From positions 352,001-416,000 of the forward strand of contig JABHQW010000008.1 of the NCBI GenBank assembly GCA_018696595.1: a stretch of 64,000 bases of DNA, written 5' to 3'. A program made the translations under genes and the position numbers. Below are positions 1-64,000 of the stretch, one piece after another (within the stretch, counting starts at the first letter, position 1; each line of letters opens with the position of its first letter). The notes beneath the pieces are model-generated. The model made no database searches. It saw only the letters and a program-made list of their open reading frames with translations, and was not told where the DNA came from. The stretch is from Candidatus Woesearchaeota archaeon. Lineage in GTDB: Archaea; Nanobdellota; Nanobdellia; Woesearchaeales; GW2011-AR9.

Positions 1-51
1 GTAGATCCAGTAGACCCTGTTGACCCTGTTGACCCAGTAGACCCAGTTGAT
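1..51 (+). repeat. 9-bp coding tandem repeat GTNGAYCCN (Val-Asp-Pro) x~6
   Basis: Seen directly; a further short copy lies at about 175-201. Confidence 0.85.
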
Positions 52-741
52 CCGGAAGATACTGATGCAGACGGTGTTTTAAACGCAGATGACAATTGTC
101 CTCTAGTTGCGAACGCTGAGCAAGTAGATACAGACGCAGATGGTTTAGGAGATGCTTGTGATAGTGCCGATGGTACAGATCCAGTTGATCCAGTTGATCC
201 AGATAAGACTTCAGAAGAATTGAAGTATGAAGAATACGATCAGGATTTTGAAAACATCGAAGATGACTACTTTTACTACAAGAAAAAGTATGAAAACGCT
301 GTAGATGATGACAATGAAAACAAGATTGAGAAATACGAAGACAAGTTAAAAGACCTTGATGAAGACCTTGAGAACTTAGAAGAAGACGTTGAAGATTTAA
401 TTGAGACTCTTGAAGATGAAGATGAACTTGATGAAAGTTTATTAGATGACTTAGATAAGTTAGATGAAGACATTGAAGATCTAAGAGAAAAAATCGACAA
501 GGTTCTTAATGGTGACAGTGACTCAGATGGTTACGGAACTTTAAGTACTTTTACTCCTTCAAACAGTGTTGTTGACGACAATGTAGTAATTGAACCATTA
601 AGCATTCAAGGTTTAACAACTGCAGATTCTGGAGTACAAACAGATGACTGGAGTCAAGTAAGATTCATTGCTTGGGTTATCGGCGGAATCGTAATCTTGT
701 TAGCTGTAGTGTTATTTTTGTTAGCACTATTGTTGAAGTAA
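1..741 (+). CDS. 5'-truncated cell-surface protein: (VDP)n repeats, TSP3-type Ca-binding repeat, acidic coiled coil, C-terminal TM anchor
   Basis: Frame 1 is open from base 1 (VDPVDP...[35 protein letters not shown]) into the ORF-track protein at 220; hydrophobic C-terminus followed by K. Confidence 0.85.
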
Positions 742-785
742 ATAAGAAAACTTTTTTCTTTTTTTAACTTTTTTTTCTAATTTTT

Positions 786-1025
786 TTAAAAGACGTCTTC
801 AATTGGTTTTTTTCCTTTAAGTTGTTTTGCAGCAGTCTTAGCTTGTTTTTGTAAGTCTACGCCTAAGTTCTTAAGTTCCTTAACATGCATTTGCATTAAC
901 TGTTCAACTATTTGTAGGATACGCATCATTTCTTCTCTTTCTTTAGCTAGAGTTGATAAGCTTCCTTTATGAAAACCAATTTGTTCATCATTAGATTCTT
1001 TTTTTGCCATGTTGCTCAATATCAT
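786..1025 (-). CDS. small hypothetical protein (probable start MAKKES)
   Basis: 79-aa ORF with helical, protein-like composition; divergent from secF. Confidence 0.7.
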   Translation of the reverse strand: MILSNMAKKESNDEQIGFHKGSLSTLAKEREEMMRILQIVEQLMQMHVKELKNLGVDLQKQAKTAAKQLKGKKPIEDVF

Positions 1026-1105
1026 TGTTCAGTTTATAATATTTTTGCTTTCAACTTCGCTAACATCAAAACCTTTAAATAATATCCACTAATTTAAAGC
1101 AAAAG

Positions 1106-1993
1106 ATGAAAAACAAGATCAAGAACATATATGAGAACAAGTACAAGATCTTACTAATCATTCCATTCTTATTATTAGTCTTAGCTTTAGTCCAAATTGG
1201 TTTACAAGCTACGATGACTGATAGTTTTGTGAATAAAGGTATCACCTTAAAGGGTGGATCTACAGTAACTATTGAGAATGAGTTTAATATTGATTCCGAA
1301 AATTTAGAATTATTCTTACAAGGAAAATTTGATAAAGCAGATATCGCAGTAAGAACAATTACTTCTGCAGGACAAGTTGTTGCAGTTGCAATAGATTCTG
1401 ATGCTCAAGAAACTGCAGAAATTGACAATGTAGTTAATGCAGTAAAAGAGAAATATCCCTCAATAACTAAAGCTGATTATAGTATTGAAGTTATGGGTGC
1501 TGCTTTAGGTAAGAGTTTCTTTAAACAAACATTTATTGCTTTAATCATTGCATTTATTCTAATGGGTTTCGTAGTTCTAGTTTACTTTAGAACTTTTGTT
1601 CCAAGTTTAGCAGTTATCTTGGCTGCATTATCTGACATCGTTGTTACATTAGCAATCTTTAATCTAACTGGTATGAAGTTAAGCACAGCAGGAATTGCGG
1701 CTTTCTTAATGTTGATTGGTTATTCTGTTGACACGGACATTCTGTTAAGTAGTAGATTACTAAAAAGAAAAGAAGGTAGTGTTATGGATCGAGTTTATGG
1801 AGCAATGAAAACTGGCTTTACTATGAGCACTACGACTTTAGTTGCTATTACTGTGGCTTTAATTTTTGTTCAAAGTGAAGTTGTTAAACAAATTATGATT
1901 ATCTTATTCATTGGTTTATTAGTGGACTTAGTTATGACTTGGATTCAGAACGTAGGGATCTTAAGGTTGTATTTAGAACGGAAGAAAAAATAA
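1106..1993 (+). CDS. secF: protein translocase subunit SecF
   Basis: GITLKGG N-terminal motif, multiple TMs, GYSVDTD motif, adjacent to secD. Confidence 0.92.
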   Translation: MKNKIKNIYENKYKILLIIPFLLLVLALVQIGLQATMTDSFVNKGITLKGGSTVTIENEFNIDSENLELFLQGKFDKADIAVRTITSAGQVVAVAIDSDAQETAEIDNVVNAVKEKYPSITKADYSIEVMGAALGKSFFKQTFIALIIAFILMGFVVLVYFRTFVPSLAVILAALSDIVVTLAIFNLTGMKLSTAGIAAFLMLIGYSVDTDILLSSRLLKRKEGSVMDRVYGAMKTGFTMSTTTLVAITVALIFVQSEVVKQIMIILFIGLLVDLVMTWIQNVGILRLYLERKKK

Positions 1994-1994
1994 A

Positions 1995-3578
1995 ATGAAG
2001 TACAAACTAAAAGGTATATTTACCAATTGGAGAGTAATTTTCCTAATCATTTTTCTAATCTTTTCAGTCTTTGCAATTAAGCCACAAATACTTGGCAATG
2101 AAGGAGTAGCAATTAAGAACATTGCCCAAAACTCTTCAGCAGAATTTGCAGGGTTGGAAAGTCCTTCATCCAACTTACCGCCGTTATCAAAAGAAAGAAT
2201 TTTAAGCATTAATGGTGAAACTGTAAAAAGTCCTGACAATTATTATGAAATAGTTTCTGCATTAAAAGAAGACAGAACTGTTATTGTTAAAACAAACAAA
2301 GGCAAGTATGATTTATTAACAAAAACTAATGAAGCAGGAGTTGTTGATTTGGGAATGACTGTTTTTGAAATTCCTTCCTCTAATCTGAAGAAAGGTTTAG
2401 ATTTAGAAGGTGGAACTAGAGTTTTATTAAAACCTGAAGGGGAAGTTTCTGAAGAAGATTTAGAAACAACTCTTGACAATTTAAAAGAAAGATTAAACGC
2501 TTATGGGTTGAGTGATGTTGTTATTAGAACAGTTTCTGATTTGGAAGGAGACGATTATATTTTAATTGAAATTGCTGGTGGTAACGAAGGAGATGTTGAA
2601 CAGCTTAAAGAACAAGGAAAATTTGAGGCTAAGATCGGTAACAGTACTGTTTTCTTTGGTGGTAAGAAAGATATAACCTATGTTTGTAAAAGTACTGACT
2701 GTTCTGGAATTGATCCCAGAGTGGGTTGTTATGAAGTTACTGAAGGTTATGCTTGTGGTTTTTATTTTGGAATTACTTTAACTGAAGAAGCAGCTGAAAG
2801 GCAGGCTAAAGCAACAGATCTGTTAACTGTTTTAACTGGTGAAAGTGGTGGCACTTACCTAAGTGATGATATTGTTCTTTACTTAGATGATAATGAAGTT
2901 GATCGGTTAAGAATTGGTGCTGATCTTAAAGGAAAAGCTACAACCAATATCCAAATCTCTGGTTCTGGTTCTGGTCCTACTGAAATTGATGCATTAAATA
3001 ATGCTTTAGATAACATGAAGCGGTTACAAACAATTATTATTACTGGGAGTCTTCCTGTAAAATTAAACATTGTTAAGATGGATAACATTTCTCCATCTTT
3101 AGGGAAAGAATTTCTGAACAACATTATTTTTGTTGGATTATTAGCAATCCTGGCAGTTGTTACTGTTGTTCTAATCAGATACAGAAAAATAAAAGTTGTT
3201 ATCCCAATGGTTCTGACTATGGTTTCTGAGATTGTATTGATTCTCGGATTTGCTGCCCTTGTTGGATGGAACTTAGATTTGGCAGCGATTGCTGGTATTA
3301 TTATTGTTGCTGGTACGGGGGTCGATCATTTGATTGTTATTACAGATGAAACTCTTAAGGGAGAAGTAATCTCAGATTGGAAAAAGAGAATTAAAAATGC
3401 AATGTTTATTGTTGTTGGTGCTTATTTAACAACCTGTGCTGGTATGTTGCCGTTATGGTTTGCAGGCGCAGGATTATTGAAAGGTTTTGCTTTTACTACA
3501 ATTATTGGGATCTCTTTTGGGGTTCTAATTGCTAGACCTGCTTATGCAACAATGATTGAACATTTATTGAAAGATTAA
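1995..3578 (+). CDS. secD: protein translocase subunit SecD with PDZ-like N-terminal insert
   Basis: GLDLEGG motif, ISPSLG, DLAAIAGII, GTGVD, KGFAFTT. Confidence 0.92.
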   Translation: MKYKLKGIFTNWRVIFLIIFLIFSVFAIKPQILGNEGVAIKNIAQNSSAEFAGLESPSSNLPPLSKERILSINGETVKSPDNYYEIVSALKEDRTVIVKTNKGKYDLLTKTNEAGVVDLGMTVFEIPSSNLKKGLDLEGGTRVLLKPEGEVSEEDLETTLDNLKERLNAYGLSDVVIRTVSDLEGDDYILIEIAGGNEGDVEQLKEQGKFEAKIGNSTVFFGGKKDITYVCKSTDCSGIDPRVGCYEVTEGYACGFYFGITLTEEAAERQAKATDLLTVLTGESGGTYLSDDIVLYLDDNEVDRLRIGADLKGKATTNIQISGSGSGPTEIDALNNALDNMKRLQTIIITGSLPVKLNIVKMDNISPSLGKEFLNNIIFVGLLAILAVVTVVLIRYRKIKVVIPMVLTMVSEIVLILGFAALVGWNLDLAAIAGIIIVAGTGVDHLIVITDETLKGEVISDWKKRIKNAMFIVVGAYLTTCAGMLPLWFAGAGLLKGFAFTTIIGISFGVLIARPAYATMIEHLLKD

Positions 3579-3634
3579 ATTCTTAATACTTATTTCATCA
3601 ATTTTATAAATGGACAATTTCTCAAGAGTTTAAG

Positions 3635-4033
3635 ATGAATAAAGGAACTTCCACGATAGCAATCGTTTTAATGGTACTCTGTACTATTTTCACATCTGCT
3701 GGACAAATTCTTTGGAAATTAGGAGTTATGAATGTAAACCTTGATAATCTAATTACTCTTTTTAATTTACCATTTATTTTGGGATTTGTTTCTTATGGGT
3801 TCGGATTTGTTCTAATGTTACTAGCTTTCAGATATGGGGAACTGAGCATCTTATATCCAATTGTGGCAACGAGTTATGTGTGGGTCAGTTTAATCTCCCC
3901 TTGGTTGTTCCCCGGCGATTTTATGAATATTTGGAAGTGGGTTGGAGTGACAGTAATTCTGGTTTCCGTTAGTTTGTTAGGGATCAGAGAAAAACCAAAA
4001 AGAAAAGTTTGTCGAGGTGTTAATTGTGGTTAA
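3635..4033 (+). CDS. EamA/DMT-family small transporter subunit
   Basis: 4 TMs, GELSILYP motif. Confidence 0.8.
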   Translation: MNKGTSTIAIVLMVLCTIFTSAGQILWKLGVMNVNLDNLITLFNLPFILGFVSYGFGFVLMLLAFRYGELSILYPIVATSYVWVSLISPWLFPGDFMNIWKWVGVTVILVSVSLLGIREKPKRKVCRGVNCG

Positions 4034-4367
4034 TTACTTAGCAATCCTCTTAATTCTTGTTGGCTCTTTTATTGGTGCAGTTGGAACTTCAGTAATTAAG
4101 AAAGGAACTAATAAAACCGCTTTCTTCAAATTAATATTTAGTTTTGACATTTGGGTTGGTCTATCTCTTTATGCTTTATCGTTGGTTTTTTACATGGTGG
4201 CGTTAAGACAAGAACATCTTAGTGTCTTATATCCTTTAGTTTCTACTGCTTACATCTGGACAACTTTGTTTGCTGTCAAGTATCTTGGAGAGAAAATGAA
4301 TAAGTTCAAGTGGATGGCTTTGATAGGGATTGTTATTGGGATTATTCTTATTGGTCTTGGTAGTTAA
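4017..4367 (+). CDS. EamA/DMT-family small transporter subunit (paralog)
   Basis: 4 TMs, LSVLYPLVS and LGEK motifs; overlaps the paralog. Confidence 0.8.
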   Translation: MLIVVNYLAILLILVGSFIGAVGTSVIKKGTNKTAFFKLIFSFDIWVGLSLYALSLVFYMVALRQEHLSVLYPLVSTAYIWTTLFAVKYLGEKMNKFKWMALIGIVIGIILIGLGS

Positions 4368-4469
4368 TTTAAGGGGATTATTTAGTTTAACGATGTTAAG
4401 TTTCTTTTCTGTAAGAAAAAATTGCAAAGTAAAATTGAGTGATATTATAACGAAAGAAAATTCAGGCCA

Positions 4470-4763
4470 TTAGCCAATGAGGATATTAATAATAACTAAT
4501 GTAGATATAATCAAAAATACAACAAAAACGGAAACTATAATTGATTTAAGATCGGCGTTAAATTCAGTAAATTTATTTTTATAACGTGCATAATAAGAAA
4601 AAAATAGTAACCCTCCAAATACTCCAATTAAAGTAGATCCCCCATATAGAAACCCCTTATGGTTATTAATAAAAGAATATATGAAAATCCCAATTCCCAT
4701 CACAATTAATACATAACAAGAAATTATGTCATAAACATCTCCAAATAGTTTTGGCTTTTCCAT
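4470..4763 (-). CDS. hypothetical membrane protein (3 TM)
   Basis: 97-aa hydrophobic ORF. Confidence 0.55.
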   Translation of the reverse strand: MEKPKLFGDVYDIISCYVLIVMGIGIFIYSFINNHKGFLYGGSTLIGVFGGLLFFSYYARYKNKFTEFNADLKSIIVSVFVVFLIISTLVIINILIG

Positions 4764-4870
4764 ATAGGTATTATATGTTATGTTTATTAATAAATCTTTT
4801 GACTATTGGGGTCAGAATCTTTCAAGTAATATTCAATGTGAAGAAATTTAAACTTAGTAACTATTTTCAA

Positions 4871-5362
4871 CTACCGTTTAAGAACCAACTTATCAAAAAC
4901 ATAAGGTAGAATAAAAGCCACTGCAAATACTACCGCAATCAACCATGGATTATGTTCAACGTTATCAACATTTAAGTCTCTAATAAATCTGTTAGAAACT
5001 AGAACCATTGTAATCATATTTGCAAGTGTAAGTATAGGTATGATGATCGCAGCAAGAACATGATGTCTTCTCTGTAAATGGCCAATGTCATTAACTAAGA
5101 AATTATATAAGAAACCAACAGTTCCTGCCAACAAGACAATCGTAGTAAACAGAATCCATTTGTTTAAAACAATTAAGAAAGGAATTAATACTAATGAAAC
5201 AATAAGATTGGCAAAGATAATTACTATTAATGCACTCCAAAAAACTATTTTTGAAAAATGAGTATCATATGCTTTTTCTTTGTCTAAAATATTTTCTGTA
5301 TCTCTAATCTCTTTTTCGGTCCAACCTTTCTCTTGCAACTCTTTTTTTTTAATTACTTTCAT
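4871..5362 (-). CDS. hypothetical membrane protein (4 TM)
   Basis: 163-aa ORF coupled to the MinD-like gene by a 4-nt overlap. Confidence 0.75.
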   Translation of the reverse strand: MKVIKKKELQEKGWTEKEIRDTENILDKEKAYDTHFSKIVFWSALIVIIFANLIVSLVLIPFLIVLNKWILFTTIVLLAGTVGFLYNFLVNDIGHLQRRHHVLAAIIIPILTLANMITMVLVSNRFIRDLNVDNVEHNPWLIAVVFAVAFILPYVFDKLVLKR

Positions 5363-6081
5363 GGTTTTAATTTTGAATGGAAGTCAATGAATTCTGCAAT
5401 TTTTCTAAATTCTTTTCCAGATCTTGATTTTGGGTAAAGGTAAGTCAAAGGAGCTTGTTTATGTAACGACTTTCTCATTTTACGATCATGTTTGATGTTA
5501 GCAATAATCGGGTGACCTAAAATATTGGCTACTTCTTCTGCTTTCATTTCATTTCTACCATTATTGCTCATGTTCAAGACAACCCCAGAAATAATATTAT
5601 CATTTGCTTTAGCTAATTGAATCGTTTTAAGTGCATCCATCACTGAACTTAAGTTAGGATTAACAACAATTAAAACTTCATCACTATTTTTTAACACTTG
5701 ATTCACTTCATAACCTAGGCCAGATGGTGCATCAATTAAGACAAAATCTGCGTGGTCATCTAAATGTTCAAATACTTCGGTTAACTTTTGAGGATTAGTT
5801 TTTTGATATTCTGCATATGATGGTGAAGAAGGAATTAATGAAACTCCACTTTCATGTAAATGGGTTACTTCCTGAATGCTTTTTTCTTTTCTTAGAAATT
5901 GGTTTAATGTTCCTTTTGGATCTAGAATTCCTAATTGTAATGATAAATTAGGAGTTACTAAATTTGCATCTAATAAAAGAACTTTTCTCCCTAATTGGTT
6001 TAGTGCAAAACCTAAATTAAGAGTACTTGTAGTTTTACCCACTCCTCCTTTTCCTGAGACTAAAGCAATAAATCTTGTCAT
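5359..6081 (-). CDS. minD: MinD/ParA-family ATPase
   Basis: Deviant Walker A SGKGGVGKTT, LLDAN, LIDAPSG, VVLN. Confidence 0.85.
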   Translation of the reverse strand: MTRFIALVSGKGGVGKTTSTLNLGFALNQLGRKVLLLDANLVTPNLSLQLGILDPKGTLNQFLRKEKSIQEVTHLHESGVSLIPSSPSYAEYQKTNPQKLTEVFEHLDDHADFVLIDAPSGLGYEVNQVLKNSDEVLIVVNPNLSSVMDALKTIQLAKANDNIISGVVLNMSNNGRNEMKAEEVANILGHPIIANIKHDRKMRKSLHKQAPLTYLYPKSRSGKEFRKIAEFIDFHSKLKP

Positions 6082-6166
6082 TGGACCATACCTCTCTTTA
6101 ATATCTTATTAAAATAGTTTAGAGTATTTAATGTTTTCTCTATCCTAACTGGTATAATCTAGAATC

Positions 6167-6673
6167 TTAATCTTCTTCTTCTTTTTTACCATTAACTAAT
6201 TCCCAAGAATAATTAAAGAAGTTATGGACAAATTTTTCACAATTAGTCAAATTATCAATATTTACTTCTCCTGTGGAATTCTTTAATCTAACAATTAAGG
6301 TAACATGTCTACGATATTCTCTTCTTCTTTCGTAGGGTAGTTTTAAAACGGTTTTCAAGAAGGAGTAAAATGAGAGGTATTTTTGCATTTTGGCATCATC
6401 ATTGTAAATCTCTGCCAATCTTGTCGATCGCAAGGCCGGACTTTTTGGCAAAGCAGCAATCTTTTTTTCATCTTTAGCTTTAATTAACAATGCTTCTATA
6501 ATCAGATTATAAATGTCAAGCAATCTACTCACAGCATTAATTATCACATCAACTGTTCTAGTATATTTTAAGCTTACGTAGATAATATGTTCAAGCCGCT
6601 TGAGTTCTTCTCTTGCTTCTAAAAGGTATTCATTTATATGTTCCATATGTTTCGGGAATACTTGGAAAGACAT
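6167..6673 (-). CDS. hypothetical helical protein (possibly HEPN-like)
   Basis: 168-aa ORF downstream of infB; the fold suggestion is inference only. Confidence 0.65.
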   Translation of the reverse strand: MSFQVFPKHMEHINEYLLEAREELKRLEHIIYVSLKYTRTVDVIINAVSRLLDIYNLIIEALLIKAKDEKKIAALPKSPALRSTRLAEIYNDDAKMQKYLSFYSFLKTVLKLPYERRREYRRHVTLIVRLKNSTGEVNIDNLTNCEKFVHNFFNYSWELVNGKKEEED

Positions 6674-6710
6674 ACTTCTTTTTATGCTTTTCTGTTTGGG
6701 CTGATATAAA

Positions 6711-8495
6711 TTAGCCTACACCCCAAACTGGGTTGTCTTTTCTTTTAATCTCAGCAACTTCTTTAAGAACTTCAATTTCCATTTTAGATAGATGTTTTTT
6801 CAATTCTTTCAACTTTTTGAAATCATTTTCTGGAATGTCCGTATAAAGAAAGTCACCTTCTTCAACTTGTCTACCTAAAGTGACACCATCCATGGACATG
6901 GCCATTTGTTTACCTTGTTGGGCTAAAGAAATATTATCTTTACCTTCTTGCATACTTTTAGCAGAAGTTATTTGCTTTCCTTGCATATTCATAATTGGGT
7001 CGCCAGTTTTAATCTGGCCAATTTCAATCTCTACTCCCACAATTGCAGGATTACTTTGTCTAAATGTGTAACCCTTCAATACTGCAAATTTACATGGTCT
7101 AACTAATTTTGCAAGATTTTCGACTTCAATTGTTCTTTTTAATTTCTCCCGATATTCTTCATATTCTTCGATAGTTCGATAAATTACATTGTGATTAATA
7201 ATTTTCAACTTCTTGGCTTTAGCTAATTCTTCAATCTCTTCCGGGACTTTAATATTAAATCCCAGGATCACTGCGCTAAATTGGTCTTTTTCTTGTAAAG
7301 ATTCAAGTTTAGAAAGATCTTTTTTGCTTATATCTCCTAACGAAGCAGACGATACAGGTATTTCTTTTTCTTGCAATAAGTTTCTTAATGCTTCTAGCCC
7401 TCCGATAGTATCTGCTTTAACAATTACCCCAACGCATTCATCACATTCTACCATGATTTCGCCAACTTCTTCTTGTACTTCTTGTTTTAATGCTTCAACT
7501 TCTTCTTTAGATGAACAACTTCTGATTGGCATTCCTGAGATGGCCCCATCTAAGCCCGGAGCAGAAATTTTTACACCAGTTGCAGCTGCAACTTCTTTAA
7601 CATTTTTGAATTTACTTTTCTTTTCTCTCATTTCGGCAAGTTCTGCTGGTTCTAATAATGCACGAACTTTAACAACGATTGGCTGGTCTATTCCACCAAT
7701 TACTAATTGATCATTAACTTTTAATTGGCCGTTGTAAATAATTGCATCTAAGGTTGTTCCTAATCCTTTTTCTTCTTTAACTTCTAAGATCGTGCCTTTA
7801 CAATTTCCTGTTTCTTCAATTTCTAATTTTTTCTCTAAGAACTTTTGTGCGAGTCCGGTAAGGACCATTAAAATTTCCGGAATTCCTTGGCCAGTTTCTG
7901 CAGAGACAGGAACAATAGCAATTTGTTTAGTATAATCTTCCACTCGATCAAACCGTTCTGATTGTAAACCCAGTTCAGAGAATTTTCCAACCAGTTCATA
8001 CATTTTTTTCTCAAAATCTCCTTGGATGTTCGAGTTAAGAGCTTGAATATTTTGTAATAATAATTTGTTTTTGTCATATTGCCAACCGTGAATCAGATCA
8101 ACTTTATTTGCAGCAACAATGAACGGAACTTTGTTGGCTTTAAGAATTTCAATAGATTCAATTGTTTGCGGTTTAAACCCTTCGTTAATATCTACAATTA
8201 ATATGGCGATGTCTGCTAAACTTCCGCCTCTTTTTCTTAAACTGGTGAAGGCAGCGTGACCTGGTGTATCAATAGCTAACAAACCAGGAACCGTAAGATT
8301 TCCTTTCATAGCATCTAATAATGTTCCACAAATCTTTTGAATAGTTTCGATAGGAATAATTGAAACACCAATTGCTTGAGTGATTCCTCCTGCTTCTCCT
8401 CTGATAACTGCAGTTTGTCTAATTTTATCTAGTAAAGATGTTTTTCCATGATCTACGTGTCCGACTACTGTTAATAATACCTTTCTAGTTGCCAT
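6711..8495 (-). CDS. infB: translation initiation factor aIF5B (IF-2)
   Basis: GHVDHGKT, GGITQAIG, DTPGH, NKVD; archaeal length. Confidence 0.97.
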   Translation of the reverse strand: MATRKVLLTVVGHVDHGKTSLLDKIRQTAVIRGEAGGITQAIGVSIIPIETIQKICGTLLDAMKGNLTVPGLLAIDTPGHAAFTSLRKRGGSLADIAILIVDINEGFKPQTIESIEILKANKVPFIVAANKVDLIHGWQYDKNKLLLQNIQALNSNIQGDFEKKMYELVGKFSELGLQSERFDRVEDYTKQIAIVPVSAETGQGIPEILMVLTGLAQKFLEKKLEIEETGNCKGTILEVKEEKGLGTTLDAIIYNGQLKVNDQLVIGGIDQPIVVKVRALLEPAELAEMREKKSKFKNVKEVAAATGVKISAPGLDGAISGMPIRSCSSKEEVEALKQEVQEEVGEIMVECDECVGVIVKADTIGGLEALRNLLQEKEIPVSSASLGDISKKDLSKLESLQEKDQFSAVILGFNIKVPEEIEELAKAKKLKIINHNVIYRTIEEYEEYREKLKRTIEVENLAKLVRPCKFAVLKGYTFRQSNPAIVGVEIEIGQIKTGDPIMNMQGKQITSAKSMQEGKDNISLAQQGKQMAMSMDGVTLGRQVEEGDFLYTDIPENDFKKLKELKKHLSKMEIEVLKEVAEIKRKDNPVWGVG

Positions 8496-8548
8496 GTATA
8501 TAGAATTAGTCGAATATTTTTTAAAGGTTTCTTATATTATTTCTTTAT

Positions 8549-9670
8549 ATGAAACTAATCACAGAACAAACAACGAAAATCAAAGCGACTCTCCCAACAA
8601 GAGATGCTACTAAGAAACAAGAAGTATTCTATAATCCGTTGATGAAGTCTAATCGAAACCTCTCGATTGTGTTACTTAATTCTATTTCAAATAAAGAGAT
8701 GGGTTTAGCTTTACCTCTGGCTGGTTCAGGAATCCGGGGATTAAGATTTCTTAAAGAACTTAAGAAAGGAAAACTGAATCACCTTTATCTTAATGATAGA
8801 AAAGAAACTTTTGAGAAAACTATTAAAGAAAATTTAAAATTAAACTCTCTAAAAACAAATAAAATAAACATCTCCACACAAGATGCTGAACAGTTTCTAT
8901 TAAGTCAACATTGTGACGAATCATGTGGATACATGGATTACATTGATATTGATCCATTCGGAACTCCTAATCCTTTCATTAGCGTTGCAGTAAACAAAAT
9001 CAAACGTAATGGGATTTTAGCGATAACAGCAACAGACACTGCCGCTTTAACCGGAACATATCCCAAAGTTACTAAAAGAAAATATTGGGCGAGATCTTTA
9101 CGTAATTATATGATGCACGAGATTGGATTAAGAATTCTAATTAGAAAAGTACAGTTACAAGGAATTCAGTTTGATAAAGCAATGGTTCCAATTCTAGCTT
9201 ATCATAAAGATCATTATTTTCGAATATACTTTAGAAGTGAGAAAGGCAAAGAGAAATGTGACGAATTAATCAAACACCATCAATACTTATTGTTTTGTCC
9301 GCAGTGCCTAAATCATAAGGCATCTAATTATAATCTAGGGAAATGTGAATGCGTATCTAATTTTGATCGTGCTGGTCCTCTTTGGACTGGAAAGTTGTTT
9401 GATTCAAAGTTAATTGCCAAAATGGCTAAGAATAATCCTTTTCCAGAAGAACAAAAGTTTCTCGACTTGTTAAAAGGAGAATCCAAGAAAGATATGGTTG
9501 GCTTTTATGATTTACATGTGATTGGCAAGAAGTACAAGTTAGAGCCAAAGAAGATGGATTTAATGTTAAAGAAACTTAAGGGAGTTAGAACACACTTTTC
9601 TAAGAATGGCGTTAAGACTGATAAAGGGATTAAAGAAATAATTAGAAAAATAAAAGAAAATAAAAAATAA
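8549..9670 (+). CDS. trm1: tRNA (guanine26-N2)-dimethyltransferase Trm1
   Basis: VFYNP..NR, GSGIRGLR, DIDPFGTP, TATD, GPLWTG. Confidence 0.93.
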   Translation: MKLITEQTTKIKATLPTRDATKKQEVFYNPLMKSNRNLSIVLLNSISNKEMGLALPLAGSGIRGLRFLKELKKGKLNHLYLNDRKETFEKTIKENLKLNSLKTNKINISTQDAEQFLLSQHCDESCGYMDYIDIDPFGTPNPFISVAVNKIKRNGILAITATDTAALTGTYPKVTKRKYWARSLRNYMMHEIGLRILIRKVQLQGIQFDKAMVPILAYHKDHYFRIYFRSEKGKEKCDELIKHHQYLLFCPQCLNHKASNYNLGKCECVSNFDRAGPLWTGKLFDSKLIAKMAKNNPFPEEQKFLDLLKGESKKDMVGFYDLHVIGKKYKLEPKKMDLMLKKLKGVRTHFSKNGVKTDKGIKEIIRKIKENKK

Positions 9671-9673
9671 ACT

Positions 9674-9925
9674 TCACATGAAATGTTTTCTCATGTACGG
9701 ACATGCGAAGAAACTCACATTAATTAACACTACCATTATTGCTGATGCTAACCATAAATTTACCTCTGCTTGCATTATATACAATACATAATAGAAGAAG
9801 AAATATAATCCCGCTTCAGATACAATTGTCCAGAACCAACATGAACTGCTACAACATCCACTAGAACATGTTTTACCAACAGCTTTTGGTGCTGCTTTTT
9901 TTATCACTCTTTTTTTCTTTTCCAT
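9674..9925 (-). CDS. small Cys-rich membrane protein
   Basis: 83 aa, CSSGCCSSSC followed by 2 TMs; AGGTGA SD upstream. Confidence 0.65.
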   Translation of the reverse strand: MEKKKRVIKKAAPKAVGKTCSSGCCSSSCWFWTIVSEAGLYFFFYYVLYIMQAEVNLWLASAIMVVLINVSFFACPYMRKHFM

Positions 9926-9983
9926 GAATTATCACCTATACTTAAGAAATCTTTAAAGTTTAAAATATTTTCTAAAATTTTGA

Positions 9984-10361
9984 TTAAACCTCTTTTGTTT
10001 CCATGTTTAGTTCAGCCGCATATTCTTCAATTAATTTTTTAGTTTCAGCAACTAATTCTTTACTAATGAATTTTGGATCATGACTTACCTTTACTAGAAC
10101 TTCTTTTATATCTTTGGGATTATTAAGACCAATAAAAATTCTGGCTGTTGCAAAACTATACCAGTGCTTTTTTGGTGGGATGTACATCACACCTACACGA
10201 CGTTCTGTTTCAAGGTGCCCATATATCTCTAACTCTCCTTCCTGAAATTTTAATGAAACTTTTTCTGCAACTTTCTTTACTAAAAGAATCATTTTATATC
10301 GTAAATCTTCTTTAGGGAATTTCACTTCACCTATTAAATCAACTACTTTTGCTTTTCCCAT
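9984..10361 (-). CDS. hypothetical protein
   Basis: 125-aa ORF with SD-like sequence upstream. Confidence 0.65.
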   Translation of the reverse strand: MGKAKVVDLIGEVKFPKEDLRYKMILLVKKVAEKVSLKFQEGELEIYGHLETERRVGVMYIPPKKHWYSFATARIFIGLNNPKDIKEVLVKVSHDPKFISKELVAETKKLIEEYAAELNMETKEV

Positions 10362-10440
10362 TTTTCCACCTTTTTTATTTTATATACTTAACACTAACAA
10401 TTAGTTATTTTTGGATAAAAAGAATAAGAATATAAAAATT

Positions 10441-10719
10441 TCATCCCAAAGCCAGATCCATCTTTGCAATTTCTGCAGATTGAACACCTTCGATTTCGCC
10501 CATCTTAGCGGCGGTACCATCAAAGTCTCCACCTTCTACTTCATACATTGCTAGAACCATAACTGCTTTCAAACCGAAAGCGATTGGTTCAATTTTAGAT
10601 TGCATCTGTCCAATAGAACCTGCTTCTTCAGCAATTTTCATGGCTTTCTCTTTGATTGGTTCTAAATCTACATCAACAGATTCGGGCATTAATTTAAATG
10701 TAATAATTGCTTTTCCCAT
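10441..10719 (-). CDS. ef1b: elongation factor 1-beta
   Basis: KLMPES, EPIAFGLKA motif; GAGGTGA SD. Confidence 0.95.
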   Translation of the reverse strand: MGKAIITFKLMPESVDVDLEPIKEKAMKIAEEAGSIGQMQSKIEPIAFGLKAVMVLAMYEVEGGDFDGTAAKMGEIEGVQSAEIAKMDLALG

Positions 10720-10732
10720 AATTATTCACCTC

Positions 10733-10903
10733 TTAATTTGGCCCTTCGAATTCACAACTAGGACACTTGTACTTTACTGCATTAACACGACAATTACCAC
10801 ATCGAACAATTTCAAACTTACCACAGTTAGGGCAAGTAAATGTTGCATTGCCTTGGTCGTTAGCAACTTTCTTTTTACATGACATACAATGTTTTTCTTC
10901 CAT
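10733..10903 (-). CDS. small zinc-ribbon protein (DUF1610/COG2888 type), absent from the ORF track
   Basis: Manual translation MEEKHCMSCKKKVANDQGNATFTCPNCGKFEIVRCGNCRVNAVKYKCPSCEFEGPN; four CxxC pairs; this family commonly lies upstream of EF-1beta in archaea. Confidence 0.9.
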   Translation of the reverse strand: MEEKHCMSCKKKVANDQGNATFTCPNCGKFEIVRCGNCRVNAVKYKCPSCEFEGPN

Positions 10904-10979
10904 ATTAAAAACCTCTGATTGTTATTGTAGTTTCAAATTGGTCCTGTTTTATAAATATTGTGATGAAACAGATAAGAAG

Positions 10980-12029
10980 TTAGATTTTCATTAAAGGATA
11001 TTTCTTTTCATCCACTTTAGCTTTTTTCATAATCTTGCGGATATTGTTCATGGTTTTTCTATTCTGTTGTTTCTTTTTGTATTCTTGTTGATAACGATAA
11101 AATCTTCTGACTATTTCCTCTTTAGATGCTTTTTTAACAATCTTGTCATCAACAATTCCTGCTTTAACCATATTTACCCCCATATCAGTTGGGGAATGAT
11201 ATTGATTAATGTAGTTATCCTTTAGGGTAATTGCTTTAATCATTTTTTTAAGAATCCAAAAGTTTTCTATGTCTCTATTATAATTGACAACCTCCTTCTG
11301 ATAATATTTTAAGTGATAGGGGTCAATAATATTCTTATCCCCCAAATCAGCAGTGGCAGCTTCATAAGCAATATTTAATGGGTGATCTATAGGCATATTC
11401 CAGACCGGAAATGTTTCGAATTTAGCATACCCTGCATTAATTCCTTGAGATTGTTCATTAAATAATTGAGCAATACAAACTGCCATTTTTCCACTATTGC
11501 CTCCTGTGCCAGTAACGATGACTAATGGTTGTTTTGTTTTAATAAATGGCTTTTTTGGCAAGCCTTCTTTACTTAATAGTTTTTTCATATTCTTGGGATA
11601 ACCAGCCACTTTTGGATGCAAATAAACTTTCTCTCCTGTTTTTTTTAATTTATCTCTGAACTTCAATGCTTTCTTTTCATTTTCATATAACGTAATAACA
11701 ATCGCAGAAACATTCAATCCTTGATTTCTGATTTCACGAATTTCGTTTAGTGCTTGGGAATCGTAAGTTAACCCAGTATCTTGTCTAATTTTGCCTCTTT
11801 CAATGTCTTTTGCGCTAATACAATAAATTACTTCTAAGTTTTTTAGTTTTTTTAGGAGTTGAACTTTTGCATCAGCTTCATATCCAGGAAGAACTCGAGA
11901 TGCATGTCCATCATAAAGAAGTTTTCCACCAAACTCTAAATATAGCTTATTGTCAAATTTAGAAAGTCTTTCTTTAATCGCTTTTGTTTGCGCTATTAAA
12001 TATTTCTTAGTACTAAAACCCCTTTTCAT
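10980..12029 (-). CDS. DUF1846-family protein, short form
   Basis: KLYLEFGGKL..D.HASRVLPG, GNSGKMA, GYAKFETFPVWN, YEAATADL, NYNRD, SPTDMGVN. Confidence 0.85.
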   Translation of the reverse strand: MKRGFSTKKYLIAQTKAIKERLSKFDNKLYLEFGGKLLYDGHASRVLPGYEADAKVQLLKKLKNLEVIYCISAKDIERGKIRQDTGLTYDSQALNEIREIRNQGLNVSAIVITLYENEKKALKFRDKLKKTGEKVYLHPKVAGYPKNMKKLLSKEGLPKKPFIKTKQPLVIVTGTGGNSGKMAVCIAQLFNEQSQGINAGYAKFETFPVWNMPIDHPLNIAYEAATADLGDKNIIDPYHLKYYQKEVVNYNRDIENFWILKKMIKAITLKDNYINQYHSPTDMGVNMVKAGIVDDKIVKKASKEEIVRRFYRYQQEYKKKQQNRKTMNNIRKIMKKAKVDEKKYPLMKI

Positions 12030-12064
12030 AGAGGAAATGTTTTTTAGTTATTTAAATAACTTTC

Positions 12065-13162
12065 TTACTTCTCTTCAACAATAACTTTATTTCCTTCAAT
12101 CTTAAAACCAACTTCTAAGAAATGTTCGGTAACATAAATATTTGTTTTTGTGTGGTTACTAATTTCTCTGGTAAGAATTTCTGAATTTGGTAACAAAGCC
12201 ATAAACTGAATTAACTGATCTGCCAGGTTTCTATCAACGGCAGTGTCAGAAGAGATCTCTTTCTTTAACATCTCTGCGGCTTCTTTCCCAATTACTTCAG
12301 ATAGTTTACCTTTCTCCACTAAAGCATCTCCTCCTAGAATTACAGGATTATCAAAGTCCACTTTACCACCTAAACTAAAAATTCCCCAAAGAACAATCTC
12401 TCCTCCAATAGAAAGGGTATTTGCATATTCTACTCGTAAGTTCATTGGAACTTTATAATCTCGTAACAAATTTTCTGCAGACTTTTTAATTCTCTCACCT
12501 ATTTCTTTGTCTTCTAATTCTGATGACAGATTAACTATTCCGCGGATTTGTTCTAATTCTCCTTGAGAAACTAATTTTATTTTTGCTGTTCTAAAATTCA
12601 AATCTTCATAAAACTGTGCAAAGTTATCATAATCATTTAATTTAAATCTTGGATTAATCATCAGATGAACTTCCCCGCCACCTTTTGGATAGTACCCTTT
12701 CTTAATAACTTTTAATTCAATTTTTTCAACTAACCTTTGCAAGTGTGGAAGTAAAATATTTTGTAAGTAATATACAGAAGCTTGCCATTTACCACAAGTT
12801 CCGCCTTTAATTTTCAAAGTAACTTTTCCTGGTGCAAATAAACAAGGAAGAATTATTGCTTGTAAGAATAGAGTAATACTTCCTGCTGTGCCAATATCAA
12901 CTTCATAAACTCCTCTTTTAATTTTTCCTGGGTGATACCAAAATTCTTTTGTGCCTAATTCTACTTCAGAAGTTTTTGCTCCACAAATTTCTTTCAGGGT
13001 CTTAATAGCATGAAGATGTTGCGGTTTTAATCCGCCTTTGTCACCTTTACCTGCTCTGATTTTGTCAACAGAAAACGGTTTTCCAGTTAGTGTAGAAAGT
13101 GCAAGAGCAGTTCTAACTAATGCTCCTCCTCCAGATCCGTATGCGCCATCTAGTTTAATCAT
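12065..13162 (-). CDS. rtcA: RNA 3'-terminal phosphate cyclase
   Basis: DGAYGSGGG..VRTALALS, GLKPQH, GYYPKGGG, DQL, catalytic H in HTKTN. Confidence 0.93.
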   Translation of the reverse strand: MIKLDGAYGSGGGALVRTALALSTLTGKPFSVDKIRAGKGDKGGLKPQHLHAIKTLKEICGAKTSEVELGTKEFWYHPGKIKRGVYEVDIGTAGSITLFLQAIILPCLFAPGKVTLKIKGGTCGKWQASVYYLQNILLPHLQRLVEKIELKVIKKGYYPKGGGEVHLMINPRFKLNDYDNFAQFYEDLNFRTAKIKLVSQGELEQIRGIVNLSSELEDKEIGERIKKSAENLLRDYKVPMNLRVEYANTLSIGGEIVLWGIFSLGGKVDFDNPVILGGDALVEKGKLSEVIGKEAAEMLKKEISSDTAVDRNLADQLIQFMALLPNSEILTREISNHTKTNIYVTEHFLEVGFKIEGNKVIVEEK

Positions 13163-13196
13163 AATAAGTTAGAATTCATTATTGTTATTTAATATT

Positions 13197-13520
13197 TTAG
13201 TAAAATCCGTCATTATCTATGTGGATCTTAATATTTTCTGCAGAAATTTTTACTGAAGCACAATGTCCGTCTATGCCTCTAATCCCTTCTATCTTTTTAA
13301 CTAACTTTATTGCTTCGTCTGAATCAATATCTTTAATTGAAATAATATCAGCAGGTTTAATCTTGGCATGTTCTCTTATTGACATGATGAGGTGATATTT
13401 ATTTTCTTTTTCATATGGAGTTCTTTCTTCGTCAAAAATGCTGAGGTCAATTTCTAGGTTAACTTTATCAGGTAATAATTTCCTGACTTCTTCTTCCTCA
13501 AAAAATTTGCCATATGTCAT
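13197..13520 (-). CDS. hypothetical protein
   Basis: 107-aa ORF divergent from tRNA-Trp. Confidence 0.6.
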   Translation of the reverse strand: MTYGKFFEEEEVRKLLPDKVNLEIDLSIFDEERTPYEKENKYHLIMSIREHAKIKPADIISIKDIDSDEAIKLVKKIEGIRGIDGHCASVKISAENIKIHIDNDGFY

Positions 13521-13606
13521 AATAAAGATTTTTTAAACACTTATATTTAAATTTTTAGTTTTAAAACAAAAAACTTAATAAATGAACTTAGTTCTTAGTT
13601 GTTTGT

Positions 13607-13743
13607 GGGGACATAGTATAACCTGGCTAGTATAGGAGCCTCCAGTAATGGAGAGTTGAGTCTTACGGCGATGATAAACTTTTCCTGAAGCAAGCTTTAG
13701 ATCTGGGTTCGAATTTGTAAAAACGAAAGTCCCAGTGTCCCCA
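13607..13743 (+). tRNA. tRNA-Trp(CCA) with two introns (37/38: 13646-13692; T-loop 59/60: 13714-13729)
   Basis: Acceptor GGGGACA/TGTCCCC-A; anticodon arm GGAGC-CTCCAG..A-GCTTT; T-stem CTGGG/CCCAG; removing both introns gives a normal cloverleaf with T-loop TTCGAAT. Confidence 0.9.
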
Positions 13744-13798
13744 CTCTTTTCTTTCTACAAAACATATATAAACTAATTTCATTTAATTATCCATAGTA

Positions 13799-14974
13799 AT
13801 GTTAAAAAAAAGAGGTTCAGAAGAGAAAGGATTCTTTGCTAATCATAAACTAGCGATTGCTTCAACTACATTAATCGGAACAATCATTGGGGCCGGGATT
13901 TTAGGAATCCCTTACGTTATTGCTAAAACAGGATTTGTTTATGGCTTACTTTTAATTATTCTTTTAGGCGGGGCTTATGTTTTTCTTAATCTTTTTCTGG
14001 GCGAAGTTATTCTGAGAACTAAGAAACAACATCAACTTCCGGGGTATGCGGAAAAGTATTTGGGTAAATGGGGCAAACGACTAATGACTTTGTCAATGTT
14101 TATAGGTCTTTATGGTGCATTAACTGCTTACTTAATTGGAGAAGGTGCAGCATTACATACCATTTTTGGTTGGGGTGTTCCGTTAATGTACACTTTCATC
14201 TTTTTTGCAATAACTGTTTACATTATTTATCGGGGAATAAAAGCAACTGGTAAGGCAGAACTTATTTTGATCTCTTTACTCTTTCTAGTTGTTGTTTTCA
14301 TCGGTCTATTATCCTATAATCAGATTCAGTTTTCTAACTTGGTTCATTTTGATCTCACAAAAATACTTGTGCCTTACGGTGTAATAGTTTTTGCTTTTGT
14401 TGGCTTACCCTCAATTCCAGAAATGCAAGAGGAATTGGGTAGAGAAAAGAAAAAGATGAAAAAAGCAATTCTTGTGGGTTCAGTAATTCCAATTGTTCTT
14501 TACATTGCTTTTTCCTTAATCATTATTGGGATTGTTGGTTTGGAAAACTTTGAACTTTTAGGTCCTAATGAAAGAATTGCGACAATCGCTTTAAGTTTAT
14601 ACTCTAACCAAATCTTGGGGATATTCGCCAATTTGCTAGCAGTTTTAGCGATGTTCACTTCATTCTTAACAATAGGAACTGCCTTAGTTGAGATTTTTGA
14701 GTATGATTATGGTGTTTCTAGAAGGACCTCTTTATTGTTAACTTTTTCATTGCCTCTTCTAATTGTTTTGTTTAAACTCACCTCATTCATCGTTGTTTTA
14801 GGGATTACTGGTGCAATAGCGGGGGGTTTAGATGGTATTTTAGTGATGTTAATGTATTGGAAAGCCAAGAAACTTGGTGATAGAAAACCAGAATATACAA
14901 TGGGGAAACATTACATTTTGGGTGTCTTTTTGATTCTGATGTTTGTTGTTGGGATCGCTTATCAATTTTTCTAA
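13799..14974 (+). CDS. aromatic amino acid permease family (TyrP/Mtr-like) transporter
   Basis: GTIIGAGILGIP TM1 motif, about 11 TMs. Confidence 0.85.
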   Translation: MLKKRGSEEKGFFANHKLAIASTTLIGTIIGAGILGIPYVIAKTGFVYGLLLIILLGGAYVFLNLFLGEVILRTKKQHQLPGYAEKYLGKWGKRLMTLSMFIGLYGALTAYLIGEGAALHTIFGWGVPLMYTFIFFAITVYIIYRGIKATGKAELILISLLFLVVVFIGLLSYNQIQFSNLVHFDLTKILVPYGVIVFAFVGLPSIPEMQEELGREKKKMKKAILVGSVIPIVLYIAFSLIIIGIVGLENFELLGPNERIATIALSLYSNQILGIFANLLAVLAMFTSFLTIGTALVEIFEYDYGVSRRTSLLLTFSLPLLIVLFKLTSFIVVLGITGAIAGGLDGILVMLMYWKAKKLGDRKPEYTMGKHYILGVFLILMFVVGIAYQFF

Positions 14975-15019
14975 AACTTTTCTTTTTGGGTCGTTACTAC
15001 TTAAAGTTAGCAATAGTTA

Positions 15020-15036
15020 CGAAACTTTTATATATT
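15020..15036 (+). promoter_or_regulatory. BRE/TATA promoter of the 15096-19529 gene pair
   Basis: CGAAAC-TTTTTATATA matches the archaeal BRE+TATA pattern. Confidence 0.6.
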
Positions 15037-15095
15037 GGGTGTTACTTTTGAGTAGAAAATAGTCAAAAATCTTATTTTTATGGGGGAAATTTAAA

Positions 15096-16850
15096 ATGAA
15101 TATTAGAAAAATTGGAAGAAATGTTCTTAATGTTAGTAAATATACTGTTGCTGGTGCTACTTTGGGTGCTGGTTTATTTTTTGGTGGTCAAGCTTTAGCT
15201 GAAGAACCAAAAGATGTTGTTGAGCAACCTGACGCTTATGTAGAAGTTCAATCTGAAGTTCAGCCTGAACAAAGAGATCTTTATGATACTCAAACAGCTG
15301 AAGTTGCTGCGCCTCTTGAAGTTACTGTAACTCCTGAAGTTACTAATTATGAAACTCAATCAGCTCCTGAAGTCGTTGCACCTCTTGATGTTCAAACACC
15401 TGATGTTGCTACACCTCTTGAAGTTGCTGTAACTCCTGATACTCCTTCTCCGAGTTTCTCTTGGGGTGATTTGCTGAACGTGAATGGGCAAACTGTTATG
15501 CAAACTCCAACTGTAGAGCCTGTTGCAGAAACTAATCCCGTAGATTACAAGGGAACAACTCCTGCGGTTGCAGATCCGGATGTAGCAATTGTTAATCCTG
15601 CAGAACCCGTTCTAGAACCACAATCTCCTATTCCTGTTAATGAGGATGGAACTGCTTACAAGCTTGGACAAAAACCTGTTGTCGCTGATACTGTTGCAGG
15701 ACCTAATGCTGTTGATTACAAAGGAACAACTCCCGTAGTTGAACCAGCTGTTGCAGATAATCCTGTAGCTCCTTTAGAAGAAAAAGTTGCTGAAGTTAAA
15801 ACAGAAACACCTTCTCATGCTGGGAAATTCTCAGTAAGTGGATGTGAAAAAGGACAAGAAGCTTATTTAGTTGCAACCGAAGACGGAAGTAACTTGAAAG
15901 CAGAATGTAAAACTCCTAAGAAGAAAGGGCCAAGATGTGTTGAACAGTATGAAGGAAATGGTCGATGCATTGAACCCGTTTTAGCAGAATCTCATAATGT
16001 GCTTACTCCTGCTGTAAAAGGATTATGTCCTGGAACAACTCTATGTTATGATAGTTCTGAAGTTGACAATCTTGGTGAACAAATTGCTTTAGTTGCAAGA
16101 GTTTCTGAAGATAATAGAACCTATATCCATCAATTGGATGAATCTGTTAGCCAAAATGGTCAAAATCTTAGTGAGTTAAGTGAAGTTGTTGATCAAAATG
16201 AACAAATTATTGATGAGTTAGATACTGCAGTTGATAAAAACTCTCGTGGTATTGGTTCTCTTGATAAAAAAGTTTCTGATCAATATAAAGTTAAATCTAC
16301 TGATAAAAATAATGTTGAAGTTAACTTAAATCTTAGAGGAACGGTTTCTGCCGGAATTGGTGCTGACTCAGACTCAATTGCTGTTTACATTGAACCTGAA
16401 TTAAGTGTTGGCGGAACTTTCGGAGAACATTTCGGATTATTTGGTTATGTTAACGGAAATATTCCTGCATATGACCCTTCAGAAACTGATAACCATGAAA
16501 ATGATTTAGGAATCATGACTGAAAATGTAGATACTGAAACAAACACTTCTCGAAGAGCTGGAGCTGGTTTAATGGCTAGGTTTCCTGTTGCTGATGGTGC
16601 TGTTACTCCTTATGCTAAAGTAGGAGCTGCTTTTATGCAAACTGAAGCAAGTAAAGATATTTCTCGTAATGGGGAAGAAATTGATGCCCTGTCTGACAAT
16701 TACAATGGCGTTGGTTTAGAAGGCGCATTAGGAATTGACTTTGACTTTGGTCAACCAGGCGGAATTGTTTTAGGTTTAGAAGGAAGAGCAAATTCCTTTG
16801 GTGGCGGATACGGCGCAGGATCTGGAATGTTAGGATACACTTTCAAATAG
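15096..16850 (+). CDS. secreted protein: signal peptide, Pro/Val/Thr-rich repeats, Cys-rich domain, coiled coil, C-terminal putative 8-stranded beta-barrel
   Basis: Signal peptide ending ALA-EE; C-terminal 180 aa show alternating hydrophobic strands ending GMLGYTFK. Confidence 0.8.
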   Translation: MNIRKIGRNVLNVSKYTVAGATLGAGLFFGGQALAEEPKDVVEQPDAYVEVQSEVQPEQRDLYDTQTAEVAAPLEVTVTPEVTNYETQSAPEVVAPLDVQTPDVATPLEVAVTPDTPSPSFSWGDLLNVNGQTVMQTPTVEPVAETNPVDYKGTTPAVADPDVAIVNPAEPVLEPQSPIPVNEDGTAYKLGQKPVVADTVAGPNAVDYKGTTPVVEPAVADNPVAPLEEKVAEVKTETPSHAGKFSVSGCEKGQEAYLVATEDGSNLKAECKTPKKKGPRCVEQYEGNGRCIEPVLAESHNVLTPAVKGLCPGTTLCYDSSEVDNLGEQIALVARVSEDNRTYIHQLDESVSQNGQNLSELSEVVDQNEQIIDELDTAVDKNSRGIGSLDKKVSDQYKVKSTDKNNVEVNLNLRGTVSAGIGADSDSIAVYIEPELSVGGTFGEHFGLFGYVNGNIPAYDPSETDNHENDLGIMTENVDTETNTSRRAGAGLMARFPVADGAVTPYAKVGAAFMQTEASKDISRNGEEIDALSDNYNGVGLEGALGIDFDFGQPGGIVLGLEGRANSFGGGYGAGSGMLGYTFK

Positions 16851-16874
16851 AGTTTGATGTGAGGTAAACTTAAA

Positions 16875-19529
16875 ATGAAAAATACTTTTACTTTTTTTAC
16901 AATTTTCCTATTTGTACTATCTATTGTTCCATTAGCAGCAGCAGCAGATGTTTCTGTTCAAGCTGAATGGTCAGTTAATGGAGAAGCTGCAGGTAAAATA
17001 TTAAATGCTGAAACTGGAGAAGGAACTACTTTCGCAGTGATGGTTAATGCTTTAAATGATAATTTAAACGATTATAACTTCTTTGTTAAAGTTTACGATG
17101 GCAGTTATGATGAGATGGTTAATCCTGGTTGGGAAACTACAAACGTAGAATCTTTCCCTGGCGGAACAACTATGTATACTGTTAATTATAATGCTCCTTT
17201 AACCGAAGGAACTTACTTTATTGTTGCTTCAGCATACTATGCTCAAGAAAACGATGAAGGATTTGATACACTAACATTAATTGTTACAGAAGCTCCTTGT
17301 TTAGATACAGACGATGACGGCGTTTGTGATGAAGATGAAATCTTGGGATGTACAGACACAGATGCAAATAATTACAATCCAAATGCAACTGAAGAAGACG
17401 ACAGTTGTGAATACGATTGTTTAGATTCCGATGGCGATGGTGTTTGTGATGAAGATGAAATCTTAGGGTGTACTGATTCAGAAGCAGAGAATTTTAATCC
17501 AAATGCAACAGAAGAAGATAATAACTGTGAATATGCTTGTACAGATTCTGACAACGATGGTGTTTGTGATGAAGATGATCTTTGTCCAGATGAACCTGGG
17601 CTATTAGATAATAATGGTTGTCCTGAAGAAGTTATTAATGAAGCTCCCATTATTGAAGTTTTTGGAACTAACAAAATTAATGAAATGAGTTCATTAAACT
17701 TAATCGTTGAAATTGAAGATGAGGATATTGTTAACTTAGAAGTTAAGGTTGAAAAATGTGAGATTTATATTTTTGGGCTTTGCTTATTTGCAAGTTACAC
17801 AGATGCTCCTGAAAATTCAGAATTAACTTTTGTTTCTGAAAACAAATATGCTTTTACTTGGACTCCGGATTACCGTTTTGTAAAACATCCTGCAACAGAA
17901 AGATCTATTCGATTAGTTTTTATTGCCGATGACGGAGAAGCAAAAGATTATAATTTACATAAAGTAACTGTTAACGATGTTAATCAATTACCTGTTTTAA
18001 GTTCAGAAGGCGTAGAAGATGTTGATGAAGGAAAAAGCTTTGTTGCTACTTTTACTGCCATTGATGCTGATGAAGAAGACGTCTTGGACTTGGGGATTAT
18101 TTTAATGGGATATGAATTCATGGGTAATGATCTTCCTGATTGGATCTCTATGGAAAGTATTGCAAAGAATACAATTCAATTAACCGTAACTCCTGATTGT
18201 GATAGTGCTGGAGATTACTTCCTTAGATTTACTGCTAACGATGGACTATTCTTGGCGGAACTAATGGAACCATTTACTGTTACCGAAGCTTGTGATGCTC
18301 CAATTCTTGGATGTATGGATGAGTCTGCATTAAACTACAATCCTGAAGCAACCGAAGATGATGAAAGTTGTGAATATACTTGTAGTGATGTGGATAACGA
18401 CGGAGTTTGTGATGAAAATGATCTTTGTCCGCATGAAGTGGGTACTGAGAATAACAAAGGATGTCCTGAAGAACCTGTTGCTGATAATATGGTTCCTGTT
18501 CTAAGAGGATTAATGGATCAATCTGTTTATGCAGAAGAGAAATTAACATTTCAAATTCATGTGACTGATGACAATGATAAAAACATGGACTTAATTGTTG
18601 AAGGACTTCCAGAAGGAGCAGAAGTATTTGCTTCTAATCGGGTTGCACCTTTGCCTTTAAAAAACATCATGCAGAAATTATTTTTGAAAACAGAGTATAA
18701 ACACACTTTTATTTTCAAATGGGTTCCAACAGAAGCACAAGTTGGTGAATACTTAGTAGGATTTACTGCTGACGATGGTTTAGCTAAATCGGAACAAAAG
18801 ACAATCAAAATCACTGTATTAGAACAACCAGTTGAACCTTGTGTTGATACAGATTCTGATGGTATTTGCGACGAAGTTGATCTTTGTCCGTTAGATCCAG
18901 AAGATTTTGATGGTATTGAAGACGAAGATGGTTGTCCTGAAGATGATCCAGTTAACCATGCACCTTTAATCTTATCAAATCCAACTACTGTTGCAACCGA
19001 GAATCATGATTACACTTACCAATTTTTGGCGGAAGATCCAGACGGAGACGAGATAACTGTAACTTTAGTTGACGCTCCTGAAGGGATGACTATGTCTGAA
19101 GATTGGTTAGTTGAATGGATTCCTGAAGATTTAACTAATGGCAAAGTGGCTATTAGTGTAACTGACGGAGAGTTTGTGGTAACACAGAAGTTTACAATTG
19201 GCGTTGCTGAAGCTTACAAGAATGTTAAGCTAGCATCCGTACAATTGGCGGCTGAAGAAGTTGTTGCTGGTGGTTATTTGTCTACTCAAATCAAAGTAGA
19301 AAATAACGGCGAGAAAGATATGGGTGATTTAAAGATTAGTGTGATTGTTCCTGAGCTTGGATTGAAGAAGTCTGTGAGTGAGTTTGACTTGAAACCAGGG
19401 CAAAGTAAGAACAAGAACATTAATCTACAGTTACCTTATTACGCTTACTCTGGTGAGTATCTAGTTAAGGTAAGTGTTAGTAACAGCAATTTCCATGAAC
19501 AAACCTATAGGTTGGTAACAATCTATTAG
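16875..19529 (+). CDS. large secreted Ca-binding surface protein (TSP3-like repeats, Ig/cadherin-like domains, CARDB-like C-terminus)
   Basis: Signal peptide AAA-AD; DxDxDGVCD repeats; three GCxDxxAxNY/FNPxATEDDxSCEY repeats; GAGGT SD. Confidence 0.85.
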   Translation: MKNTFTFFTIFLFVLSIVPLAAAADVSVQAEWSVNGEAAGKILNAETGEGTTFAVMVNALNDNLNDYNFFVKVYDGSYDEMVNPGWETTNVESFPGGTTMYTVNYNAPLTEGTYFIVASAYYAQENDEGFDTLTLIVTEAPCLDTDDDGVCDEDEILGCTDTDANNYNPNATEEDDSCEYDCLDSDGDGVCDEDEILGCTDSEAENFNPNATEEDNNCEYACTDSDNDGVCDEDDLCPDEPGLLDNNGCPEEVINEAPIIEVFGTNKINEMSSLNLIVEIEDEDIVNLEVKVEKCEIYIFGLCLFASYTDAPENSELTFVSENKYAFTWTPDYRFVKHPATERSIRLVFIADDGEAKDYNLHKVTVNDVNQLPVLSSEGVEDVDEGKSFVATFTAIDADEEDVLDLGIILMGYEFMGNDLPDWISMESIAKNTIQLTVTPDCDSAGDYFLRFTANDGLFLAELMEPFTVTEACDAPILGCMDESALNYNPEATEDDESCEYTCSDVDNDGVCDENDLCPHEVGTENNKGCPEEPVADNMVPVLRGLMDQSVYAEEKLTFQIHVTDDNDKNMDLIVEGLPEGAEVFASNRVAPLPLKNIMQKLFLKTEYKHTFIFKWVPTEAQVGEYLVGFTADDGLAKSEQKTIKITVLEQPVEPCVDTDSDGICDEVDLCPLDPEDFDGIEDEDGCPEDDPVNHAPLILSNPTTVATENHDYTYQFLAEDPDGDEITVTLVDAPEGMTMSEDWLVEWIPEDLTNGKVAISVTDGEFVVTQKFTIGVAEAYKNVKLASVQLAAEEVVAGGYLSTQIKVENNGEKDMGDLKISVIVPELGLKKSVSEFDLKPGQSKNKNINLQLPYYAYSGEYLVKVSVSNSNFHEQTYRLVTIY

Positions 19530-19536
19530 GTATGAC

Positions 19537-19575
19537 TATTGCGGGGTAGCTATTAAGTGTAGCTACTCAACAATA
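19537..19575 (+). other. intergenic stem-loop
   Basis: TATTG..GGGTAGCTA-ttaagtg-TAGCTACTC..CAATA. Confidence 0.5.
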
Positions 19576-19675
19576 CTAAACCAACGAAAACTTTATAAAC
19601 CAAAGCGGTTTTAAAGACTAAAACACAAAAAAATAACATTCATAAAAGGATAAATTTTTTTTGGAGGAAGAAAAA

Positions 19676-20926
19676 ATGAAAAAACTTTTAAGTATAATGG
19701 CTTTATTCGTAATTAGCTTATTGACTTTATCAATGGTTAGTGCATTAGATGCAAATGACCTAGTAATTAAGTCTATTGAAGTTAATGGCCACAATGTAGA
19801 AGATGGCGAAGTTCTTGCTGTTGAAGAAGGAGAAACTTTAGATGTTGAAGTTGGCTTATTAGCTAACGCTGGTGCAGAAAATATTGAAGTGGAAGTTGAA
19901 ATTTCAGGTTATGAATACAACGACCAAGAAGATATGGAAGCTACCGCACACATCGATAATATCCAAGCTGGAAATACAAAATATTTTGACTTGGAAGTAA
20001 CTTTGCCTAAGAAATTAGACAAGGATGAATACATGTTAAGAGTTCGTGTAATGGATAAGAATACTGCGGCAATTACCCACAATATTTTATTATCAATCGA
20101 ACCTACAAGACATGGAATCGATATTGCAGACGTTGCTTTATCCCCTGGAGAAACCCAAAAAGCTGGTAGATCTTTTTTAGCTACTGTTCTATTGGAAAAC
20201 TTCGGAGATAAAACTGAGAAAGACGTTAAAGTTGAAGTTGCAATTCCTGCATTAGGAGTTAAAGCTACTGAATACGTTGACGTTGTTGTAACCGATAACA
20301 ATAATGTAGATTATGAAGACGTTCCTGAAATGTTCTTACCTCTTCCTGCTACTGCAGAAGCTGGTGCTTACGACATGATCGTTACAGTTAAATACGATGA
20401 CTTAAGGGAAACTGTTAGCCAAACTTACAAAGTTAATGTTTTAGCTAACGAACTATTCCAAAAGTCTGACAAGTTAGTTTTAGCTGTTGGTCCGGAAAGT
20501 CAAACTGTTGCTGCTGGTAACACTGCTAGTTATGCTGTTGCATTAACAAACGCAGGATCAACTTCTAAAGCTTATGTTTTAGATGTAGTTACTGGTGACT
20601 GGGCTACCGCAACTGTTAGTGATGCTTTAGTTGTTTTAGAACCTGGAAAGAACAAAGTTGTTCAAGTAGATGTAACCGCTGCTAGTAATGCTGTTGAAGG
20701 TCAACACGTTGCAAGCGTTGCTATTATGTCTGGTGACGAAGTTCTTGAAACCATCGTTCTAAAAGCAAACGTAGCTGGCACCGCTAGTGAGAGTTTTAGC
20801 TTAAGAAACGGTTTGGAAATCGCTTTAATCGTCTTAGTTGTTCTATTAGTAATCATTGGTTTAATCATTGGTTTCAGTAGATTAAGAAAAGACGACGAAG
20901 ACGAAGAAGAACAAACTTACTACTAA
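19676..20926 (+). CDS. S-layer/CARDB-like Ig-domain protein with C-terminal TM and acidic tail
   Basis: ATG at 19676 after GGAGG; signal peptide; beta-rich domains; TM followed by RKDDEDEEEQTYY. Confidence 0.8.
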   Translation: MKKLLSIMALFVISLLTLSMVSALDANDLVIKSIEVNGHNVEDGEVLAVEEGETLDVEVGLLANAGAENIEVEVEISGYEYNDQEDMEATAHIDNIQAGNTKYFDLEVTLPKKLDKDEYMLRVRVMDKNTAAITHNILLSIEPTRHGIDIADVALSPGETQKAGRSFLATVLLENFGDKTEKDVKVEVAIPALGVKATEYVDVVVTDNNNVDYEDVPEMFLPLPATAEAGAYDMIVTVKYDDLRETVSQTYKVNVLANELFQKSDKLVLAVGPESQTVAAGNTASYAVALTNAGSTSKAYVLDVVTGDWATATVSDALVVLEPGKNKVVQVDVTAASNAVEGQHVASVAIMSGDEVLETIVLKANVAGTASESFSLRNGLEIALIVLVVLLVIIGLIIGFSRLRKDDEDEEEQTYY

Positions 20927-21081
20927 GTAAGTGGGGACGTTTAATCTTCCTCCAATTTTTTATTTTTTTTCTCTTTTTTTGGGAGGGCTTTTATTTTTCT
21001 TATAATCTTTTTTCTATGTTTTTTTAATACTGTTTATTAGTTCTATAACCTTTTTAAACTCTAGATTTTGTTACTAGCTTA

Positions 21082-22185
21082 ATGGAAATAGCAATAATTG
21101 GGGCTGGTCCAATCGGCAGTTACGCTGGTTATTTACTAGCTAAGTCTGGACATAATGTTAATATTTATGAGCGGAAGAAAGAGATTGGTAAGCCCGTTCA
21201 ATGTACTGGCATATTTACTTCTGACTTTGATGGATTTTCTTTTCTAAACAAAAATAAATTTTTAGTTAATACTATTAATAAAACGGAAATCAATTTTCCT
21301 AATGGTAGCAAGATTGCTGTTAATCAGAAAGAATATGTGGTTTGCAGAACTAAGTTTGATAACCACTTAGCTAATCTGGCTGTTACTGAAGGAGCAAAAA
21401 TTTTCTTGCAACATTCATTTATTAGGAAAGAAGGTGAGAATCTAGTTGTTAAAGATCTTGCTAATGATTGTGAAAAAGAAATTAAACCAAACATAGTAAT
21501 CGCTGCAGATGGCCCCTTATCAAGCGTAGCAAAAGCTTATGGTTTCTATCATCATCAGAGACAACACAATTATGGTGTGCAGGCTTTAGTGGGGGGGAAC
21601 TTTGATTCTAATACAGTACAAACGTTCTTTGGTAAAGATATTGCTCCTGGTGTGTTTGTTTGGGTTGTTCCTGAGAGTTCAACCATGGCGAGAGTTGGTT
21701 TAGCTACAGAAAAAGATGCCCGTAAATACTTTGAGAAATTTGTTCAGAATAAAGATTATGAACTCTTAGAAATGCAGGCAGGTACAATTCCTATCTATCA
21801 TCCTTCACAAGAATTGGTTAAAGATAGCTGTTATTTGCTTGGAGATGCTGCTGGGTTCGTTAAAGCGACTACTCTTGGTGGTGTAATTCCTGGAATGAAA
21901 CAGGCGGAAGCTTTAGTTAGATGTTTAAATGATTCTGATTTGGATTATGAAGAAGAGCTTCAACCCATCATTAGTAGGCTCAAGTTACATCTGAAAATTA
22001 GAAAAGTTCATGATCGGTTTAGTGGAGAAGATTGGGAAAAGTTAGCTACTTATTCTAATAATCCTAAAGTTTTGAAATTATTGAACACTTATACACGGGA
22101 GAATGTAACTACGTTATTTAGAAAGATTATTTGGGCAGAGCCAAGAATGTTATATTTTAGTAAGTATTTAGGCGAATTTCTTTAA
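21082..22185 (+). CDS. geranylgeranyl reductase-family FAD oxidoreductase
   Basis: GAGPIG, PVQCTG, IAADG, WVVP, LLGDAAG..K..T.GG. Confidence 0.85.
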   Translation: MEIAIIGAGPIGSYAGYLLAKSGHNVNIYERKKEIGKPVQCTGIFTSDFDGFSFLNKNKFLVNTINKTEINFPNGSKIAVNQKEYVVCRTKFDNHLANLAVTEGAKIFLQHSFIRKEGENLVVKDLANDCEKEIKPNIVIAADGPLSSVAKAYGFYHHQRQHNYGVQALVGGNFDSNTVQTFFGKDIAPGVFVWVVPESSTMARVGLATEKDARKYFEKFVQNKDYELLEMQAGTIPIYHPSQELVKDSCYLLGDAAGFVKATTLGGVIPGMKQAEALVRCLNDSDLDYEEELQPIISRLKLHLKIRKVHDRFSGEDWEKLATYSNNPKVLKLLNTYTRENVTTLFRKIIWAEPRMLYFSKYLGEFL

Positions 22186-22908
22186 CACTCTCAGATACTT
22201 TTTATTCAATCCACCTAAGCGGAAGATAATTATTTCATTTACGTTTGCTTCTCTAGCTAACTTCAAATCCATTTCTAATTGTTCTAATTTGATATTCGGT
22301 TCATTGCCGTGGATTCCTACTGAGATTGTTCCCAATGCTACAAGATAATTCTTTCCCAGTTCTCTAACTCCTGTTTCTAATTCTTTTCTTACATATTCTT
22401 CTTTGAAATTGTGCAAAGAATGATAGATCATTTTGATTACTTTTACTTTTTTACTTTTATAATGTAAACCCCAGAATCTTAATAACAACTGGCTTAATTT
22501 ACTTTCTGGATAATATTCTGCCAAATAAACTGGTTTGTTGTAATTGTGAATAAATTCCTTAATTAATGATTTGTTTCTAAAGAAATTTAGGAACTGGGTT
22601 ACATAAAGAAAAGGATTTTGTCTTGTTGGCAATTCTAGGTCTAGCATTATTGCTGTTTTTTTTGTCTCTTTAAAGATTCTCTTCAAAGCCGATCTTTTGC
22701 TGAAAGGAGAAATCCAATATCCTTCGCTTCTTTTTAAAATTGGCCAGTAAATAAATTCTTTGATGTGTCTGTTCTTAATGCTTTTTTTAATTTCATTAAA
22801 TTCCTTTAAAGAAGGGGCTGCTAGATATAATTTCGTTGGAAAATTGATTAATCTCAGTTTACTTAAGTTTTCTTTTGTGGGAAACTCTTCGAAAAAGCTT
22901 ATTTTCAT
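22168..22908 (-). CDS. hypothetical protein (possible TIM-barrel)
   Basis: 246-aa ORF, alternating beta/alpha pattern, ends IIIFRLGG. Confidence 0.7.
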   Translation of the reverse strand: MKISFFEEFPTKENLSKLRLINFPTKLYLAAPSLKEFNEIKKSIKNRHIKEFIYWPILKRSEGYWISPFSKRSALKRIFKETKKTAIMLDLELPTRQNPFLYVTQFLNFFRNKSLIKEFIHNYNKPVYLAEYYPESKLSQLLLRFWGLHYKSKKVKVIKMIYHSLHNFKEEYVRKELETGVRELGKNYLVALGTISVGIHGNEPNIKLEQLEMDLKLAREANVNEIIIFRLGGLNKKYLRVLKKFA

Positions 22909-22977
22909 GGATGTTAGAATAATCTTGTTGTTAATATGTTTTTTGGAAATAAAAAAATTAAGAAAAAAAATAAAAAA

Positions 22978-23883
22978 TTAAAAGGTAGTTCCAACAAATC
23001 CACCTAAGTTGTAATCAAGAGTTCCTTCATTTCCAACTTCAGTTAGGTCTGCAGCAGCTCCAATTTGGTATTTGTCCATTAATGTTACTCCTGCTCTTAA
23101 TTTCTGAACACTAAACTGGTGGCCAGTTTCTCCAACACTAGTTAGGTCCTCTAAGTTTATTAGCAAATCAACTTTTTCTCCTAACTCTGGGCTGTAGCTT
23201 AGGTTTACTACAAACTCTCCGTCTGGGCTTTCCATTGTTTTTACTGTTGCTAAGGCATACACTGCAAAATCTCCTAGTGCTTTGAAGTATTGCAAACCTG
23301 CTCTTGGAATTACTCCCATTCCTGGTGCTGCCTGTACTTCTCCTACAATGTCTAAGCCATCAACTAAGTTATAGCTCAAGTCCATTAAACCAAAAAAGCT
23401 TACTTCTCCTTCATAGTCTGAAGTGGTCATTTGTCTCAAGAACAAATTGGTTTTTGGAGCGATACTTGTGGACACTTTTGTGTCTAAGGTTGTTGATTGG
23501 TGTCCTGCTGATAATTCTACTGATCCGCTTGCTGGGGTTTCATCTGCTAGGCCAACTCCTGGTGCTAATATTGCACAAGCCACTCCTGCTGCATAAGCTA
23601 AGTTTCTGGGGGTGGCTAATCTTTGTAATGCTTCTTTTGCTTCTGCAGTTATTTTCTCTAAGATAGTTGGTTCTCTAACTAATGCGATCCCTCTTTTATC
23701 GCTAATAACTTTTCCTTCTCCTGCAACTTCTTGTATAATTCTCTCTTCTGCAGTAAGTGGTGCTTCAGCAACTTTTGCTTCTTCATCAATATCTTCTGGA
23801 AGATATAATCTTCCTTCGGTTTTCCAATATCTTTTTCCTCCAGTTTCAATAAGTTCTGAAGGTAAAATCATTTCATTTGTCAT
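22978..23883 (-). CDS. putative ~12-stranded beta-barrel protein with extended N-terminal leader and internal signal peptide
   Basis: About 90-aa leader, then RNLAYAAGVACAILAPGVGLA-DE, then amphipathic strands ending GGFVGTTF; AGGAGG SD. Confidence 0.8.
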   Translation of the reverse strand: MTNEMILPSELIETGGKRYWKTEGRLYLPEDIDEEAKVAEAPLTAEERIIQEVAGEGKVISDKRGIALVREPTILEKITAEAKEALQRLATPRNLAYAAGVACAILAPGVGLADETPASGSVELSAGHQSTTLDTKVSTSIAPKTNLFLRQMTTSDYEGEVSFFGLMDLSYNLVDGLDIVGEVQAAPGMGVIPRAGLQYFKALGDFAVYALATVKTMESPDGEFVVNLSYSPELGEKVDLLINLEDLTSVGETGHQFSVQKLRAGVTLMDKYQIGAAADLTEVGNEGTLDYNLGGFVGTTF

Positions 23884-23925
23884 TTTTCATATCTCCTCCT
23901 TTTTTAGGCAGAAAGGCAAACTGCT

Positions 23926-23945
23926 TAACTACTATTTAGTAGTTA
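23926..23945. promoter_or_regulatory. perfect palindrome TAACTACTA-TT-TAGTAGTTA, candidate operator
   Basis: Seen directly in the divergent intergenic region, about 20-30 nt downstream of the minus-strand TATA (TTTATATA, 23956-23963). Confidence 0.65.
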
Positions 23946-24028
23946 TGTTTGTTGGTATATAAATGCTCTCTCCCCTCGAAGGGGCGAAAAAAGAAAGATT
24001 TATAACTAAAACAAGCTTATTTAATCTA

Positions 24029-25984
24029 ATGGACTTAGAATTACTCAAAGAAATTGGTTTAACTGATGGAGAAATTAGGGTATATTTGGCTTTATTTAAG
24101 TTAGGTTCTACTTCTACTGGGCCATTAATCAAAGAATCAAAAGTACATGCATCTAAAGTTTATCCTATTTTGGATCGCTTGATAGAAAAAGGGTTAGTTT
24201 CATTTGTTAAATTGGATAAAAAAACAATTTATACTGCAAATCCTGCGACTACAATTATTTCATATTTAGATAAATTACAGGGCAAGATTGGGCAACAAAA
24301 GAAATCCGCAGTTAATTTAATTGAGGAATTAACAAAGTTAAAAAGTTTAAATAAAACCGAATCAGAAACAACCGTCTTTAAAGGAGCCAAAGGATTAAAA
24401 AATGCTTATAATATTGCTATCAAAGAATTAAAGAAAGGTGAAGATTGTTATGCAATGTTTTTACCTAAAGTAGCAAATAATTTACTGCCTTTTTTTGAGA
24501 AACTTATTACAGATGTTTCTAAAAAGAAAGTTAATCATTATTTGTTATACAATGAACTCTCTCCAGAGATAGATTTGATTAAACATTTGCCTGGGACCAA
24601 TGTTAGGGTTGATAGTCCCCACGGATATCAATCTCCAGCAGAAATGTGTGTTTATGGTGAATATACCATTGTCTCAACATCTGGTGGAAAAGAATATCTA
24701 ACTATTTTAATAAAAGACAAGATCATTGCTAATTCTTTCAAAAATCAGTTTAAAGCAATCTGGAATCAAGAAGTGCAAACTTTCCATGGGGTGGAGGGAA
24801 TGCAATTTGCTTTCGATGAAGCCTTAAGAGCAACACCAAATGGGGCCACTAGTTATGTTTTTGGAGCAACAAAAACATCGAAGGGAACTGACAAATTACT
24901 CTTTGAATATAATAAAAGAAGAGCAGAAAAAGGAATTAAACTGAAAATATTGTTTAATGAGGAAGCTACGAGTTCTAAAACAACAAGGTCTGCAAGAAAA
25001 GAAACAAATCCCTTGGCAGAGATAAAAATAATGCCCCATGAATCTACTCCGAGTGCTTATGAAGTTTTTCCAGATAGAGTTATTATCACAACAGCGTCTA
25101 GGGGAAATCCAACATCGATTGTGATTAAAGATAAAGAATTTGTTAAAACCTGTATCATTCAATTTAATGAGCTTTGGAATCAGAAAACAAGAACATTTCG
25201 AGGAAAAAAAGGCGTGGAAACTATTTTTAATGAAGCTCTTAATTCTAAAGAGATTAGGTTTATTGGTGGTAATTGGGGGATGGTTAAGTATCATAAAGCA
25301 TTCTTTGAGAACTGGAACCTAGAAAGGGAAAAGAAAAAAATTATGTGGTTGGATTTAGTTGATGCCGACGTTCTAATAAAACAGAAAGAGGTGCCCAAAC
25401 AACTAAAACATTATCAAGTGAAAGTTCTCCCCGAACAAGTTAATAGTCCAGGGGTAATATTTATTTATGGGAATAAAGTTGCTACAATTATTTGGAAAAA
25501 AGAAGCCATCATTAATGTTGTTGAAAGTAAAGAAACCGTTGATCATTATAAAAAATATTTTGATTATCTTTGGGATCAAAGAATTAAGACTTATTCTGGA
25601 AAAGACGGGGTGAAGAATCTTCTTAATACTATGCTTGATACAGAATCAAAAGAGTATTTTGCGTATGGTGGTCCTCAAAAAGCCTATGATTTATTGGGAC
25701 ACACTTTTTGGAAAAGTTTTCATGAAAAAAGAGTCCATAAAGGTATTGATGCTGAACTGGTTTTCCATTCTTCTTTGGGTTGGTGGGGAGATAAACTAAA
25801 TGAATTAGAATTAACTGAAGTTAGAACAACGAAAAAAGATTTTGAAGAGTTAACTGAAACCGTAATTTGTGGAAACAAAGTAGCAATTATTGTTTGGCTT
25901 GACCATCCTTTTGGAATTTTAATGGAAGAACCTCTTGCTGCGAAATCTTATCAGAAATTTTTTGAATTAATTTGGGAAAAATAG
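24029..25984 (+). CDS. TrmB-family transcriptional regulator with HTH and four tandem effector-like domains
   Basis: LKEIGLTDGEIRVYLAL...LDRLIEKGLV wHTH; four units beginning (F/Y)xGxxG and ending FxxxW; ATG 24029 lies about 28 nt after a BRE-TATA (probably leaderless). Confidence 0.88.
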   Translation: MDLELLKEIGLTDGEIRVYLALFKLGSTSTGPLIKESKVHASKVYPILDRLIEKGLVSFVKLDKKTIYTANPATTIISYLDKLQGKIGQQKKSAVNLIEELTKLKSLNKTESETTVFKGAKGLKNAYNIAIKELKKGEDCYAMFLPKVANNLLPFFEKLITDVSKKKVNHYLLYNELSPEIDLIKHLPGTNVRVDSPHGYQSPAEMCVYGEYTIVSTSGGKEYLTILIKDKIIANSFKNQFKAIWNQEVQTFHGVEGMQFAFDEALRATPNGATSYVFGATKTSKGTDKLLFEYNKRRAEKGIKLKILFNEEATSSKTTRSARKETNPLAEIKIMPHESTPSAYEVFPDRVIITTASRGNPTSIVIKDKEFVKTCIIQFNELWNQKTRTFRGKKGVETIFNEALNSKEIRFIGGNWGMVKYHKAFFENWNLEREKKKIMWLDLVDADVLIKQKEVPKQLKHYQVKVLPEQVNSPGVIFIYGNKVATIIWKKEAIINVVESKETVDHYKKYFDYLWDQRIKTYSGKDGVKNLLNTMLDTESKEYFAYGGPQKAYDLLGHTFWKSFHEKRVHKGIDAELVFHSSLGWWGDKLNELELTEVRTTKKDFEELTETVICGNKVAIIVWLDHPFGILMEEPLAAKSYQKFFELIWEK

Positions 25985-25994
25985 AAATAAAAAA

Positions 25995-26753
25995 TTAATC
26001 CATAATCCCATACCATTGAAGAAGAAGTCGATCTACACCTTTAACAAGGTCATAATCAGAACCATAAATCTTAATACAAGCATCACTCAGTTCAATCTTG
26101 GCTTCTTCACTTAGAACTAATTCAATTACTGGCTTATTGTCTGGGTTGTTCTCACAGCTAATGATTGGTCTCTCTTCACAACCGGTTCCTTCTTCCGTGC
26201 AAGAACCCACTGGTTTTCGGTCCATTCCTTTTACCACATTAAAACTTAATTCTGAAACTGATAATGTGTAATATTTGTTAACAACCTTAGGGTCAATAGC
26301 AATGTGAACTTCTTCTCCCATATTGAAGTCTTGGGATAAGCTTCCTTCAATAATAATCTCTTCCAATTCTTTTGGTCCAAAATGTAATGGTACTTTTAAT
26401 AGTGTGTCAAATTTATTCATCTCTGTCCACCACAGGCCATCAACTTTAACAAAACTGTAACCATTATGCATATAACCTTCGTCTTCATCTAGATCTCCCT
26501 CTAGATTTTCTTGATGTAATGCGTCAACATCAACAACTGCAGCAGAAGTAATTCCGTTATAGAATGTTGCTCCGCCAAACATTAAAGCAAACAACCCCAA
26601 AATCACAACAACAGAAATAATAATGTTTTTAGCATCTCCTTTATCTACATCGGGGTCTTCAAGATCTTCTTTAATTGCTTTATTGATTTCAAATTGTTCT
26701 TCTCGGTCAAGTTCTTTTTCAATAACCTGGCCTATTTTGATCTCATCTTTCAT
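25995..26753 (-). CDS. membrane-anchored hypothetical protein
   Basis: Single TM followed by an acidic extracellular domain with 4 Cys. Confidence 0.75.
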   Translation of the reverse strand: MKDEIKIGQVIEKELDREEQFEINKAIKEDLEDPDVDKGDAKNIIISVVVILGLFALMFGGATFYNGITSAAVVDVDALHQENLEGDLDEDEGYMHNGYSFVKVDGLWWTEMNKFDTLLKVPLHFGPKELEEIIIEGSLSQDFNMGEEVHIAIDPKVVNKYYTLSVSELSFNVVKGMDRKPVGSCTEEGTGCEERPIISCENNPDNKPVIELVLSEEAKIELSDACIKIYGSDYDLVKGVDRLLLQWYGIMD

Positions 26754-26773
26754 TTTGTATGTTAAGTGTTGTT

Positions 26774-27802
26774 TTAGTTTATATTATTTTCCATAGTTTT
26801 AGAATAATTTGCTTTAATTCTTTTTAAATAGATTTCCAACTTTTCTTTAACTTCATTTTCTAATTCCTCATTTAATTCTAATAATTCAACTTCTTTATTC
26901 CAATCAAGATCTGGCAATTTAGTTATTGTTCCTTTTAATTTTCGATTAACAGATTTAATATCTTCCTCAATCTTGAATGCTTCTTTTGTGCCAAACATTT
27001 TTGTTGCGGGAAATTTAGTAAATGCGTTAGCTCCTGCTTTTAATAACGAACCAACTTCTTCATATCTTCTGGCAGTAGTTCCAGCAATGATTTCTAATTT
27101 TGGGAAATTGATTCTTGTTTTTGCAATCCACCAAAGATAATCTTCTGTCTTTGGTCCGTTACCATGTTCAAAGATTGTTCCTTTAACTGGTTTCAAAGCA
27201 TAGAAAGTAATTCTTTCTAAATTATGTTTTTTAATGAAGTTTTTTAGTAATGGGAAATCTTCTTTCTTTTCTCCTAATCCAATAACCATAGTCATGCTTT
27301 TCTGAAAGTCTTTTGTTTTCTCAAACATTTCCTCATAAGGTTGAATTGGTTTGTCCGGACAGATCTCATTATGTAACTTTGGTTCAATTGTTTCAATTGA
27401 AGAAACTATTCCTTTAACATAGGGTTTGAATGTTTCTAAGTCTTCTTTTTCTATTACTCCAATGTTTAACCAAATTTTTTCTCCGTAAACTTTGCTGATT
27501 AATTTGATTCGTTCCAACATTTCTTCTTTTGGAAAGATTCTATAACCTCCCGTAAGAAATTCGATTCGCCAGCCAAGTTTCTTGCAAAGAAGTGCTTCAA
27601 CTAAATCTGAACTTAATGATCTTTTGGCAGTTTTAGCATGTTGAACTTTATGTTTGATTGTGCTTCTAAAACAGAATTTGCATGTTCCTATATCACAATA
27701 CCAACTAAGAAAGATACATCTACCGTACCAAGTGGTATTTGGAAAATTGTCTTTGTACACTTGGTTTGCTTGTTCTATTAGTTGTTGGGTTTCTTTGTCC
27801 AT
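26774..27802 (-). CDS. radical SAM protein (BioB/HmdB-like) with a CX4CX2C motif
   Basis: WYCDIGTCKFC, FLTGGY, SSIET, MVIGLGE, YALKP. Confidence 0.85.
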   Translation of the reverse strand: MDKETQQLIEQANQVYKDNFPNTTWYGRCIFLSWYCDIGTCKFCFRSTIKHKVQHAKTAKRSLSSDLVEALLCKKLGWRIEFLTGGYRIFPKEEMLERIKLISKVYGEKIWLNIGVIEKEDLETFKPYVKGIVSSIETIEPKLHNEICPDKPIQPYEEMFEKTKDFQKSMTMVIGLGEKKEDFPLLKNFIKKHNLERITFYALKPVKGTIFEHGNGPKTEDYLWWIAKTRINFPKLEIIAGTTARRYEEVGSLLKAGANAFTKFPATKMFGTKEAFKIEEDIKSVNRKLKGTITKLPDLDWNKEVELLELNEELENEVKEKLEIYLKRIKANYSKTMENNIN

Positions 27803-27883
27803 TAGAATGTTATTTTGTGGGTGTGGTTTATAAGGTTTTAGCTTACTTTTTGTGGTGATTTTTTATGGGGAAAAATATGGCTT

Positions 27884-28372
27884 TTAATTCTTTAATAAAT
27901 TAATAATTAAATCAACTGTTTCTTTTACAGAAATACTTTCTACATCAATAAGAATATCTTTTTCTTCCGGCACGGCAAGATAAGAATAACTTTTTTTCAT
28001 ATATTCTTCAGAAGCGATTTTTTGTTTTCTTTTCAAATTCCTTTTTTTTGTTTCTTTTAAAGATGCTTTTAAGAAAATAGAAATAATCTTATATTTATTA
28101 GTTCTCAATTCTTTTCCTAGTTCTTTGTTAAGATCTTTTAAGAAAGACTCTTGGAGAAGGATATCCTTTTCTTTTTTAATTAAATTTTTGATTTTGGGGT
28201 AATATAATGAGTGGGCTTTAATTTTTCTTTCTGCACGTTCCAAATGATTAAATTTTTCTTTAAATTCTTCTAAATTAACATAATTAAATTTTTTTAATTT
28301 TTTAGAAAGATGTTTACAGGTAGTAGTTTTTCCCACTCCTGCTGGTCCTTTAATTAAGATTAATTTTGGCAT
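27884..28372 (-). CDS. P-loop kinase (AAA_33 / nucleotide kinase-like)
   Basis: LILIKGPAGVGKTT, lid-like RNLKR. Confidence 0.8.
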   Translation of the reverse strand: MPKLILIKGPAGVGKTTTCKHLSKKLKKFNYVNLEEFKEKFNHLERAERKIKAHSLYYPKIKNLIKKEKDILLQESFLKDLNKELGKELRTNKYKIISIFLKASLKETKKRNLKRKQKIASEEYMKKSYSYLAVPEEKDILIDVESISVKETVDLIINLLKN

Positions 28373-28382
28373 TTTAAAGATA

Positions 28383-28455
28383 AGCCCCTGGTGAGAGTTG
28401 CACTCACGGTCTACTGCTTACGAGGCAGTCGCTATAGCTACTAAGCCACAGGGGC
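28383..28455 (-). tRNA. tRNA-Thr(CGT), no intron, CCA not encoded
   Basis: GCCCCTG/CAGGGGC acceptor; ACTGC-CTCGTAA-GCAGT anticodon arm; GTGAG-TGCAACT-CTCAC T-arm. Confidence 0.92.
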
Positions 28456-28480
28456 ATGAATACTTTACTTTTATTAGCAA

Positions 28481-28492
28481 TATTTATAAATT
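28481..28492. promoter_or_regulatory. shared bidirectional TATA box between tRNA-Thr and the GNAT gene
   Basis: TATTTATAAATT reads as TTTATAAAT on both strands, about 25-30 nt from each gene start. Confidence 0.5.
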
Positions 28493-28512
28493 ATACTCTT
28501 GGAAGTGATAAA

Positions 28513-29079
28513 ATGATCCAGATTGTACTCTATCAATCACAGTATGAACCGCAATTGAAAGAGTTACTGCGAGGTTTTGAAGCAGAAGTAGAACATAGAT
28601 TAAGATGGCCATTTCCTTCTGCAGAAATTTCCCCCTTTGATGATCCAGAATCTTTAGATGAAAATGATCAAGATGACGAATTAATGGAAATGGTTGAAGA
28701 GGGGGCAGAGGATGCTCTTTCACAAATTAATCAAGGGAATGATGATTGTTATTTAGCTTTATCTCCAGAAGGAAATGTTATTGGTTTCCAAGTCACTCAT
28801 TTATATCACAATCAAGCAGATAAGCATGTTAAAGCAGGGGATTTAGAACTTTCCAGATTATATGTGCATCCCGATTTTAGAAAAAATGGTATTGGCAGAA
28901 TGTTAGATCAAGATTGTTTGGAAAGAGTTAAAACAGTTGATGGTATTAATAGGGTGATTACTTTTGTTGAGAAGAATAATAGTCCTAATATTGCATTAAA
29001 AAGGGATTTAGGTTTTAGAAAAAGTACTGGGTATCAAGACGGAGCAAGGGTTTATCATTTCTTTCAGAGAACTATTTAA
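28513..29079 (+). CDS. GNAT-family N-acetyltransferase
   Basis: LYVHPDFRKNGIG motif A; N...IALKRDLGF; the likely start is ATG 28513 rather than 28456. Confidence 0.85.
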   Translation: MIQIVLYQSQYEPQLKELLRGFEAEVEHRLRWPFPSAEISPFDDPESLDENDQDDELMEMVEEGAEDALSQINQGNDDCYLALSPEGNVIGFQVTHLYHNQADKHVKAGDLELSRLYVHPDFRKNGIGRMLDQDCLERVKTVDGINRVITFVEKNNSPNIALKRDLGFRKSTGYQDGARVYHFFQRTI

Positions 29080-29236
29080 TCTCTTTTAACATTTCTTCTT
29101 TATTCTTAAACTTCTTTTGACACTCGAAACAAACTTCATATTGTTTGCTCTTGCCTTCTTTCTTAATTATCGTTCCTTTTAATTTTCCTAAAAATAATTC
29201 AGCGATTTTATTCCCACAAATTGTACATTTAGCCAT
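29072..29236 (-). CDS. small zinc-finger protein, absent from the ORF track
   Basis: Manual translation MAKCTICGNKIAELFLGKLKGTIIKKEGKSKQYEVCFECQKKFKNKEEMLKEIK; two CxxC pairs; divergent from ABCE1. Confidence 0.8.
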   Translation of the reverse strand: MAKCTICGNKIAELFLGKLKGTIIKKEGKSKQYEVCFECQKKFKNKEEMLKEIK

Positions 29237-29313
29237 TTTAGAATACTTTATGTCTTTTGATTTTTAAAACTTACCACCAAAAACCATATAAATGTAATCA
29301 TTAAAATAACCCT

Positions 29314-31077
29314 ATGAAGAAAAGAATAGCTATAATCGATAAGGAGAAATGTCATCCTAGTGAATGTGGAGATTATCTTTGTGCTAAATTGTGCCCTGTT
29401 AATAGAACTGGAACAGATTGTGTCTTGCCACATGAAATACATAAAAAAGCAAAGATTGACGAATTACTTTGTACTGGCTGTTCTATTTGCTCAAACAGAT
29501 GTCCTTATCAAGCAATCCAAATTATTAATCTTCCAGAAGCATTAAACAAAGAACCAGTTCATCGGTTCGGAGAGAATGCTTTTGAATTATTTTCTTTACC
29601 AACACCAATCTTTGGTCAAGTTACAGGAATCTTGGGAAAGAATGGTATTGGGAAAACTACTGCTTTACAAATTCTGGCAGGATTATTAAAGCCAAACTTA
29701 GGCAACTATGAAAAAGAAACTGATTTTAAGGATGTTATCAATTATTTCAAAGGCAGTGAGACTCAGAAATTCTTAATGAAAATGCATGTTGGCGATATCA
29801 AATTATCTTACAAATTGCAACAAGTTGATTTGATTGCTAAACAGTTTACTGGAACCGTTCGTGAGTTATTAGAAAAAGTTGATGAAAAAAAACAATTAAA
29901 TGAAGTTGCTCAAGAATTACAATTAACAAGATTCTTAGATACTCCAGTTAACAAAATTTCTGGTGGAGAATTACAACGAGTAGCAATTGCTGCTTCTGTA
30001 TTAAAGAAAGCTAACATTTATTTCTTTGACGAACCTAGCTCTTATCTTGATATTAAGCAAAGGGTTAACGTTTCTAAATTTATTAGAAATCTAGCAGATG
30101 AAGATACTTCAATCATCGTTATTGAACACGATTTAATTATTCTTGATTACATGACAGATCTATTGAATTTAATGTACGGGCAAGAATCTGCTTATGGTAT
30201 TGTTTCTGGGATCAAGAATTCTAGGGAAGGAATCAATGCTTTCTTGGAAGGTTTTCTGAAAGAAGAAAATATTCGTTTTAGGTCTTATCCTATTAAGTTT
30301 GAGAAAGTTCAAGATAGACAAGTGGGAACTCAACAAAAACTAATTTCTTGGAAACATTTAAGCAAGAAGTTAGGGAACTTTATTTTGGAATCTGAATCTG
30401 GAGAATTATATAAAAACGAGATTATTGGTGTTTTAGGGGAAAATGGAATTGGTAAAACTAGTTTTGTAAAAGTATTAGCGGGATTAATTAAACCAGACTC
30501 TGGCGAGATTGATTCTGAAATTAAAGTTGCTTACAAACCTCAATACTTAGAAACTGCTTCAGATGAATTAGTAATGCAATATTTAGATGATGCAGTTCAA
30601 CAGTATCAAAACCAATTAATTAAACCATTAGATATGGAAAGATTAATGATGAAAAAATTGTCTGAACTTTCTGGTGGAGAATTACAAAAAGTATCTATTG
30701 TTAAATGTCTGAGTGAAGATGCAGAATTGTTTCTTCTGGATGAGCCTTCTGCTTATCTAGACGTTGAACAACGATTATTAATCTCTAAAGTAATTAAAAG
30801 TTTAACTGCAGAAAGAGAGATTACTGTTTTAGTGGTAGATCACGATTTAATGTTTTTAGATTATTTGTCTGATCGACTTGCTGTATTTACAGGAGAACCC
30901 GCTAAATCTGGTTTATTACAAGGTCCTTTTGATATGGTTGAAGGAATGAATTTGTTTTTAGAAGAGTTAGGCATTTCATTACGTAGAGATCCAAATTCGC
31001 ATCGGCCTCGGATTAACAAAGCCGGAAGTGTAAAGGATCGAGAACAACGTGCAGAAGGAAAGTTGTATTATAACTAA
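29314..31077 (+). CDS. rli: ribosome recycling ATPase ABCE1/RLI
   Basis: N-terminal FeS Cys motifs; two ABC domains (GKNGIGKT, GENGIGKT, SGGELQ). Confidence 0.96.
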   Translation: MKKRIAIIDKEKCHPSECGDYLCAKLCPVNRTGTDCVLPHEIHKKAKIDELLCTGCSICSNRCPYQAIQIINLPEALNKEPVHRFGENAFELFSLPTPIFGQVTGILGKNGIGKTTALQILAGLLKPNLGNYEKETDFKDVINYFKGSETQKFLMKMHVGDIKLSYKLQQVDLIAKQFTGTVRELLEKVDEKKQLNEVAQELQLTRFLDTPVNKISGGELQRVAIAASVLKKANIYFFDEPSSYLDIKQRVNVSKFIRNLADEDTSIIVIEHDLIILDYMTDLLNLMYGQESAYGIVSGIKNSREGINAFLEGFLKEENIRFRSYPIKFEKVQDRQVGTQQKLISWKHLSKKLGNFILESESGELYKNEIIGVLGENGIGKTSFVKVLAGLIKPDSGEIDSEIKVAYKPQYLETASDELVMQYLDDAVQQYQNQLIKPLDMERLMMKKLSELSGGELQKVSIVKCLSEDAELFLLDEPSAYLDVEQRLLISKVIKSLTAEREITVLVVDHDLMFLDYLSDRLAVFTGEPAKSGLLQGPFDMVEGMNLFLEELGISLRRDPNSHRPRINKAGSVKDREQRAEGKLYYN

Positions 31078-32108
31078 GAACTAGTTCTCATTGCATTATA
31101 ATCTACTAGATTAAGAACATAATCAGAAACTTTCCAATTGATTCTTGTAAACTCTCCAAAATGATCTCCACCGGCTTGGGCTGATGCTTCTTTATCAAGA
31201 AGTGCAATTTCTACTTCTGGGGCAACAATCTCAGAAACATCACGATGACGATATTCTCCACTCCAAATACTTTTGGTGTGGGCAACAAATCTTGGGATCA
31301 TCGAGTAACGATTACCTCCAACTGCCCTAATGTGCATTTTCCCTTCTGATCTTGCTTTTTTTGCATAAGGAAAACCCACAAAATTATAACCAAAATAAGG
31401 GGTCGTTCCTGCTACTAAAGCATGGATTTGATTTTCTTGTAAGAATCTTTCCCCATCTCCAAGAGGAAGCCTCATAAATTCTATGTCTTCTTCAAAAATT
31501 TCAGCAAGTTCTGCCCCTTGTGGAAAACTAATTTCAAATTTTAGTTTTTTACCAAAAAAGATTTCTGTAGCAGAAGAAGGGATTGTGCTAAAGTATCCTA
31601 CTAAACCGTTCAATGGGCTTTGTTTGTACTTTTTTAAAATGATTCCATCCCAACCAGCCCCGGTTAACATAGAATAAGTTTTCTCTTTTTCTCCTTGAGG
31701 GGTGGTTCCAGTAATCTCAATTAACGGGACTTGTATTGTTGGTAATTCATTAACATCTGTTTCTAAAATCATTTCTAATTGTTCTAAATGGTCTTTACCT
31801 GCACCTAATTCATAAGAAATAGCATTACCCGTTCCCAATTTTAATATTGCAAATAATTGTTTGTTAAATGACAAACCTAATTCTTCACATAAAAGAATGA
31901 ATTTATTACTTTCATATCTGATTGTTCCATCTCCTCCTCCAAGAGTAATTACTTGTGGTTTATCCTGTAAAGTTTTTCTTCTAGGATAATTTCCTGAATA
32001 TATTTTAACTCTATAGTCTTCAGCAAATCTTTGCTCAATTGCATTAATTATCTTCGGGGTGAATCTTCCAGCTCTTGGATTTAATTTAGCTACTAGGCTT
32101 TCTACCAT
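31074..32108 (-). CDS. diacylglycerol/lipid kinase family protein
   Basis: GGGDGT and LGTGNA motifs; GD near the C-terminus. Confidence 0.75.
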   Translation of the reverse strand: MVESLVAKLNPRAGRFTPKIINAIEQRFAEDYRVKIYSGNYPRRKTLQDKPQVITLGGGDGTIRYESNKFILLCEELGLSFNKQLFAILKLGTGNAISYELGAGKDHLEQLEMILETDVNELPTIQVPLIEITGTTPQGEKEKTYSMLTGAGWDGIILKKYKQSPLNGLVGYFSTIPSSATEIFFGKKLKFEISFPQGAELAEIFEEDIEFMRLPLGDGERFLQENQIHALVAGTTPYFGYNFVGFPYAKKARSEGKMHIRAVGGNRYSMIPRFVAHTKSIWSGEYRHRDVSEIVAPEVEIALLDKEASAQAGGDHFGEFTRINWKVSDYVLNLVDYNAMRTSS

Positions 32109-32164
32109 ATTTCCATTTAGAAACGTTTACTTTTATAAAAATAATGAAAAAGAAAAATAAAAAA

Positions 32165-32551
32165 TTAAGAAACGATTACGCTACCTTGCATTCCTGGATG
32201 GAATTGGCAAAAGTATCTGTACTGTCCTGCTTCAGTAAAGGTGTGAGTTAATGATGTTGTTCCAATTGGAAGTTTCTCATCAAAATCACCATTTTCAAAA
32301 GTTACTGTATGCGCAGTAGAATCTTTGTTAACCCATTCTATAGTGTCACCAACTTTAAGATCTAAATCAATAGGCATGAATTGAGAATTCTCAATTGCTA
32401 CTTGGTAAACTTCTCCAGTTGCTACAACTGCAGTATTAGTTTCTTCTACTTCAACTACTTCTTCAACATTATCTTCTACTACTTCTGATCCACAAGCCAC
32501 TAATAGAAACATAACACTTAACAAAGCTATTAACCCTAATATTTTCTTCAT
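32165..32551 (-). CDS. plastocyanin/azurin-type cupredoxin lipoprotein
   Basis: ATG 32551 after GGAGG; lipobox LVA-C; HTVT and CQFHPGM type-1 copper ligands. Confidence 0.88.
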   Translation of the reverse strand: MKKILGLIALLSVMFLLVACGSEVVEDNVEEVVEVEETNTAVVATGEVYQVAIENSQFMPIDLDLKVGDTIEWVNKDSTAHTVTFENGDFDEKLPIGTTSLTHTFTEAGQYRYFCQFHPGMQGSVIVS

Positions 32552-32591
32552 TTTATTGTCCTCCAAAATATATAAGGTTAAATATTGACGT

Positions 32592-33362
32592 TTATTTAAA
32601 TATCTTTCTCCAATCTTCCTTATAAAACTTAACAAAGAGATATAGTGCAACAATTACCATAATCAAACTAAACCATTGGCCAATCGTTAATTTGAACCAT
32701 AAAACGTCTTCGCGATAGAAATCTACTAAGAATCTTCCTAATCCTTCCCAAAAAACGAAGTTCAGAAATATAAACCCTGGCTTAAATGATTTCCAGAATG
32801 TTAGCAAGAAAAGCCAACCAGTAACAATAAATCTTTTCCCTGCTGCGTATAATGTAGATGGGTGCCTACAACCATCATATCCTTTAAACAATACGCACCA
32901 CTTACCTTGGAATGGTCTACCAACTAATTCTCCATTAATGAAATTAGCAATTCTTCCCAAAGCTAAAGCAAACAAGGCGGGAATTGACATAGCATCAGCC
33001 AATTTCCAGAAATTAAATCTATGTTTCTTACAATAAATGTAAGCTGCAACTACAATTCCTACAAATCCACCGTGAAAACTCATCCCTCCTTCCCAAAATT
33101 TGAGAAAGTTAAATGGATTTGACAAGTAGTAACTTGGTTGCCAAAAAACTTCAAATACTCTTGATCCGATTAATACTCCGACCATCAACCAAAATGCAAA
33201 ATCCCAGATCTGTTCTTTGTTTAATTCTAGTTTGCCTTTTTTTCTAAGATAATATAACCAAGCAATAGACAGAAAGAATCCCAGGACATACATTAGCCCG
33301 TACCATCTGATTTCTAACGGCCCTAAGGAAAGTAATGTTGGGTTAAGATTGTGAATGTACAT
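32592..33362 (-). CDS. lgt: prolipoprotein diacylglyceryl transferase
   Basis: IRWYGLMY, GGMSFHGG, GRIANFINGE..GR, HPSTLY, RFLVDFYR. Confidence 0.95.
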   Translation of the reverse strand: MYIHNLNPTLLSLGPLEIRWYGLMYVLGFFLSIAWLYYLRKKGKLELNKEQIWDFAFWLMVGVLIGSRVFEVFWQPSYYLSNPFNFLKFWEGGMSFHGGFVGIVVAAYIYCKKHRFNFWKLADAMSIPALFALALGRIANFINGELVGRPFQGKWCVLFKGYDGCRHPSTLYAAGKRFIVTGWLFLLTFWKSFKPGFIFLNFVFWEGLGRFLVDFYREDVLWFKLTIGQWFSLIMVIVALYLFVKFYKEDWRKIFK

Positions 33363-33454
33363 GAAGTTTTGTTATCCGTTAACATTTATTAATTCTTTGG
33401 TATTAAAAATGATTAGAGGTTAATTTTAAATACTTCCATCTCTTACTTTTATAC

Positions 33455-34828
33455 ATGAGAAAACTATGGTTTCTTTCAGTACTACTAATTTCTCTATTTC
33501 TATTAAGTGGTTGTACATCTGTTAAAGACACATTAGGTATGTGTGGCCATTACTGTGTCAACAAAGATTGTGGAACTGAAATAAACAATTGTGGTCAAGA
33601 GATTGATTGTGGTGGTTGTACTGGTGGACATTCTTGTGAAGATGGTATGTGTGAATTAAATCCAGAAATCAAAGATAGTGACCCCATTCTAGTACGTCCA
33701 AAAATAGACCTAAATCTTCTTTTATCAAATCAAAGAATAACTAATGCCATAGAACTAAATCCTCTAACTACCACAAATAATTATCAGAAAATTTTGAATG
33801 AGAAAATAAGTGATCTTGAAGTTGGAAATACGGCTCATTGGAATAACTTTAGAAGTCAAGCCAATTGGCAAGAAGAGGATCTATTAGAATTATATTTACA
33901 AAAAGTTGCTTTTTCTTTATATATTGAAGCTAATGCTTTAACTCCTTGGAGTATCCTTGATTATTCGGATGAACACCTCAACTTATTGCTTTCAGATCTG
34001 TATGTTGATGATGTTTTAACTGATGTTCCCATGTACCAAAATGGAGGATATTACAAAGCCAGGAAACAATCTGCATTTAATGGTGACTCTCTAATTGCCT
34101 TCAAATATATACAAGAAACGAAACAACAGTATCCACATCTAAAAGTTAAAACCCATAAAGACTTGCTTGATTTGATTATAATTAGAATGCGTGATGATGA
34201 ATGGGTCCATTTTGGAAGTGAAGCAGAAGGATGTTCAGATTTTCCTTCTGAGGTTATGAATTATGATTTTCAATGTTTATTAGATCTTAAGAAAGGAAGT
34301 GATCCACTTACTGCTCATTTTATATTTGCATTATTACAATCAAATAATATTCCCTCGAAAGAAGTTCCAGTTTATTTGGGTGGACATACCGGAATTATTT
34401 ATCCAACTCTGGATTTAACTATGGAGGGGAATGCTGTTTATTCTGTGTTAAAAAAAGGAATATTGACCACAAACAAATTGCCAATTGATAACACTTATTT
34501 GGATCTAAATACTTATCTGATTTGGGATCAAGTTCCAACTTGTCAGGCTTTTTATTTTACAACTAACAAAAACGTTTTAGATTACTTCCAATATATTGGC
34601 GATCCTCAATGGAATACAGACATTATTACAACTTACTGTTACACATTTATGGGGAATGCGCCAGGAGAATATTTAAGAGAACTAATAAAAACAGGATTTC
34701 TTGCTGAAGGTGAGCCTATGAACTGTCAAGATACAGATCCTTCTAAGGATAATTATCAAGCTCCTCCATTAACTGAAGAAGAATTAGACTTTTATCTTAA
34801 TCAGATCGCACAAATAGCAAATTGCTAA
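33455..34828 (+). CDS. lipoprotein with Cys-rich N-terminal module and possible transglutaminase-like domain
   Basis: Lipobox LSG-C; CG.EINNCGQEIDCGGC module; ALLQSNNIP...GHTG. Confidence 0.75.
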   Translation: MRKLWFLSVLLISLFLLSGCTSVKDTLGMCGHYCVNKDCGTEINNCGQEIDCGGCTGGHSCEDGMCELNPEIKDSDPILVRPKIDLNLLLSNQRITNAIELNPLTTTNNYQKILNEKISDLEVGNTAHWNNFRSQANWQEEDLLELYLQKVAFSLYIEANALTPWSILDYSDEHLNLLLSDLYVDDVLTDVPMYQNGGYYKARKQSAFNGDSLIAFKYIQETKQQYPHLKVKTHKDLLDLIIIRMRDDEWVHFGSEAEGCSDFPSEVMNYDFQCLLDLKKGSDPLTAHFIFALLQSNNIPSKEVPVYLGGHTGIIYPTLDLTMEGNAVYSVLKKGILTTNKLPIDNTYLDLNTYLIWDQVPTCQAFYFTTNKNVLDYFQYIGDPQWNTDIITTYCYTFMGNAPGEYLRELIKTGFLAEGEPMNCQDTDPSKDNYQAPPLTEEELDFYLNQIAQIANC

Positions 34829-34923
34829 CAAATACTGTTTAATCACCTTTCCTCTACAGAAAACTTTATATATTCTTCACGATTATATAATCTCATCATA
34901 ATTAAAAACGAGGGTGAATTATA

Positions 34924-35187
34924 ATGGAAGATAAAGAAAAAAGTTATTCTAAAGAATTACTAGGTAAAACAATAGTTTCAAAGTCAGGAAAGAAGTTTGG
35001 CGAAGTTGGCGATTTAATTTTTGAAGTTGGTTCTGGTGAACTGATTCATATGCAACTTAGACATCCTACCTCTTACATTGATAAGATGGAACTAGAAAAA
35101 ACTAAAGAAGGAAGTATTTTAATCCCCTTCTCCGCAGTTATTGCTTCTGGTGACTTTATTGTTGTAGCAGAAGAAGATATAATTTAA
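34924..35187 (+). CDS. PRC-barrel domain protein (possibly CdpB-like, cell-division associated)
   Basis: GKTIVSKSGKKFGEVGDL...IPFSAVIASGDFIVV; GGTGA SD. Confidence 0.88.
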   Translation: MEDKEKSYSKELLGKTIVSKSGKKFGEVGDLIFEVGSGELIHMQLRHPTSYIDKMELEKTKEGSILIPFSAVIASGDFIVVAEEDII

Positions 35188-35215
35188 TTTTTTTAATTAA
35201 TTTTTATTTAGCCAA

Positions 35216-35557
35216 ATGAAAAGTAAAAAAACACAGACTATTCTCATAATTATAGGAGTTATTTTAGTTTTAATTATTGGTTTATTCTTTTTTGGGAGAA
35301 TGGTCATTCAAATGAGTGAATCACTTGATGATTATCATCCAATGATGTCAAATATTAATTCTACAAATTCATTAGGAGAAAGTTTAGAATATTGTAATAC
35401 ATTTGATGAAACAAAACGAAAAGATTCCTGCCTCTATATTGCAGGCTATTATTACAATGACACTTCTGTTTGTGAAACAATTAAAGGTTTGAAACAGGAA
35501 ACTTGTGAGACTCGTTTATCTTACAGATTAATGATTAAAGAGATTAAACAATCATAA
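35216..35557 (+). CDS. membrane-anchored hypothetical protein with 4 Cys
   Basis: N-terminal TM; C..KDSCLY...VCE.I...ETC motif. Confidence 0.7.
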   Translation: MKSKKTQTILIIIGVILVLIIGLFFFGRMVIQMSESLDDYHPMMSNINSTNSLGESLEYCNTFDETKRKDSCLYIAGYYYNDTSVCETIKGLKQETCETRLSYRLMIKEIKQS

Positions 35558-35651
35558 ATAATTAATTACTTTTTTATTATCTATTTCTAATCATAATAAT
35601 GTATATAAGGTAACAATCTATTCTTATTACTTGGGGTGATTAGAATTAAAA

Positions 35652-35671
35652 CAAAAATTCTAGAATTTTTG
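35652..35671. promoter_or_regulatory. perfect 20-bp palindrome upstream of purB
   Basis: CAAAAATTCTAGAATTTTTG. Confidence 0.55.
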
Positions 35672-35710
35672 GGATCTGGTTCGCCTCTTAAAATTAGGGA
35701 GATGAATTAA

Positions 35711-37435
35711 ATGACGGCTCACCATAAATCAGAAGACTTAAATTTACATTCTTTAAAGGCTATTTCTCCAATTGATGGTAGACATAGATTAATGACCGAA
35801 CCATTGGCAGATTGGTTCTCAGAATTTGCATTGTTTAAGTACAGGCTTCATATGGAAGTTGAGTACTTAATTGCATTATCGGAAAATGAACCGTTCAATG
35901 CAGTAAGAAATTTCACTTTAGAAGAAAAAGATTTCTTAAAAGGAATTGTGCGTAACTTTACTTTACAGGATGCACAAGTAATTCAGAACATTGATCGGTT
36001 TGGTTATCAAGAAATGAAACCGACTAACCATGATTGTAAATCTGTAGAATATTTTCTTAAAAGAAAACTTGAAGAAAGTTCATTAACAGATGTAAAAGAA
36101 TTTGTTCATTTTGGTTTAACTTCAGAAGATATGAATAATATTGCTCACAATTGTATGATTAATGGAGCATTAAATCAACATTATATCCCAAATTTAGTTT
36201 CTTTACTGGATGAATTAAAAGGACTAGCAGAATCAGAAAAGTCTACCGCTATGTTAAGTAGAACTCATGGCCAACCGGCAACTCCAACAACAGTTGGTAA
36301 AGAGATGGCTAATTATCTTGACAGATTAAGAAAACAGTTAATCAAACTTAAACAATTTAAATTACCTGCAAAATGTAATGGTGCTGTTGGCAATCATGCT
36401 GCCCAATATTTTGCTGCAGGAGAAGTTAATTGGATGTCTTTTACTGAAAAATTTATCACAGATCTTGGTTTTGAAGCAAATTTAATGAGTACACAAATTG
36501 AGTTTCATGATGGTTTAACAGAATTGTTTAGCATTATGATTAGTATCAATAATATTCTAAAAGATTTAGCGATGGACTTTTGGACTTATATCTCTTTGGG
36601 ATATTTACAACAACAAAAGATTATTCATGAAGTTGGTAGTTCAACAATGCCACATAAGATTAATCCTTGGCGGATGGAAGTTGCTGAAGGTAGTGTAGCA
36701 GAAGCAAACGCTAAGTTGATTGGATTTATCAACAAGTTGCAAGTTTCTAGATTACAAAGAGATTTGTCGGATCATGAAGCACAAAGAGCGATAGGAGTTG
36801 GGTTTGCTCATTCTTATTTAGTAGTTCTACATGTTTTAGAAGAATTAGAAAGATTACAGGTAAATAAGGAAAAAGTTTCTTCTGAACTGAAAGATTTTGG
36901 TAGTATTTTAACAGAAGCTGTTCAGACTTTACTGAGAAAAGAAGGGTACGAACAGCCTTATGAATTAATGAAAGATTTTTCTCGGGGCAGACATTGTACT
37001 GTTCAAGAACTGCACACTTTTGTTGACCAGTTAGATATTAAAGAAGAAACTAAATTGAAACTAAAACAATTAAGACCAGAGAATTATATTGGGTTGAGTA
37101 AAGAATTAACAGAGTTAGCAATTGGAAAATGGGAAGAGTTCAAAGAAGAATATGAAGAACCGTTACCTGCAGTAAGAAAAGTCTTCTTAGCCCCAGAAGT
37201 AAAGAACTTTGAGATTATCGAAAGATTAAAACAAATGGAGATTGAAGTTCTCGATGAACTTACTGAAGAAAAAGGTATTTTATACATTGGTCCAATCAAT
37301 GCTCAGTTTGAAGAAGCAAAAGAGAAAGGCTTTATTTGTGTGAATTACGATCCTAATCGAAAAACTAAGGCTGATTACAACATTGTTGATCTGGCAGAAT
37401 TGCCAGACTTGATTAATTCTTTTGGAGGTGACTAA
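35711..37435 (+). CDS. purB: adenylosuccinate lyase with degenerate HAD-like C-terminal extension
   Basis: AISPIDGR, HFGLTSED, RTHGQPA, GSSTMPHKINP. Confidence 0.95.
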   Translation: MTAHHKSEDLNLHSLKAISPIDGRHRLMTEPLADWFSEFALFKYRLHMEVEYLIALSENEPFNAVRNFTLEEKDFLKGIVRNFTLQDAQVIQNIDRFGYQEMKPTNHDCKSVEYFLKRKLEESSLTDVKEFVHFGLTSEDMNNIAHNCMINGALNQHYIPNLVSLLDELKGLAESEKSTAMLSRTHGQPATPTTVGKEMANYLDRLRKQLIKLKQFKLPAKCNGAVGNHAAQYFAAGEVNWMSFTEKFITDLGFEANLMSTQIEFHDGLTELFSIMISINNILKDLAMDFWTYISLGYLQQQKIIHEVGSSTMPHKINPWRMEVAEGSVAEANAKLIGFINKLQVSRLQRDLSDHEAQRAIGVGFAHSYLVVLHVLEELERLQVNKEKVSSELKDFGSILTEAVQTLLRKEGYEQPYELMKDFSRGRHCTVQELHTFVDQLDIKEETKLKLKQLRPENYIGLSKELTELAIGKWEEFKEEYEEPLPAVRKVFLAPEVKNFEIIERLKQMEIEVLDELTEEKGILYIGPINAQFEEAKEKGFICVNYDPNRKTKADYNIVDLAELPDLINSFGGD

Positions 37436-37436
37436 A

Positions 37437-39698
37437 ATGGGAAACACATTTGCAATTTTAGGTGGACAATGGGGAGACGAAGGTAAAGGAAAATTTGTAG
37501 ATTGGGCAGCTAAGTATTTTGACATTTCTGCGAGAGCCACTGGTGGTAACAATGCAGGACATACTGTTTATGTTGGCGAAGAGAAACATATTTTTCATTT
37601 AATCCCTTCTGCAATTACTTGGAAGAATGTTGATTGTCTTTTAGGAAATGGAATGGTGATTGATCCATTAATTCTGTTAAAAGAAATTGATACTTTAGAA
37701 CAAAAAGGTTACACTGTTAATAATCTTTACATCTCTGGAAGAGCGCATATGATTTTACTTTACAACAAAGTCTTAGACAAATATAAAGAGAAATCAAAAG
37801 GAAAAAAGAAAGTTGGCACTACGGGAAGAGGTATTGGTCCAACTTATGCTGATAAAGCTTATTATACTGGAATCAGAATGAATGATCTGTTGGATAAAGA
37901 GTTGTTAAAAAGAAAAGTTAGCCTACATGTTTGGGAAAAGTTTGGTTCATTTAAGAAATTACATGAAGATGATGATGAAATAATTATGGGGGCTTTAAGA
38001 GATTCTCTTCCTGAAGATACATTTTTTGATAAATGGAGAAGTAAACTACTCGATTTGGGAAATAATATTAATCTGAACAAGTTAACAAATTTCTTTGTTG
38101 ATATTTATTTTTCTGTTGGTAAAATATTAAAGAAACATATTACAGATACTCGGCTGATGTTAGAATCTAATGCCAAAGATGGTAAAAGTATTCTTTTAGA
38201 AGGTGCACAGGGGTTATTGTTAGATGTTGATCACGGAACTTATCCTTTTGTGACTTCTTCTAACGCTTCCATTGGTGGTTTGAAAACCGGTTTAGGTTTA
38301 CCGCACTTAGATATTGCTTATAGTGTTGTTAAAGCTTATACTACAAGAGTCGGTGAAGGCCCTTTTGCTACAGAACTATTTGATGATGTTGGTAACTATT
38401 TAAGAGAAAAAGGTGGCGAGTTTGGTTCTACTACTGGGAGACCAAGAAGATGTGGTTGGCATGATACTGTTTTAACAAGACATACTGCATTAATTAATGG
38501 GCCAAACATTGTTATTAGTAAATTGGATGTTTTAACGGGTTTGGAGAAACTTAAAATTTGTAATTCTTACAAATATCTTGGACCTAAGAAAGTTTTTAAT
38601 GGCGAAATTTACTTCACTGGAAAAATTTTGAAAGATTTCCCTGCTGATGGGTTTTTGTTAGAACATTGTGTTCCTCATCAATGGGTTGAAATGCCTGGCT
38701 GGACTGAAGACATAACTAATGTTAAAGAATATAGTCTTTTGCCTATTAATGCCCAGAATTATTTACGTAAAATTGAAGAGTTGGGGAATGTTGAAATTAG
38801 TTTGGTTAGCATTGGTCCAAAAAGAGAACAGATGATCGTTATGCCAGGAAGATGGAACTTAGAAGTCAAACAAGAAAAAGTTTCTTCTTCTTCTGTAAGT
38901 GAACCTGTAGAACAACCAATAGAAGAGAGAGAAACATTTGTAGAACCAACTGTTAATGTTGAAACAGAGTCTCAACTAGAAACCAGAACAGAAATTAAAA
39001 CAGAACCTGAAGAAGACACAAAAATAAAAGCAATCATTTATGACATGGATAATACTTTAGTTAATACTGATGGCTTTGTACTTGGTCATTTAAGAAGAAC
39101 GGCATTAAGAGTTTGTCAAGACATTCCATTTACAGTTCCAAGTGATGAAGAAATTAAAAGAGTACAAAAAGAAAATCTTCCTTTTGAGGATATCTTTGTA
39201 AAACTATTTCCAAATCCGTTGGGCTATATTCGTGATGAACCATTATCAGGCGTGGTTTTAGCAAAATACCGGGAAGATGCAAAAGAAATTCCTTTTTCTT
39301 CAACACTTGGCGGGATAGATCTTGTTGAAACTATGTCTAAACAAGAAGTTGTTCAAGGAATTGTGACAAACCGAGTTCGGATGGCTCGTCATCGGTTAGA
39401 TCAAGCTGGTTATAGTGATTTTTCTTTTATTGTTCAACCAGAATCTAAAGAACAGAGTAAACCAAATCCTCTTTGTTTAAGACCAGCGTTAGACTTTTTG
39501 CAAGAGAAGAATATTTCTAAGTCTGAGGTTCTTTCTGTCGGCGATCATCCTGACGATTATCTTGCTGCAAGAGATGCAGGAATTACATTCATTGCTGTTT
39601 TAACTGGAGAAAGCACCAAAGGAGATTTTATTAGTGCGGGTTTAGATGCAAATATGATTGTTGATGATCTTGGAGAATTGAAAGAAATAATAAATTAA
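37437..39698 (+). CDS. purA: adenylosuccinate synthetase fused to a C-terminal HAD phosphatase
   Basis: QWGDEGKGK, GNNAGHT, EGAQG, YTTRVG, TTGRPRRCGW; then DMDNT, KPNP, VGDHPDD; GGAGGTGA SD. Confidence 0.95.
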   Translation: MGNTFAILGGQWGDEGKGKFVDWAAKYFDISARATGGNNAGHTVYVGEEKHIFHLIPSAITWKNVDCLLGNGMVIDPLILLKEIDTLEQKGYTVNNLYISGRAHMILLYNKVLDKYKEKSKGKKKVGTTGRGIGPTYADKAYYTGIRMNDLLDKELLKRKVSLHVWEKFGSFKKLHEDDDEIIMGALRDSLPEDTFFDKWRSKLLDLGNNINLNKLTNFFVDIYFSVGKILKKHITDTRLMLESNAKDGKSILLEGAQGLLLDVDHGTYPFVTSSNASIGGLKTGLGLPHLDIAYSVVKAYTTRVGEGPFATELFDDVGNYLREKGGEFGSTTGRPRRCGWHDTVLTRHTALINGPNIVISKLDVLTGLEKLKICNSYKYLGPKKVFNGEIYFTGKILKDFPADGFLLEHCVPHQWVEMPGWTEDITNVKEYSLLPINAQNYLRKIEELGNVEISLVSIGPKREQMIVMPGRWNLEVKQEKVSSSSVSEPVEQPIEERETFVEPTVNVETESQLETRTEIKTEPEEDTKIKAIIYDMDNTLVNTDGFVLGHLRRTALRVCQDIPFTVPSDEEIKRVQKENLPFEDIFVKLFPNPLGYIRDEPLSGVVLAKYREDAKEIPFSSTLGGIDLVETMSKQEVVQGIVTNRVRMARHRLDQAGYSDFSFIVQPESKEQSKPNPLCLRPALDFLQEKNISKSEVLSVGDHPDDYLAARDAGITFIAVLTGESTKGDFISAGLDANMIVDDLGELKEIIN

Positions 39699-39703
39699 TT
39701 TTT

Positions 39704-39922
39704 TTATATTTTCTTAAATCTTGGTCCTTCATAATCTTCTTTTTTTACATTATCTAGAAACATTTCTTTTGGTCTAACCCACATTGTATTTGCAGATTCT
39801 CCTTTTACTGGATCGGGATGATTGTAAACAACCATCTCTTCTATGGTTTCAGAATGTAATGCGATTCCTATTACTTCTACGATTGTTCCTTTGAAGTGTT
39901 TATATTTGCCTAATTTAATCAT
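39704..39922 (-). CDS. DUF1653-family protein
   Basis: YKHFKG...HSET.EEMVVY...WVRPKEMF. Confidence 0.88.
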   Translation of the reverse strand: MIKLGKYKHFKGTIVEVIGIALHSETIEEMVVYNHPDPVKGESANTMWVRPKEMFLDNVKKEDYEGPRFKKI

Positions 39923-40392
39923 TCTTCATGATGTTTGAACTCTTCATCCATCTTTTTCAAATAATCTTTAACTCTACTCATTACAGACTTTAGCAAGAAG
40001 CCTTCTACTTTCTCTTCAAAGATTTCAGATAAATTACTAAACTCAGTTACTCGATATAAGTTAGCGTTAGTTTCAATCAGATGTAAATCTTTCAATCTTT
40101 TCAATTGTCTTCTAATATTGGAAGAGGCAATGCCTAACATTGGTAACTTAGAATCTTTTCTTAAATCCATAACATTATTTTTAACTTCTTCAGAATGTAA
40201 TTGTTCTTTTTGTTGTTTTGCTTTTAATAAAACATGCAGAACATCTACAACAACATCTCTTGAATCTCCAGGTTGTAATAATCCAACTGACAAGCAGAAT
40301 TTTCTTACTAAATCTCTGTCGTTCATTGTTGGTTTTTCATATCTACGTAATGTAATTTCCGCAAGCGGAGTATCTCGACTAATTTTTGCCAT
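39919..40392 (-). CDS. winged-helix hypothetical protein
   Basis: SSNIRRQLKRLKDLHLIE wHTH-like segment. Confidence 0.7.
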   Translation of the reverse strand: MAKISRDTPLAEITLRRYEKPTMNDRDLVRKFCLSVGLLQPGDSRDVVVDVLHVLLKAKQQKEQLHSEEVKNNVMDLRKDSKLPMLGIASSNIRRQLKRLKDLHLIETNANLYRVTEFSNLSEIFEEKVEGFLLKSVMSRVKDYLKKMDEEFKHHEE

Positions 40393-40405
40393 TTTTCATC
40401 TACCT

Positions 40406-42097
40406 CTATTTATGTAGGTAATAAAAAATCATTTTATTACCCTCTTTTTTGTCTAATCTACAAAAGGAGAATCTTTCCAACTGCACAATGTCTCCTTCTT
40501 TCAAATCTAACATGCTTTTCTCTCCCAAGCCGAGGGCATGAGAATTATCTTCCATTACTACTTCTACTACAACATTATCTTCAACAGGAAGCCAATGGAT
40601 AATCATGCCTTTCTTTGAAGAGTTCTTAAAATCTTCATAACTCTCAGAAACAAATTTATATTTTCCTTCAACAACTTCAAAATTACAATAATCCATTAAA
40701 CGATGAACTTTTCCTTCAACTAACTTTTCATAATCATCTTCGGCAATATTAATTTCGTCGTGCACAGATAAAGTTCTTTGTCCTCGATCTGGGAAATCTG
40801 GATGTAAATCTAACTGCACAGAATTCTTGGGAGAATTAAGTACTTTAATTCCAACCGAATCATGAATAAAGAAATATCTGTTTGCTTTTTCTTCAATTAG
40901 TTCTTTATTGAAAGAGTTAATGTTTTTCCAGAATTCTTTCTGAGAAACAGTTTTATCATTTAAACTAAGACCAATTTCTAAAGCATACTTTCTAAATGCG
41001 CCAGCTTGGTAACCCCTTCTTCTTAAAGCCATTAAAGTCATCAATCTAATATCATCCCAACCATGATATTCTCTTTGTTCTATAGCGAGTTTAGTTTTCG
41101 TTGTTGATAATTTAAATCCTTCAAAGTTAATTTTCCCCCAATGCTTATACTCGGGAACTTTCCAACCAAGATATTTCATAACCAACGCTTCTTTAATTCC
41201 ATTATCGTGATGATCTTTTCCATTCAAAACATGCGTAACACCTAATTCGTGATCATCAATAGCTACTGAAAGAATCATTAATGGCCAAACTCGTTGTTCC
41301 TTGCCTGTTTTTGGATGGACTCTTTCATTAATTCTCATTAAAGAAAAATCTCTCATTGCCGGGTTTTTATCTTTAATATTTGTTTTTAATTTCAGAACAG
41401 CTTCTCCTTCTGCATATTCATTAAACATTTTTGCGTATCTAAGACCGTTTTCTTTTACATCTAACTCCCGACAAGGGCAAGCTTCTCCTTTAGCTTTTAG
41501 AGTTCGCCATTCTTCTGTATTACAGGTACAAACGTAAGCTTTGCCTTTTTGGACTAACTTTTCTGCATAATCATAATAAGTGCCTAATCTTTCTGATTGT
41601 ACTACGATCTGGTCCACTTTATTTCCTGTTAACCAATTAGCATCATCTTCAATCAGTTCGTAAGCTTTTGAATAAATATTATCTGGGTTGGTATCTTCAA
41701 TCCTTAAAATGAATTTACCTTTATACATTTTAGCGTATTCATAATTTAATGAAGAACCATAAGCGTGACCAATATGTAATGGTCCACTTGGAGATGGAGC
41801 AATTCTAACAACAACTTTACCTTCTTTTGCATTTGGTAATGGTTTTAAAGGCCCTTTAACTTCTTCTTTCTTTTCTTGAAGTTGTTCTGGGGCAATCTCT
41901 TCCAGTTTAGATTTAGCTTCTTCTTTAGACAAACTAGAAATCTCTTTAATCGTATTATCAATTTCTTTTAAAACTTTTGGAACATCTTTTTTCAGTTCAG
42001 GATTGTCTCTCAGAGTTAATCCCAGAACAACTTTAGGATTGACAGAACCAAATTGGTAGATGTTTTTTAGGCAGTGTTTGAGAATAGTGTCTTTCAT
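40406..42097 (-). CDS. gltX: glutamyl-tRNA synthetase (archaeal type)
   Basis: RIAPSPSGPLHIGH, RIEDT, LNGKDH, GWDDIRL. Confidence 0.96.
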   Translation of the reverse strand: MKDTILKHCLKNIYQFGSVNPKVVLGLTLRDNPELKKDVPKVLKEIDNTIKEISSLSKEEAKSKLEEIAPEQLQEKKEEVKGPLKPLPNAKEGKVVVRIAPSPSGPLHIGHAYGSSLNYEYAKMYKGKFILRIEDTNPDNIYSKAYELIEDDANWLTGNKVDQIVVQSERLGTYYDYAEKLVQKGKAYVCTCNTEEWRTLKAKGEACPCRELDVKENGLRYAKMFNEYAEGEAVLKLKTNIKDKNPAMRDFSLMRINERVHPKTGKEQRVWPLMILSVAIDDHELGVTHVLNGKDHHDNGIKEALVMKYLGWKVPEYKHWGKINFEGFKLSTTKTKLAIEQREYHGWDDIRLMTLMALRRRGYQAGAFRKYALEIGLSLNDKTVSQKEFWKNINSFNKELIEEKANRYFFIHDSVGIKVLNSPKNSVQLDLHPDFPDRGQRTLSVHDEINIAEDDYEKLVEGKVHRLMDYCNFEVVEGKYKFVSESYEDFKNSSKKGMIIHWLPVEDNVVVEVVMEDNSHALGLGEKSMLDLKEGDIVQLERFSFCRLDKKEGNKMIFYYLHK

Positions 42098-42142
42098 TGT
42101 TGATTGTAAAGAAGTAGTAGTTATTAAAGGTTTTGATTATAT

Positions 42143-42952
42143 CTAAAACCTGCCCTTCTCAACCAATTTCTTCATTCTTTTTACAAAACCATCAGCTTCA
42201 GCATAATACTTTTCATAATCTACACCTTTAATTTCTCTAATCTCTCTATGGGTTATTTTTTTACTAAGAACATAAAACTTCTTCATGGTTTCTACATATT
42301 TCTTCTCTAATAAACGATGTTTAACATAAGTGTCTTCTAATATGTCTGCAACATGTTCAGGGGTTGGCGGAACAATATTTTTCCGCATTAAAGCTGCATG
42401 TGCAGAATCAATTACTGCCCAATATAAATCAAGAGTCGCTTGCAATAAATGCCATTTTGAATTTAATAAAGTTCTTGGAGCTCGACCAAAATATCGCCAA
42501 ACAGATTCTTCCGAGGGACGAATACGACCTTGTTGTAATAATCTTTGTAATGGTTCAAAGAATCCAGAATCATTTAAAGCAACACCATCTCTTAGAATAT
42601 TAACTGCAACTGGGTCACCAGCTTTAACATATTCCCAAAAGGAAGTAAAAGTCATTGAAGTAATATGAAATTTATCTGAAATCTTGGAAATAACTTTCTC
42701 AACAATAATCTTGTAACTTTCAATTAAAGCTTCTGTAACTTGGAATGAAACATCATTACTAACTAATAAAACATCAATATCACTATGTTTGGTTGTTTCT
42801 CTTCTAACCGCACTTCCAAACAAAACCGCTCCCATTAAAAAGTCGCCAAGCTCATTTTTAACTTCTTGAACAAATTTTTGTGCTAATTTAAGATCATCAG
42901 TTGGATATTTATGAATATTCTCGTTTTCTTTTTTATGTATTCTAAATTGCAT
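42143..42952 (-). CDS. nucleotidyltransferase (MNT) fused to a HEPN-like domain
   Basis: FGSAVR....SDIDVLLV; helical C-terminus with SAHAALM. Confidence 0.75.
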   Translation of the reverse strand: MQFRIHKKENENIHKYPTDDLKLAQKFVQEVKNELGDFLMGAVLFGSAVRRETTKHSDIDVLLVSNDVSFQVTEALIESYKIIVEKVISKISDKFHITSMTFTSFWEYVKAGDPVAVNILRDGVALNDSGFFEPLQRLLQQGRIRPSEESVWRYFGRAPRTLLNSKWHLLQATLDLYWAVIDSAHAALMRKNIVPPTPEHVADILEDTYVKHRLLEKKYVETMKKFYVLSKKITHREIREIKGVDYEKYYAEADGFVKRMKKLVEKGRF

Positions 42953-43083
42953 TATTTATAGAGAATAGCAGTGAGGTTTATTAAGCTTTTTTAACTATTC
43001 TAGAGTAGGTAGTGCAAAATCAACATGAAATAATTCATTCTTTAGCAACATTTTTAAACAAACATTAACACTTTCAAACTAAA

Positions 43084-44013
43084 ATGTATGATACAATTAT
43101 TATCGGAGCCGGTCCAGCAGGATTAGCAGCAGCAATTTATGCTGGAAGAAAAAAACTAAAGACCGCGATTATTACCATTGATGTAGGTGGTCAGGGAAAC
43201 TTAACTAGTCATATTGAGAATTATCCTGGTGCATTACCTCAATCTGGAATGGAACTGATTGATAAGTTTAAACAACAAGTTGACGCTCAAGGAGTAGAAT
43301 TTCTCTTTGGTAAAGCTACTGAAGTTAAAAAAGTCGATGATCATTTTGAAATTGTTGTGGGTAATACTGAGATTCATAAAACTAAAAGCATAATTCTAAC
43401 TTACGGAAAAGTTCCTCGTAGATTAGGTATTCCTGGTGAAGATGAATTCTTTGGGAAAGGAGTGAGTACTTGTGCAACCTGCGATGGACCATTATATAAA
43501 AACAAAATTGTTGCCATTGTTGGCGGCGGAAATTCTGCTGTTGAGGCAGCTATTGATTTGTCAACCCATGCAGAAAAAGTTTATTTAGTCCACAGAAGAC
43601 AAGAATTTAGAGCGGATGAAGTTACCATTGAGAAAATTAAGACCAATCCTAAAATAGAATTAGTTTTAGATTCTGTTCCTGTTGAAATTAAGGGAGAAAG
43701 ATTTGTCAATGCTACTGTAGTTGAAAACAAAGTAACAAAAGAACAAAGAGAAATCAAAATTGATGGCTTGTTCTTAGAAATCGGTTATGTTGTAGATAGT
43801 TCGTTTGTTAAAGAATTAATTAAAATTAATGAGTATAATGAAGTTATTGTTAACTCAATTGGCGAGACTTCTCTAAAAGGAGTTTTTGCTGCTGGTGACG
43901 TAACAGATATGCCTTACAAACAAGCAATTATTGCTGCTGGCGAAGGGGCTAAAGCAGCTTTAAGCGCTTACGCTTACGTTACTGGAATGAAACCAACAAC
44001 TGATTGGCATTAA
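43084..44013 (+). CDS. trxB: thioredoxin reductase
   Basis: GAGPAG, CATCDG, GGGNSA, HRR, AAGD. Confidence 0.95.
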   Translation: MYDTIIIGAGPAGLAAAIYAGRKKLKTAIITIDVGGQGNLTSHIENYPGALPQSGMELIDKFKQQVDAQGVEFLFGKATEVKKVDDHFEIVVGNTEIHKTKSIILTYGKVPRRLGIPGEDEFFGKGVSTCATCDGPLYKNKIVAIVGGGNSAVEAAIDLSTHAEKVYLVHRRQEFRADEVTIEKIKTNPKIELVLDSVPVEIKGERFVNATVVENKVTKEQREIKIDGLFLEIGYVVDSSFVKELIKINEYNEVIVNSIGETSLKGVFAAGDVTDMPYKQAIIAAGEGAKAALSAYAYVTGMKPTTDWH

Positions 44014-44031
44014 AAATGAGGTGAATTTAAA

Positions 44032-44388
44032 ATGAGAAAGGTATTAATTGTTTCGTTGGCTTTGTTAACTGTATTTCTAGTTTCTTGTGGAAATACAGGG
44101 AATGGTATAGCTGGGTCAACTAACTTAGATGCATTTGCAGAATGTTTAGCTGAGAATGGTGCTACTATGTATGGTGCAGAATGGTGTAGTCATTGTAAAG
44201 ATCAAAAAGCAATGTTTGGAAGTTCTTTCAAGAATGTAGATTATGTTGAATGTACTGTTGAACAACAAAAATGTGTGGAATCTGGCATTTCGGGTTATCC
44301 TAGTTGGGTGTTTTCCGATGGGACCATTTTAGCAGGAGTACAACAATTCTCAACATTGGCAAAGAAGACGGGTTGTGTTTTGAACTGA
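44032..44388 (+). CDS. thioredoxin-like lipoprotein
   Basis: Lipobox LVS-C; YGAEWCSHC; GYPSW; GAGGTGA SD. Confidence 0.85.
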   Translation: MRKVLIVSLALLTVFLVSCGNTGNGIAGSTNLDAFAECLAENGATMYGAEWCSHCKDQKAMFGSSFKNVDYVECTVEQQKCVESGISGYPSWVFSDGTILAGVQQFSTLAKKTGCVLN

Positions 44389-44444
44389 TAGCAAACCCAT
44401 AAATTTATATACTATTTTTATTTTTTACTTTTTATATAAAAAAG

Positions 44445-45749
44445 GTGATGTTCATGAGAAAAATAAATTCATTAATATTGGTTGTTTGTTTTGCTTTAGT
44501 TATGGCACTACCTTTAGTTTCTGCTGCAACTAATTATGGTTTTCCTAATGTTGAAACAACATTATTATCTCAAGATCCCGATCCTGTAGAACCAGGACAA
44601 ATTGTGAAAGTTAAATTCAAAATTGAAAATGATGGAAAAAAAACGGGTGAAGATGTAATTGTTAAAGTTCTTCCTAAATTTCCTTTTTCTAGTTATGATG
44701 GCATTGTTGAAAAAAATATCGGAAAACTTCTTGCTTCTTCTGGTACGGATGCAACAGTTGTTGAGTTTAGATTAAAGGTTGATGAAAAAGCAGCCGAAGG
44801 AGATACAGAATTAGAACTTATTGTTTTAATAGATGAGGGCTTAGGAAAAAGTTACACTAATGATGAGTTTTTAATAAATATTCAAACCCATGATGCGGTT
44901 TTAGACATTACTTCAATTAGTTCAAACCCAAAACAAATTGCTCCTGGAGAAAGTGCAGAAGTAAACATTATGGTTAAGAACTTAGCCGACTCATTGTTAA
45001 AAGATATCAAATTTAAATTAGATTTCGATGATGACGATTTACCTTTAGCACCTTATCAATCCTCTTCCGAAAGAAGAATTTCTCAATTACAATCTAATTA
45101 TCAAAATAGTCTAAGCTTTAATGTTATTGCTGATCCTGAGGCCACTCCTGGTCTATACAAAGTACCCGTAACAATAACCTATAATGATGAGAATGGCAAT
45201 GCTTATTCTGTAAGTGACATTTTAGCTGTTACAGTGGGAGAAATTCCTAAACTTAAAGCTTACATTAAGAAAAGTGCAGTTTTACAAGCAAAATCAGAAG
45301 GAAAAATTACTTTAGAAATTGCTAATTCTGGTAGTTCTAACATTAAGTTTTTAGAAATTACTTTATTGCCTTCTGACGATTATCAATTAGTTTCTACTAC
45401 TAATTACTTTTATATGGGGGATGTTGATTCTGATGACACTGAAAGTGAGGAAGTTGATATCTACATTAACAAGAAGGTTGAAACTTTGCATGTTCCAATG
45501 CTTTTGAAGTATACTGATGCAAACAACAAACCTTTTCAGCAACAATTTGATCTAGAAATGAATCTTTATTCTTCTTCCGAATTAAAGAAGTTTGGATTGG
45601 TTGAAAGTAGTAGTGCGGGAATTTACTTTTTGATAATTGTGTTGGGCGTTATTGGTTTTATTCTTTACAGAAGTTATAAGAAAGATCCTGACAAGTTTTC
45701 TAGGAGATGGAAGAGAAGATTATCTTTCAGATTCAGAAAAAAGAAATAA
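44445..45749 (+). CDS. COG1361 S-layer-domain protein
   Basis: Signal peptide, QDPDPVEPG, Ig-like repeats, C-terminal TM with basic tail; upstream of ABC permeases. Confidence 0.85.
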   Translation: MMFMRKINSLILVVCFALVMALPLVSAATNYGFPNVETTLLSQDPDPVEPGQIVKVKFKIENDGKKTGEDVIVKVLPKFPFSSYDGIVEKNIGKLLASSGTDATVVEFRLKVDEKAAEGDTELELIVLIDEGLGKSYTNDEFLINIQTHDAVLDITSISSNPKQIAPGESAEVNIMVKNLADSLLKDIKFKLDFDDDDLPLAPYQSSSERRISQLQSNYQNSLSFNVIADPEATPGLYKVPVTITYNDENGNAYSVSDILAVTVGEIPKLKAYIKKSAVLQAKSEGKITLEIANSGSSNIKFLEITLLPSDDYQLVSTTNYFYMGDVDSDDTESEEVDIYINKKVETLHVPMLLKYTDANNKPFQQQFDLEMNLYSSSELKKFGLVESSSAGIYFLIIVLGVIGFILYRSYKKDPDKFSRRWKRRLSFRFRKKK

Positions 45750-45798
45750 TTAGAGAACAACAATATTAAAATAGGGTTTTATTATATCCATATACACA

Positions 45799-47013
45799 AT
45801 GATAAGAGACTACTTTAGGTTAGCATATAAAAGTGCCAAACAAAGAAAGATGCGTTCTTGGCTAACTATGATTGGTATTTTTATTGGTATTGCTGCCGTT
45901 GTGGCTTTAGTTTCTCTTTCTCAAGGTTTACAAACCGCTATTGCTGAACAGTTTGTAGGTTTAGGTTCTGATAAAATAATTATTCAGGGAATCAGTTCTG
46001 GTTTTGGTCCTCCTGGGACAGGTGTTGAAGTTCCTTTAACTATTAATGATCGGGAAGTTCTTGAAAAGGTTAAAGGTATTGATAATGTTGTTGGTAGATT
46101 AGTTCGTTCTGTTAAAATAGAATCCAATGATGAAGTTAAATATTCATTTGGTGCTTCTCTTCCAGAAGATAGTGAAGATATTGATTTAGCAGTTGAGGCT
46201 AATAATTATAAGATTGGTCAAGGTCGCTTGCTTAAGAAAGGGGACAAATACAAAGTAATGATTGGACACAACTTTGCAGAAGATTTCTTTGATAACAGTT
46301 TAGAAGTAAGAGATAAAGTTTTAATTGAAGATTTTGATTTTAAGATCGTTGGGATTTTAAAGAAATCAGGGAACCCTCAACAGGACGAAACCATAGTAAT
46401 TCCTGAAGCCGCAATGAGAGAAATCTTGGGAATCGAAGAAACTTATGATATTATACCTGCAAAAATCAGTGCTGGTGAAGATCTTACAATAATTACAGAA
46501 AGAGCGAAAAAAGAATTAAGAAAATATCGTAATGTGGAAGAAGGTAAAGAAGATTTTACAATTCAAACTCCTGAAAGTCTTTTGGCTACTCTTAATACCA
46601 TTTTATTAATCGTACAAGGTGTCCTAGTTGGTATTGCTGCAATTTCTCTTGTTGTTGGTGGTATAGGAATTATGAACACGATGTATACTGCTGTTTTAGA
46701 AAGAACTAAAGAAATCGGTGTGATGAAAGCAATTGGCGCTAGGAATTGGGAAATTATGTCTATCTTTGTTATTGAATCCGGGATGTTGGGCGTGATTGGT
46801 GGAATCATTGGGGTAAGTTTAGGTTTTGGAATTAGTAAATCAGTTGAACTTATTGCCTTCCAAATTTATGGTAGCTTTTTAATAAGAGCAGATTTTAATT
46901 TGGGGTTGTTGATTGGAATGTTAACATTTGGATTTGTTATTGGGGCTTTGTCTGGTTGGTTCCCAGCAAGACAAGCGGCTGCTTTGAAACCGGTGGATGC
47001 ATTAAGAAAATAA
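45799..47013 (+). CDS. MacB/FtsX-type ABC transporter permease
   Basis: RSWLTMIGIFIG, VGGIGIMNTM, ERTKEIGVMKAIGA, PVDALR. Confidence 0.92.
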   Translation: MIRDYFRLAYKSAKQRKMRSWLTMIGIFIGIAAVVALVSLSQGLQTAIAEQFVGLGSDKIIIQGISSGFGPPGTGVEVPLTINDREVLEKVKGIDNVVGRLVRSVKIESNDEVKYSFGASLPEDSEDIDLAVEANNYKIGQGRLLKKGDKYKVMIGHNFAEDFFDNSLEVRDKVLIEDFDFKIVGILKKSGNPQQDETIVIPEAAMREILGIEETYDIIPAKISAGEDLTIITERAKKELRKYRNVEEGKEDFTIQTPESLLATLNTILLIVQGVLVGIAAISLVVGGIGIMNTMYTAVLERTKEIGVMKAIGARNWEIMSIFVIESGMLGVIGGIIGVSLGFGISKSVELIAFQIYGSFLIRADFNLGLLIGMLTFGFVIGALSGWFPARQAAALKPVDALRK

Positions 47014-47014
47014 A

Positions 47015-48226
47015 ATGATAAAAGACTATTTCAAAATACCAGCAAAGGAAATCAGAAGAAGGAAGTTACGTAGTTGGTTAACTCTTATCGGTATTTTCAT
47101 TGGTATTGCTGCGATTGTTTCTTTGATTACTTTAGGTCAGGGTTTAGAGAATGCAATTGAAAAACAGTTCTCTGCTTTGGGAAAAGATAAATTGTTCATT
47201 CTACCAAAAGGGGGATTCTTTGGAATGGGTTCTTCAGAATTACTTACAGAAGATGACTTAGAATTGGTTCAGGGTACTTCTGGTGTTAAGATTGCTACTG
47301 GTCTTACGCAAGGTTTCGCTAAATCTGAATTTAATGATTTGGTTCATTATGGTTTCATTTCAGGGATTTCTACGGATCCTGAAGAAAGAGCTTTAGTGTG
47401 GGATGCACAGACTTATGGAATGGCGGAAGGGAGATTGTTAAGGAAAGGTGATAAGTTCAAAACAATCTTGGGTTATGAATATTCTTTGCCTAATTTATTT
47501 GATAAGAGAGTAGAATTGGGAGATAAAATTTTACTACATAATAAAGAGTTTAAGGTGGTGGGGTTCTTGGAAAAGATTGGTTCTCCCCCTGATGATCAAG
47601 CAGCGATTATCCCTTTAGATGCATACGAGGAAGTATTTGATTCTAATAATGAACTCAATTTTATTATTGCTCAAACTAAATTGGCAGAAGATCCTTTTTT
47701 AGTTGCTGAAGATATAGAAGAAGAATTAAGGGACGATCATCGTCTTGATGAAGGCGAAGAGGATTTTGAGATTCAAACTCCTGAACAATTTGCAGAAACT
47801 TTTGGAGTTATCTTAGATATTGTCCAAATTGTTTTAATTGGTATTGCAGGAATTGCACTTTTGGTTGGTGGTATCGGGATTATGAATACCATGTTCACTG
47901 CTGTTTTACAGAGAACGAAAGAGATTGGAATTATGAAAGCTATTGGGGCAAGAAACTCTCACATTTTATACTTATTTTTAGTTGAGTCGGGATTGTATGG
48001 TATTCTGGGGGGTTTAATTGGAGTTACTCTAGGAATCGGGTTTGCTAAACTTACTGAATTTGCTTTTGTTCAAGCAGTAGGGCCAGCATTCTTAGTAATA
48101 ACCATTGATTGGGTTCTTATAATTGGAACATTAATTTTTTCATTTTTAATTGGTGTTCTTTCTGGAATTGCTCCTGCAAGAAGAGCATCTAAATTGAATC
48201 CTGTAGATTCGCTAAGGTATGAATAG
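47015..48226 (+). CDS. MacB/FtsX-type ABC transporter permease (paralog)
   Basis: Same motifs as the upstream permease. Confidence 0.92.
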   Translation: MIKDYFKIPAKEIRRRKLRSWLTLIGIFIGIAAIVSLITLGQGLENAIEKQFSALGKDKLFILPKGGFFGMGSSELLTEDDLELVQGTSGVKIATGLTQGFAKSEFNDLVHYGFISGISTDPEERALVWDAQTYGMAEGRLLRKGDKFKTILGYEYSLPNLFDKRVELGDKILLHNKEFKVVGFLEKIGSPPDDQAAIIPLDAYEEVFDSNNELNFIIAQTKLAEDPFLVAEDIEEELRDDHRLDEGEEDFEIQTPEQFAETFGVILDIVQIVLIGIAGIALLVGGIGIMNTMFTAVLQRTKEIGIMKAIGARNSHILYLFLVESGLYGILGGLIGVTLGIGFAKLTEFAFVQAVGPAFLVITIDWVLIIGTLIFSFLIGVLSGIAPARRASKLNPVDSLRYE

Positions 48227-48266
48227 AAAGTTAAATAAAATATAAAAGAAGGAATAACAAAATATT

Positions 48267-48974
48267 ATGAAAAAAACAAAATACCCTTTGATTGAACTTA
48301 AAGAAGTTTGGAAAACTTATTACATCGGGAAAGTTTCTTTAGATGTGCTTAAGGGGGTTGATTTAGTGATTAACAAAGGAGAGTTTGTTGTTATTGTTGG
48401 TCCTTCTGGATCTGGTAAAAGTACAATGATGAATCAAGTTGGTGTCTTAGACGTACCAACAAGTGGAACAATCAATCTTAATGGGGTTGACATTTCTACG
48501 TTAACTGAATCTGATTTGGCGCAATTAAGGGGGAAAACAATTGGTTTTGTATTTCAACAGTTTAATTTAATTCCAACCTTAACTGCTTTAGAAAATGTTA
48601 CTTTACCAACAATTTTTCAGAATGTTCCAGAATTGGAAAGGTTGGGGAAAGCTAAAGAACTATTACAAATGGTCGATTTAGGAGACAGAATGAACCATAA
48701 ACCTAATGAATTAAGTGGTGGACAACAGCAAAGAGTAGCAATTGCTCGTGCTTTGGTTAATGATCCCGAAATTATTTTGGCTGATGAGCCAACTGGAAAC
48801 CTAGATTCTAAGTCAGGACAACAAGTAATGGATTTTCTTGCTAATTTACATACAAAAGAAGGTAAAACTATAATTCTGGTGACTCACGATTTAGAGTTAG
48901 TAAGGTATGCTCAGAAAGTGGTTTATCTGAAAGACGGTGAAGTTGTTAAGATTAAGAAGAATCATCGGGGATGA
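48267..48974 (+). CDS. ABC transporter ATP-binding protein (LolD/MacB type)
   Basis: GPSGSGKS, LSGGQQQR, ADEPTGNLDS, VTHD. Confidence 0.95.
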   Translation: MKKTKYPLIELKEVWKTYYIGKVSLDVLKGVDLVINKGEFVVIVGPSGSGKSTMMNQVGVLDVPTSGTINLNGVDISTLTESDLAQLRGKTIGFVFQQFNLIPTLTALENVTLPTIFQNVPELERLGKAKELLQMVDLGDRMNHKPNELSGGQQQRVAIARALVNDPEIILADEPTGNLDSKSGQQVMDFLANLHTKEGKTIILVTHDLELVRYAQKVVYLKDGEVVKIKKNHRG

Positions 48975-49090
48975 TTTTTTTTCTAGTTTTAAGTGTTTTG
49001 TGATGGTTAAATAGTAAAATATCTTTTAAACTAGCTAAATCTTTATAAATCATGATATGGAGTAACAGGTAAAAGGGTGAGGTGAGCTTC

Positions 49091-50695
49091 ATGGAACAAA
49101 AACAATTAGATGAAGAAGATACTTTTTTTGGTGAAGAATTCATTGAGGAAGATACTCCTAAGAAGGAACTCAAAGAAGAGAAACCACTAAAAAAAGAGAA
49201 ATCAAAAGCTTCTACAAAAAAAACAGTTAAAAAAGAAGCGGCAGATAAAATGGAAACAAAAGAAGAACCGAAAACGGTTATTATTGATGAGAATGATAAA
49301 GAAGTTAAAGATAACACTGAAGAAGTGAAAATAACTTCTACTAAGGAACCAATTAAAGAAGAACCAAAAGCTGAACCAAAAGCTGAAACAATAGCACCAA
49401 TTGATCCTTGGGCTGATGAAGATGAAGACGAAGGTGGGATGTTTAAAAGTACTTCTTCTTGGAAATTGATCTCCGGAATTTTGATTATATTACTGATAGT
49501 CTCAGTTTATACAAACGGATTTGGATTAGCAGCAAGCAATGGTCTAGGGGATGATATCTCTTTAACAGAAGCTGAGGTTAAAGCGTTAGGTTATGTAAAT
49601 AATAATCTATTACAAGCACCATTTGTGGCGGAATTAACTAGTTCTGAAGATGCTGGCAATTTGTATAAAGTGACTTTAAGTGTAGCTGGACAAACAGTTG
49701 ATTCTTACATTACAAAAGATGGTAGTTTATTTTTTCCACAAGGATTTGAAACTGTTGAAGCGGCTGTTGAAGCAGTAGAAGTTTCTATGGACGATGATAC
49801 TGTTAAAGGAGATGCTAATGCGCCTGTAACAATTATTGAGTTTAGTGACTTTGAATGTCCTTTCTGTGGCAAGTATGTTTCAGAAACATATCCTCAGATT
49901 GTTAAGGATTACATTGAGACTGGTAAGGTTAAGTATGTATTTAGGGACTTCCCATTAGATTTCCATCCTAGTGCTCAGAAAGCAGCAGAAGCCGCTGAAT
50001 GTGCAGGAGAACAAGGAAAGTATTGGGAAATGCATGATGTTTTGTTTGAGAATCAAGATGCATTAGAAGTAGAGACCCTCAAAATGTATGCAGTTAGTCT
50101 TGGTTTAGATACTGCTGAGTTTAATAGCTGTTTAGATTCTGGAGCAATGGCCGAAGAAGTTAAGAAAGACTTAGCTGACGGTCAAGCTTATGGGGTTTCA
50201 GGAACACCTGGATTTTTCATTAACGGAAAATTAATATCCGGTGCACAACCTTTTGAAGCGTTTAAACAAGAGATCGAAGCGGCTTTAGTTGAAGCTTCCG
50301 GTGAAGTAGTTGAGACAGAAGAGCCAGTTGTTGTTGAAGAACCAGTTGTAGAAGTGGTGGTTGAACCCGAAACAGAAGTTGTAGTGGCAGATCCAGTAGT
50401 TGAGGAACCAGTTGTTGTAGCACCTGTTGGAGAGTTAAAAGTTGTTCCAGTTACAGCAAAGAAATGGATGTTCGGACCTAACCAAATTGTTGCTAATGTG
50501 GGTGATACTGTTCAATTAAATATTGTCCCTAATGGATTAGATTTTACTTTTGCTTTGCCAGCGTTTGGGCTTGAACAAGAGATTGTTGGTCCTACAACCG
50601 TTGAGTTTACTGTTGATACAGTTGGTGAGTTTGAGTTCAAATGTAGCAGTTGTGAAGATTGGCGAGGAATGATTGGAACTATAGTTGTTGAGTAA
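49091..50695 (+). CDS. membrane-anchored DsbA-family thiol-disulfide oxidoreductase with C-terminal cupredoxin-like domain
   Basis: EFSDFECPFC, YVFRDFP, GVSGTPGFFING; C-terminal FEFKCSSCEDWRGM; ATG 49091 after GGTGA. Confidence 0.88.
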   Translation: MEQKQLDEEDTFFGEEFIEEDTPKKELKEEKPLKKEKSKASTKKTVKKEAADKMETKEEPKTVIIDENDKEVKDNTEEVKITSTKEPIKEEPKAEPKAETIAPIDPWADEDEDEGGMFKSTSSWKLISGILIILLIVSVYTNGFGLAASNGLGDDISLTEAEVKALGYVNNNLLQAPFVAELTSSEDAGNLYKVTLSVAGQTVDSYITKDGSLFFPQGFETVEAAVEAVEVSMDDDTVKGDANAPVTIIEFSDFECPFCGKYVSETYPQIVKDYIETGKVKYVFRDFPLDFHPSAQKAAEAAECAGEQGKYWEMHDVLFENQDALEVETLKMYAVSLGLDTAEFNSCLDSGAMAEEVKKDLADGQAYGVSGTPGFFINGKLISGAQPFEAFKQEIEAALVEASGEVVETEEPVVVEEPVVEVVVEPETEVVVADPVVEEPVVVAPVGELKVVPVTAKKWMFGPNQIVANVGDTVQLNIVPNGLDFTFALPAFGLEQEIVGPTTVEFTVDTVGEFEFKCSSCEDWRGMIGTIVVE

Positions 50696-50737
50696 AAACC
50701 AAAAAGCTTTTATTATCTTTTTCTTTTTCTTTTTTTT

Positions 50738-51256
50738 ATGCGTAAAAAGAAGGAAAAATTGTTCAGTAAGATTATCATTGTTTTATTCTTAATCATGATT
50801 GCTGTTGGGTTTATGATCCCGGGGTCTATTGATTCTAATAATGACTCTCAAGGTTATGTTGAGCCAAGAATCTGTCAAGTTGATGTTGATTGCTATTTGA
50901 TTTGTGAGGATAAGCCCGTTAAAGTGTTATGCTCTCAGAATTTATGCGTTCAGAATACTTGTGAAGAAGGAAATTATTATTCTTTTAATGACAATCCTTT
51001 AAGTTTCGAGTTGGTTGTTGAGGGAAATGGTACTTCTCTTGATCTAATTGGAAAAGATGAAGATCTTTTTGTTAAATTTAGTGGCAACCAAGTTAGTCTG
51101 TATTCTTCTGGATTATCTCTTGGCCATGTTTTAGAGAAAGTCGGAATGAAAATAGATTCTGAATTTTCAATGGTTTACGTTAACAATGAACAGAATTATG
51201 CTTACTCTGAGTTTGTTCCTAAAGAAGGAGATAGTGTTAAGATTGTTTATGAGTAA
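50738..51256 (+). CDS. membrane-anchored hypothetical protein with Cys-rich module
   Basis: N-terminal TM, 5 Cys, GDSVKIVY C-terminus. Confidence 0.7.
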   Translation: MRKKKEKLFSKIIIVLFLIMIAVGFMIPGSIDSNNDSQGYVEPRICQVDVDCYLICEDKPVKVLCSQNLCVQNTCEEGNYYSFNDNPLSFELVVEGNGTSLDLIGKDEDLFVKFSGNQVSLYSSGLSLGHVLEKVGMKIDSEFSMVYVNNEQNYAYSEFVPKEGDSVKIVYE

Positions 51257-51267
51257 GTTTTATATAT

Positions 51268-51288
51268 CTTCTTCTTCTTCTTCTTCTT
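51268..51288. repeat. (CTT)7 microsatellite in intergenic region
   Basis: Seen directly. Confidence 0.9.
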
Positions 51289-51322
51289 AATAAATATTTA
51301 ATAAAAAATGAGGCTGATATAT

Positions 51323-52270
51323 ATGAAAAAGATAATTTTAATGTTAAGTTTATTGGTAATTGCAATGTTTTTAGTTGGTTGTACTGGGGAAGTTTCTGAT
51401 GAAGAACTCAATGCTGAATTGGAAGAACTCTCTGATGAAGAGTTTCTTGATGTTATTTCTGATGAAGAACCCGGTGCTTTAGCAGGACAAGCTCGTGCTA
51501 TACCTATAAGTAGAGTAAGATCAAAAATTAAAAAATTAACCTGGACATGTACTGAAAGTGATGGACAAGTTATTTATGATTCTTCTTTTGGTTCCAAGTT
51601 AATGGAAAGAAATATGTGTTTAGGTAATAATCTTAATGTGATTTACTGTGATGGAAATGAACTGAGGTGGGACAAACTTGCTGTTTGCAACAATGGTTGT
51701 GAAAATGGCGCTTGTATTGGGGAGTTTCCAAATAATAAACTTACGTTGTACCAAAATAATGTTTACAAGGCCATTATAAAAGCAGAGGGGACCAGTTATC
51801 CTTTCTATTTTGATATTATAAAAGAAGAATTAACGTTAACTTATTCAGGCAATAATGTAGCTTATAAATTAGAAAAGTCAGCAAATGGCAATTATGAGGA
51901 TAATTTTAAGATTGGTGGTGTATCTTATTCTGTACTTTTAGATTTTAGTATTATTAATCAAACTAAGATTGTTTTAAATAATTGGCCTGGGACTGATGGA
52001 ATGATGAAATCTGCATTATACTTAGATGATACCTACTCTAATTCTTTCAAATTAAAAGGAACCAGTAACTCTTATTATTTTGATTTTGAAGAAGAGAAAT
52101 TGATATTTAATTATTGGGAGAATAATGTAATCAAAAAGTTAGCAATGGAAAAATTTGGTGATGTGTATGTTGGTACTTTTAAAGTTGGCGGAATGTCTTA
52201 TCCAGTAACTGTGGACTTTAGTTTTGATTCTCCTGTGATGACTTTGTTTGGTTGGCCAGGAACTTCATAA
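51323..52270 (+). CDS. lipoprotein with two tandem ~88-aa beta-rich repeats
   Basis: MKKIIL...lipobox LVG-C; both repeats end in WPGT. Confidence 0.78.
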   Translation: MKKIILMLSLLVIAMFLVGCTGEVSDEELNAELEELSDEEFLDVISDEEPGALAGQARAIPISRVRSKIKKLTWTCTESDGQVIYDSSFGSKLMERNMCLGNNLNVIYCDGNELRWDKLAVCNNGCENGACIGEFPNNKLTLYQNNVYKAIIKAEGTSYPFYFDIIKEELTLTYSGNNVAYKLEKSANGNYEDNFKIGGVSYSVLLDFSIINQTKIVLNNWPGTDGMMKSALYLDDTYSNSFKLKGTSNSYYFDFEEEKLIFNYWENNVIKKLAMEKFGDVYVGTFKVGGMSYPVTVDFSFDSPVMTLFGWPGTS

Positions 52271-52366
52271 ATTTTTTCTTTCTTTTCTTTTTTCAATTAT
52301 GCATTCTTTTCTATAATCATCACACGCCCATAATATTTATAAATAGATGATTCTCTATCTTTTGTT

Positions 52367-53653
52367 ATGGATGAAAAACAAAAATCATTAAATTATCACT
52401 CTCAAAAAATACCTGGGAAAATAACTGTAGTTCCTACTAAACCTTGCACTACTGCAGAAGAATTATCTTTAGCTTATACTCCTGGTGTTGCTGAACCCTG
52501 TTTGGAAATAAAAAATAATCCTACAGATGCTTACAAATACACTGCTAGGGGAAATTTGGTCGCTGTAATAAGTAATGGCACTGCGGTTTTGGGTTTGGGA
52601 AACATTGGTGCTCTTGCTGGTAAACCAGTTATGGAAGGCAAGGGAGTTTTATTTAAGAGATTTTCAGGGGTTGATGTTTTTGATTTAGAGATTAATGAAA
52701 CAGATCCTCAAAAATTTATTGAAATCGTTGCTTCTTTAGAACCTACTTTTGGTGGAATTAATCTTGAAGATATTAAAGCCCCCGAATGTTTCCAGATTGA
52801 AGAAGAATTAATTAAGAAAATGAATATTCCTGTTTTTCACGATGATCAACATGGTACTGCAGTAATTACGGCTGCTGGTTTGTTAAATGCTTTGCAAATT
52901 GCTAAGAAAAAAATTGAAGAAGTGAAGATGGTTTTTTCTGGTGCGGGAGCAGCAGCGATTGCTTGTGCAAATCTTTTGGTTGATTTGGGTGCAAAGAAAG
53001 AAAATATTTTCATGTTTGATAGTAAAGGTCTTTTGACAAGGGGGAGGTTACCAGAACTGAATAAATATAAAGCTAAATTTGTTCAAGAAAATAATCACAG
53101 TTTAACAGATGCTTTTGTTGGAGCAGACGTTTTTATTGGCGTTTCTAAAGGCAATATTATTTCTCAGGAAATGGTTAAGTCGATGGCTAAATTGCCAATT
53201 GTTTTTGCAATGGCTAATCCTACCCCTGAGATCTCTTATTTAGATGCTAAAGAAGCGGTTCCAGAGACCATCATGGCTACTGGTCGTTCAGATTATCCTA
53301 ACCAGGTTAATAATGTCCTTGGCTTTCCTTTTATCTTTCGTGGGGCTTTAGATGTACGTGCGACCCAAATTAATAAAGAAATGAAACTTGCTGCTGTAAA
53401 GGCGTTAGCAGAATTGGCACATCAACCAGTTCCAAAAGAAGTAGTTGCTGCTTATGGTCAAGATTTTTCTTTTGGTCCAGATTATATTATCCCTAAACCT
53501 TTTGATCCTCGTGTTCTGTACCATGTTGCTCCGGCTGTGGCTAAAGCGGCCATGGAAAGTGGAGTCGCACAAAAAAATATTGATGATTTAGATCAATATA
53601 AAGAAGAATTAAAAGAATTAGCAAATAACCTTTCTCAAGGAAAGTTCTTGTAG
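52367..53653 (+). CDS. NAD(P)-dependent malic enzyme
   Basis: [55 protein letters not shown]. Confidence 0.95.
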
Positions 53654-53724
53654 TAGTGCAATCTTATTAATTACTAATGCTCTACTCATAAATCTTTATA
53701 AATAACTAGTTCTCTATTTTTGTT

Positions 53725-54936
53725 ATGGAATACGCAAGCATAATTAATTTTTTAGAAAAGATTGGCAAGATCGCCAATTTGGATGAAGCAGAATTAGAAC
53801 TGCTAAAAACACCACAACATATTCATCAGGCAGAACTAGAAGTTTCTGGTAAAAAGTATCCTGCATTTAGAGTACAACATAATAATGCTAGGGGGCCTTT
53901 CAAAGGAGGAATTAGATTTCATCCAGAAGTGAATCTTGATGAAGTTAAAGCTCTAGCTTTTTGGATGTCATTAAAGACTGCAACTGCAGACATTCCTCTT
54001 GGTGGTGGAAAAGGGGGAATTACAGTTAATCCTAAAGAATTGTCTAAAGAAGAGATTGAAGAATTAAGTCGTGCTTATGTTAAAGCTTTTTACAAAGTGA
54101 TTGGTCCGCAAGTAGACATTCCTGCTCCTGATGTTTATACTACTCCTGAAATAATGGCTTGGATAAGAGATGAATATGAAAAGTTAGTTGGGGAGAAAGC
54201 CCCTGGCGTTATTACTGGGAAACCAATTGAAGCTGGTGGATCTTTAGTTAGAGATATTGCTACTGCTCTTGGCGGAGTTTATGTTTTAGAAGAAGCAATG
54301 AAGAAAATTGGTTTATCTGAGAAAACTGTTGCTGTGCAAGGTTTTGGTAATGCGGGGATGAATGCTGCTAAATTGTTAGCGGAGAGGGGATTTAATGTTG
54401 TTGCTGTTTCAGATTCTAAAGGTGGAATACTTAATAATAATGGATTAAATATTGGGGAATTAATTAAAACCAAATCTGAAACTGGAAGCGTGGTTAATTA
54501 TTCTGATGCTGAGAAAATTTCTAATGCGGAGTTGTTAGAATTAGATGTTGCTGTTTTAGTACCTTCTGCTTTAGCGAATGTTATTACTGCAGAAAATGCT
54601 GGTAATGTTAAAGCAAAAGTTGTTGTTGAGTTAGCTAATGGTCCAACAACTTCTGGGGCTGATGAAATTTTACATTCTAATAATGTTTTAGTGTTGCCTG
54701 ATATTCTTGCTAACGCTGGCGGTGTAACTGTTTCATATTTTGAATGGTTACAGAACAATGAAGATTATTATTGGGACGCAGAAACTGTAAAAACTAAGTT
54801 GAAAGAGAAAATGATTAGTGCTTTTGAACAGATCTGGCAGAAGTATTCTGGAAGTGAGCATGATTTTAGAACTAATACGTACGTTTTAGCTGTTAAGAAG
54901 ATTTTAGATGCAGAGAGGGCTCGGGGAAGACTTTAG
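53725..54936 (+). CDS. gdhA: Glu/Leu/Phe/Val dehydrogenase (glutamate dehydrogenase)
   Basis: GPFKGGIRFHP, GGGKGG, DIPAPD, ITGKP, QGFGNAG, NAGGVTVSYFEW. Confidence 0.93.
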   Translation: MEYASIINFLEKIGKIANLDEAELELLKTPQHIHQAELEVSGKKYPAFRVQHNNARGPFKGGIRFHPEVNLDEVKALAFWMSLKTATADIPLGGGKGGITVNPKELSKEEIEELSRAYVKAFYKVIGPQVDIPAPDVYTTPEIMAWIRDEYEKLVGEKAPGVITGKPIEAGGSLVRDIATALGGVYVLEEAMKKIGLSEKTVAVQGFGNAGMNAAKLLAERGFNVVAVSDSKGGILNNNGLNIGELIKTKSETGSVVNYSDAEKISNAELLELDVAVLVPSALANVITAENAGNVKAKVVVELANGPTTSGADEILHSNNVLVLPDILANAGGVTVSYFEWLQNNEDYYWDAETVKTKLKEKMISAFEQIWQKYSGSEHDFRTNTYVLAVKKILDAERARGRL

Positions 54937-54974
54937 AATTCTTTTATTATTTTCTTTTACTTATATAAAAAAGC

Positions 54975-55027
54975 AAAAATCATTCTGATTTTTTGTTCTG
55001 TTTTAATTTATTCTAATTAAAACAGAA
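54975..55027. other. two adjacent inverted repeats between gdhA and aspS
   Basis: AAAAATCA-ttc-TGATTTTT and TTCTGTTTTAATT-tattct-AATTAAAACAGAA. Confidence 0.6.
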
Positions 55028-55062
55028 AAGCATAAAAACTAGTTATTATTCTACATTTTAAA

Positions 55063-56370
55063 ATGGAACGGACACTAATTAAAGATCTAAAAGATAACAT
55101 TGGAAAGGAAGTCTTACTGAAAGGTTGGATTCAAGAATTAAGAAATTTGAGCAAAATCAAGTTTCTAATTTTAAGAGACAGAACTGGAGATATGCAAACT
55201 CTGGCTTTCAAAGGTGACACTGAAGAAGAATCATTTAATGCACTTGATGATTATACAAAAGAGTCAGTAGTAGAAATTATTGGCACTCCTAAAGAAAATA
55301 AAACTTCTCATTGGGGAATTGAAGTTATGATTAAGAATGTTAAGGTTCTTAATAAATCAGAAGTACCACATCCAATTGACAATACTGACAAAAGTCAAAC
55401 CAATATTGATAAGAGAATTGACCATCGATTCTTAGATACTCGAAATCTTAAGAAACAAGCTATTTTTAAAATTAGAAGTAAGATTACTAAAAATGTGGCT
55501 TTGTTTTTGGATAGTCGTGGTTTCACTAATATTCATACTCCAAAAATAACTACTATTGGTGTTGAGTCTGGAGCAGACTTGTTTATGGTTGATTATTTTG
55601 GTAAACCCATTTATTTATCTCAGTCTCCGCAAGTTTACAAACAGATGTTTGTTGCGGGTGGTTTTGAAAGAGTTTACGAAATTGCTCCGGTTTTTCGAGC
55701 AGAGAAGTCTCACACTTCTCGACACTTAACAGAATTTACTGGTGTAGATTTTGAGATGGCTTTCATCAAAGACGAACATGAAATTATGACTTTTATTGAA
55801 GGAATGTTAATTGATCTATTAACTAAATTGAAAGAAGAATCTGCCTCAGAATTAGTATTGTTGGGAATAGAACATAACATCCCCGATGAAATTCCTCGAA
55901 TTACGATGGGAGAAGCTAAAGCTCTTCTAGCAGAAAAAGGTAAAAAGTATGCTGATGAAGATGATTTAGATCCTGAAGGAGAAAAAATGTTGGGCGAAAT
56001 CGTTAAAGAGAAGTATAATTCTGAGTTTGTATTTTTAACAAACTTTCCTTTTGCAATTAGGCCGTTTTATCATATGAAAGCCGATGAAGATCCTAACGGA
56101 ACAAAAAGTTTTGATTTACTATTTAACGGAGTGGAGATTGCTACTGGTGCACAAAGAGAACATCGTTTAGAAGTTCTTGAGAAACAAGCTAAAGGAAAAG
56201 GTCTTGACATGAATCAAATGCCAGAGTATAAAGACATTTTCAAATATGGTTGTCCTCCTCATGGTGGTGTTGGTTTTGGTCTTGATCGGATTACTCAACG
56301 TTTACTTAAATTGGACAATGTTCGAGAAGCTGTTTTACTTCCTAGGGATCCTGAGAGAATGAGTCCTTAG
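55063..56370 (+). CDS. aspS: aspartyl-tRNA synthetase (archaeal type)
   Basis: OB-fold N-terminus FLILRDR; LSQSPQVYKQ; FRAEKSHTSRHL; PPHGGVGFGLDR. Confidence 0.95.
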   Translation: MERTLIKDLKDNIGKEVLLKGWIQELRNLSKIKFLILRDRTGDMQTLAFKGDTEEESFNALDDYTKESVVEIIGTPKENKTSHWGIEVMIKNVKVLNKSEVPHPIDNTDKSQTNIDKRIDHRFLDTRNLKKQAIFKIRSKITKNVALFLDSRGFTNIHTPKITTIGVESGADLFMVDYFGKPIYLSQSPQVYKQMFVAGGFERVYEIAPVFRAEKSHTSRHLTEFTGVDFEMAFIKDEHEIMTFIEGMLIDLLTKLKEESASELVLLGIEHNIPDEIPRITMGEAKALLAEKGKKYADEDDLDPEGEKMLGEIVKEKYNSEFVFLTNFPFAIRPFYHMKADEDPNGTKSFDLLFNGVEIATGAQREHRLEVLEKQAKGKGLDMNQMPEYKDIFKYGCPPHGGVGFGLDRITQRLLKLDNVREAVLLPRDPERMSP

Positions 56371-56470
56371 TTTTTTATTTTATTTTTTTAACTTCAACTG
56401 AAATTAAACTCTTCTTTACATTTATATACTCCTAGGATTTATTAATTTCTATTAAACGGAGGTCAACACA

Positions 56471-57340
56471 ATGACATTTAAAGAACAATTGAATACAATT
56501 AAGAAAAATTGGATTATTGGATTAGTACTATTATTATTTGTTTTGCTACCCTTTTTTTCAGGAACTAATTCTGGCTTGAGTAAGAGTTCTGGATTTGGAA
56601 TGCCAATGGGGGAATCAGCTGAGATGGCTATTGCTTCAGATTCAATGGGAAGATATTATGAACAAGGATTTGCACCTGAAGTAGAAGATCGAAAAATAAC
56701 TAAGAATGCTTATCTTTCAACAGAAGTTGACAGAGGAACATTTCAATCATCTGCGGATAAACTAAAAAGTATCGTTAAGTTAAGCAACGGTTATCTTTTG
56801 AACGAGAACGTAAATAAACACGGACAAAGTAAGAAATCTTATTACTCTGGTAGTTATCAAATCAAAGTTGAAACTTCTAAGTATGATTCTGTTATTCTAC
56901 AACTGAAAGAAATTGGTGAAGTACAATCTTTTACTGAAAGTATGGGCGATATTACTGCAAGGTATACTAACTTACAAACAGAATTAGATGCAGAGAAATC
57001 TCGGTTAGCTAAGTTTCAACAGATGTACAATCAAGCAGATGAAATTTCTGATCAGATTCAATTAGCGGATAAGATTTACTCTTTAGAGAAAACTATTGAT
57101 TACTTAGAACAAGCCCTTAGTAACGTACAAATGAAAGTTGATTATTCAACAATTCGGGTTAGTCTTCAGGAAGAACGTTCTGAATATGCTAATGTTGCTT
57201 TGGTAAAGTTTTCTCAGTTAATTGATGCAATCGTAGACAGTTTCAACAGTTTGTTACAGTTAATCTTTGTAATCTTTCCGTACGCAATCGCTTTAGGATT
57301 GATTTGGTTAGTTGTTAGAGTTGTGAGGAAGAGAAGATGA
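56471..57340 (+). CDS. DUF4349-domain membrane protein
   Basis: RKITKNAYLS, DITARY, coiled coil, VDYSTI.V.L.E, C-terminal TM. Confidence 0.85.
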   Translation: MTFKEQLNTIKKNWIIGLVLLLFVLLPFFSGTNSGLSKSSGFGMPMGESAEMAIASDSMGRYYEQGFAPEVEDRKITKNAYLSTEVDRGTFQSSADKLKSIVKLSNGYLLNENVNKHGQSKKSYYSGSYQIKVETSKYDSVILQLKEIGEVQSFTESMGDITARYTNLQTELDAEKSRLAKFQQMYNQADEISDQIQLADKIYSLEKTIDYLEQALSNVQMKVDYSTIRVSLQEERSEYANVALVKFSQLIDAIVDSFNSLLQLIFVIFPYAIALGLIWLVVRVVRKRR

Positions 57341-58008
57341 AGAAACTAATCTCTTTATTTTTTGTTTTATCTCTTTTTTTAGTTAGTTCTGTAACGGCTG
57401 ACATGATGCCCGCGGGACATAAATCTGTTAGATATACTTTTGAGATTGAGAACATTGCTGATTATCCAGATCATGTTTTTATCCTGTACGGAGAGATTGG
57501 TACTCGGGAAATACTTGAACCTGGCCAGGAAGTTCATTTTTATAAGTACTCTTCCCCATATATTTATGCAATAAAAAAGACAGATTTTGACTTAAAAAAT
57601 TTTGAGCAGTTGAAAGAAGGAGATTATAAAGTAATGGAAAATTATTTTGAAACTAATCCTGATTTAATAAAATCAGATTTACAATTAACTAATTACGGGA
57701 TGGTTTCGGAGTTTGATCCTTTGGATAAAGCTAAAGACGTCTTAAAAATAAAATTACTTGATGAAAACAATCTTTTAATTGTTAAAGATAAGGTGATCTA
57801 CACTTATGAAGACGGAACTTCTGAAGAGAAAGTTTATGGGCAACAAGGAATTACAAGCTCTTTAGACCATGGTGGTTTTCCTGTACCTTCAAGAACAACA
57901 ATTTTTCCTCCCTGGACTATGTCTGCTTTATTTTTGAGTGGGTTTTTGTTATCTTTATCTGCTTTAATCTTAATAATTGTTTTGGTTGTTAGAAGAATTA
58001 GAAGATGA
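57337..58008 (+). CDS. secreted protein with C-terminal TM
   Basis: Signal peptide VTA-D; 4-nt overlaps with both neighbours. Confidence 0.75.
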   Translation: MKKLISLFFVLSLFLVSSVTADMMPAGHKSVRYTFEIENIADYPDHVFILYGEIGTREILEPGQEVHFYKYSSPYIYAIKKTDFDLKNFEQLKEGDYKVMENYFETNPDLIKSDLQLTNYGMVSEFDPLDKAKDVLKIKLLDENNLLIVKDKVIYTYEDGTSEEKVYGQQGITSSLDHGGFPVPSRTTIFPPWTMSALFLSGFLLSLSALILIIVLVVRRIRR

Positions 58009-58307
58009 TTTTAACTTATTTATTTTGTTTTATTTTAACTTTTGTTTTAGAGTTTTCCATCATATTTTTTCTTAGTAAAGAAAACTGGAAAGAATTATTT
58101 CTGTATGTTCTTTTAATTAATCTATTTACTTGGCCTTTAGCAAACTTAGCTTATTACTTTGGTGGGAACTTTTATTTAATTGAATTAAATGTAATTTTGG
58201 CAGAAGGATTGTTATTGACTTTATTATTGAGAAAGAAATATATCTATTGTTTGGGATTGTCTTTCATTGCTAATTTAGTTACTGCTCTGTTAAGTTTTTT
58301 GATTTGA
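58005..58307 (+). CDS. small membrane protein (4 TM)
   Basis: Hydrophobic 100-aa ORF, translationally coupled. Confidence 0.75.
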   Translation: MILTYLFCFILTFVLEFSIIFFLSKENWKELFLYVLLINLFTWPLANLAYYFGGNFYLIELNVILAEGLLLTLLLRKKYIYCLGLSFIANLVTALLSFLI

Positions 58308-58308
58308 C

Positions 58309-58947
58309 TTACTTTCTCTTAACCCATTCTCTAACCACAACGACAAGTAAATAAATCACTACGGCCGATAAACTTCCTACTAAGAACCATAAAGCAATGT
58401 CTGGTTGAGAAGAAGGTAGGCAATCCATAACTAACTGTTGTGCTACTGGAGCTGCTTCTGTAGCTATGGCTTGGTTTGCCATTTCTTCTAATATAGGTGC
58501 TGCCCCCATAACTTTAGTAGTGGCTCCAAAATCTTCAGCTCTACCAACAAATCCTGTGAATAATTTAATCACTGCACTAATACCTAAAGCAATAATTCCG
58601 ACAGGAAGAACATTCTTTAATGCTTGTCTTAATCCAGAAACCTTTCTGGGTGCGATAATAATATATTTGTTAGCTAATTTGTAATGGTTAACTTCTCGGC
58701 CTTTCTTAGAATAATGAAATTCTTCGGCAACAATTAAACTTGCTTCAGTTAATTTCTGTAAGTGATAATGAACTGTTGAGATTGGAATCTTTAATTCTTT
58801 AGACATATTTGCTTCTGTATCATGTTCTTTCTCTGTTAAGTAGTTGAGAATTTTTCTACTTGTTTCAGAAGTAATAGTTTCTGCTAACTTCTTAGTTTTC
58901 TTTTCGTTCAAATCTACTAATAGGAAATTATTTTTTGCCATATCCAT
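58309..58947 (-). CDS. ArsR-like HTH regulator with two C-terminal TM segments
   Basis: SETSRKIL...ISTVHYHLQKL..A.LI; two hydrophobic segments. Confidence 0.85.
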   Translation of the reverse strand: MDMAKNNFLLVDLNEKKTKKLAETITSETSRKILNYLTEKEHDTEANMSKELKIPISTVHYHLQKLTEASLIVAEEFHYSKKGREVNHYKLANKYIIIAPRKVSGLRQALKNVLPVGIIALGISAVIKLFTGFVGRAEDFGATTKVMGAAPILEEMANQAIATEAAPVAQQLVMDCLPSSQPDIALWFLVGSLSAVVIYLLVVVVREWVKRK

Positions 58948-59001
58948 TGATTTATTTTTAGTATTTAAATAGATTGTGATAAGTTTAGGTTGGGTTGAAG
59001 T

Positions 59002-60009
59002 CTAAAAATCTACTGGGAACAAGAAATTTCTTAACACTAAGTAAGCAATAAAAATTGCAATTAAAGTAATGGATTCCCATTTATTCAATTTCTCATTTCG
59101 CCACAAGAACCAGAAGATCAAACAAGCAATTCCTATTTTAAATGGTAAGTCATATAACATCGTTACTCGTGGAATAGCGTAACCAGAAATCATTGCTCCT
59201 AAACCAAGTCCCATCAAGGGATTTGTTACATTACTTCCAATAAGAACACCTGCAGAAATTCCTTTCTTGTTTTTAAAAACAGCAACTAATGCAGTAGTTA
59301 ATTCTGGAAGGGCGGAAGCAATTCCTAATAATAATACTCCAAAAAATGAAGCGCTAATTGGTAATTCTGCAACTAATTTTGTTGATGTTTTAATTACAGT
59401 ATTAGCTGCAAAAGCCATGATTGTAAATGCAACAGCAATTGTAGCAACCTCAAACATTATTCTCCAATTTGGTAGTTTTCTCTTTCTAGCTTTAGCATGA
59501 ACTACGTGTTTGATATTAAGATCTTCATGTTTCTTTTTCTTTTGTCTTTTCTTAAGGTAAAATAAATAACCAACATAAGCAGCGAACATTAAAAATCCTT
59601 CAAATCTATTGATTGTTCCACCAATAGTCATGATCCACATAAAAGTTGCTCCAGCAATTAATGCACCCACTTCTGAAAGAATATTTTTTCTGATAACAAC
59701 AATTGTTCCAATTAACCCGATTACTGCAAGAATAAAACTTTGTTGAAATATATCTGATCCTACATTAGTTCCAATAATTAATCCAGAGATCGTGTTCATT
59801 AAAGATGGTTGTTTTATAATGTCAATACTTCCAACAATTGCGGACATAATTTCAGGTATGGAAGTTCCAATGGAAAGAATAGTTAATCCAATAAATGTTC
59901 CAGACCATTTAAAGTGGTGAGCTAATCTAATTGAATTTCTTACAGCAATCTCTGCTAAGACTAAGATTGCGATAACTCCAATGATTAACGTAATAATTTC
60001 TGATAACAT
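59002..60009 (-). CDS. Na+/Ca2+ antiporter (CaCA family)
   Basis: Alpha repeats GTSIPE...GTNVGSD and ASALPE...GSNVTN. Confidence 0.92.
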   Translation of the reverse strand: MLSEIITLIIGVIAILVLAEIAVRNSIRLAHHFKWSGTFIGLTILSIGTSIPEIMSAIVGSIDIIKQPSLMNTISGLIIGTNVGSDIFQQSFILAVIGLIGTIVVIRKNILSEVGALIAGATFMWIMTIGGTINRFEGFLMFAAYVGYLFYLKKRQKKKKHEDLNIKHVVHAKARKRKLPNWRIMFEVATIAVAFTIMAFAANTVIKTSTKLVAELPISASFFGVLLLGIASALPELTTALVAVFKNKKGISAGVLIGSNVTNPLMGLGLGAMISGYAIPRVTMLYDLPFKIGIACLIFWFLWRNEKLNKWESITLIAIFIAYLVLRNFLFPVDF

Positions 60010-60083
60010 CTCTTTTTTTGATATAATAATATAAAAGTTTAAAAATGTTAGTTTTTTGTTTAGTATTAAAAAGGTGATTTAAA

Positions 60084-60605
60084 ATGAAAAAAGCATTACT
60101 TATTATCGCACAACAAGGTTATCAACCTTATGAATATGGTACTCCTAAGAAAATATTAGAAGATGCAGGTATTGAAGTGGTTACAGCTTCTAATAAAATG
60201 GGGACATGTACTGCTGCGGATGGAACAACAACCGAAGCAACTATTGCAATTTCAGAAGTAAATGTTTCTGATTACGATGCAATTGTTTTTATTGGCGGCC
60301 CTGGTGCTGTAAACTATCAACATGACGTGCAGGCACATTTAACTGCTCAAGAAGCAATAAATAGAAATAAAGTTTTAGCTGCAATTTGTATTGCACCAAC
60401 TATTCTTGCTTATGCTGATGTCTTAGAAGGAAAGAAAGCAACAGTCTGGAATGAGGATAATAACCAAGCAGAAATATTAACTAAGAATAGAGCAGAGTTT
60501 GTTGATCAAGCTGTTGTAGTTGATGGTAAGATTATTACTGCAAATGGTCCCCCTGCAGCAGAAGAGTTTGGTAAGAAGATTGTTGAGATATTAAAGGGAA
60601 ACTAA
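60084..60605 (+). CDS. DJ-1/PfpI-family protein
   Basis: E in YEY, YDAIVFIGG, nucleophile elbow AICIAP, DGKIITANGP. Confidence 0.92.
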   Translation: MKKALLIIAQQGYQPYEYGTPKKILEDAGIEVVTASNKMGTCTAADGTTTEATIAISEVNVSDYDAIVFIGGPGAVNYQHDVQAHLTAQEAINRNKVLAAICIAPTILAYADVLEGKKATVWNEDNNQAEILTKNRAEFVDQAVVVDGKIITANGPPAAEEFGKKIVEILKGN

Positions 60606-60627
60606 TATAAATAATAAAATATTCTTT
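60600..60627 (+). repeat. 28-bp direct repeat, left copy
   Basis: AACTAATATAAATAATAAAATATTCTTT, identical to 62136-62163. Confidence 0.9.
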
Positions 60628-60635
60628 TATTTAAG

Positions 60636-62126
60636 ATGGTGAAGAAAAGAGGTAAGAGAAACGTATTTGATAATCTTAAAAGTTTTTTCACACACCACTA
60701 TTTTCTAATGTTTGTGTTCTTAATAGTTTTTGTAGGTTTATTCTTTATTGCCAAAACAGTTGGAGAATCTGATCAAGCAATTGCTGGTGAAGCGTTTCGT
60801 GGAAAGTCTTTAGATTTATCTCGTTTATCTGCTGATAAAGTTGCTTTATACCATTACGCTACTTATGCAAAAGAAGCTGGCCATAAGAGGGTTAGGGCAA
60901 ATGATTTCTGGCAAATTGTTGTTTCAAGTAACATAGTTCAAAAAGATTTATTTAATTCTCCTAATTTTAGTTCAGACAAATATATCTCAGCAATGGATAA
61001 TGCTTTCAGAGGAAATTATCGGGAGTTCAAGGGTTTGTATAGTGCCATCTATTCTGGTGTTGGTCAAAAGAAAATTGTGTAGATAATATTAACAGAAAGT
61101 AATCTGAAGAAACAACTTCAAGGATTAGATGTTGTTTATGATGGAAGAGCGATTGGAGATAAAATTCATGGTTATAGTTATACTTTTGAAGATGAACTTA
61201 AACCTTGGAATCCTATTTTGTTTGAGAATATGCTTAAAGTTTATGAACAAGAAGATAAAGAATTAGTGATTCCTGAAGGTAGTGTTTCTGCAGGAGCAAT
61301 AAGTGGAACAATTTCTAACGGGGCTGTTGGTGGCATTATTGCTGGAGCTGCATTAACAATGATGGCTTGTGCTGAATCTGAAGGACAAAATTTTGGAAAA
61401 GCTGGTGAAGGAAACAATCCTCTTGGAACAACTCCTTCTGGTGAAGGTGGTGGTACTAAAACTGATAAGTATGGAATGCCAGAAGCCGCACCAAGTGAGT
61501 TATCAAGTACAAATCTTTTTGACATATGTCCTCCTAATCCTTTAGACTTACCTGACTCTGCTGCATTTGAACCTAATGGCCCTGATGTTTCTGAAAATGA
61601 CGTTTTTCAGACTGAGAAACCTCCTGTTGCTGATCAAGAAAGTAGATTAGAACAATGGGCTAATGAGATGATAGGTTCTGAAGTTGTACAAGAAGGAGTA
61701 CAAGCAGGAAAAGATTGGGGTGTCGCATACAAAGAATTACCTAAAGCTAAAAATGCACCAACCCCTTATGGTCTTTTATTTAATAAAAATTTCTTTAATC
61801 CAGAAGGAGATTTAGGAAACGCAAACAATTGTGGTCCAGGATTCTTTTCATTTTTAGCAAACTTAAATTGTGATGATGATACAGATGAAGATTGTGATGA
61901 ATCAGATAATGTTAATGTTTTTGCAAATCCTAGTCAATCTTTTATTGGTCCTTGTGGTGGTTCTACTCCTGCAGATGCTGTTGATGTAAACAAGATGCAG
62001 AAATATTGGTACGATCCAGTTCCAATTGAATATGTTGGTGTCATTGATACCATTAACCATGAAGATTTTCTGACTTTTGAACCAGTTATAAATGATGATT
62101 CTGGTTTAATCGATAACCAACCTTAA
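60636..62126 (+). pseudogene. single 496-codon reading frame interrupted by an in-frame TAG at 61080-61082 (tracked as 60636-61082 and 61218-62126)
   Basis: 61083-61217 is open and protein-like in the same frame (IILTESNLKKQLQGLDVVYDGRAIGDKIHG...) with no ATG before 61230. Confidence 0.6.
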
Positions 62127-62135
62127 TTTAACCAC

Positions 62136-62163
62136 AACTAATATAAATAATAAAATATTCTTT
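62136..62163 (+). repeat. 28-bp direct repeat, right copy
   Basis: Identical to 60600-60627. Confidence 0.9.
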
Positions 62164-62191
62164 AGTATATAAAAAAGAGGATGATAGGTAA

Positions 62192-63160
62192 ATGATTAGA
62201 CGTTACGACGTACTTTGTGTAGGTTCAGCTGTTTTGGATAAATTCTTGACCACTGATTGTTCTCTAAAAAGTGTTAAACTGGGAGATAAAGTTCTTGTTA
62301 GCCATCAAGAAGTACATTCTGGTGGCGGTGCAACTAATTCTGCAGCTGCTTTATCAAAACTGGGATTAAAAGTTAAATTATTAACTAAACTTGGAAATGA
62401 TCATGATGCCGAATTTATTCTGAAAGAATTAAAACAATACAAATTAAAAAACATTTGTTTAAAGCATAGTAAAAAAAGTACAGACTTTTCTACTATTATT
62501 TCTTGTCCACATAAAGATAGGGATCGGATTATTTATGTGCATAAGGGGGCTTCTCGTGACATTTCTACAAATGATTTCAACAAATCACAATTAAAAGCAA
62601 AATGGATTTATCTTGCTAGTTTAATGGGGAAATCTTTCCAGACTGGTAAGGAAATTGCTCAATATGCAAAGAAAAAGAAAATTAACTTATTATTTAATCC
62701 TTCTTTATACTTAGCAAAAAAAGGTAAGAGATATTTGAAATCTGTGTTAGATGCAACAAATATTTTAGTGTTAAACAAAGAAGAAGCTCAAGTATTATTG
62801 AGTACTCAATCTGGTTCACACAAGAAGTTATTAATGGGATTACATCAACTAGGACCAGAAACGGTTATCATCTCCAATGGAAGAAAGATGTTATATACCT
62901 TACACGAAAACAATATTTATTCAACCCTTCCAACAGACATTAAAGTCACTCACACTGCTGGTGCAGGAGATGCTTTCACTGCTGGATTACTTGCAGGAAT
63001 TATTAAGAAATATGACTTTGAAGATGCTTTGAAGTTAGGAATTGCAAATTCTTTATCTGTGATTCAATCTATTGGAACAAAGAATGGGTTATTAACAGAA
63101 CCTGAAGCTAAGAAGTTGATTAAAAAGTATAAGATTAAGGTGGTTAAGCATGCACTCTAG
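62192..63160 (+). CDS. PfkB-family carbohydrate kinase
   Basis: GGGATNSAAALSKLG, LNKEE, HTAGAGDAF. Confidence 0.92.
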   Translation: MIRRYDVLCVGSAVLDKFLTTDCSLKSVKLGDKVLVSHQEVHSGGGATNSAAALSKLGLKVKLLTKLGNDHDAEFILKELKQYKLKNICLKHSKKSTDFSTIISCPHKDRDRIIYVHKGASRDISTNDFNKSQLKAKWIYLASLMGKSFQTGKEIAQYAKKKKINLLFNPSLYLAKKGKRYLKSVLDATNILVLNKEEAQVLLSTQSGSHKKLLMGLHQLGPETVIISNGRKMLYTLHENNIYSTLPTDIKVTHTAGAGDAFTAGLLAGIIKKYDFEDALKLGIANSLSVIQSIGTKNGLLTEPEAKKLIKKYKIKVVKHAL

Positions 63161-64000
63161 AAAATTAATTGATTGGGTTAAGTCTGAAGGGGCTCGTGGA
63201 TTAAGTGATAATCAATTAAGAAAAACCCTCCTTAAAAAAGGTTGGCCAGAGAAAGATGTTGATAAAGCGATCAATTATGCTCACAAAGGAAAAGTTAATT
63301 GGATGCCTTTACTTTTATTGTTTGTAGGTACCTTAATTTTATTTTTTGTTGTAAATTCAATTGACAGGGGTGAGAGTTGGTTTGCTATATTTTTATTTGG
63401 TTCTATAATCACTTTAGTTTATTCTATAATCCCTTATTTCAAGTCTAATAAAAAAGAATGGTTTACAGAACTAGCAATTATTAATTATATCTCTGGGCTT
63501 TTCGCTTTAGCTTTAACAATATTTTTGTTCAACTTTATAGTTTTCATTATCAACTTAACTAATCTTCCAGTAACAATTCCTTTTGTTATCATCTTTGTTG
63601 CTTTATGTATTATCTTCCTATTTTATACTTTCTTTTTCACTATTGAGAGGGTTTCAAAACATTTTGTGGGTTATTTTGATTATGAGTCTTATTTCGTTTT
63701 CAAACACTGGCCGTTTAAAATATTTAATGTTAATTGGAAGAAGAAGTGGACCTTATTGAAGTATCCAATAATTGTTATTATAATTGGCTTGGTGATTAGT
63801 GGGTTTTATTTTAATGGTATGGTGGTTAGACAAGAAGAATCAATGAAACAATTAAATATCTTAACAGTAATGGAAACACAATTAACAGAAAATTGCTTAA
63901 ACTTGCTCCCAGAAACAAATAATCTTTCCTTTGGAACAAAAAGCATTATTAGTATACATGTTTCTTCTGTTGGGGATTATTTTTATCCAGAAGAAGTATT
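63150..64000 (+). CDS. 3'-truncated multi-pass membrane protein, absent from the ORF track
   Basis: Manual translation MHSRKLIDWVKSEGARG...KKGWPEKDVDKA followed by several TMs; open to the window end. Confidence 0.8.
   Translation, partial: MHSRKLIDWVKSEGARGLSDNQLRKTLLKKGWPEKDVDKAINYAHKGKVNWMPLLLLFVGTLILFFVVNSIDRGESWFAIFLFGSIITLVYSIIPYFKSNKKEWFTELAIINYISGLFALALTIFLFNFIVFIINLTNLPVTIPFVIIFVALCIIFLFYTFFFTIERVSKHFVGYFDYESYFVFKHWPFKIFNVNWKKKWTLLKYPIIVIIIGLVISGFYFNGMVVRQEESMKQLNILTVMETQLTENCLNLLPETNNLSFGTKSIISIHVSSVGDYFYPEEV

What the first reader, a model, noticed from the sequence alone, without database searches (positions are those of the whole stretch)
15096..50695. Diderm-bacterial-style envelope toolkit distributed through a DPANN-like archaeal chromosome
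Seen: two secreted proteins with beta-barrel-like C-termini (15096, 22978), a TSP3 protein beside the first, an intact Lgt, four lipobox proteins (32551, 33455, 44032, 51323), a DAG-kinase-like gene, a DsbA fusion and a two-permease LolCDE/MacB-type ABC system, all interleaved with archaeal core genes. Established: integral beta-barrels and Lgt are hallmarks of bacteria, and barrels normally need an Omp85/BamA insertase. Inference: this organism may have a second membrane, may insert barrels into its only membrane, or may deliver them to a host envelope at contact sites. The genes are not one operon, so their linkage as a system is a hypothesis.
Basis: partly seen in the sequence, partly recalled or inferred. 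Interest (0 to 1): 0.88.

Follow-up and report, generated by a model that had tools for sequence, protein, structure and literature searches.

The report
Bacterial-type membrane barrels in a marine DPANN archaeon
A tiny marine archaeon (Woesearchaeota type) carries two secreted proteins predicted to fold like bacterial outer-membrane barrels, although it has none of the machinery bacteria use to insert them. The other "Gram-negative-like" genes nearby are an ordinary lipoprotein pathway of the single-membrane kind plus housekeeping genes, not one system.

Summary
Nearly every listed item is present. Lgt is intact and passes NCBI's equivalog cut-off. All four lipoboxes, the DAGK-like kinase, the DsbA fusion and a two-permease MacB-type ABC exporter are real.

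Both barrels are predicted as closed outer-membrane-type folds:
- 15096-16850 ends in an 8-stranded OmpA/OmpW/OmpX-like barrel (Z 15).
- 22978-23883 is a 12-stranded PcoB/NanC/Tsx-like barrel (pLDDT above 90, Z 19). Its exterior is hydrophobic and its polar lumen is conserved.

The "diderm toolkit" reading is only partly supported:
- The lipoprotein pathway is Lgt + LspA + Lit, with no Lnt or LolA found. That is the single-membrane (Firmicute) type. Lgt occurs in 264 of 301 genomes of the phylum sample.
- The ABC permeases fail the LolCE model.
- Omp85 was found in 0 of 201 genomes of the order.
- The barrels are sporadic: 5-26% of genomes.

Independent marine metagenome contigs bridge all gene junctions, so this is not a misassembly.

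New here are a DPANN-only 12-strand barrel family paired with a divergent TrmB regulator and a shared palindrome, and conserved synteny of the 8-strand barrel with a TSP3/PKD adhesin.

Where the barrels sit is unknown. My best guess is Omp85-independent insertion at a cell-cell contact.

This scan has already found Lgt/LspA and 8-strand barrels in other DPANN genomes.

The parts
13799..14974 (+). Trp/Tyr-type amino-acid permease; conserved upstream flank of the barrel-1 cluster
   Evidence: Pfam Trp_Tyr_perm E 1.5e-38. The same position is occupied in syntenic loci L022, L023 and L024.
15096..16850 (+). Barrel 1 protein (P0001, 584 aa): signal peptide, Pro-rich region, Cys-rich module, coiled coil, then a C-terminal 8-stranded OmpA/OmpW/OmpX-like barrel (about residues 405-584)
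   Evidence: AF2 model. Foldseek and VIA matches are OmpW, OmpA, OprF-N and OmpX, Z 15.2-11.8. The out-face is hydrophobic in the membrane-proximal parts of the strands. Only 12 relatives were found among 1.84 billion representatives.
16875..19529 (+). Secreted 884-aa surface protein with five TSP3-like calcium-binding motifs and He_PIG/Big_9/CARDB-like Ig domains; conserved neighbour of barrel 1
   Evidence: Pfam. Motif count. Orthologues lie directly after the barrel gene in L022 and L024, with blastp E 1e-27 to 1e-31 and precomputed TSP_3/PKD hits.
19661..20926 (+). Secreted NPCBM_assoc/CARDB-like protein; third conserved member of the surface cluster
   Evidence: Pfam NPCBM_assoc E 1.1e-8. 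The same position is occupied in L022-L024.
21082..22185 (+). Geranylgeranyl-reductase-like flavoprotein (archaeal lipid saturation type); conserved downstream flank
   Evidence: Pfam FAD_binding_3 and GGR_cat. Synteny in L022 and L023.
22978..23883 (-). Barrel 2 protein (P0002, 301 aa): a conserved 95-aa region before the signal sequence, a signal-like hydrophobic stretch ending GLA-DE, then a 12-stranded minimal barrel ending in Phe
   Evidence: AF2 pLDDT above 90 for residues 119-300. PcoB Z 19.1, OMPLA 16.8, NanC 16.0, Tsx 15.5. Bacteroidota model clusters match at TM 0.85. Family-wide, the out-face has hydropathy +1.70 and 2.9% charged residues, and the lumen has -0.74 and 27.9% charged residues and is more conserved.
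23927..23944 (.). Perfect palindrome (8 + 8 bases; half-site CTACTA/TAGTAG) in the 79-bp divergent promoter region between barrel 2 and the TrmB gene; candidate operator
   Evidence: CTACTA-N(0-12)-TAGTAG occurs 4 times in 1.19 Mb. Two of the four lie in the two barrel/TrmB intergenic regions of this genome.
23963..25984 (+). TrmB-family transcription regulator (673 aa; N-terminal wHTH plus duplicated effector-like domain), divergent from barrel 2
   Evidence: Pfam TrmB E 2.8e-12. A homologous regulator of about 245 aa is the divergent neighbour of the barrel gene in 10 of 11 loci examined (two from this genome, nine from other genomes of the order).
31074..32108 (-). DAGK_cat-family lipid kinase, last gene of the lgt string
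   Evidence: Pfam DAGK_cat E 2e-7. It adjoins lgt only within the same taxonomic family.
32165..32551 (-). Cupredoxin lipoprotein (lipobox LVAC), 41 nt downstream of lgt
   Evidence: Pfam Cupredoxin_1 E 1e-13. Lipobox.
32592..33362 (-). Lgt, prolipoprotein diacylglyceryl transferase
   Evidence: Pfam LGT E 8.6e-65. TIGR00544 scores 182 bits, above the cut-off of 119. The HGG and GR..NF.NGE..G motifs and the R239 equivalent align with E. coli 5azb.
33455..34828 (+). 457-aa Cys-rich lipoprotein (lipobox LSGC), divergent from lgt
   Evidence: No Pfam family.
44032..44388 (+). Thioredoxin-like lipoprotein (lipobox LVSC, CxxC)
44445..45749 (+). Secreted CARDB/NPCBM_assoc-like protein directly upstream of the ABC genes
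   Evidence: Weak match to a putative S-layer protein model.
45799..48974 (+). MacB-type ABC exporter: two MacB_PCD+FtsX permeases (45799-47013, 47015-48226) and an ATPase (48267-48974)
   Evidence: Pfam. In NCBIfam the best hit is MacB. lolCE scores 61 and 75 bits against a cut-off of 362. No LolA was found in the genome.
49082..50695 (+). DsbA/thioredoxin_4 protein with a Lys/Glu-rich N-terminus and a cupredoxin-like C-terminus
   Evidence: Pfam. NCBIfam Rcas_1661 thioredoxin-like lipoprotein family, 174 bits against a cut-off of 190.
51323..52270 (+). Lipoprotein of unknown family (lipobox LVGC)

Best explanation
The region is not one system. It holds three unrelated layers.

(1) SHOWN: a bacterial-type lipoprotein pathway. 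Lgt lies in the window. LspA lies 19 kb upstream and Lit elsewhere in the genome. No Lnt or LolA was found. This is the pathway of single-membrane bacteria. It is old and near-universal in this archaeal class. It serves about 30 lipobox proteins in this genome, four of them in the window, and anchors exported redox and surface proteins to the one cell membrane.

(2) SHOWN: generic envelope housekeeping. This comprises a MacB/FtsX-type ABC exporter, a DsbA-like oxidoreductase and a DAGK_cat lipid kinase. None of these is specific to diderms.

(3) SHOWN by prediction: two unrelated Sec-exported proteins, restricted to certain lineages, with true outer-membrane-type beta-barrels.
- One is an 8-stranded barrel at the end of a coiled-coil stalk. 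It sits in a conserved cluster with a TSP3/PKD adhesin.
- The other is a minimal 12-stranded barrel with a conserved polar lumen. It is paired with a divergent TrmB-type regulator and a shared palindromic operator.

INFERRED: the genome and 200 relatives in the order lack Omp85, so the barrels must insert without an insertase, as small barrels can do in vitro. A pore in the archaeon's own energised membrane would be harmful. I therefore favour insertion into the membrane of a partner cell at a contact site. On this view the 8-strand barrel is a foothold for the adhesin cluster, and the 12-strand barrel is a regulated solute channel for taking up metabolites.
For: Lipoprotein pathway:
- Lgt and LspA pass the NCBIfam equivalog cut-offs.
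- Lgt catalytic motifs are conserved. The LspA motifs GNLLD and FNIAD are present.
- Lit PF07314 scores 74.5 bits.
- No Lnt_N, LolA, Skp or Omp85 was found.
- About 30 lipobox signal peptides occur genome-wide.
- Lgt is in 38/40 and 264/301 genomes, and LspA in 38/40.

Barrels:
- Structure models.
- VIA Z 19.1 and 15.2 to solved outer-membrane barrels.
- Hydrophobic, variable exterior and charged, conserved lumen across 24 family members.
- The family's C-terminal residue is F in 14 and L in 9 of 24 sequences.
- The named members and all nine genome loci of the 12-strand family carry archaeal labels.
- A TrmB neighbour in 10 of 11 loci. The palindrome is shared by both loci in this genome.
- Barrel-1/TSP3/NPCBM synteny in three divergent loci with archaeal flanks.
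- Omp85 in 0 of 201 genomes.

Assembly: independent contigs bridge all junctions at even depth.
Against: - Nothing here shows where the barrels sit.
- No host is known, and no expression data were found.
- The barrel-1 model is of middling quality (mean pLDDT 62, 11-sequence alignment).
- The window's 12-strand protein has a conserved 95-aa region before its signal sequence. If the hydrophobic stretch is an uncleaved anchor, the barrel is tethered within about 12 residues of the archaeon's own membrane. That would favour the own-membrane rival.
- Insertion into a foreign membrane from outside by a monomeric outer-membrane-type barrel has no precedent that I know of.
- TrmB pairing shows regulation, not what is transported.
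Confidence: 0.5

Rival explanations
1. The barrels sit in the archaeon's own single cytoplasmic membrane, or at its outer face under the S-layer. They would insert after Sec export without an insertase. The 8-strand barrel would act as a membrane anchor for a stalked surface protein. The 12-strand barrel would act as a gated or narrow channel.
For: - The window's 12-strand protein and six close relatives carry a conserved 95-aa N-terminal region followed by one hydrophobic stretch and only about 12 linker residues before strand 1. If that stretch is not cleaved, the barrel is held at the archaeon's own membrane.
- No partner organism is known.
- The 8-strand barrels' nearest folds are OmpA and OmpX, which are not open pores (general knowledge), so they need not leak.
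Against: - No transmembrane beta-barrel is known in an energised cytoplasmic membrane (established knowledge).
- The 12-strand lumen is polar, charged and conserved, like a channel.
- Most family members have a plain cleavable signal peptide with an AxA-type site.
Confidence: 0.22
2. The barrels are not inserted into a membrane. Either the models over-read an alternating-residue pattern, or the proteins are secreted carriers or oligomers that hold lipids or other hydrophobic cargo. That could serve lipid scavenging by an archaeon that cannot make its own lipid core.
For: - The genome lacks GGGP synthase and PlsC but has CarS and a GGR-like gene, so it probably salvages lipids.
- A published porin-like superfamily traps lipids in oligomeric chambers (PMC12228718).
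- The alignments behind the models are shallow, at 24 and 11 sequences.
Against: - pLDDT is above 90 over the whole 12-strand barrel.
- Z is 19 to a solved barrel over 178 residues.
- A hydrophobic exterior with 2.9% charged residues is not compatible with a soluble monomer.
- The conserved residues line the lumen, not the exterior.
Confidence: 0.15
3. The archaeon, or the minority of relatives with barrels, has a second, outer membrane of its own.
For: Two or more outer-membrane-type barrels with terminal aromatic residues are present in one genome. One DPANN-associated lineage (Altiarchaeales) is reported to have a double membrane (my own knowledge; the lineage is mentioned in PMC12228718).
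Against: - No Omp85, LolA, Lnt or OMP_b-brl was found, and Skp (OmpH) gave only sub-threshold matches, in a 97%-complete genome.
- Omp85 was found in 0 of 201 genomes of the order.
- The lipoprotein pathway is of the monoderm type, with Lit.
- The barrels occur in only 5-26% of related genomes, and the two families do not track each other. That does not fit a basic feature of cell architecture.
Confidence: 0.05
4. The bacterial-looking genes are contamination or a chimeric assembly of bacterial DNA.
For: The overall GC of the barrel genes is a little higher (0.39) than the window mean of 0.33.
Against: - Exact contigs from four independent marine runs bridge every junction, at even depth.
- GC3 of the barrel genes is within or below the native range.
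- Archaeal-type regulators and core genes flank them.
- The named members and all nine genome loci of the 12-strand family carry archaeal labels.
- The contig is 428 kb and estimated genome contamination is 0.38%.
Confidence: 0.02

Closest known systems
12-stranded bacterial outer-membrane barrels: PcoB/CopB (7pge), NanC and KdgM sugar-acid porins, Tsx nucleoside channel, OMPLA
   Same: - Predicted closed 12-strand antiparallel barrel of about 185 residues with short turns.
- Z 19.1-15.4 to these solved structures.
- Hydrophobic exterior, polar lumen and a terminal Phe.
- N-terminal signal peptide.
- Nearest predicted models are 203-aa proteins of Bacteroidota (TM 0.85).
   Different: - No detectable sequence similarity to any of these Pfam families.
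- Found only under archaeal (DPANN) labels.
- No Omp85 in the genome, and no outer membrane is known for the organism.
- Paired with an archaeal TrmB-type regulator.
- Some members carry a 25-95-aa region before the signal sequence.
8-stranded bacterial outer-membrane barrels: OmpA/OprF N-domain, OmpW, OmpX, Ail (Pfam OMP_b-brl PF13505)
   Same: - The C-terminal 180 aa are modelled as an 8-strand barrel, Z 15.2-11.8.
- Relatives end in G-x-G-Y-x-F.
- One weak sequence hit (E 2e-5) is to a bacterial 'opacity protein-like surface antigen'.
   Different: - No PF13505 hit.
- The barrel is at the C-terminus, behind a long stalk (Pro-rich, Cys-rich, coiled coil). That is the order of an autotransporter, not of OmpA.
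- It lies in an archaeal surface-gene cluster.
- The family is very rare, with 12 relatives among 1.84 billion representatives.
Low-GC Firmicute lipoprotein pathway (Lgt, LspA, Lit)
   Same: All three enzymes are present and pass the curated cut-offs. No Lnt or Lol was found. Classic lipoboxes are present.
   Different: The host is an archaeon whose lipids are presumably salvaged isoprenoid ethers: CarS and a GGR-like gene are present, and GGGPS and PlsC are absent. The lipid donor is therefore unknown. A recent paper states that archaea have no Lgt or Lsp homologues and use AliA/AliB instead (PMC12462473).
LolCDE lipoprotein-release transporter
   Same: Two MacB-type permeases plus one LolD-like ATPase in a row.
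   Different: The permeases score 61 and 75 bits against a lolCE cut-off of 362, and their best hit is MacB. No LolA was found. It is best filed as a generic MacB/FtsX-type exporter.
TrmB-regulated transport genes of Euryarchaeota (TrmB with the trehalose/maltose ABC transporter)
   Same: A TrmB-family regulator lies beside the transport-type gene that it probably controls, and a palindromic site lies in the shared promoter region.
   Different: The target is a beta-barrel, not an ABC transporter. The effector is unknown. Binding was not tested.

Membership tests
Lgt (TIGR00544 / PF01790) | Full-length match above the curated equivalog cut-off | tested here: met
   182.3 bits against a cut-off of 118.9. 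Pfam E 8.6e-65 over positions 1-239 of 240.
Lgt (TIGR00544 / PF01790) | Catalytic and essential residues of E. coli Lgt (H103-G-G, R143, N146, E151, G154, R239) | tested here: met
   All align identically with 5azb. E243 aligns with Asp. The Y235 position is uncertain in a low-confidence stretch.
Lgt (TIGR00544 / PF01790) | Transfers a diacylglyceryl group from phosphatidylglycerol to the lipobox cysteine | not testable with these tools
   The lipid donor in an archaeon with salvaged lipids is unknown.
LspA (TIGR00077 / PF01252) | Match above the cut-off and the two catalytic Asp motifs | tested here: met
   107.6 bits against a cut-off of 73.95. The GNLLD and FNIAD motifs are in the 160-aa ORF L001:1453-1935.
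Lit (PF07314) | Match above the Pfam cut-off | tested here: met
   G000:C6:269377-269769, 74.5 bits against a cut-off of 24. Among the 14 control genomes only Lactococcus matches.
Diderm lipoprotein sorting (Lnt + LolABCDE) | Lnt N-terminal domain, LolA carrier and LolCE-equivalog permeases all present | tested here: not met
   No PF20154. No PF03548. lolCE scores 61 and 75 bits against a cut-off of 362.
Bacterial outer-membrane beta-barrel proteins (BAM substrates) | Sec signal peptide followed by a closed antiparallel barrel with an even number of strands | tested here: met
   Predicted only. 12 strands with pLDDT above 90 and 8 strands with pLDDT 70-88. Both superpose on solved barrels over nearly the full domain.
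Bacterial outer-membrane beta-barrel proteins (BAM substrates) | Lipid-facing hydrophobic exterior and polar interior | tested here: met
   P0002 family: out-face +1.70 with 2.9% charged residues, in-face -0.74 with 27.9% charged residues. P0001: +1.12 against -1.44.
Bacterial outer-membrane beta-barrel proteins (BAM substrates) | C-terminal beta-signal ending in an aromatic residue | tested here: met
   P0002 ends ..GGFVGTTF. The family ends in F (14) or L (9) of 24. P0001 ends ..GYTFK, and its relatives mostly end in F.
Bacterial outer-membrane beta-barrel proteins (BAM substrates) | Omp85/BamA insertase and periplasmic chaperones in the same genome | tested here: not met
   PF01103 is absent from this genome and from 201 genomes of the order. 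OmpH/Skp scores are below the cut-off.
Bacterial outer-membrane beta-barrel proteins (BAM substrates) | Located in an outer membrane | not testable with these tools
   Needs cryo-ET, fractionation or proteomics.
Pfam OMP_b-brl (PF13505), CopB (PF05275), Channel_Tsx (PF03502) | Sequence match to the family model | tested here: not met
   Nothing was reported up to E 10 for either barrel domain, except Legionella_OMP at E 0.024. PF13505 is not found in the genome. The resemblance is at fold level only.
MacB/FtsX-type ABC exporter | MacB_PCD + FtsX permease with a cognate ABC ATPase | tested here: met
   PF12704 and PF02687 in both permeases, and PF00005 in the ATPase.
TrmB transcription regulators (PF01978) | N-terminal TrmB winged helix | tested here: met
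   E 2.8e-12, residues 28-94. Homologues lie beside the barrel gene in 10 of 11 loci.
Thrombospondin type 3 repeat (PF02412) | Repeated Asp-rich calcium-binding motif | tested here: inconclusive
   Five D-x-D-x-D-G-x-C-D-E motifs. Pfam TSP_3 was not reported at E <= 0.01 for this protein. The orthologue in L024 has precomputed TSP_3 hits.

The most novel reading that the evidence does not exclude
DPANN archaea of the Woesearchaeota type make true transmembrane beta-barrels of the bacterial outer-membrane kind, and insert them without any Omp85 insertase. The 12-strand family would be a TrmB-regulated channel placed in the membrane of a partner cell at the contact site. The stalked 8-strand family would be the membrane foothold of an adhesin complex. 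These would be the first functional transmembrane beta-barrels in Archaea, and a new way for a symbiont to tap a host.
Probability: 0.3. Interest if true: 0.88.

Novelty: new variant of a known kind. Interest (0 to 1): 0.68.

Why it matters
Textbooks confine transmembrane beta-barrels to the outer membranes of bacteria, mitochondria and plastids, where an Omp85 insertase is always present. Here two unrelated barrel families are predicted with confidence in archaea that have one membrane and no insertase.

One of the two is a DPANN-only family with its own archaeal regulator. If these barrels really insert into a membrane, two questions follow:
- Which membrane do they insert into?
- How do they insert without BAM?

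The answers bear on how the tiny DPANN cells feed on partners, which is a long-standing open question.

The barrels are small (185 aa), so refolding and conductance experiments are straightforward.

Separately, the Lgt-LspA-Lit pathway contradicts published statements that archaea lack Lgt and Lsp. However, this scan has already recorded that on several other genomes.

Tried and rejected
- Barrel 1 homologues. The word-indexed search found only the protein itself. A single-sequence search of 201 genomes of the order gave only two marginal hits. The exhaustive HMMER search was needed.
- Pfam and NCBIfam gave no family for either barrel.
- A home-made dyad-moment screen of all ORFs for further barrels did not rank the known barrels high, so I dropped it.
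- A third candidate lies outside the window at G000:C3:336476-338461. hhalign against the barrel-1 family gave probability 0.5%. Atlas feature hits to porin clusters scored 0.86-0.91, which is lead level only, and the Atlas model has pLDDT 0.44. It is unresolved.
- lgt-cupredoxin-DAGK linkage. It is conserved only inside the same taxonomic family (3 of 16 loci). I rejected it as evidence of a functional unit.
- The palindrome CTACTA..TAGTAG is not conserved at barrel loci of other genomes. The two other copies in this genome lie inside coding sequence.
- Expression. No RNA holder was listed among the public runs.
- One contig in run X8 joins 15108 to 23781, but with only 23 letters on one side. 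I treated it as noise.
- Literature searches for Lgt/LspA in DPANN or barrels/porins in Woesearchaeota gave nothing beyond PMC12462473 and a passing remark on Altiarchaeales in PMC12228718.

Full report
**What the DNA is.** The window is G000:C3:352001-416000 of a 1.19-Mb, 8-contig genome that is 97% complete with 0.38% contamination. Its GC is 32%. The window holds archaeal core genes: ABCE1/RLI, class I GluRS, AspRS, TrmB regulators and a geranylgeranyl-reductase-like gene. Close homologues of its proteins are labelled Candidatus Woesearchaeota archaeon. Earlier agents of this scan reached the same placement. The 8.8-kb stretch holding both barrel genes occurs in 20 marine or seawater DNA runs from 15 studies.

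**Observation check.** All listed items exist.
- Lgt (32592-33362, minus strand) matches Pfam LGT at E 8.6e-65 and passes the TIGR00544 equivalog cut-off. The HGG motif, R143, N146, E151, G154 and R239 of the E. coli enzyme are conserved.
- The four lipoboxes are LVAC on a cupredoxin (start 32551), LSGC (33455), LVSC on a thioredoxin-like protein (44032) and LVGC (51323).
- A pattern scan of the whole genome finds 32 lipobox signal peptides. Nearly all look convincing, and many share the same LVGC box. Cysteine is otherwise a rare residue.
- The DAGK_cat kinase, the DsbA/thioredoxin_4 fusion and the two-permease ABC system are as described.
- The protein after barrel 1 has five Asp-rich D-x-D-x-D-G-x-C-D-E motifs of the thrombospondin type 3 kind.

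**The two barrels.** Barrel 2 is the 301-aa product of 22978-23883 on the minus strand.
- With a 24-sequence alignment, residues 119-300 fold into 12 long antiparallel strands with pLDDT above 90.
- The model superposes on solved 12-stranded outer-membrane barrels over almost its whole length: PcoB (Z 19.1, rmsd 2.7 A, 178 residues), OMPLA (16.8), NanC (16.0), Tsx (15.5) and KdgM (15.4).
- The nearest predicted models are 203-aa proteins of Bacteroidota (TM 0.85, rmsd 1.4 A).
- Across the family, residues that point outward have mean hydropathy +1.70, are 2.9% charged and are variable. Residues that point inward have -0.74, are 27.9% charged and are more conserved, with 34 near-invariant columns against 15.
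- This is the signature of a membrane-embedded barrel with a functional lumen. It is the reverse of a soluble barrel.
- The family ends in ..GGF-x-G-L-K-F/L.

Barrel 1 is the 584-aa product of 15096-16850.
- It has a cleavable signal peptide, a Pro-rich region, a Cys-rich module and a coiled coil. Its C-terminal 180 aa are modelled at pLDDT 70-88 as an 8-strand barrel with long hairpins.
- The best matches are OmpW, OmpA, the OprF N-domain and OmpX (Z 15.2 to 11.8).
- The membrane-proximal parts of its strands have a hydrophobic outer face.

**Not a misassembly.** Exact contigs from four independent marine runs bridge every junction, at even depth:
- permease to barrel 1 (13681-15609);
- barrel 1 to the TSP3 gene (15740-17328);
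- the NPCBM gene to the GGR-like gene to the next gene (20848-22427);
- that gene to barrel 2 to TrmB (22442-24668).

GC3 of the barrel genes (0.15 and 0.23) is at or below the native range. Their higher total GC reflects Gly/Ala-rich composition.

- Omp85 (PF01103) is absent. It was found in 0 of 201 genomes of the order.
- LolA, the Lnt N-domain and OMP_b-brl are absent. OmpH/Skp gives only sub-threshold noise.
- LspA is present 19 kb upstream of the window. It is above the TIGR00077 cut-off and has both catalytic Asp motifs.
- Lit (PF07314) is present on contig 6. Among the 14 control genomes, Lit matches only Lactococcus.
- Lgt + LspA + Lit without Lnt or Lol is the pathway of single-membrane Firmicutes, not of diderms.
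- The ABC permeases match MacB best. They reach only 61 and 75 bits on a lolCE model whose cut-off is 362.

So among the listed genes only the barrels are specific to diderms.

**Distribution.**
- Lgt is in 38 of 40 relatives and in 264 of 301 high-quality genomes sampled across the phylum, including other orders of the class.
- LspA is in 38 of 40 relatives.
- The 12-strand family is in 11 of 201 genomes of the order and 16 of 61 genomes of the taxonomic family. This genome has two full copies and one fragment at a contig end.
- The stalked 8-strand family is in 8 of 61 genomes of the family, about five of them with the barrel part. It has only 12 relatives among 1.84 billion representative proteins.

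Lgt is thus an old trait of the whole clade, while the barrels are sporadic accessories. Their co-occurrence carries no information. The lgt-cupredoxin-DAGK string is conserved only within the taxonomic family.

**New context for the barrels.**
- The 12-strand family has 41 members. The named members and all nine loci in species-representative genomes carry archaeal labels: Woesearchaeota, Micrarchaeota, and two bins labelled Methanosarcinales. No sequence link to bacteria was detected.
- In 10 of the 11 loci examined (two from this genome, nine from other genomes of the order) the barrel gene is divergently paired with a TrmB-family regulator of about 245 aa. In the window this regulator is a 673-aa form with a duplicated effector-like domain.
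- Both pairs in this genome carry a palindrome with half-site CTACTA/TAGTAG in the shared promoter region. Only four such sites exist in 1.19 Mb, and the other two are inside genes. This argues for direct regulation responsive to a metabolite.
- Barrel 1 lies in a conserved cluster: permease, barrel protein, TSP3/PKD adhesin, NPCBM-like protein, GGR-like gene. The cluster is found in three divergent loci flanked by aIF5B, aEF-1beta, aS21, RtcA and GatD.
- Relatives have an extra coiled-coil membrane protein before the barrel gene, which the window lacks.

**Mechanism.** Shown: export signals, barrel folds (by prediction), lipid-compatible exteriors, absence of any known insertase, and regulation context. 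Inferred:
- The barrels must enter a bilayer unaided. This is plausible because small 8- to 12-strand barrels fold into lipid bilayers in vitro without BAM (established knowledge).
- A 12-strand barrel with a conserved charged lumen looks like a selective channel, by analogy with NanC, KdgM, Tsx and PcoB.
- Such a pore would be dangerous in the archaeon's own energised membrane.

I therefore favour insertion into a partner's membrane at the contact site, with the stalked 8-strand protein as a foothold for the adhesin cluster. I put this at about 0.3-0.4.

The main rival is residence in the archaeon's own membrane. That rival gains from the conserved 95-aa region before the signal sequence of the window's copy. 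If the hydrophobic stretch is not cleaved, the barrel is tethered within about 12 residues of that membrane. A second membrane of the archaeon's own is unlikely (0.05).

**Lipid side.** The genome lacks GGGP synthase and PlsC but has CDP-archaeol synthase and a GGR-like gene. It therefore probably salvages and re-activates archaeal lipids. What lipid the bacterial-type Lgt transfers is open. The DAGK_cat kinase next to lgt could feed such salvage, but the linkage is shallow.

**Comparison with what is known.**
- Two comparative papers on Woesearchaeota mention neither lipoproteins nor porins.
- I found no paper describing outer-membrane-type barrels in Woesearchaeota. One paper notes a possible distant porin-like relative in Altiarchaeales (PMC12228718).
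- Within this scan, Lgt/LspA in DPANN archaea and 8-strand barrels in other DPANN genomes have been reported before.
- The additions here are the high-confidence 12-strand family, its TrmB pairing with a shared palindrome, the Lit finding for this genome, the order-wide lack of Omp85, and the test of linkage, which came out negative.

**Verdict.** The system-level interpretation is only partly supported. The barrels are the interesting part. Interest 0.68; new variant of a known kind.

Noticed in passing
G000:C3:336476-338461 (13.5 kb upstream of the window): A third secreted protein (661 aa) has the same layout as barrel 1: signal peptide, beta-rich head, long coiled coil, and a strand-rich C-terminal domain of about 190 aa ending ..GFAVQATW. 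It shows no profile similarity to the barrel-1 family, and the Atlas model is poor. It remains unresolved.
   Followed up: partly
window 23927-23944 and G000:C3:29612-29631: Both divergent barrel/TrmB promoter regions of this genome carry a palindrome with half-site CTACTA/TAGTAG. Only four such sites exist in the genome. It is a candidate operator shared by paralogous regulators.
   Followed up: partly
G000:C3:28863-29552 (-) and G000:C3:5-163 (-): A second full copy of the 12-strand barrel is present. It is the short form, with a 25-aa region (IPYVG..LTTE motif) before the signal sequence and its own divergent TrmB regulator. A fragment of a further copy lies at the contig end.
   Followed up: partly
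window 22978-23883, residues 1-95 of the product: A 95-aa region precedes the signal-like stretch. It is conserved at 55-72% identity in seven proteins, while most family members have a plain signal peptide. It could be a cytoplasmic domain with a signal anchor, or an extended leader.
   Followed up: no
G000:C6:269377-269769: A Lit (lipoprotein intramolecular transacylase, PF07314) homologue scores 74.5 bits. This makes the lipoprotein pathway Firmicute-like.
   Followed up: partly
whole genome; G000:C5:52232-52744: GGGP synthase and PlsC were not found. CDP-archaeol synthase and a GGR-like gene are present. This points to lipid salvage rather than de novo synthesis.
   Followed up: partly
window 35711-39698: Adenylosuccinate lyase (574 aa) overlaps by 14 nt an adenylosuccinate synthetase fused to a C-terminal HAD-type hydrolase (758 aa). 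This is an unusual PurA-HAD fusion.
   Followed up: no
L022:5392-6972 and L024:1565-4327: Relatives carry an extra gene between the permease and the barrel-1 gene. It encodes a 526-920-aa coiled-coil protein with one transmembrane helix and a Cys-containing outer domain. The window has no such gene.
   Followed up: partly
G000:C5:32603-33701: Another TrmB-like regulator (260 aa) is directly followed by a small lipobox protein.
   Followed up: no
window 15108 / 23781: One contig of run X8 joins these two places, near the starts of the two barrel genes, skipping 8672 bases. It has only 23 letters on one side and is probably noise.
   Followed up: no

What the first reader, a model, noticed from the sequence alone, without database searches (positions are those of the whole stretch)
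16310..16850. OmpA/OmpW-like 8-stranded beta-barrel domain in an archaeal secreted protein
The last ~180 aa resolve into about eight amphipathic strands with short turns and long loops (VNLNLRGTVSAGIG, VYIEPELSVGGTF, HFGLFGYVNGNI, RAGAGLMARFPV, VTPYAKVGAAFM, GVGLEGALGIDFDF, IVLGLEGRANSF, GSGMLGYTF). The end matches the bacterial beta-signal pattern (hydrophobic-G-Y-x-F). Integral beta-barrels are not an established feature of archaeal envelopes.
Basis: partly seen in the sequence, partly recalled or inferred. Interest (0 to 1): 0.88.

Follow-up and report, generated by a model that had tools for sequence, protein, structure and literature searches.

The report
Bacterial-type membrane barrel in an archaeon
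A tiny marine symbiont-type archaeon (Woesearchaeota) has a conserved gene for a secreted, stalked protein whose tail is predicted to fold like the eight-stranded barrels of bacterial outer membranes, a protein class textbooks limit to bacteria and organelles, so it is unclear which membrane it sits in and how it gets there.

Summary
Bases 16310-16850 encode the last ~180 residues of a 584-aa ORF (15096-16850, +). Its parts are a Sec signal peptide, a P/V/T/E-rich linker, a Cys module, a heptad coiled coil and a C-terminal barrel.

AlphaFold2 on a 15-sequence family alignment gives pLDDT 79 and pTM 0.71. The best structural matches are OmpA (Z 14.3, 134 of 137 residues), OmpW, OprF-N, PagL and NspA. 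Family members hit Pfam OMP_b-brl (best 3.4e-6), and the family profile's best PDB hit is OmpX.

Strand pattern, loop asymmetry, aromatic ends and a C-terminal G-Y-x-F motif fit a transmembrane barrel. F is terminal in 10 of 15 relatives; this protein ends F-K.

The gene is native. It lies on a 428-kb archaeal contig and is syntenic in several Woesearchaeota MAGs. The barrel is under purifying selection, yet the protein is far more diverged than its flanks. No Omp85/BamA was found in six carrier genomes.

Membrane insertion is inferred, not shown. The target (own outer layer, host membrane or own cell membrane) is open. This scan has noted similar barrels in other DPANN genomes. I found no report in the searchable literature.

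The parts
15027..15034 (+). TATA-like TTTATATA box 62-69 nt upstream of the ATG, plus a G-run (15082-15086) about 10 nt before the start
   Evidence: Read directly from the sequence printed. Inference only; no archaeal promoter tool was available.
15096..16850 (+). Whole gene, 584 aa: secreted stalked protein with a C-terminal OMP-type barrel
   Evidence: ORF. Positional orthologues occur in other Woesearchaeota genomes. Near-identical copies occur in seawater metagenomes of at least 14 studies.
15096..15200 (+). Sec-type signal peptide (residues 1-35; basic n-region, G/A/L-rich h-region, A-L-A then E-E)
   Evidence: Sequence reading. Relatives have the same type of N-terminus ending A-x-A.
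15201..15815 (+). P/V/T/E-rich low-complexity linker with short repeats (residues 36-240); absent from the ~400-500-aa relatives
   Evidence: Composition V17 P14 A10 T10 E10 %. The family alignment starts after it.
15843..16055 (+). Cys module (residues ~250-320) with four family-conserved Cys in the pattern C..G-N-G-x-C ... C-P-G ... C-Y-D
   Evidence: Alignment A1. Small beta-rich domain with pLDDT 64-77. No Pfam hit.
16062..16286 (+). Heptad coiled coil (residues 323-397). The a positions are I/V/L; the d positions alternate Leu and Asn (N354, N368, N382)
   Evidence: Sequence reading. Helix in the AF2 model. Three-copy fold: ipSAE 0.64 against best control 0.00, in-register interface over residues 323-397.
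16308..16847 (+). 8-stranded OmpA/OmpX-type beta-barrel (residues 405-584), ending G-Y-T-F-K
   Evidence: AF2 pLDDT 79, pTM 0.71. OmpA Z 14.3, OmpW 13.9. Foldseek OmpA/Ail/OmpX. Atlas TM 0.62-0.77. Strand faces. Family links to PF13505 and OmpX. dN/dS about 0.13-0.25 in relatives.
16875..19529 (+). Downstream gene, 24 nt after the stop with a GAGGT 9 nt before its ATG: 884-aa secreted protein with Asp/Cys-rich TSP3-like repeats and Ig-like domains; no membrane anchor seen
   Evidence: Conserved in position but only ~30-40% identical in relatives.
19661..20926 (+). 421-aa CARDB/NPCBM_assoc surface protein with signal peptide and a C-terminal TM helix plus acidic tail. It is the conserved member of the cassette (55-71% identity in relatives)

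Best explanation
The gene encodes a secreted, probably trimeric, stalked envelope protein. Its C-terminal 180 residues form a bacterial-type (OmpA/OmpX-like) 8-stranded transmembrane beta-barrel that acts as a lipid-membrane anchor. After Sec export and signal-peptide cleavage, the coiled coil (residues 323-397) assembles in register. Each chain's barrel then inserts from the stalk side: both barrel termini and the three short turns face the stalk, and the long polar loops L2 and L3 cross to the far side. An 8-stranded barrel has no lumen for a helix, so the stalk stays on the side of insertion. That is the topology of an OmpM/SlpA-type tether, not of an autotransporter. No Omp85/BamA is encoded, so insertion must be spontaneous or use an unknown factor. 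I place the barrel in a lipid layer outside the archaeon's own cytoplasmic membrane: either an outer membrane of its own (about 0.30) or the membrane of a host cell (about 0.25). In that reading, the Cys module and linker hold on to the archaeon's surface proteins encoded in the same cassette. Shown by computation: the gene, its archaeal context, the fold, the family, selection, and the absence of Omp85. Inferred: membrane insertion, trimer state, which membrane, and the partners.
For: Fold.

Sequence links to OMP_b-brl and OmpX.

Transmembrane-type features:
- eight strands of 9-14 residues with one V/L/I/F/A face and one E/N/R/S/T/G face;
- Phe or Tyr at strand ends on both rims;
- short turns on the N/C-terminal side and long loops opposite;
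- 17% Gly.

A C-terminal aromatic motif is kept across relatives of 17-34% identity.

The gene is native and functional:
- the contig is 428 kb and archaeal;
- there is positional orthology in at least 6 genomes;
- barrel dN/dS is ~0.13-0.25 (dS near saturation);
- near-identical copies occur in seawater metagenomes of at least 14 studies.

Coiled coil: the heptad has Asn at alternate d positions. The three-copy fold gives ipSAE 0.64 against best control 0.00; the runs agree in at least 67% of contacts and partner pLDDT is at least 63. In calibration the mark was reached by 20 of 30 solved homo-pairs and 1 of 23 single chains, but that calibration used two copies, so the copy number is not determined.

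Surface or host-contact role:
- the gene sits in a cassette with adhesin-like Ig/TSP3/PKD proteins and a TM-anchored CARDB protein;
- in a same-genus genome the flanking genes are 81-92% identical, but this protein aligns at only 36% over 84 residues.

In three other genera a bitopic membrane protein with a Cys-containing ectodomain is encoded immediately upstream. It is a candidate inner anchor.

Two DPANN-type lineages (ARMAN, Altiarchaeum) are reported to have two membranes (PMC4243693).
Against:
- This protein itself has no Pfam hit.
- The profile-to-OmpX E-value is only 0.035, and hhalign to the OMP_b-brl protein is weak.
- Soluble 8-stranded barrels (avidins, designed barrels) also align at Z 10-13.
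- Omp85/BamA, universal where such barrels are known, is missing from this genome (97% complete) and from five other carriers.
- The family is patchy: 11 of 113 genomes and 4 of 58 genera of the GTDB family by barrel profile. That argues against a core envelope part.
- The neighbouring surface protein uses an ordinary C-terminal TM helix, as in single-membrane archaea.
- Phe is not the last residue in this copy.
- Nothing shows that Woesearchaeota have a second membrane, and no host is known.
Confidence: 0.52

Rival explanations
1. The barrel anchors the protein in the archaeon's own cytoplasmic membrane, inserted from outside after Sec export. The stalk and Cys head would project outward, like the head-stalk-anchor order of trimeric autotransporter adhesins but in a cell with one membrane. 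The long loops would end up in the cytoplasm.
For: - The domain order signal peptide, head, coiled coil, barrel and Asn at d positions resemble trimeric adhesin stalks.
- The stalk is on the insertion side, so no second membrane is needed.
- No Omp85 was found.
- The neighbouring surface protein is anchored in the cytoplasmic membrane.
Against: - To my knowledge, no beta-barrel anchor is known in any cytoplasmic membrane.
- Two acidic loops of about 24 and 32 residues would have to cross an energised membrane unaided.
- Archaeal surface proteins normally use TM helices or lipid anchors, as the neighbour does.
- In three genera a separate bitopic membrane protein is encoded next to the gene. 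That fits better if the barrel protein needs a link back to the cell membrane.
Confidence: 0.15
2. The domain is a soluble or peripheral 8-stranded barrel (avidin-, lipocalin- or Cap15-like, perhaps binding a ligand or lipid) at the tip of a secreted stalk. The OMP resemblance would be convergent, or an over-reading by the predictors.
For: - Soluble 8-stranded barrels also align: designed barrels Z 11-13, avidins Z 10-11.
- This protein has no Pfam hit.
- Alternating patterns alone cannot tell which face is inside.
- No outer membrane or BAM is known for the organism.
Against: - OMP matches rank first and cover far more residues: 126-169 aligned for natural OMPs against about 100-108 for soluble barrels.
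- All Foldseek matches with probability near 1 are OMPs.
- Family members hit PF13505, Autotransporter, Ail_Lom and OmpA_membrane, and the best PDB profile hit is OmpX, aligned to the very C-terminus.
- The polar face is rich in Gly and paired Glu/Arg, as in OmpA/OmpX interiors. The other face is almost purely V/L/I/F/A with aromatic residues at both rims.
- There is a conserved terminal G-Y-x-F motif.
Confidence: 0.15
3. The gene is bacterial contamination of the assembly, or a recently transferred, decaying bacterial OMP gene without function in the archaeon.
For: - The fold and signal peptide look bacterial.
- The barrel has a direct, weak phmmer hit to a true OMP_b-brl protein whose neighbours are bacterial-type ABC-transporter genes.
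Against: - The gene lies inside a 428-kb contig between archaeal core genes.
- It is in the same slot in several independently assembled Woesearchaeota genomes.
- GC content is like the surroundings.
- The open frame is intact and the barrel is under purifying selection.
- In a search of 1.84 billion representatives, 11 of the 12 hits were this gene or archaeal-cassette relatives. Only one was a standard OMP, at E 2e-5.
Confidence: 0.03

Closest known systems
Small 8-stranded outer-membrane barrels of diderm bacteria: OmpA N-domain, OmpX/Ail, NspA, OmpW, OprF-N, PagL (Pfam clan MBB, PF13505 OMP_b-brl)
   Same: - Predicted fold: Z 13-14.3, 126-158 residues aligned.
- Eight strands, short turns on the terminal side, long loops opposite, aromatic rims, Gly-rich, C-terminal G-Y-x-F-type motif.
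- Weak sequence links.
   Different: - Encoded by an archaeon with no Omp85/BamA.
- The barrel is at the C-terminus of a 584-aa protein, behind a linker, a Cys module and a coiled coil.
- This copy has no significant Pfam match and ends F-K.
OmpM (diderm Firmicutes) and SlpA (Deinococcus) outer-membrane tethers (PMC10628300, PMC9388160)
   Same: - Order of parts: N-terminal binding region, trimeric coiled-coil stalk, C-terminal beta-barrel.
- The stalk is on the side from which the barrel inserts.
- Predicted in-register three-chain coiled coil.
   Different: - No SLH domain and no peptidoglycan to bind.
- Barrel of 8 strands per chain, not a large porin barrel, so probably no channel.
- The organism is not known to have an outer membrane.
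Trimeric autotransporter adhesins (type Vc; YadA, EibD)
   Same: - Signal peptide, head, coiled-coil stalk with Asn at d positions, C-terminal barrel anchor.
- Adhesin-like gene neighbourhood.
   Different: - In trimeric autotransporters each chain gives 4 strands to one shared 12-stranded barrel through which the stalk passes. Here each chain has a complete 8-stranded barrel with no room for a helix.
- The best-run interface listed no barrel residues.
- No YadA_anchor hit.
OMP-like 8-stranded barrels noted earlier by this scan in other DPANN/Woesearchaeota genomes (e1-3769418, e1-4875818, e1-965742 and others; AI notes)
   Same: - Same kind of finding: exported archaeal proteins ending in an OmpA/OmpX-like barrel.
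- They are often next to a membrane-anchored spacer protein or Ig/PKD proteins.
- No BAM.
   Different: No shared sequence words with this family. The Cys module plus coiled-coil architecture and this genomic slot appear to be a separate family.

Membership tests
Small 8-stranded OM beta-barrels (Pfam OMP_b-brl PF13505 / MBB clan: OmpA-N, OmpX, Ail, NspA, OmpW) | Closed antiparallel 8-stranded barrel | tested here: met
   Predicted only. AF2 pLDDT 79, pTM 0.71. OmpA Z 14.3 with 134 of 137 residues aligned at rmsd 2.9; OmpW Z 13.9 with 158 aligned; matches span model residues 7-185. Foldseek probability 1.0.
Small 8-stranded OM beta-barrels (Pfam OMP_b-brl PF13505 / MBB clan: OmpA-N, OmpX, Ail, NspA, OmpW) | Significant match to the family's sequence model | tested here: inconclusive
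   - This protein: no Pfam hit even at E 10, and no PF13505 match in the genome.
- Relatives: 3 of 15 hit PF13505, best 3.4e-6.
- Family profile against OmpX: E 0.035.
- phmmer hit at 2.2e-5 to a protein that is PF13505 at 3.2e-21.
Small 8-stranded OM beta-barrels (Pfam OMP_b-brl PF13505 / MBB clan: OmpA-N, OmpX, Ail, NspA, OmpW) | Lipid-facing hydrophobic belt with aromatic girdles; short turns on the N/C side and long loops opposite | tested here: met
   From sequence and strand register only. Hydrophobic faces read V-V-L-L-G-V, V-I-P-L-V-G-F, A-A-L-A-F, V-L-G-L-I-F and I-L-L-G-A. Phe or Tyr sit at both strand ends. Turns are 3-7 residues; loops reach about 32. It was not measured in 3-D because no coordinates were available.
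Small 8-stranded OM beta-barrels (Pfam OMP_b-brl PF13505 / MBB clan: OmpA-N, OmpX, Ail, NspA, OmpW) | C-terminal beta-signal ending in an aromatic residue | tested here: inconclusive
   This copy ends G-Y-T-F-K, with Phe penultimate. Ten of 15 aligned relatives end in Phe; the others carry short extensions or end in Tyr.
Small 8-stranded OM beta-barrels (Pfam OMP_b-brl PF13505 / MBB clan: OmpA-N, OmpX, Ail, NspA, OmpW) | Assembly by an Omp85/BamA insertase | tested here: not met
   PF01103 was not found in this genome (97% complete) or in 5 other carrier genomes (94-97% complete). All 7 diderm control bacteria scored above the cut-off.
Small 8-stranded OM beta-barrels (Pfam OMP_b-brl PF13505 / MBB clan: OmpA-N, OmpX, Ail, NspA, OmpW) | Residence in an outer membrane | not testable with these tools
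   Needs cryo-ET, fractionation or proteomics of the organism.
Trimeric autotransporter adhesins (type Vc) | Shared 12-stranded barrel made of 4 strands per chain, with the stalk passing through it | tested here: not met
   Each chain has 8 strands of its own. No barrel residues were listed in the best-run trimer interface. No YadA_anchor or other Pfam hit.
Trimeric autotransporter adhesins (type Vc) | Head, coiled-coil stalk (often Asn at d), then C-terminal anchor, in that order | tested here: met
   Domain order. The d positions alternate Leu and Asn (N354, N368, N382). Three-copy fold: ipSAE 0.64 against control 0.00; the copy number itself was not tested.
OmpM / SlpA-type outer-membrane tethers | N-terminal SLH domain binding the cell wall | tested here: not met
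   No SLH or other wall-binding Pfam domain. The N-terminal parts are a low-complexity linker and a novel Cys module.
OmpM / SlpA-type outer-membrane tethers | Coiled-coil stalk followed by a C-terminal barrel, with the stalk on the insertion side | tested here: met
   However, the barrel has 8 strands, not a large porin barrel.

The most novel reading that the evidence does not exclude
This Woesearchaeota lineage has a real second (outer) lipid membrane that carries bacterial-type beta-barrel proteins assembled without Omp85/BamA. The stalked protein would be its tether to the cell body. The other terminal-Phe candidates in the genome (window 22978-23883 with its paralogue, and a 661-aa stalked protein) would be further outer-membrane proteins. 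They would be the first archaeal OMPs and a BAM-independent route of barrel assembly in cells.
Probability: 0.27. Interest if true: 0.95.

Novelty: new variant of a known kind. Interest (0 to 1): 0.8.

Why it matters
Transmembrane beta-barrels of this type are treated as a hallmark of bacterial outer membranes and of the organelles derived from them, and their assembly is thought to depend on Omp85/BamA. A native, selected, syntenic gene family for such a barrel in archaea that lack Omp85 leaves three options, and each would be new:
- Some DPANN archaea have an outer membrane with OMPs.
- They plant barrels into a host's membrane as an attachment or harpoon device.
- Barrels can serve as anchors in a cytoplasmic membrane.

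It also gives a simple test case for BAM-independent barrel insertion into archaeal lipids. It offers a concrete molecular handle (an antigen or marker) for finding how uncultured marine Woesearchaeota contact other cells.

Tried and rejected
- Pfam and PDB sequence searches with the protein itself gave nothing useful; only coiled-coil noise such as Fib_alpha and reovirus sigma-1.
- The word-indexed homologue search found only the protein itself and a few relatives.
- The search for related loci with alignment A1 failed because no stretch was conserved enough. I used the conserved neighbour protein instead.
- Model coordinates are not exposed to scripts. I could therefore not measure belt thickness or side-chain direction in 3-D.
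- Expression: no RNA holder was listed in either look-up.
- Laying contigs of four seawater runs showed near-identical copies plus one ~88% variant over the Cys module. This was too little variation to map diversity onto loops.
- The upstream bitopic membrane protein seen in other genera was not found in this genome with that query.
- A crude genome-wide strand-pattern scan was unspecific; DnaJ scored high.
- The second candidate barrel family (window 22978-23883) had no significant Pfam or PDB hit even as a 10-sequence profile. It stays a candidate only.
- hhalign of the family against the single OMP_b-brl protein was weak (E 0.016, probability 2.8).
- Contamination and recent transfer were considered and rejected on synteny, contig size and selection.
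- An archaeosortase-type C-terminal sorting signal was rejected because there is no C-terminal TM helix.
- An autotransporter mechanism was rejected because an 8-stranded barrel has no lumen for the stalk.
- Literature searches for beta-barrel or OMP proteins in DPANN/Woesearchaeota found no report of this. There was one remark on a possible PopA relative in Altiarchaeales.
Full report
**What is there.** The flagged bases 16310-16850 are the 3' end of one ORF, 15096-16850 on the + strand, 584 aa.

The window is archaeal. It carries aIF5B, the RLI ATPase, an archaeal-type GluRS and SecD, and geranylgeranyl reductase and TrmB. It lies at 352-416 kb of a 428-kb contig in a 1.19-Mb genome rated 97% complete. 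Public relatives of a neighbouring gene are titled Candidatus Woesearchaeota or Nanoarchaeia archaeon. GC content is even across the locus.

**Anatomy of the protein.** Residue ranges are.
- Residues 1-35: a Sec-type signal peptide ending A-L-A before E-E.
- Residues 36-240: a P/V/T/E-rich repeat linker that the relatives lack.
- Residues ~250-320: a small Cys module. Four Cys are conserved in the family in the pattern C..G-N-G-x-C ... C-P-G ... C-Y-D.
- Residues 323-397: a regular heptad helix. Its a positions are I/V/L and its d positions alternate Leu and Asn (N354, N368, N382).

**The eight strands.** In each membrane-length strand one face is V/L/I/F/A(G) and the other is E/N/R/S/T/G. Phe or Tyr sit at both ends of the strands.

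The connections on the N/C-terminal side are 3-7 residues long. Those on the far side include polar loops of about 32 and 24 residues. This is the loop asymmetry typical of outer-membrane proteins.

In 10 of 15 aligned relatives Phe is the final residue.

**Fold.**
- With a 15-sequence family alignment the barrel alone gives pLDDT 79 and pTM 0.71.
- An aligner that does not depend on Foldseek ranks these first, all spanning model residues 7-185:
  - OmpA: Z 14.3, 134 of 137 residues, rmsd 2.9
  - a designed transmembrane barrel: Z 14.1
  - OmpW: Z 13.9, 158 aligned
  - OprF-N: Z 13.8
  - PagL: Z 13.7
  - NspA: Z 13.0
- Soluble 8-stranded barrels follow at Z 10-13, with only about 100-108 residues aligned.
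- Foldseek gives OmpA, Ail, NspA and OmpX at probability 1.0.
- The independent ESM Atlas model matches OMP_b-brl clusters at TM 0.62-0.77.

**Sequence links.** These are weak but all point the same way.
- This protein has no Pfam hit.
- Three of 15 relatives hit PF13505 (best 3.4e-6). Others hit the Autotransporter, Ail_Lom and OmpA_membrane models.
- The family profile's best PDB hit is OmpX (E 0.035), aligned through to the terminal G-Y-x-F.
- A search of 1.84 billion representatives with the barrel gave 12 hits. Eleven are this gene or cassette relatives. One (E 2.2e-5) is a true OMP_b-brl protein, PF13505 at 3.2e-21.

I conclude that the domain is very probably a distant member of the small outer-membrane-barrel superfamily.

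**The gene is native, conserved and fast-evolving.** Relatives of 400-540 aa share the architecture of signal peptide, Cys module, helical region and barrel.

They occupy the same slot in several independently assembled Woesearchaeota genomes. The gene order is RNA cyclase, amino-acid permease, (in some genomes) a bitopic membrane protein, the barrel protein, a 570-1190-aa Ig/TSP3/PKD protein, a ~420-aa CARDB protein, and geranylgeranyl reductase.

By barrel profile the family occurs in 11 of 113 genomes and 4 of 58 genera of the GTDB family. With the longer profile it was found in 7 of 35 genomes of that family and in none of 24 other families of the order.

In a same-genus genome the flanking housekeeping proteins are 81-92% identical. 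The barrel protein aligns at only 36% over 84 residues, and the downstream Ig-like protein at 32%.

Within another genus the barrel has dN/dS of about 0.13-0.25, lower than the rest of the protein in two of three pairs. dS is near saturation, so these values are rough.

Near-identical copies of this gene occur in seawater metagenomes from at least 14 studies. Contamination or a decaying transferred gene is therefore excluded in practice.

**Assembly machinery.** No Omp85/BamA (PF01103) was found in this genome or in five other carrier genomes of 94-97% completeness. All seven diderm control bacteria scored above the cut-off.

**Stalk.** Three copies of residues 322-584 fold with ipSAE 0.64 against a best control of 0.00. 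The runs agree in at least 67% of contacts and the partner pLDDT is at least 63. In calibration the mark was reached by 20 of 30 solved homo-pairs and 1 of 23 single chains.

The interface is an in-register heptad stripe over residues 323-397. No barrel residues were listed in it. This supports a parallel homo-oligomeric coiled coil. The number three was imposed by me and is supported only by the Asn-at-d pattern, which from general knowledge is typical of trimeric adhesin stalks.

In most relatives the helical region is about twice as long. It carries a conserved Cys at its start and another just before the barrel. It may therefore be a disulfide-stapled hairpin rather than one long helix. 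I did not test this.

**Mechanism.** The barrel's two termini and its short turns are on the stalk side, and an 8-stranded barrel has no lumen. The stalk must therefore stay on the side from which the barrel inserts. That is the topology of OmpM/SlpA-type tethers (PMC10628300, PMC9388160), not of autotransporters.

I therefore read the protein as a stalked anchor or tether whose barrel sits in a lipid layer.

Which layer is open. My odds are:
- own outer membrane: about 0.30
- host-cell membrane: about 0.25
- own cytoplasmic membrane, inserted from outside: about 0.15
- not membrane-embedded at all: about 0.15

For an own outer membrane:
- Other candidates with a signal peptide and an aromatic C-terminus exist in the genome.
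- Double membranes are reported in ARMAN and Altiarchaeum (PMC4243693).

For a host membrane:
- DPANN archaea are generally thought to be symbionts (PMC8421398).
- The cassette is adhesin-like and hypervariable.
- The family is patchy.

Against any core envelope role:
- The distribution is patchy.
- The neighbouring surface protein has an ordinary C-terminal TM anchor.

From general knowledge, small barrels such as OmpA, OmpX and PagP can fold into thin or curved bilayers without BAM. BAM-free insertion is therefore possible in principle.

**Comparison and novelty.** The fold is a known kind. The domain of life, the lack of BAM and the architecture of Cys module, coiled coil and barrel are new. 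I found no report of such barrels in Woesearchaeota in the searchable literature. One paper mentions a possible distant PopA relative in Altiarchaeales.

This scan's earlier AI notes describe similar OmpA/OmpX-like barrels in at least eight other DPANN genomes. Those notes share no sequence words with this family, so this looks like a further, separate family of the same phenomenon.

**Verdict.** Membrane residence and location are unproven. I rate interest at 0.8.

Noticed in passing
window 22978-23883 (-) and G000:C3:28860-29600 (L032:2861-3601, -): A second, unrelated family of candidate barrels. The two paralogues are 44% identical and each lies divergent from a TrmB-type regulator gene. 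Orthologues of ~200-215 aa were found in 18 of 301 genomes across many families of the order; those read have clean signal peptides and most end in Phe. There is no significant Pfam or PDB hit; only weak hints to Legionella_OMP and BBP2, and language-model hits to DUF2490 and CopB.
   Followed up: partly
G000:C3:336476-338461 (L031:3477-5462, +), 13.5 kb before the window: A 661-aa protein with a signal peptide, a beta-rich head, a ~170-aa helical stalk and a ~190-aa strand-rich tail ending Q-A-T-W. The architecture is similar to the finding's. The Atlas model of the tail matches parts of porin, usher and OEP37-type barrels at TM 0.5-0.7, but the model's own confidence is low (pLDDT 0.44).
   Followed up: partly
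window 32592-33362 (-): A clear prolipoprotein diacylglyceryl transferase (Lgt, PF01790, E 8.5e-65) in an archaeal genome. It sits next to a cupredoxin protein and a DAG-kinase-like gene (31074-32108).
   Followed up: partly
window 45799-48974 (+): Two adjacent MacB_PCD/FtsX permease genes followed by an ABC ATPase. This is the two-permease layout of LolCDE-type systems. A CARDB surface protein (44445-45749) precedes them.
   Followed up: partly
L004:6392-7972, L003:4391-6802, L035:9612-12059, L056:1565-4327: In other genera, a 526-920-aa gene sits directly upstream of the barrel gene. The two copies read (L004, L003) are bitopic: a large cytoplasmic N-part with coiled coil, one TM helix and a Cys-containing ectodomain with a conserved end. 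It is a candidate inner-membrane partner. It was not found in this genome, where the barrel protein instead has a 200-aa N-terminal linker.
   Followed up: partly
window 13799-19529 compared with L034 (same-genus genome): A hypervariable slot. The amino-acid permease (45% identity), the barrel protein and the Ig/TSP3 protein (32%) are far more diverged than the flanking Trm1, DUF1846 and RNA cyclase genes (81-92%).
   Followed up: partly
window 16875-19529 (+): An 884-aa secreted protein with about six Asp-rich, Cys-containing repeats of the type D-x-D-x-D-G-V-C-D-E-D (thrombospondin type 3-like, probably Ca-binding), plus He_PIG/Big_9 Ig domains. No membrane anchor was seen.
   Followed up: no
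window 37422-39698 (+): Adenylosuccinate synthase fused to a C-terminal HAD-type phosphatase domain (758 aa).
   Followed up: no
window 49082-50695 (+): A 537-aa protein with a DsbA/Rcas_1661-type thioredoxin-like domain. It fits extracytoplasmic disulfide formation, which is relevant to the Cys modules of the cassette proteins.
   Followed up: no

Follow-up and report, generated by a model that had tools for sequence, protein, structure and literature searches.

Lipoproteins of Haloferax volcanii are lipidated by AliA and AliB (arCOG02177/02178), and the work that describes these proteins states that no archaeal homologues of Lgt or Lsp had been identified so far, predicts many lipoproteins in DPANN archaea and finds between AliA/AliB and Lgt no more than marginal similarity (HHpred probability 29%) (PMC12462473). 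Lgt, or phosphatidylglycerol:prolipoprotein diacylglyceryl transferase, is the bacterial enzyme that attaches surface proteins to lipid. In the E. coli enzyme (PDB 5AZB/5AZC) the glycerol backbone of the donor lies in a pocket where Y235 hydrogen-bonds the C3 hydroxyl, and the by-product of the reaction is glycerol-1-phosphate, not diacylglycerol; mutants Y80F and Y80Q are inactive, Y235F/L/S and E243A/Q/R do not complement, and E202Q is tolerated (PMC4728403). In low-GC Firmicutes the route continues with Lsp and the transacylase Lit (B. cereus Lit, PDB 7B0O), which requires an sn-2 ester (PMC8275575), and leads to lyso-form (N-acyl-S-monoacylglyceryl) lipoproteins.

Within a 64,000-nucleotide stretch of DNA (the window) from a tiny marine DPANN archaeon of the Woesearchaeota type, we find an intact and strongly conserved bacterial-type lgt (Table 1), in contrast to the statement in recent papers that archaea lack Lgt and Lsp. 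The task predicted for its product, lipidation of the lipobox Cys of exported archaeal proteins, is that of AliA/AliB, but the protein itself is a bona fide Lgt. It matches PF01790 with 218.8 bits (cut-off 24.9) over profile positions 1-239 of 240 and TIGR00544 with 182.3 bits (cut-off 118.9), and is homologous over its full length to E. coli Lgt 5azb (E=4e-28), although with its 256 aa it falls about 35 residues short of the 291 aa of that enzyme. Common to both are the HGG motif and the GR..NFINGEL.G signature; in E. coli numbering, Y26, H103, R143, N146, N149, E151, G154, H196, R239 and R246 are kept, and Y26, H103 (HGG), R143, N146, E151, G154, R239 and R246 occur in 12/12 family members and hardly vary among the 119 closest homologues. 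As in E. coli, there is no second Lgt in the genome, which also encodes LspA and numerous preproteins bearing a lipobox.

The preliminary description of this DNA, according to which Lgt retains its signature motifs, thus holds for the catalytic and signature residues but not for their surroundings, where W74, A173, E206 and D214 of the window protein occupy E. coli positions 80, 202, 235 and 243 (Y80W, E202A, Y235E, E243D). Bacterial sequences are nearly uniform at these sites (Y80 in 69/73, E or Q202 in 73/73, Y235 in 72/73 and E243 in 73/73), whereas 113-119 of the window protein's 119 nearest homologues carry the changes Y80W, E202A/S, Y235E and E243D, which are thus fixed in its clade. The replacement of four near-invariant pocket and network residues throughout the host's clade is new here and, since it affects sites critical in E. 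coli, the canonical reaction is not to be assumed. Most other Nanoarchaeota-type Lgt proteins retain Y80, E202, Y235 and E243, so such rewiring is not required merely for function in an archaeon. Y80 touches H103, and three of the four changed residues (E202, Y235, E243) belong to a buried hydrogen-bond network around the donor glycerol pocket.

Table 1. Features of the lgt locus and its predicted pathway partners (window positions, or genome:contig:coordinates)
Feature	Position	Strand	Basis and remarks
RLI/ABCE1, archaeal/eukaryotic housekeeping gene	29314..31077	+	Fer4_RLI and two ABC_tran domains
DAGK_cat-family soluble lipid-kinase-like protein, 344 aa	31074..32108	-	PF00781
Lipobox type-1 copper protein (cupredoxin/amicyanin-like), 128 aa	32165..32551	-	PF13473, PF00127, TIGR02657
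Cupredoxin ORF, full open frame	32165-32653	-	PF13473 51.6 bits, PF00127 40.5 bits, both above cut-offs
lgt, prolipoprotein diacylglyceryl transferase homologue, 256 aa	32592..33362	-	PF01790, TIGR00544; genome's only copy
Orphan lipobox protein, 457 aa	33455..34828	+	Lipobox LLSGC20; divergent from lgt
PRC-barrel protein	34924..35187	+	PF05239 31.1 bits; opposite side of lgt from RLI
LspA	G000:C3:333263-333649		TIGR00077 107.6 bits (cut-off 73.95)
Lit-family transacylase	G000:C6:269377-269769		PF07314 74.8 bits (cut-off 24)

Lgt is otherwise a bacterial hallmark, and four archaeal control genomes were without it, which might suggest that a bacterial contig was mis-binned into an archaeal genome or that a very recent, decaying transfer was captured. 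We regard such an artefact as practically negligible. The archaeal nature of the host is borne out by an SSU rRNA that scores 1407 bits as archaeal, by RLI/ABCE1 adjoining the locus and by a CarS gene; the contig carrying lgt is 428 kb long, GC at lgt is uniform with its surroundings, and the genome is 97% complete with 0.38% contamination. The gene order RLI-(kinase)-cupredoxin-Lgt-PRC barrel is kept across genera of the family, with RLI 1-4 kb from Lgt in 10 family loci and the PRC-barrel gene present in 7 relative loci, in 6 of which it directly adjoins Lgt. RLI and the PRC barrel are thus synteny anchors flanking lgt, and RLI marks a native archaeal context. Lgt is encoded by 38/40 relatives and by 337/401 genomes of a phylum sample in which each genome was at least 90% complete. 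The closest bacterial Lgt found has about 40% identity, at most about 41%, and between genera of the family identity is 58-66%. dN/dS against the same-genus copy is 0.06, compared with 0.08 for RLI. When the phylogeny was checked with a tree of 111 rows, the 38 archaeal Lgt sequences, without exception, formed a single supported clade together with 7 bacterial rows; the likelihood improved when archaeal monophyly was enforced (AU p=0.863). In the unconstrained tree a Firmicute plasmid Lgt group is nested within the archaeal clade on a long stem, a placement which vanishes under archaeal monophyly at no cost in likelihood. Given the 337 genomes, the possible archaeal clade and the dN/dS value, lgt does not stem from contamination but is an old gene under selection. 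Taking these comparisons together, we think it probable that lgt has been inherited vertically in the archaeal lineage after one ancient acquisition, and that it encodes a working enzyme with which lipoprotein maturation of the bacterial type begins.

The earlier suggestion that this archaeon lipidates proteins in the bacterial manner is supported in that the genome encodes a complete-looking route under selection, made up of Lgt, LspA and a Lit-family protein, along with some 31 lipobox proteins. The search for LspA was successful (Table 1): the protein keeps both catalytic Asp residues in GNLLDR and FNIADS, its VGNLLDRF and FNIADSA stretches align with S. aureus 6RYO (E=2.6e-18), and 38/40 relatives encode it. 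The Lit-family protein, found in 33/40 relatives, aligns with B. cereus Lit at His85, His153, Phe157 and Trp162 in B. cereus numbering (positions 104, 172, 176 and 181 of the 7B0O chain correspond to the residue numbers of PMC8275575 plus 19). No Lnt was found in the genome. Both the set of enzymes and the His/His dyad are therefore those of the Firmicute lyso-form pathway. Unlike Firmicute Lit, however, the archaeal protein scores well under the NCBI equivalog threshold (NF051877, 40.2 bits, cut-off 400), and it is likewise below the cut-off of TIGR01906 (54.5 bits, cut-off 74.8). In E. faecium a plasmid lgt also adjoins a TIGR01906 (Lit-family) gene, and lit2-lgt pairs are known from plasmids of Enterococcus and Listeria, whereas Lgt, LspA and Lit genes are dispersed in the archaeal host.

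Genome-wide, 31 ORFs fit a strict pattern of signal peptide plus lipobox with Cys as its last residue, in a proteome where Cys makes up only 1.35% of residues; among them are exported-type proteins such as a cyclophilin and proteins with CARDB, PKD, cadherin-like and FtrD-like domains. Lipoboxes serve the archaeal AliA/AliB route too. All four genes previously described around this locus (lgt, cupredoxin, DAGK-like and the divergent 457-aa gene) were found where they had been placed, and the one directly downstream of lgt, 40 nt away on the same strand, is indeed a lipobox cupredoxin and a conserved neighbour. Its start is most likely, judging from the sequence, the ATG at 32551 (MKKILGLIALLSVMFLLVAC), which is preceded by GGAGG at 8 nt; from there the signal peptide ends in the lipobox L-V-A-C20. 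The copper ligands are likely the H of STAHTV and the C, H and M of CQFHPGM. Equivalog matches are weak (amicyanin TIGR02657 45.7 bits, halocyanin 26 bits, both below cut-offs), but the protein resembles small blue copper proteins of the halocyanin/amicyanin type in consisting of one cupredoxin domain, in which the copper loop reads CxxHxxM, and in having a lipobox. Halocyanin, too, has a lipobox and is anchored to the membrane, and in haloarchaea its archaeol-type anchor is chemically known. Orthologues lie beside Lgt in 8 relatives, and the lipobox Cys, whose conservation had been named as a test, is kept in the window copy and in 8/8 of them. The cupredoxin is probably a lipid-anchored Lgt substrate.

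The divergent 457-aa protein fares differently. Its N-terminus, MRKLWFLSVLLISLFLLSGC, contains the lipobox LLSGC20 in a Cys-rich stretch, and to that extent its earlier description as an upstream lipobox protein stands. Neither Pfam nor NCBIfam gives a match, though, and its one homologue besides itself among 5.8 billion proteins (40% identity) carries a signal peptide of the ordinary kind that lacks a lipobox; the gene is absent beside Lgt in 20/20 relative loci, the same genus included, and is an orphan insertion.

By homology with the characterized enzymes, one can propose that preproteins with a signal peptide terminating in [LVI]-x-[GAS]-C would be exported by Sec, that Lgt would move a diradylglyceryl group from a phosphatidyl- or archaetidylglycerol donor to the Cys thiol with release of glycerol-1-phosphate, that LspA would cleave before the modified Cys, and that the Lit-family protein may then pass an acyl chain from sn-2 to the N-terminus thus created. 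The cupredoxin, as the conserved substrate, would carry electrons as a blue-copper protein anchored in the membrane, and the 457-aa protein would be a further, strain-specific substrate.

Which lipid serves as donor is a question on which the genome gives hints in two directions. Unlike E. coli, the archaeal host lacks genes for bacterial phospholipid synthesis: PlsC, PlsY and a bacterial CdsA separate from CarS were not found in the genome, and neither were GGGPS and a DGGGPS-type UbiA, so that the cell would be unable to make diethers itself. Since the genome cannot build lipid cores, the donor would have to be made from scavenged lipid, and the candidate enzymes for making it would be CarS and a 491-aa fusion of a PgsA-like domain to a DAGK_cat domain. 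In NCBIfam, CarS scores highest with the CDP-archaeol synthase equivalog (123 bits), and three of the four CDP-alcohol transferases in the genome are closest to archaetidylinositol-phosphate synthase; the PgsA-like domain, by contrast, best matches bacterial pgsA TIGR00560. The two hints conflict, for diethers of the archaeal kind, to which CarS points, are not open to Lit chemistry.

One reading is that scavenged bacterial-type diacyl lipids are the donor, that Lgt, LspA and Lit act as in low-GC Firmicutes to give lyso-form lipoproteins, and that DAGK-like kinases recycle diacylglycerol into the phosphatidylglycerol pool. The enzyme set without Lnt, the Lit catalytic His pair, the bacterial affinity of the PgsA-like domain and its fusion to a lipid-kinase domain, the similarity of the window kinase in fold to SphK1, DgkB and YegS, and the Firmicute plasmid group inside the archaeal clade of the free tree are all consistent with this. 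The missing acyltransferases and CdsA, the archaeal type of CarS and the ease with which the long-stemmed Firmicute placement disappears are not, and a literature search found no lipid data for the host lineage; we would give an ester donor somewhat less than an even chance. The other reading is that the Lgt of this clade has been retooled for archaetidylglycerol, an sn-2,3 diether made via CarS and the PgsA-like domain, leaving an archaeol-type anchor, with W80, A202, E235 and D243 as the adaptation. It draws on CarS, on the three archaeal-type transferases, on the lack of PlsC, PlsY and a separate CdsA, and on the substituted residues, which line the donor glycerol pocket, include the position that contacts the C3 hydroxyl in E. 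coli (PMC4728403) and are fixed across the closest homologues. Against it stand the canonical residues of most other Nanoarchaeota-type Lgt, the Lit-family protein with an intact dyad in 33/40 relatives, given the need of Lit for an sn-2 ester (PMC8275575), and the failure to find GGGPS and DGGGPS for diether synthesis by the cell itself. An ether donor is therefore possible but rather unlikely. The more specific idea that the quadruple change Y80W, E202A/S, Y235E, E243D adapts Lgt to archaeal-type glycerolipid donors, with their opposite stereochemistry and ether links, is a speculative one that we rate as improbable; if true, it would mean that evolution has re-engineered a bacterial enzyme to work across the lipid divide.

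The gene that follows the cupredoxin, 56 nt downstream and on the same strand, had been described as DAG-kinase-like. This description is sound as regards its position and fold: the protein scores 31.1 bits with PF00781 (cut-off 23.6), contains GGDGT and LGTGNA motifs, both unchanged throughout 15 homologues, and, in an AlphaFold model (pLDDT 88.7), has the two-domain lipid-kinase fold, the model retrieving with Foldseek sphingosine kinase 1 (E 5e-19), DgkB (2e-15) and YegS (6e-11) and, more weakly, NAD kinases. A conserved association with Lgt did not emerge. One could imagine a functional module in which the kinase works with Lgt, for instance by regenerating donor lipid, as the adjacency and the fold would allow; in 3/4 of the other genomes bearing the gene it occupies the same RLI-Lgt interval, and the genome encodes a second DAGK_cat domain, the one fused to PgsA. 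Yet the gene occurs in just 5/40 relatives and was not found with the window query in two same-genus genomes (81-84% complete), the kinase is 26-31% identical between genera as against 58-66% for Lgt, the Lgt reaction yields glycerol-1-phosphate and not diacylglycerol (PMC4728403), and the kinase domain fused to PgsA shows no significant similarity to the window kinase. Such a module is accordingly quite improbable, and the DAGK-like gene is a sporadic accessory of the RLI-lgt interval rather than a conserved Lgt partner; its product would be an occasional passenger of the route, contributing at most to lipid salvage.

A bacterial-type route of lipoprotein lipidation appears to be encoded in this archaeon, as the preliminary description had proposed, and at the genomic level this reading is well supported by the joint presence of Lgt, LspA, a Lit-family protein and 31 lipobox ORFs. 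The gene content claimed for 31074-34828, that is lgt followed by a cupredoxin and a DAG-kinase-like gene, with a divergent lipobox protein upstream, was confirmed for all four genes (see table). Lgt matched the TIGR00544 equivalog with 182.3 bits against a cut-off of 118.9 in an NCBIfam profile search. The likely ATG of the cupredoxin is preceded by GGAGG and gives a signal peptide ending in L-V-A-C20, while no family match was obtained for the 457-aa protein with Pfam and NCBIfam profiles. RLI/ABCE1 and the kinase gene overlap at their ends, and GC content is flat at ~0.33 throughout the locus. TATA-like strings noticed by eye ahead of lgt, the cupredoxin gene and the gene for the 457-aa protein carry no weight in a genome of 33% GC.

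Features discussed in the text. Bare positions refer to the window; G000:C3 is contig 3 of the source genome, and L011 and L015 are loci on that contig.
Feature	Location	Strand	Remarks
lgt	32592-33362	(-)	256 aa; PF01790 218.8 bits, profile covered essentially end to end
Cupredoxin	likely start ATG at 32551	(-)	start 40 nt downstream of lgt; PF13473 51.6 bits, PF00127 40.5 bits
DAGK_cat-family protein	31074-32108	(-)	start 56 nt downstream of cupredoxin; PF00781 31.1 bits (cut-off 23.6); motifs GGDGT and LGTGNA
457-aa protein	33455-34828	(+)	divergent from lgt, 92-nt spacer; signal peptide end L-S-G-C20
PurB-like ORF	35711-37435		574 aa; C-terminally extended
Adenylosuccinate-synthetase-like ORF	37422-39698	(+)	758 aa
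Lipobox protein	44032-44388	(+)	LVSC; no Pfam match
Lipobox protein	51308-52270	(+)	LVGC; no Pfam match
UbiA-family gene	L015:44-2295 (G000:C3, around 67.7-70.0 kb)		overlaps PMT_2-type glycosyltransferase gene
PgsA-like + DAGK_cat fusion	G000:C3:123477-124952 = L011:499-1974	(-)	491 aa

Contamination or recent transfer as the source of lgt is ruled out by the length of the contig (428 kb), by synteny, by the distribution of the gene and by its dN/dS. The genome (1.19 Mb, 97% complete, 0.38% contamination) contains an archaeal SSU rRNA (1407 bits) and encodes CarS, and the nearest Lgt homologues, at 60-82% identity, are labeled Candidatus Woesearchaeota or Nanoarchaeota at NCBI; among the matches listed, bacterial Lgt from plasmids and species-representative genomes are at most ~41% identical to the window protein. 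The gene order RLI-(kinase)-cupredoxin-Lgt-PRC barrel recurs among genera of the same family. An Lgt above the Pfam threshold is encoded by 38 of 40 relatives and by 337 of the 401 genomes, each 90% complete or more, that were sampled from the phylum (40 of 41 in the own family); the tally includes the unpublished G410, G374, G262, G263, G349 and G338, all with a match, and becomes 331 of 395 without them. These six genomes entered into no other result. Neither Lgt nor LspA was found in four archaeal control genomes. Comparison with the same-genus copy gave a dN/dS of 0.06 for Lgt versus 0.08 for RLI, with dS near saturation.

An early FastTree tree with 50%-cluster representatives was mostly unresolved, and named genome loci were used instead. 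In the resulting maximum-likelihood tree of 111 rows, for which the bacterial sample was limited and partly made up of plasmid-borne copies, all 38 archaeal Lgt and seven bacterial rows formed one supported clade (SH-aLRT 95). The bacterial rows include a long-stemmed Firmicute/Rubrobacter plasmid group nested inside the archaeal sequences, but this nesting is not robust. When the 38 archaeal rows were constrained to monophyly, the log-likelihood exceeded that of the quick free search by 57 units (AU p=0.863), and a single ancient origin of archaeal Lgt is therefore compatible with the data. An Lgt on an 18-kb MAG contig labeled uncultured Methanosarcinales archaeon (CAZTTX010000014.1, locus L057) nests among Nanoarchaeota-type sequences, which reflects either mis-binning or secondary transfer. 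Some family genomes, such as G007 and G011 (loci L020 and L026), harbor a second, divergent Lgt with ~36% identity.

LspA, which the preliminary description had left to be sought, is encoded on the same contig ~51 kb from lgt (TIGR00077, 107.6 bits against a cut-off of 73.95), retains both catalytic aspartates in the motifs GNLLDR and FNIADS, and occurs in 38 of 40 relatives. Contig 6 encodes a 188-aa Lit-family protein (PF07314, 74.8 bits, its match lying far under the NCBI equivalog cut-off) with His, His, Phe and Trp residues aligning with those of B. cereus Lit, where His85 and His153 are catalytic and Phe157 and Trp162 conserved (PMC8275575); the family is present in 33 of 40 relatives. 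No Lnt was found in the genome. In a genome-wide census, the 31 ORFs were picked out by basic residues at the N-terminus, a hydrophobic run and the motif [LVIFM][ASTVIGL][GAS]C. Cys makes up 1.35% of residues, yet it rivals Leu at the position that follows the motif. Typical sequences are LVGC, LSGC or LAGC, with acidic or Ser/Thr linkers behind them, and those ORFs that matched a family encode proteins of a typically exported kind, among them a cyclophilin, DUF3179, and FtrD-like, CARDB, PKD and cadherin-like domains. Two further lipobox proteins lie in the window (see table).

According to a recent study (Nat Commun 2025, PMC12462473), no archaeal Lgt or Lsp homologues have been identified, and archaeal lipidation is assigned to AliA/AliB; beyond it, no paper in the literature searched links DPANN or Woesearchaeota to Lgt or to lipoprotein signal peptidase. 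In contrast to that account, a whole DPANN radiation keeps bacterial lipoprotein enzymes under strong selection, and the genes point to a second way of lipidating archaeal proteins, independent of AliA/AliB. Public databases already annotate the nearest homologues of the window Lgt automatically as Lgt.

Among the neighbors of lgt, the cupredoxin is the best-supported candidate substrate. It adjoins Lgt in 8 of 13 family loci examined, in some with a small membrane protein between, and the lipobox Cys is kept in the window protein and in all eight orthologues beside Lgt. The intervening membrane protein, of 107-122 aa, was seen in five relatives (L016, L017, L021, L025 and L027) but not in the window. 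L035, a relative from the same genus, has a rubrerythrin-like gene inserted at that point, and where the window has the kinase it has an unrelated gene of 285 aa. On the E. faecium plasmid NZ_CP068245.1 (L047), lgt adjoins, in divergent orientation, a TIGR01906 (Lit-family) gene, a bacterial lgt-lit pairing. Such pairs are linked to copper resistance in bacteria, which would echo the lgt-cupredoxin pairing in the window. The other two proposed partners fared less well. The 457-aa protein, suggested as a second substrate, is absent beside Lgt in 20 of 20 relative loci, including those of the same genus, where a PRC-barrel gene abuts lgt instead, and the signal peptide of its one homologue (40% identity) is of the ordinary type and lacks a lipobox; the case for the 457-aa protein is weak.

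The DAG-kinase-like protein is, judging from its predicted fold, a lipid-kinase-type protein: the AlphaFold model is confident (pLDDT 88.7) and among its Foldseek matches sphingosine kinase 1, DgkB, YegS and AGK rank ahead of NAD kinases. A sequence search of the PDB returned nothing significant. The kinase occurs in 5 of 40 relatives, its query gave no match in the same genus, and the by-product released by Lgt is glycerol-1-phosphate and not DAG (PMC4728403). Given this distribution and this by-product, a dedicated Lgt-kinase module is unlikely, and the kinase is a weak candidate for an Lgt partner.

The statement that Lgt keeps its signature motifs holds for the catalytic residues, which are universal among 38 archaeal and 73 bacterial Lgt aligned to E. 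coli Lgt, but not for four other sites. In the family of the window protein, Y80 (E. coli numbering) is replaced by W, E202 by A, S or D, Y235 by E or D, and E243 by D. Bacterial Lgt have Y80 in 69, E or Q at 202 in 73, Y235 in 72 and E243 in 73 of 73 sequences, and most other Nanoarchaeota-type Lgt have the canonical residues. The signature is fixed in the 119 nearest database homologues (W in 118, A/S in 113, E in 118 and D in 119). The second Lgt of G011 keeps Y80, E202, Y235 and E243, and both pocket types can thus coexist in one genome. In E. coli Lgt, Y80 contacts H103, E202, Y235 and E243 belong to a buried hydrogen-bond network, the first two of these three also lining the pocket for the glycerol backbone of the donor; Y80F/Q mutants are inactive, Y235F/L/S and E243A/Q/R do not complement, and Y235T is partially active (PMC4728403). 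With Glu lost from 202 and gained at 235, the acid appears to have moved. Because this is the sole Lgt in the genome and is under strong constraint, we infer an alternative working pocket and not decay. The enzyme adds a member to a known family, in a domain of life where it was not expected, and its clade-specific pocket variant is new here. Lgt is an antibiotic target in bacteria, and rewiring at residues that the E. coli enzyme does not tolerate changed offers a natural experiment on donor recognition.

Which lipid would serve as donor bears on the membranes of these uncultured symbionts, on which the route offers a handle. Genome searches found no GGGPS, PlsC-type acyltransferase or PlsY, and no CdsA besides CarS itself. 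The sole UbiA-family gene scores 225 bits against decaprenyl-phosphate phosphoribosyltransferase (NF008977), and together with the PMT_2-type gene it looks like part of a bacterial-style polyprenyl-phosphate sugar pathway, not a DGGGP synthase. Lipid cores must therefore be scavenged, since the symbionts cannot make them. Head-group enzymes are encoded, namely CarS, three AIP-synthase-like transferases and the PgsA-DAGK_cat fusion, the N-terminal domain of which matches PF01066 (94.5 bits) and, as best NCBIfam match, bacterial pgsA (TIGR00560, 81 bits), with a DAGK_cat/YegS-type lipid-kinase domain at its C-terminus. The latter has no significant pairwise similarity to the window kinase. In a genome without core-lipid synthesis, the fusion may be a one-protein lipid-salvage device. 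The head-group enzymes as a set are consistent with salvage in which scavenged diradylglycerol would pass through kinase, cytidylyltransferase and PgsA to give a glycerol-phosphate-headed donor for Lgt.

The evidence on the chains of that donor conflicts. Lit chemistry needs an ester, so that a conserved Lit-family protein with an intact His dyad argues for an sn-2 ester, whereas CarS, which is of archaeal type, points to ethers and argues for archaeal diethers. We consider ester chains a real possibility, if short of probable, and an ether donor somewhat less likely, the remaining probability falling to mixed or other chains.

Elsewhere in the window, the unusually long adenylosuccinate-synthetase-like ORF contains an acidic linker, its C-terminal portion bears a HAD-like DMDNT motif, and it overlaps the end of the likewise extended PurB-like ORF.
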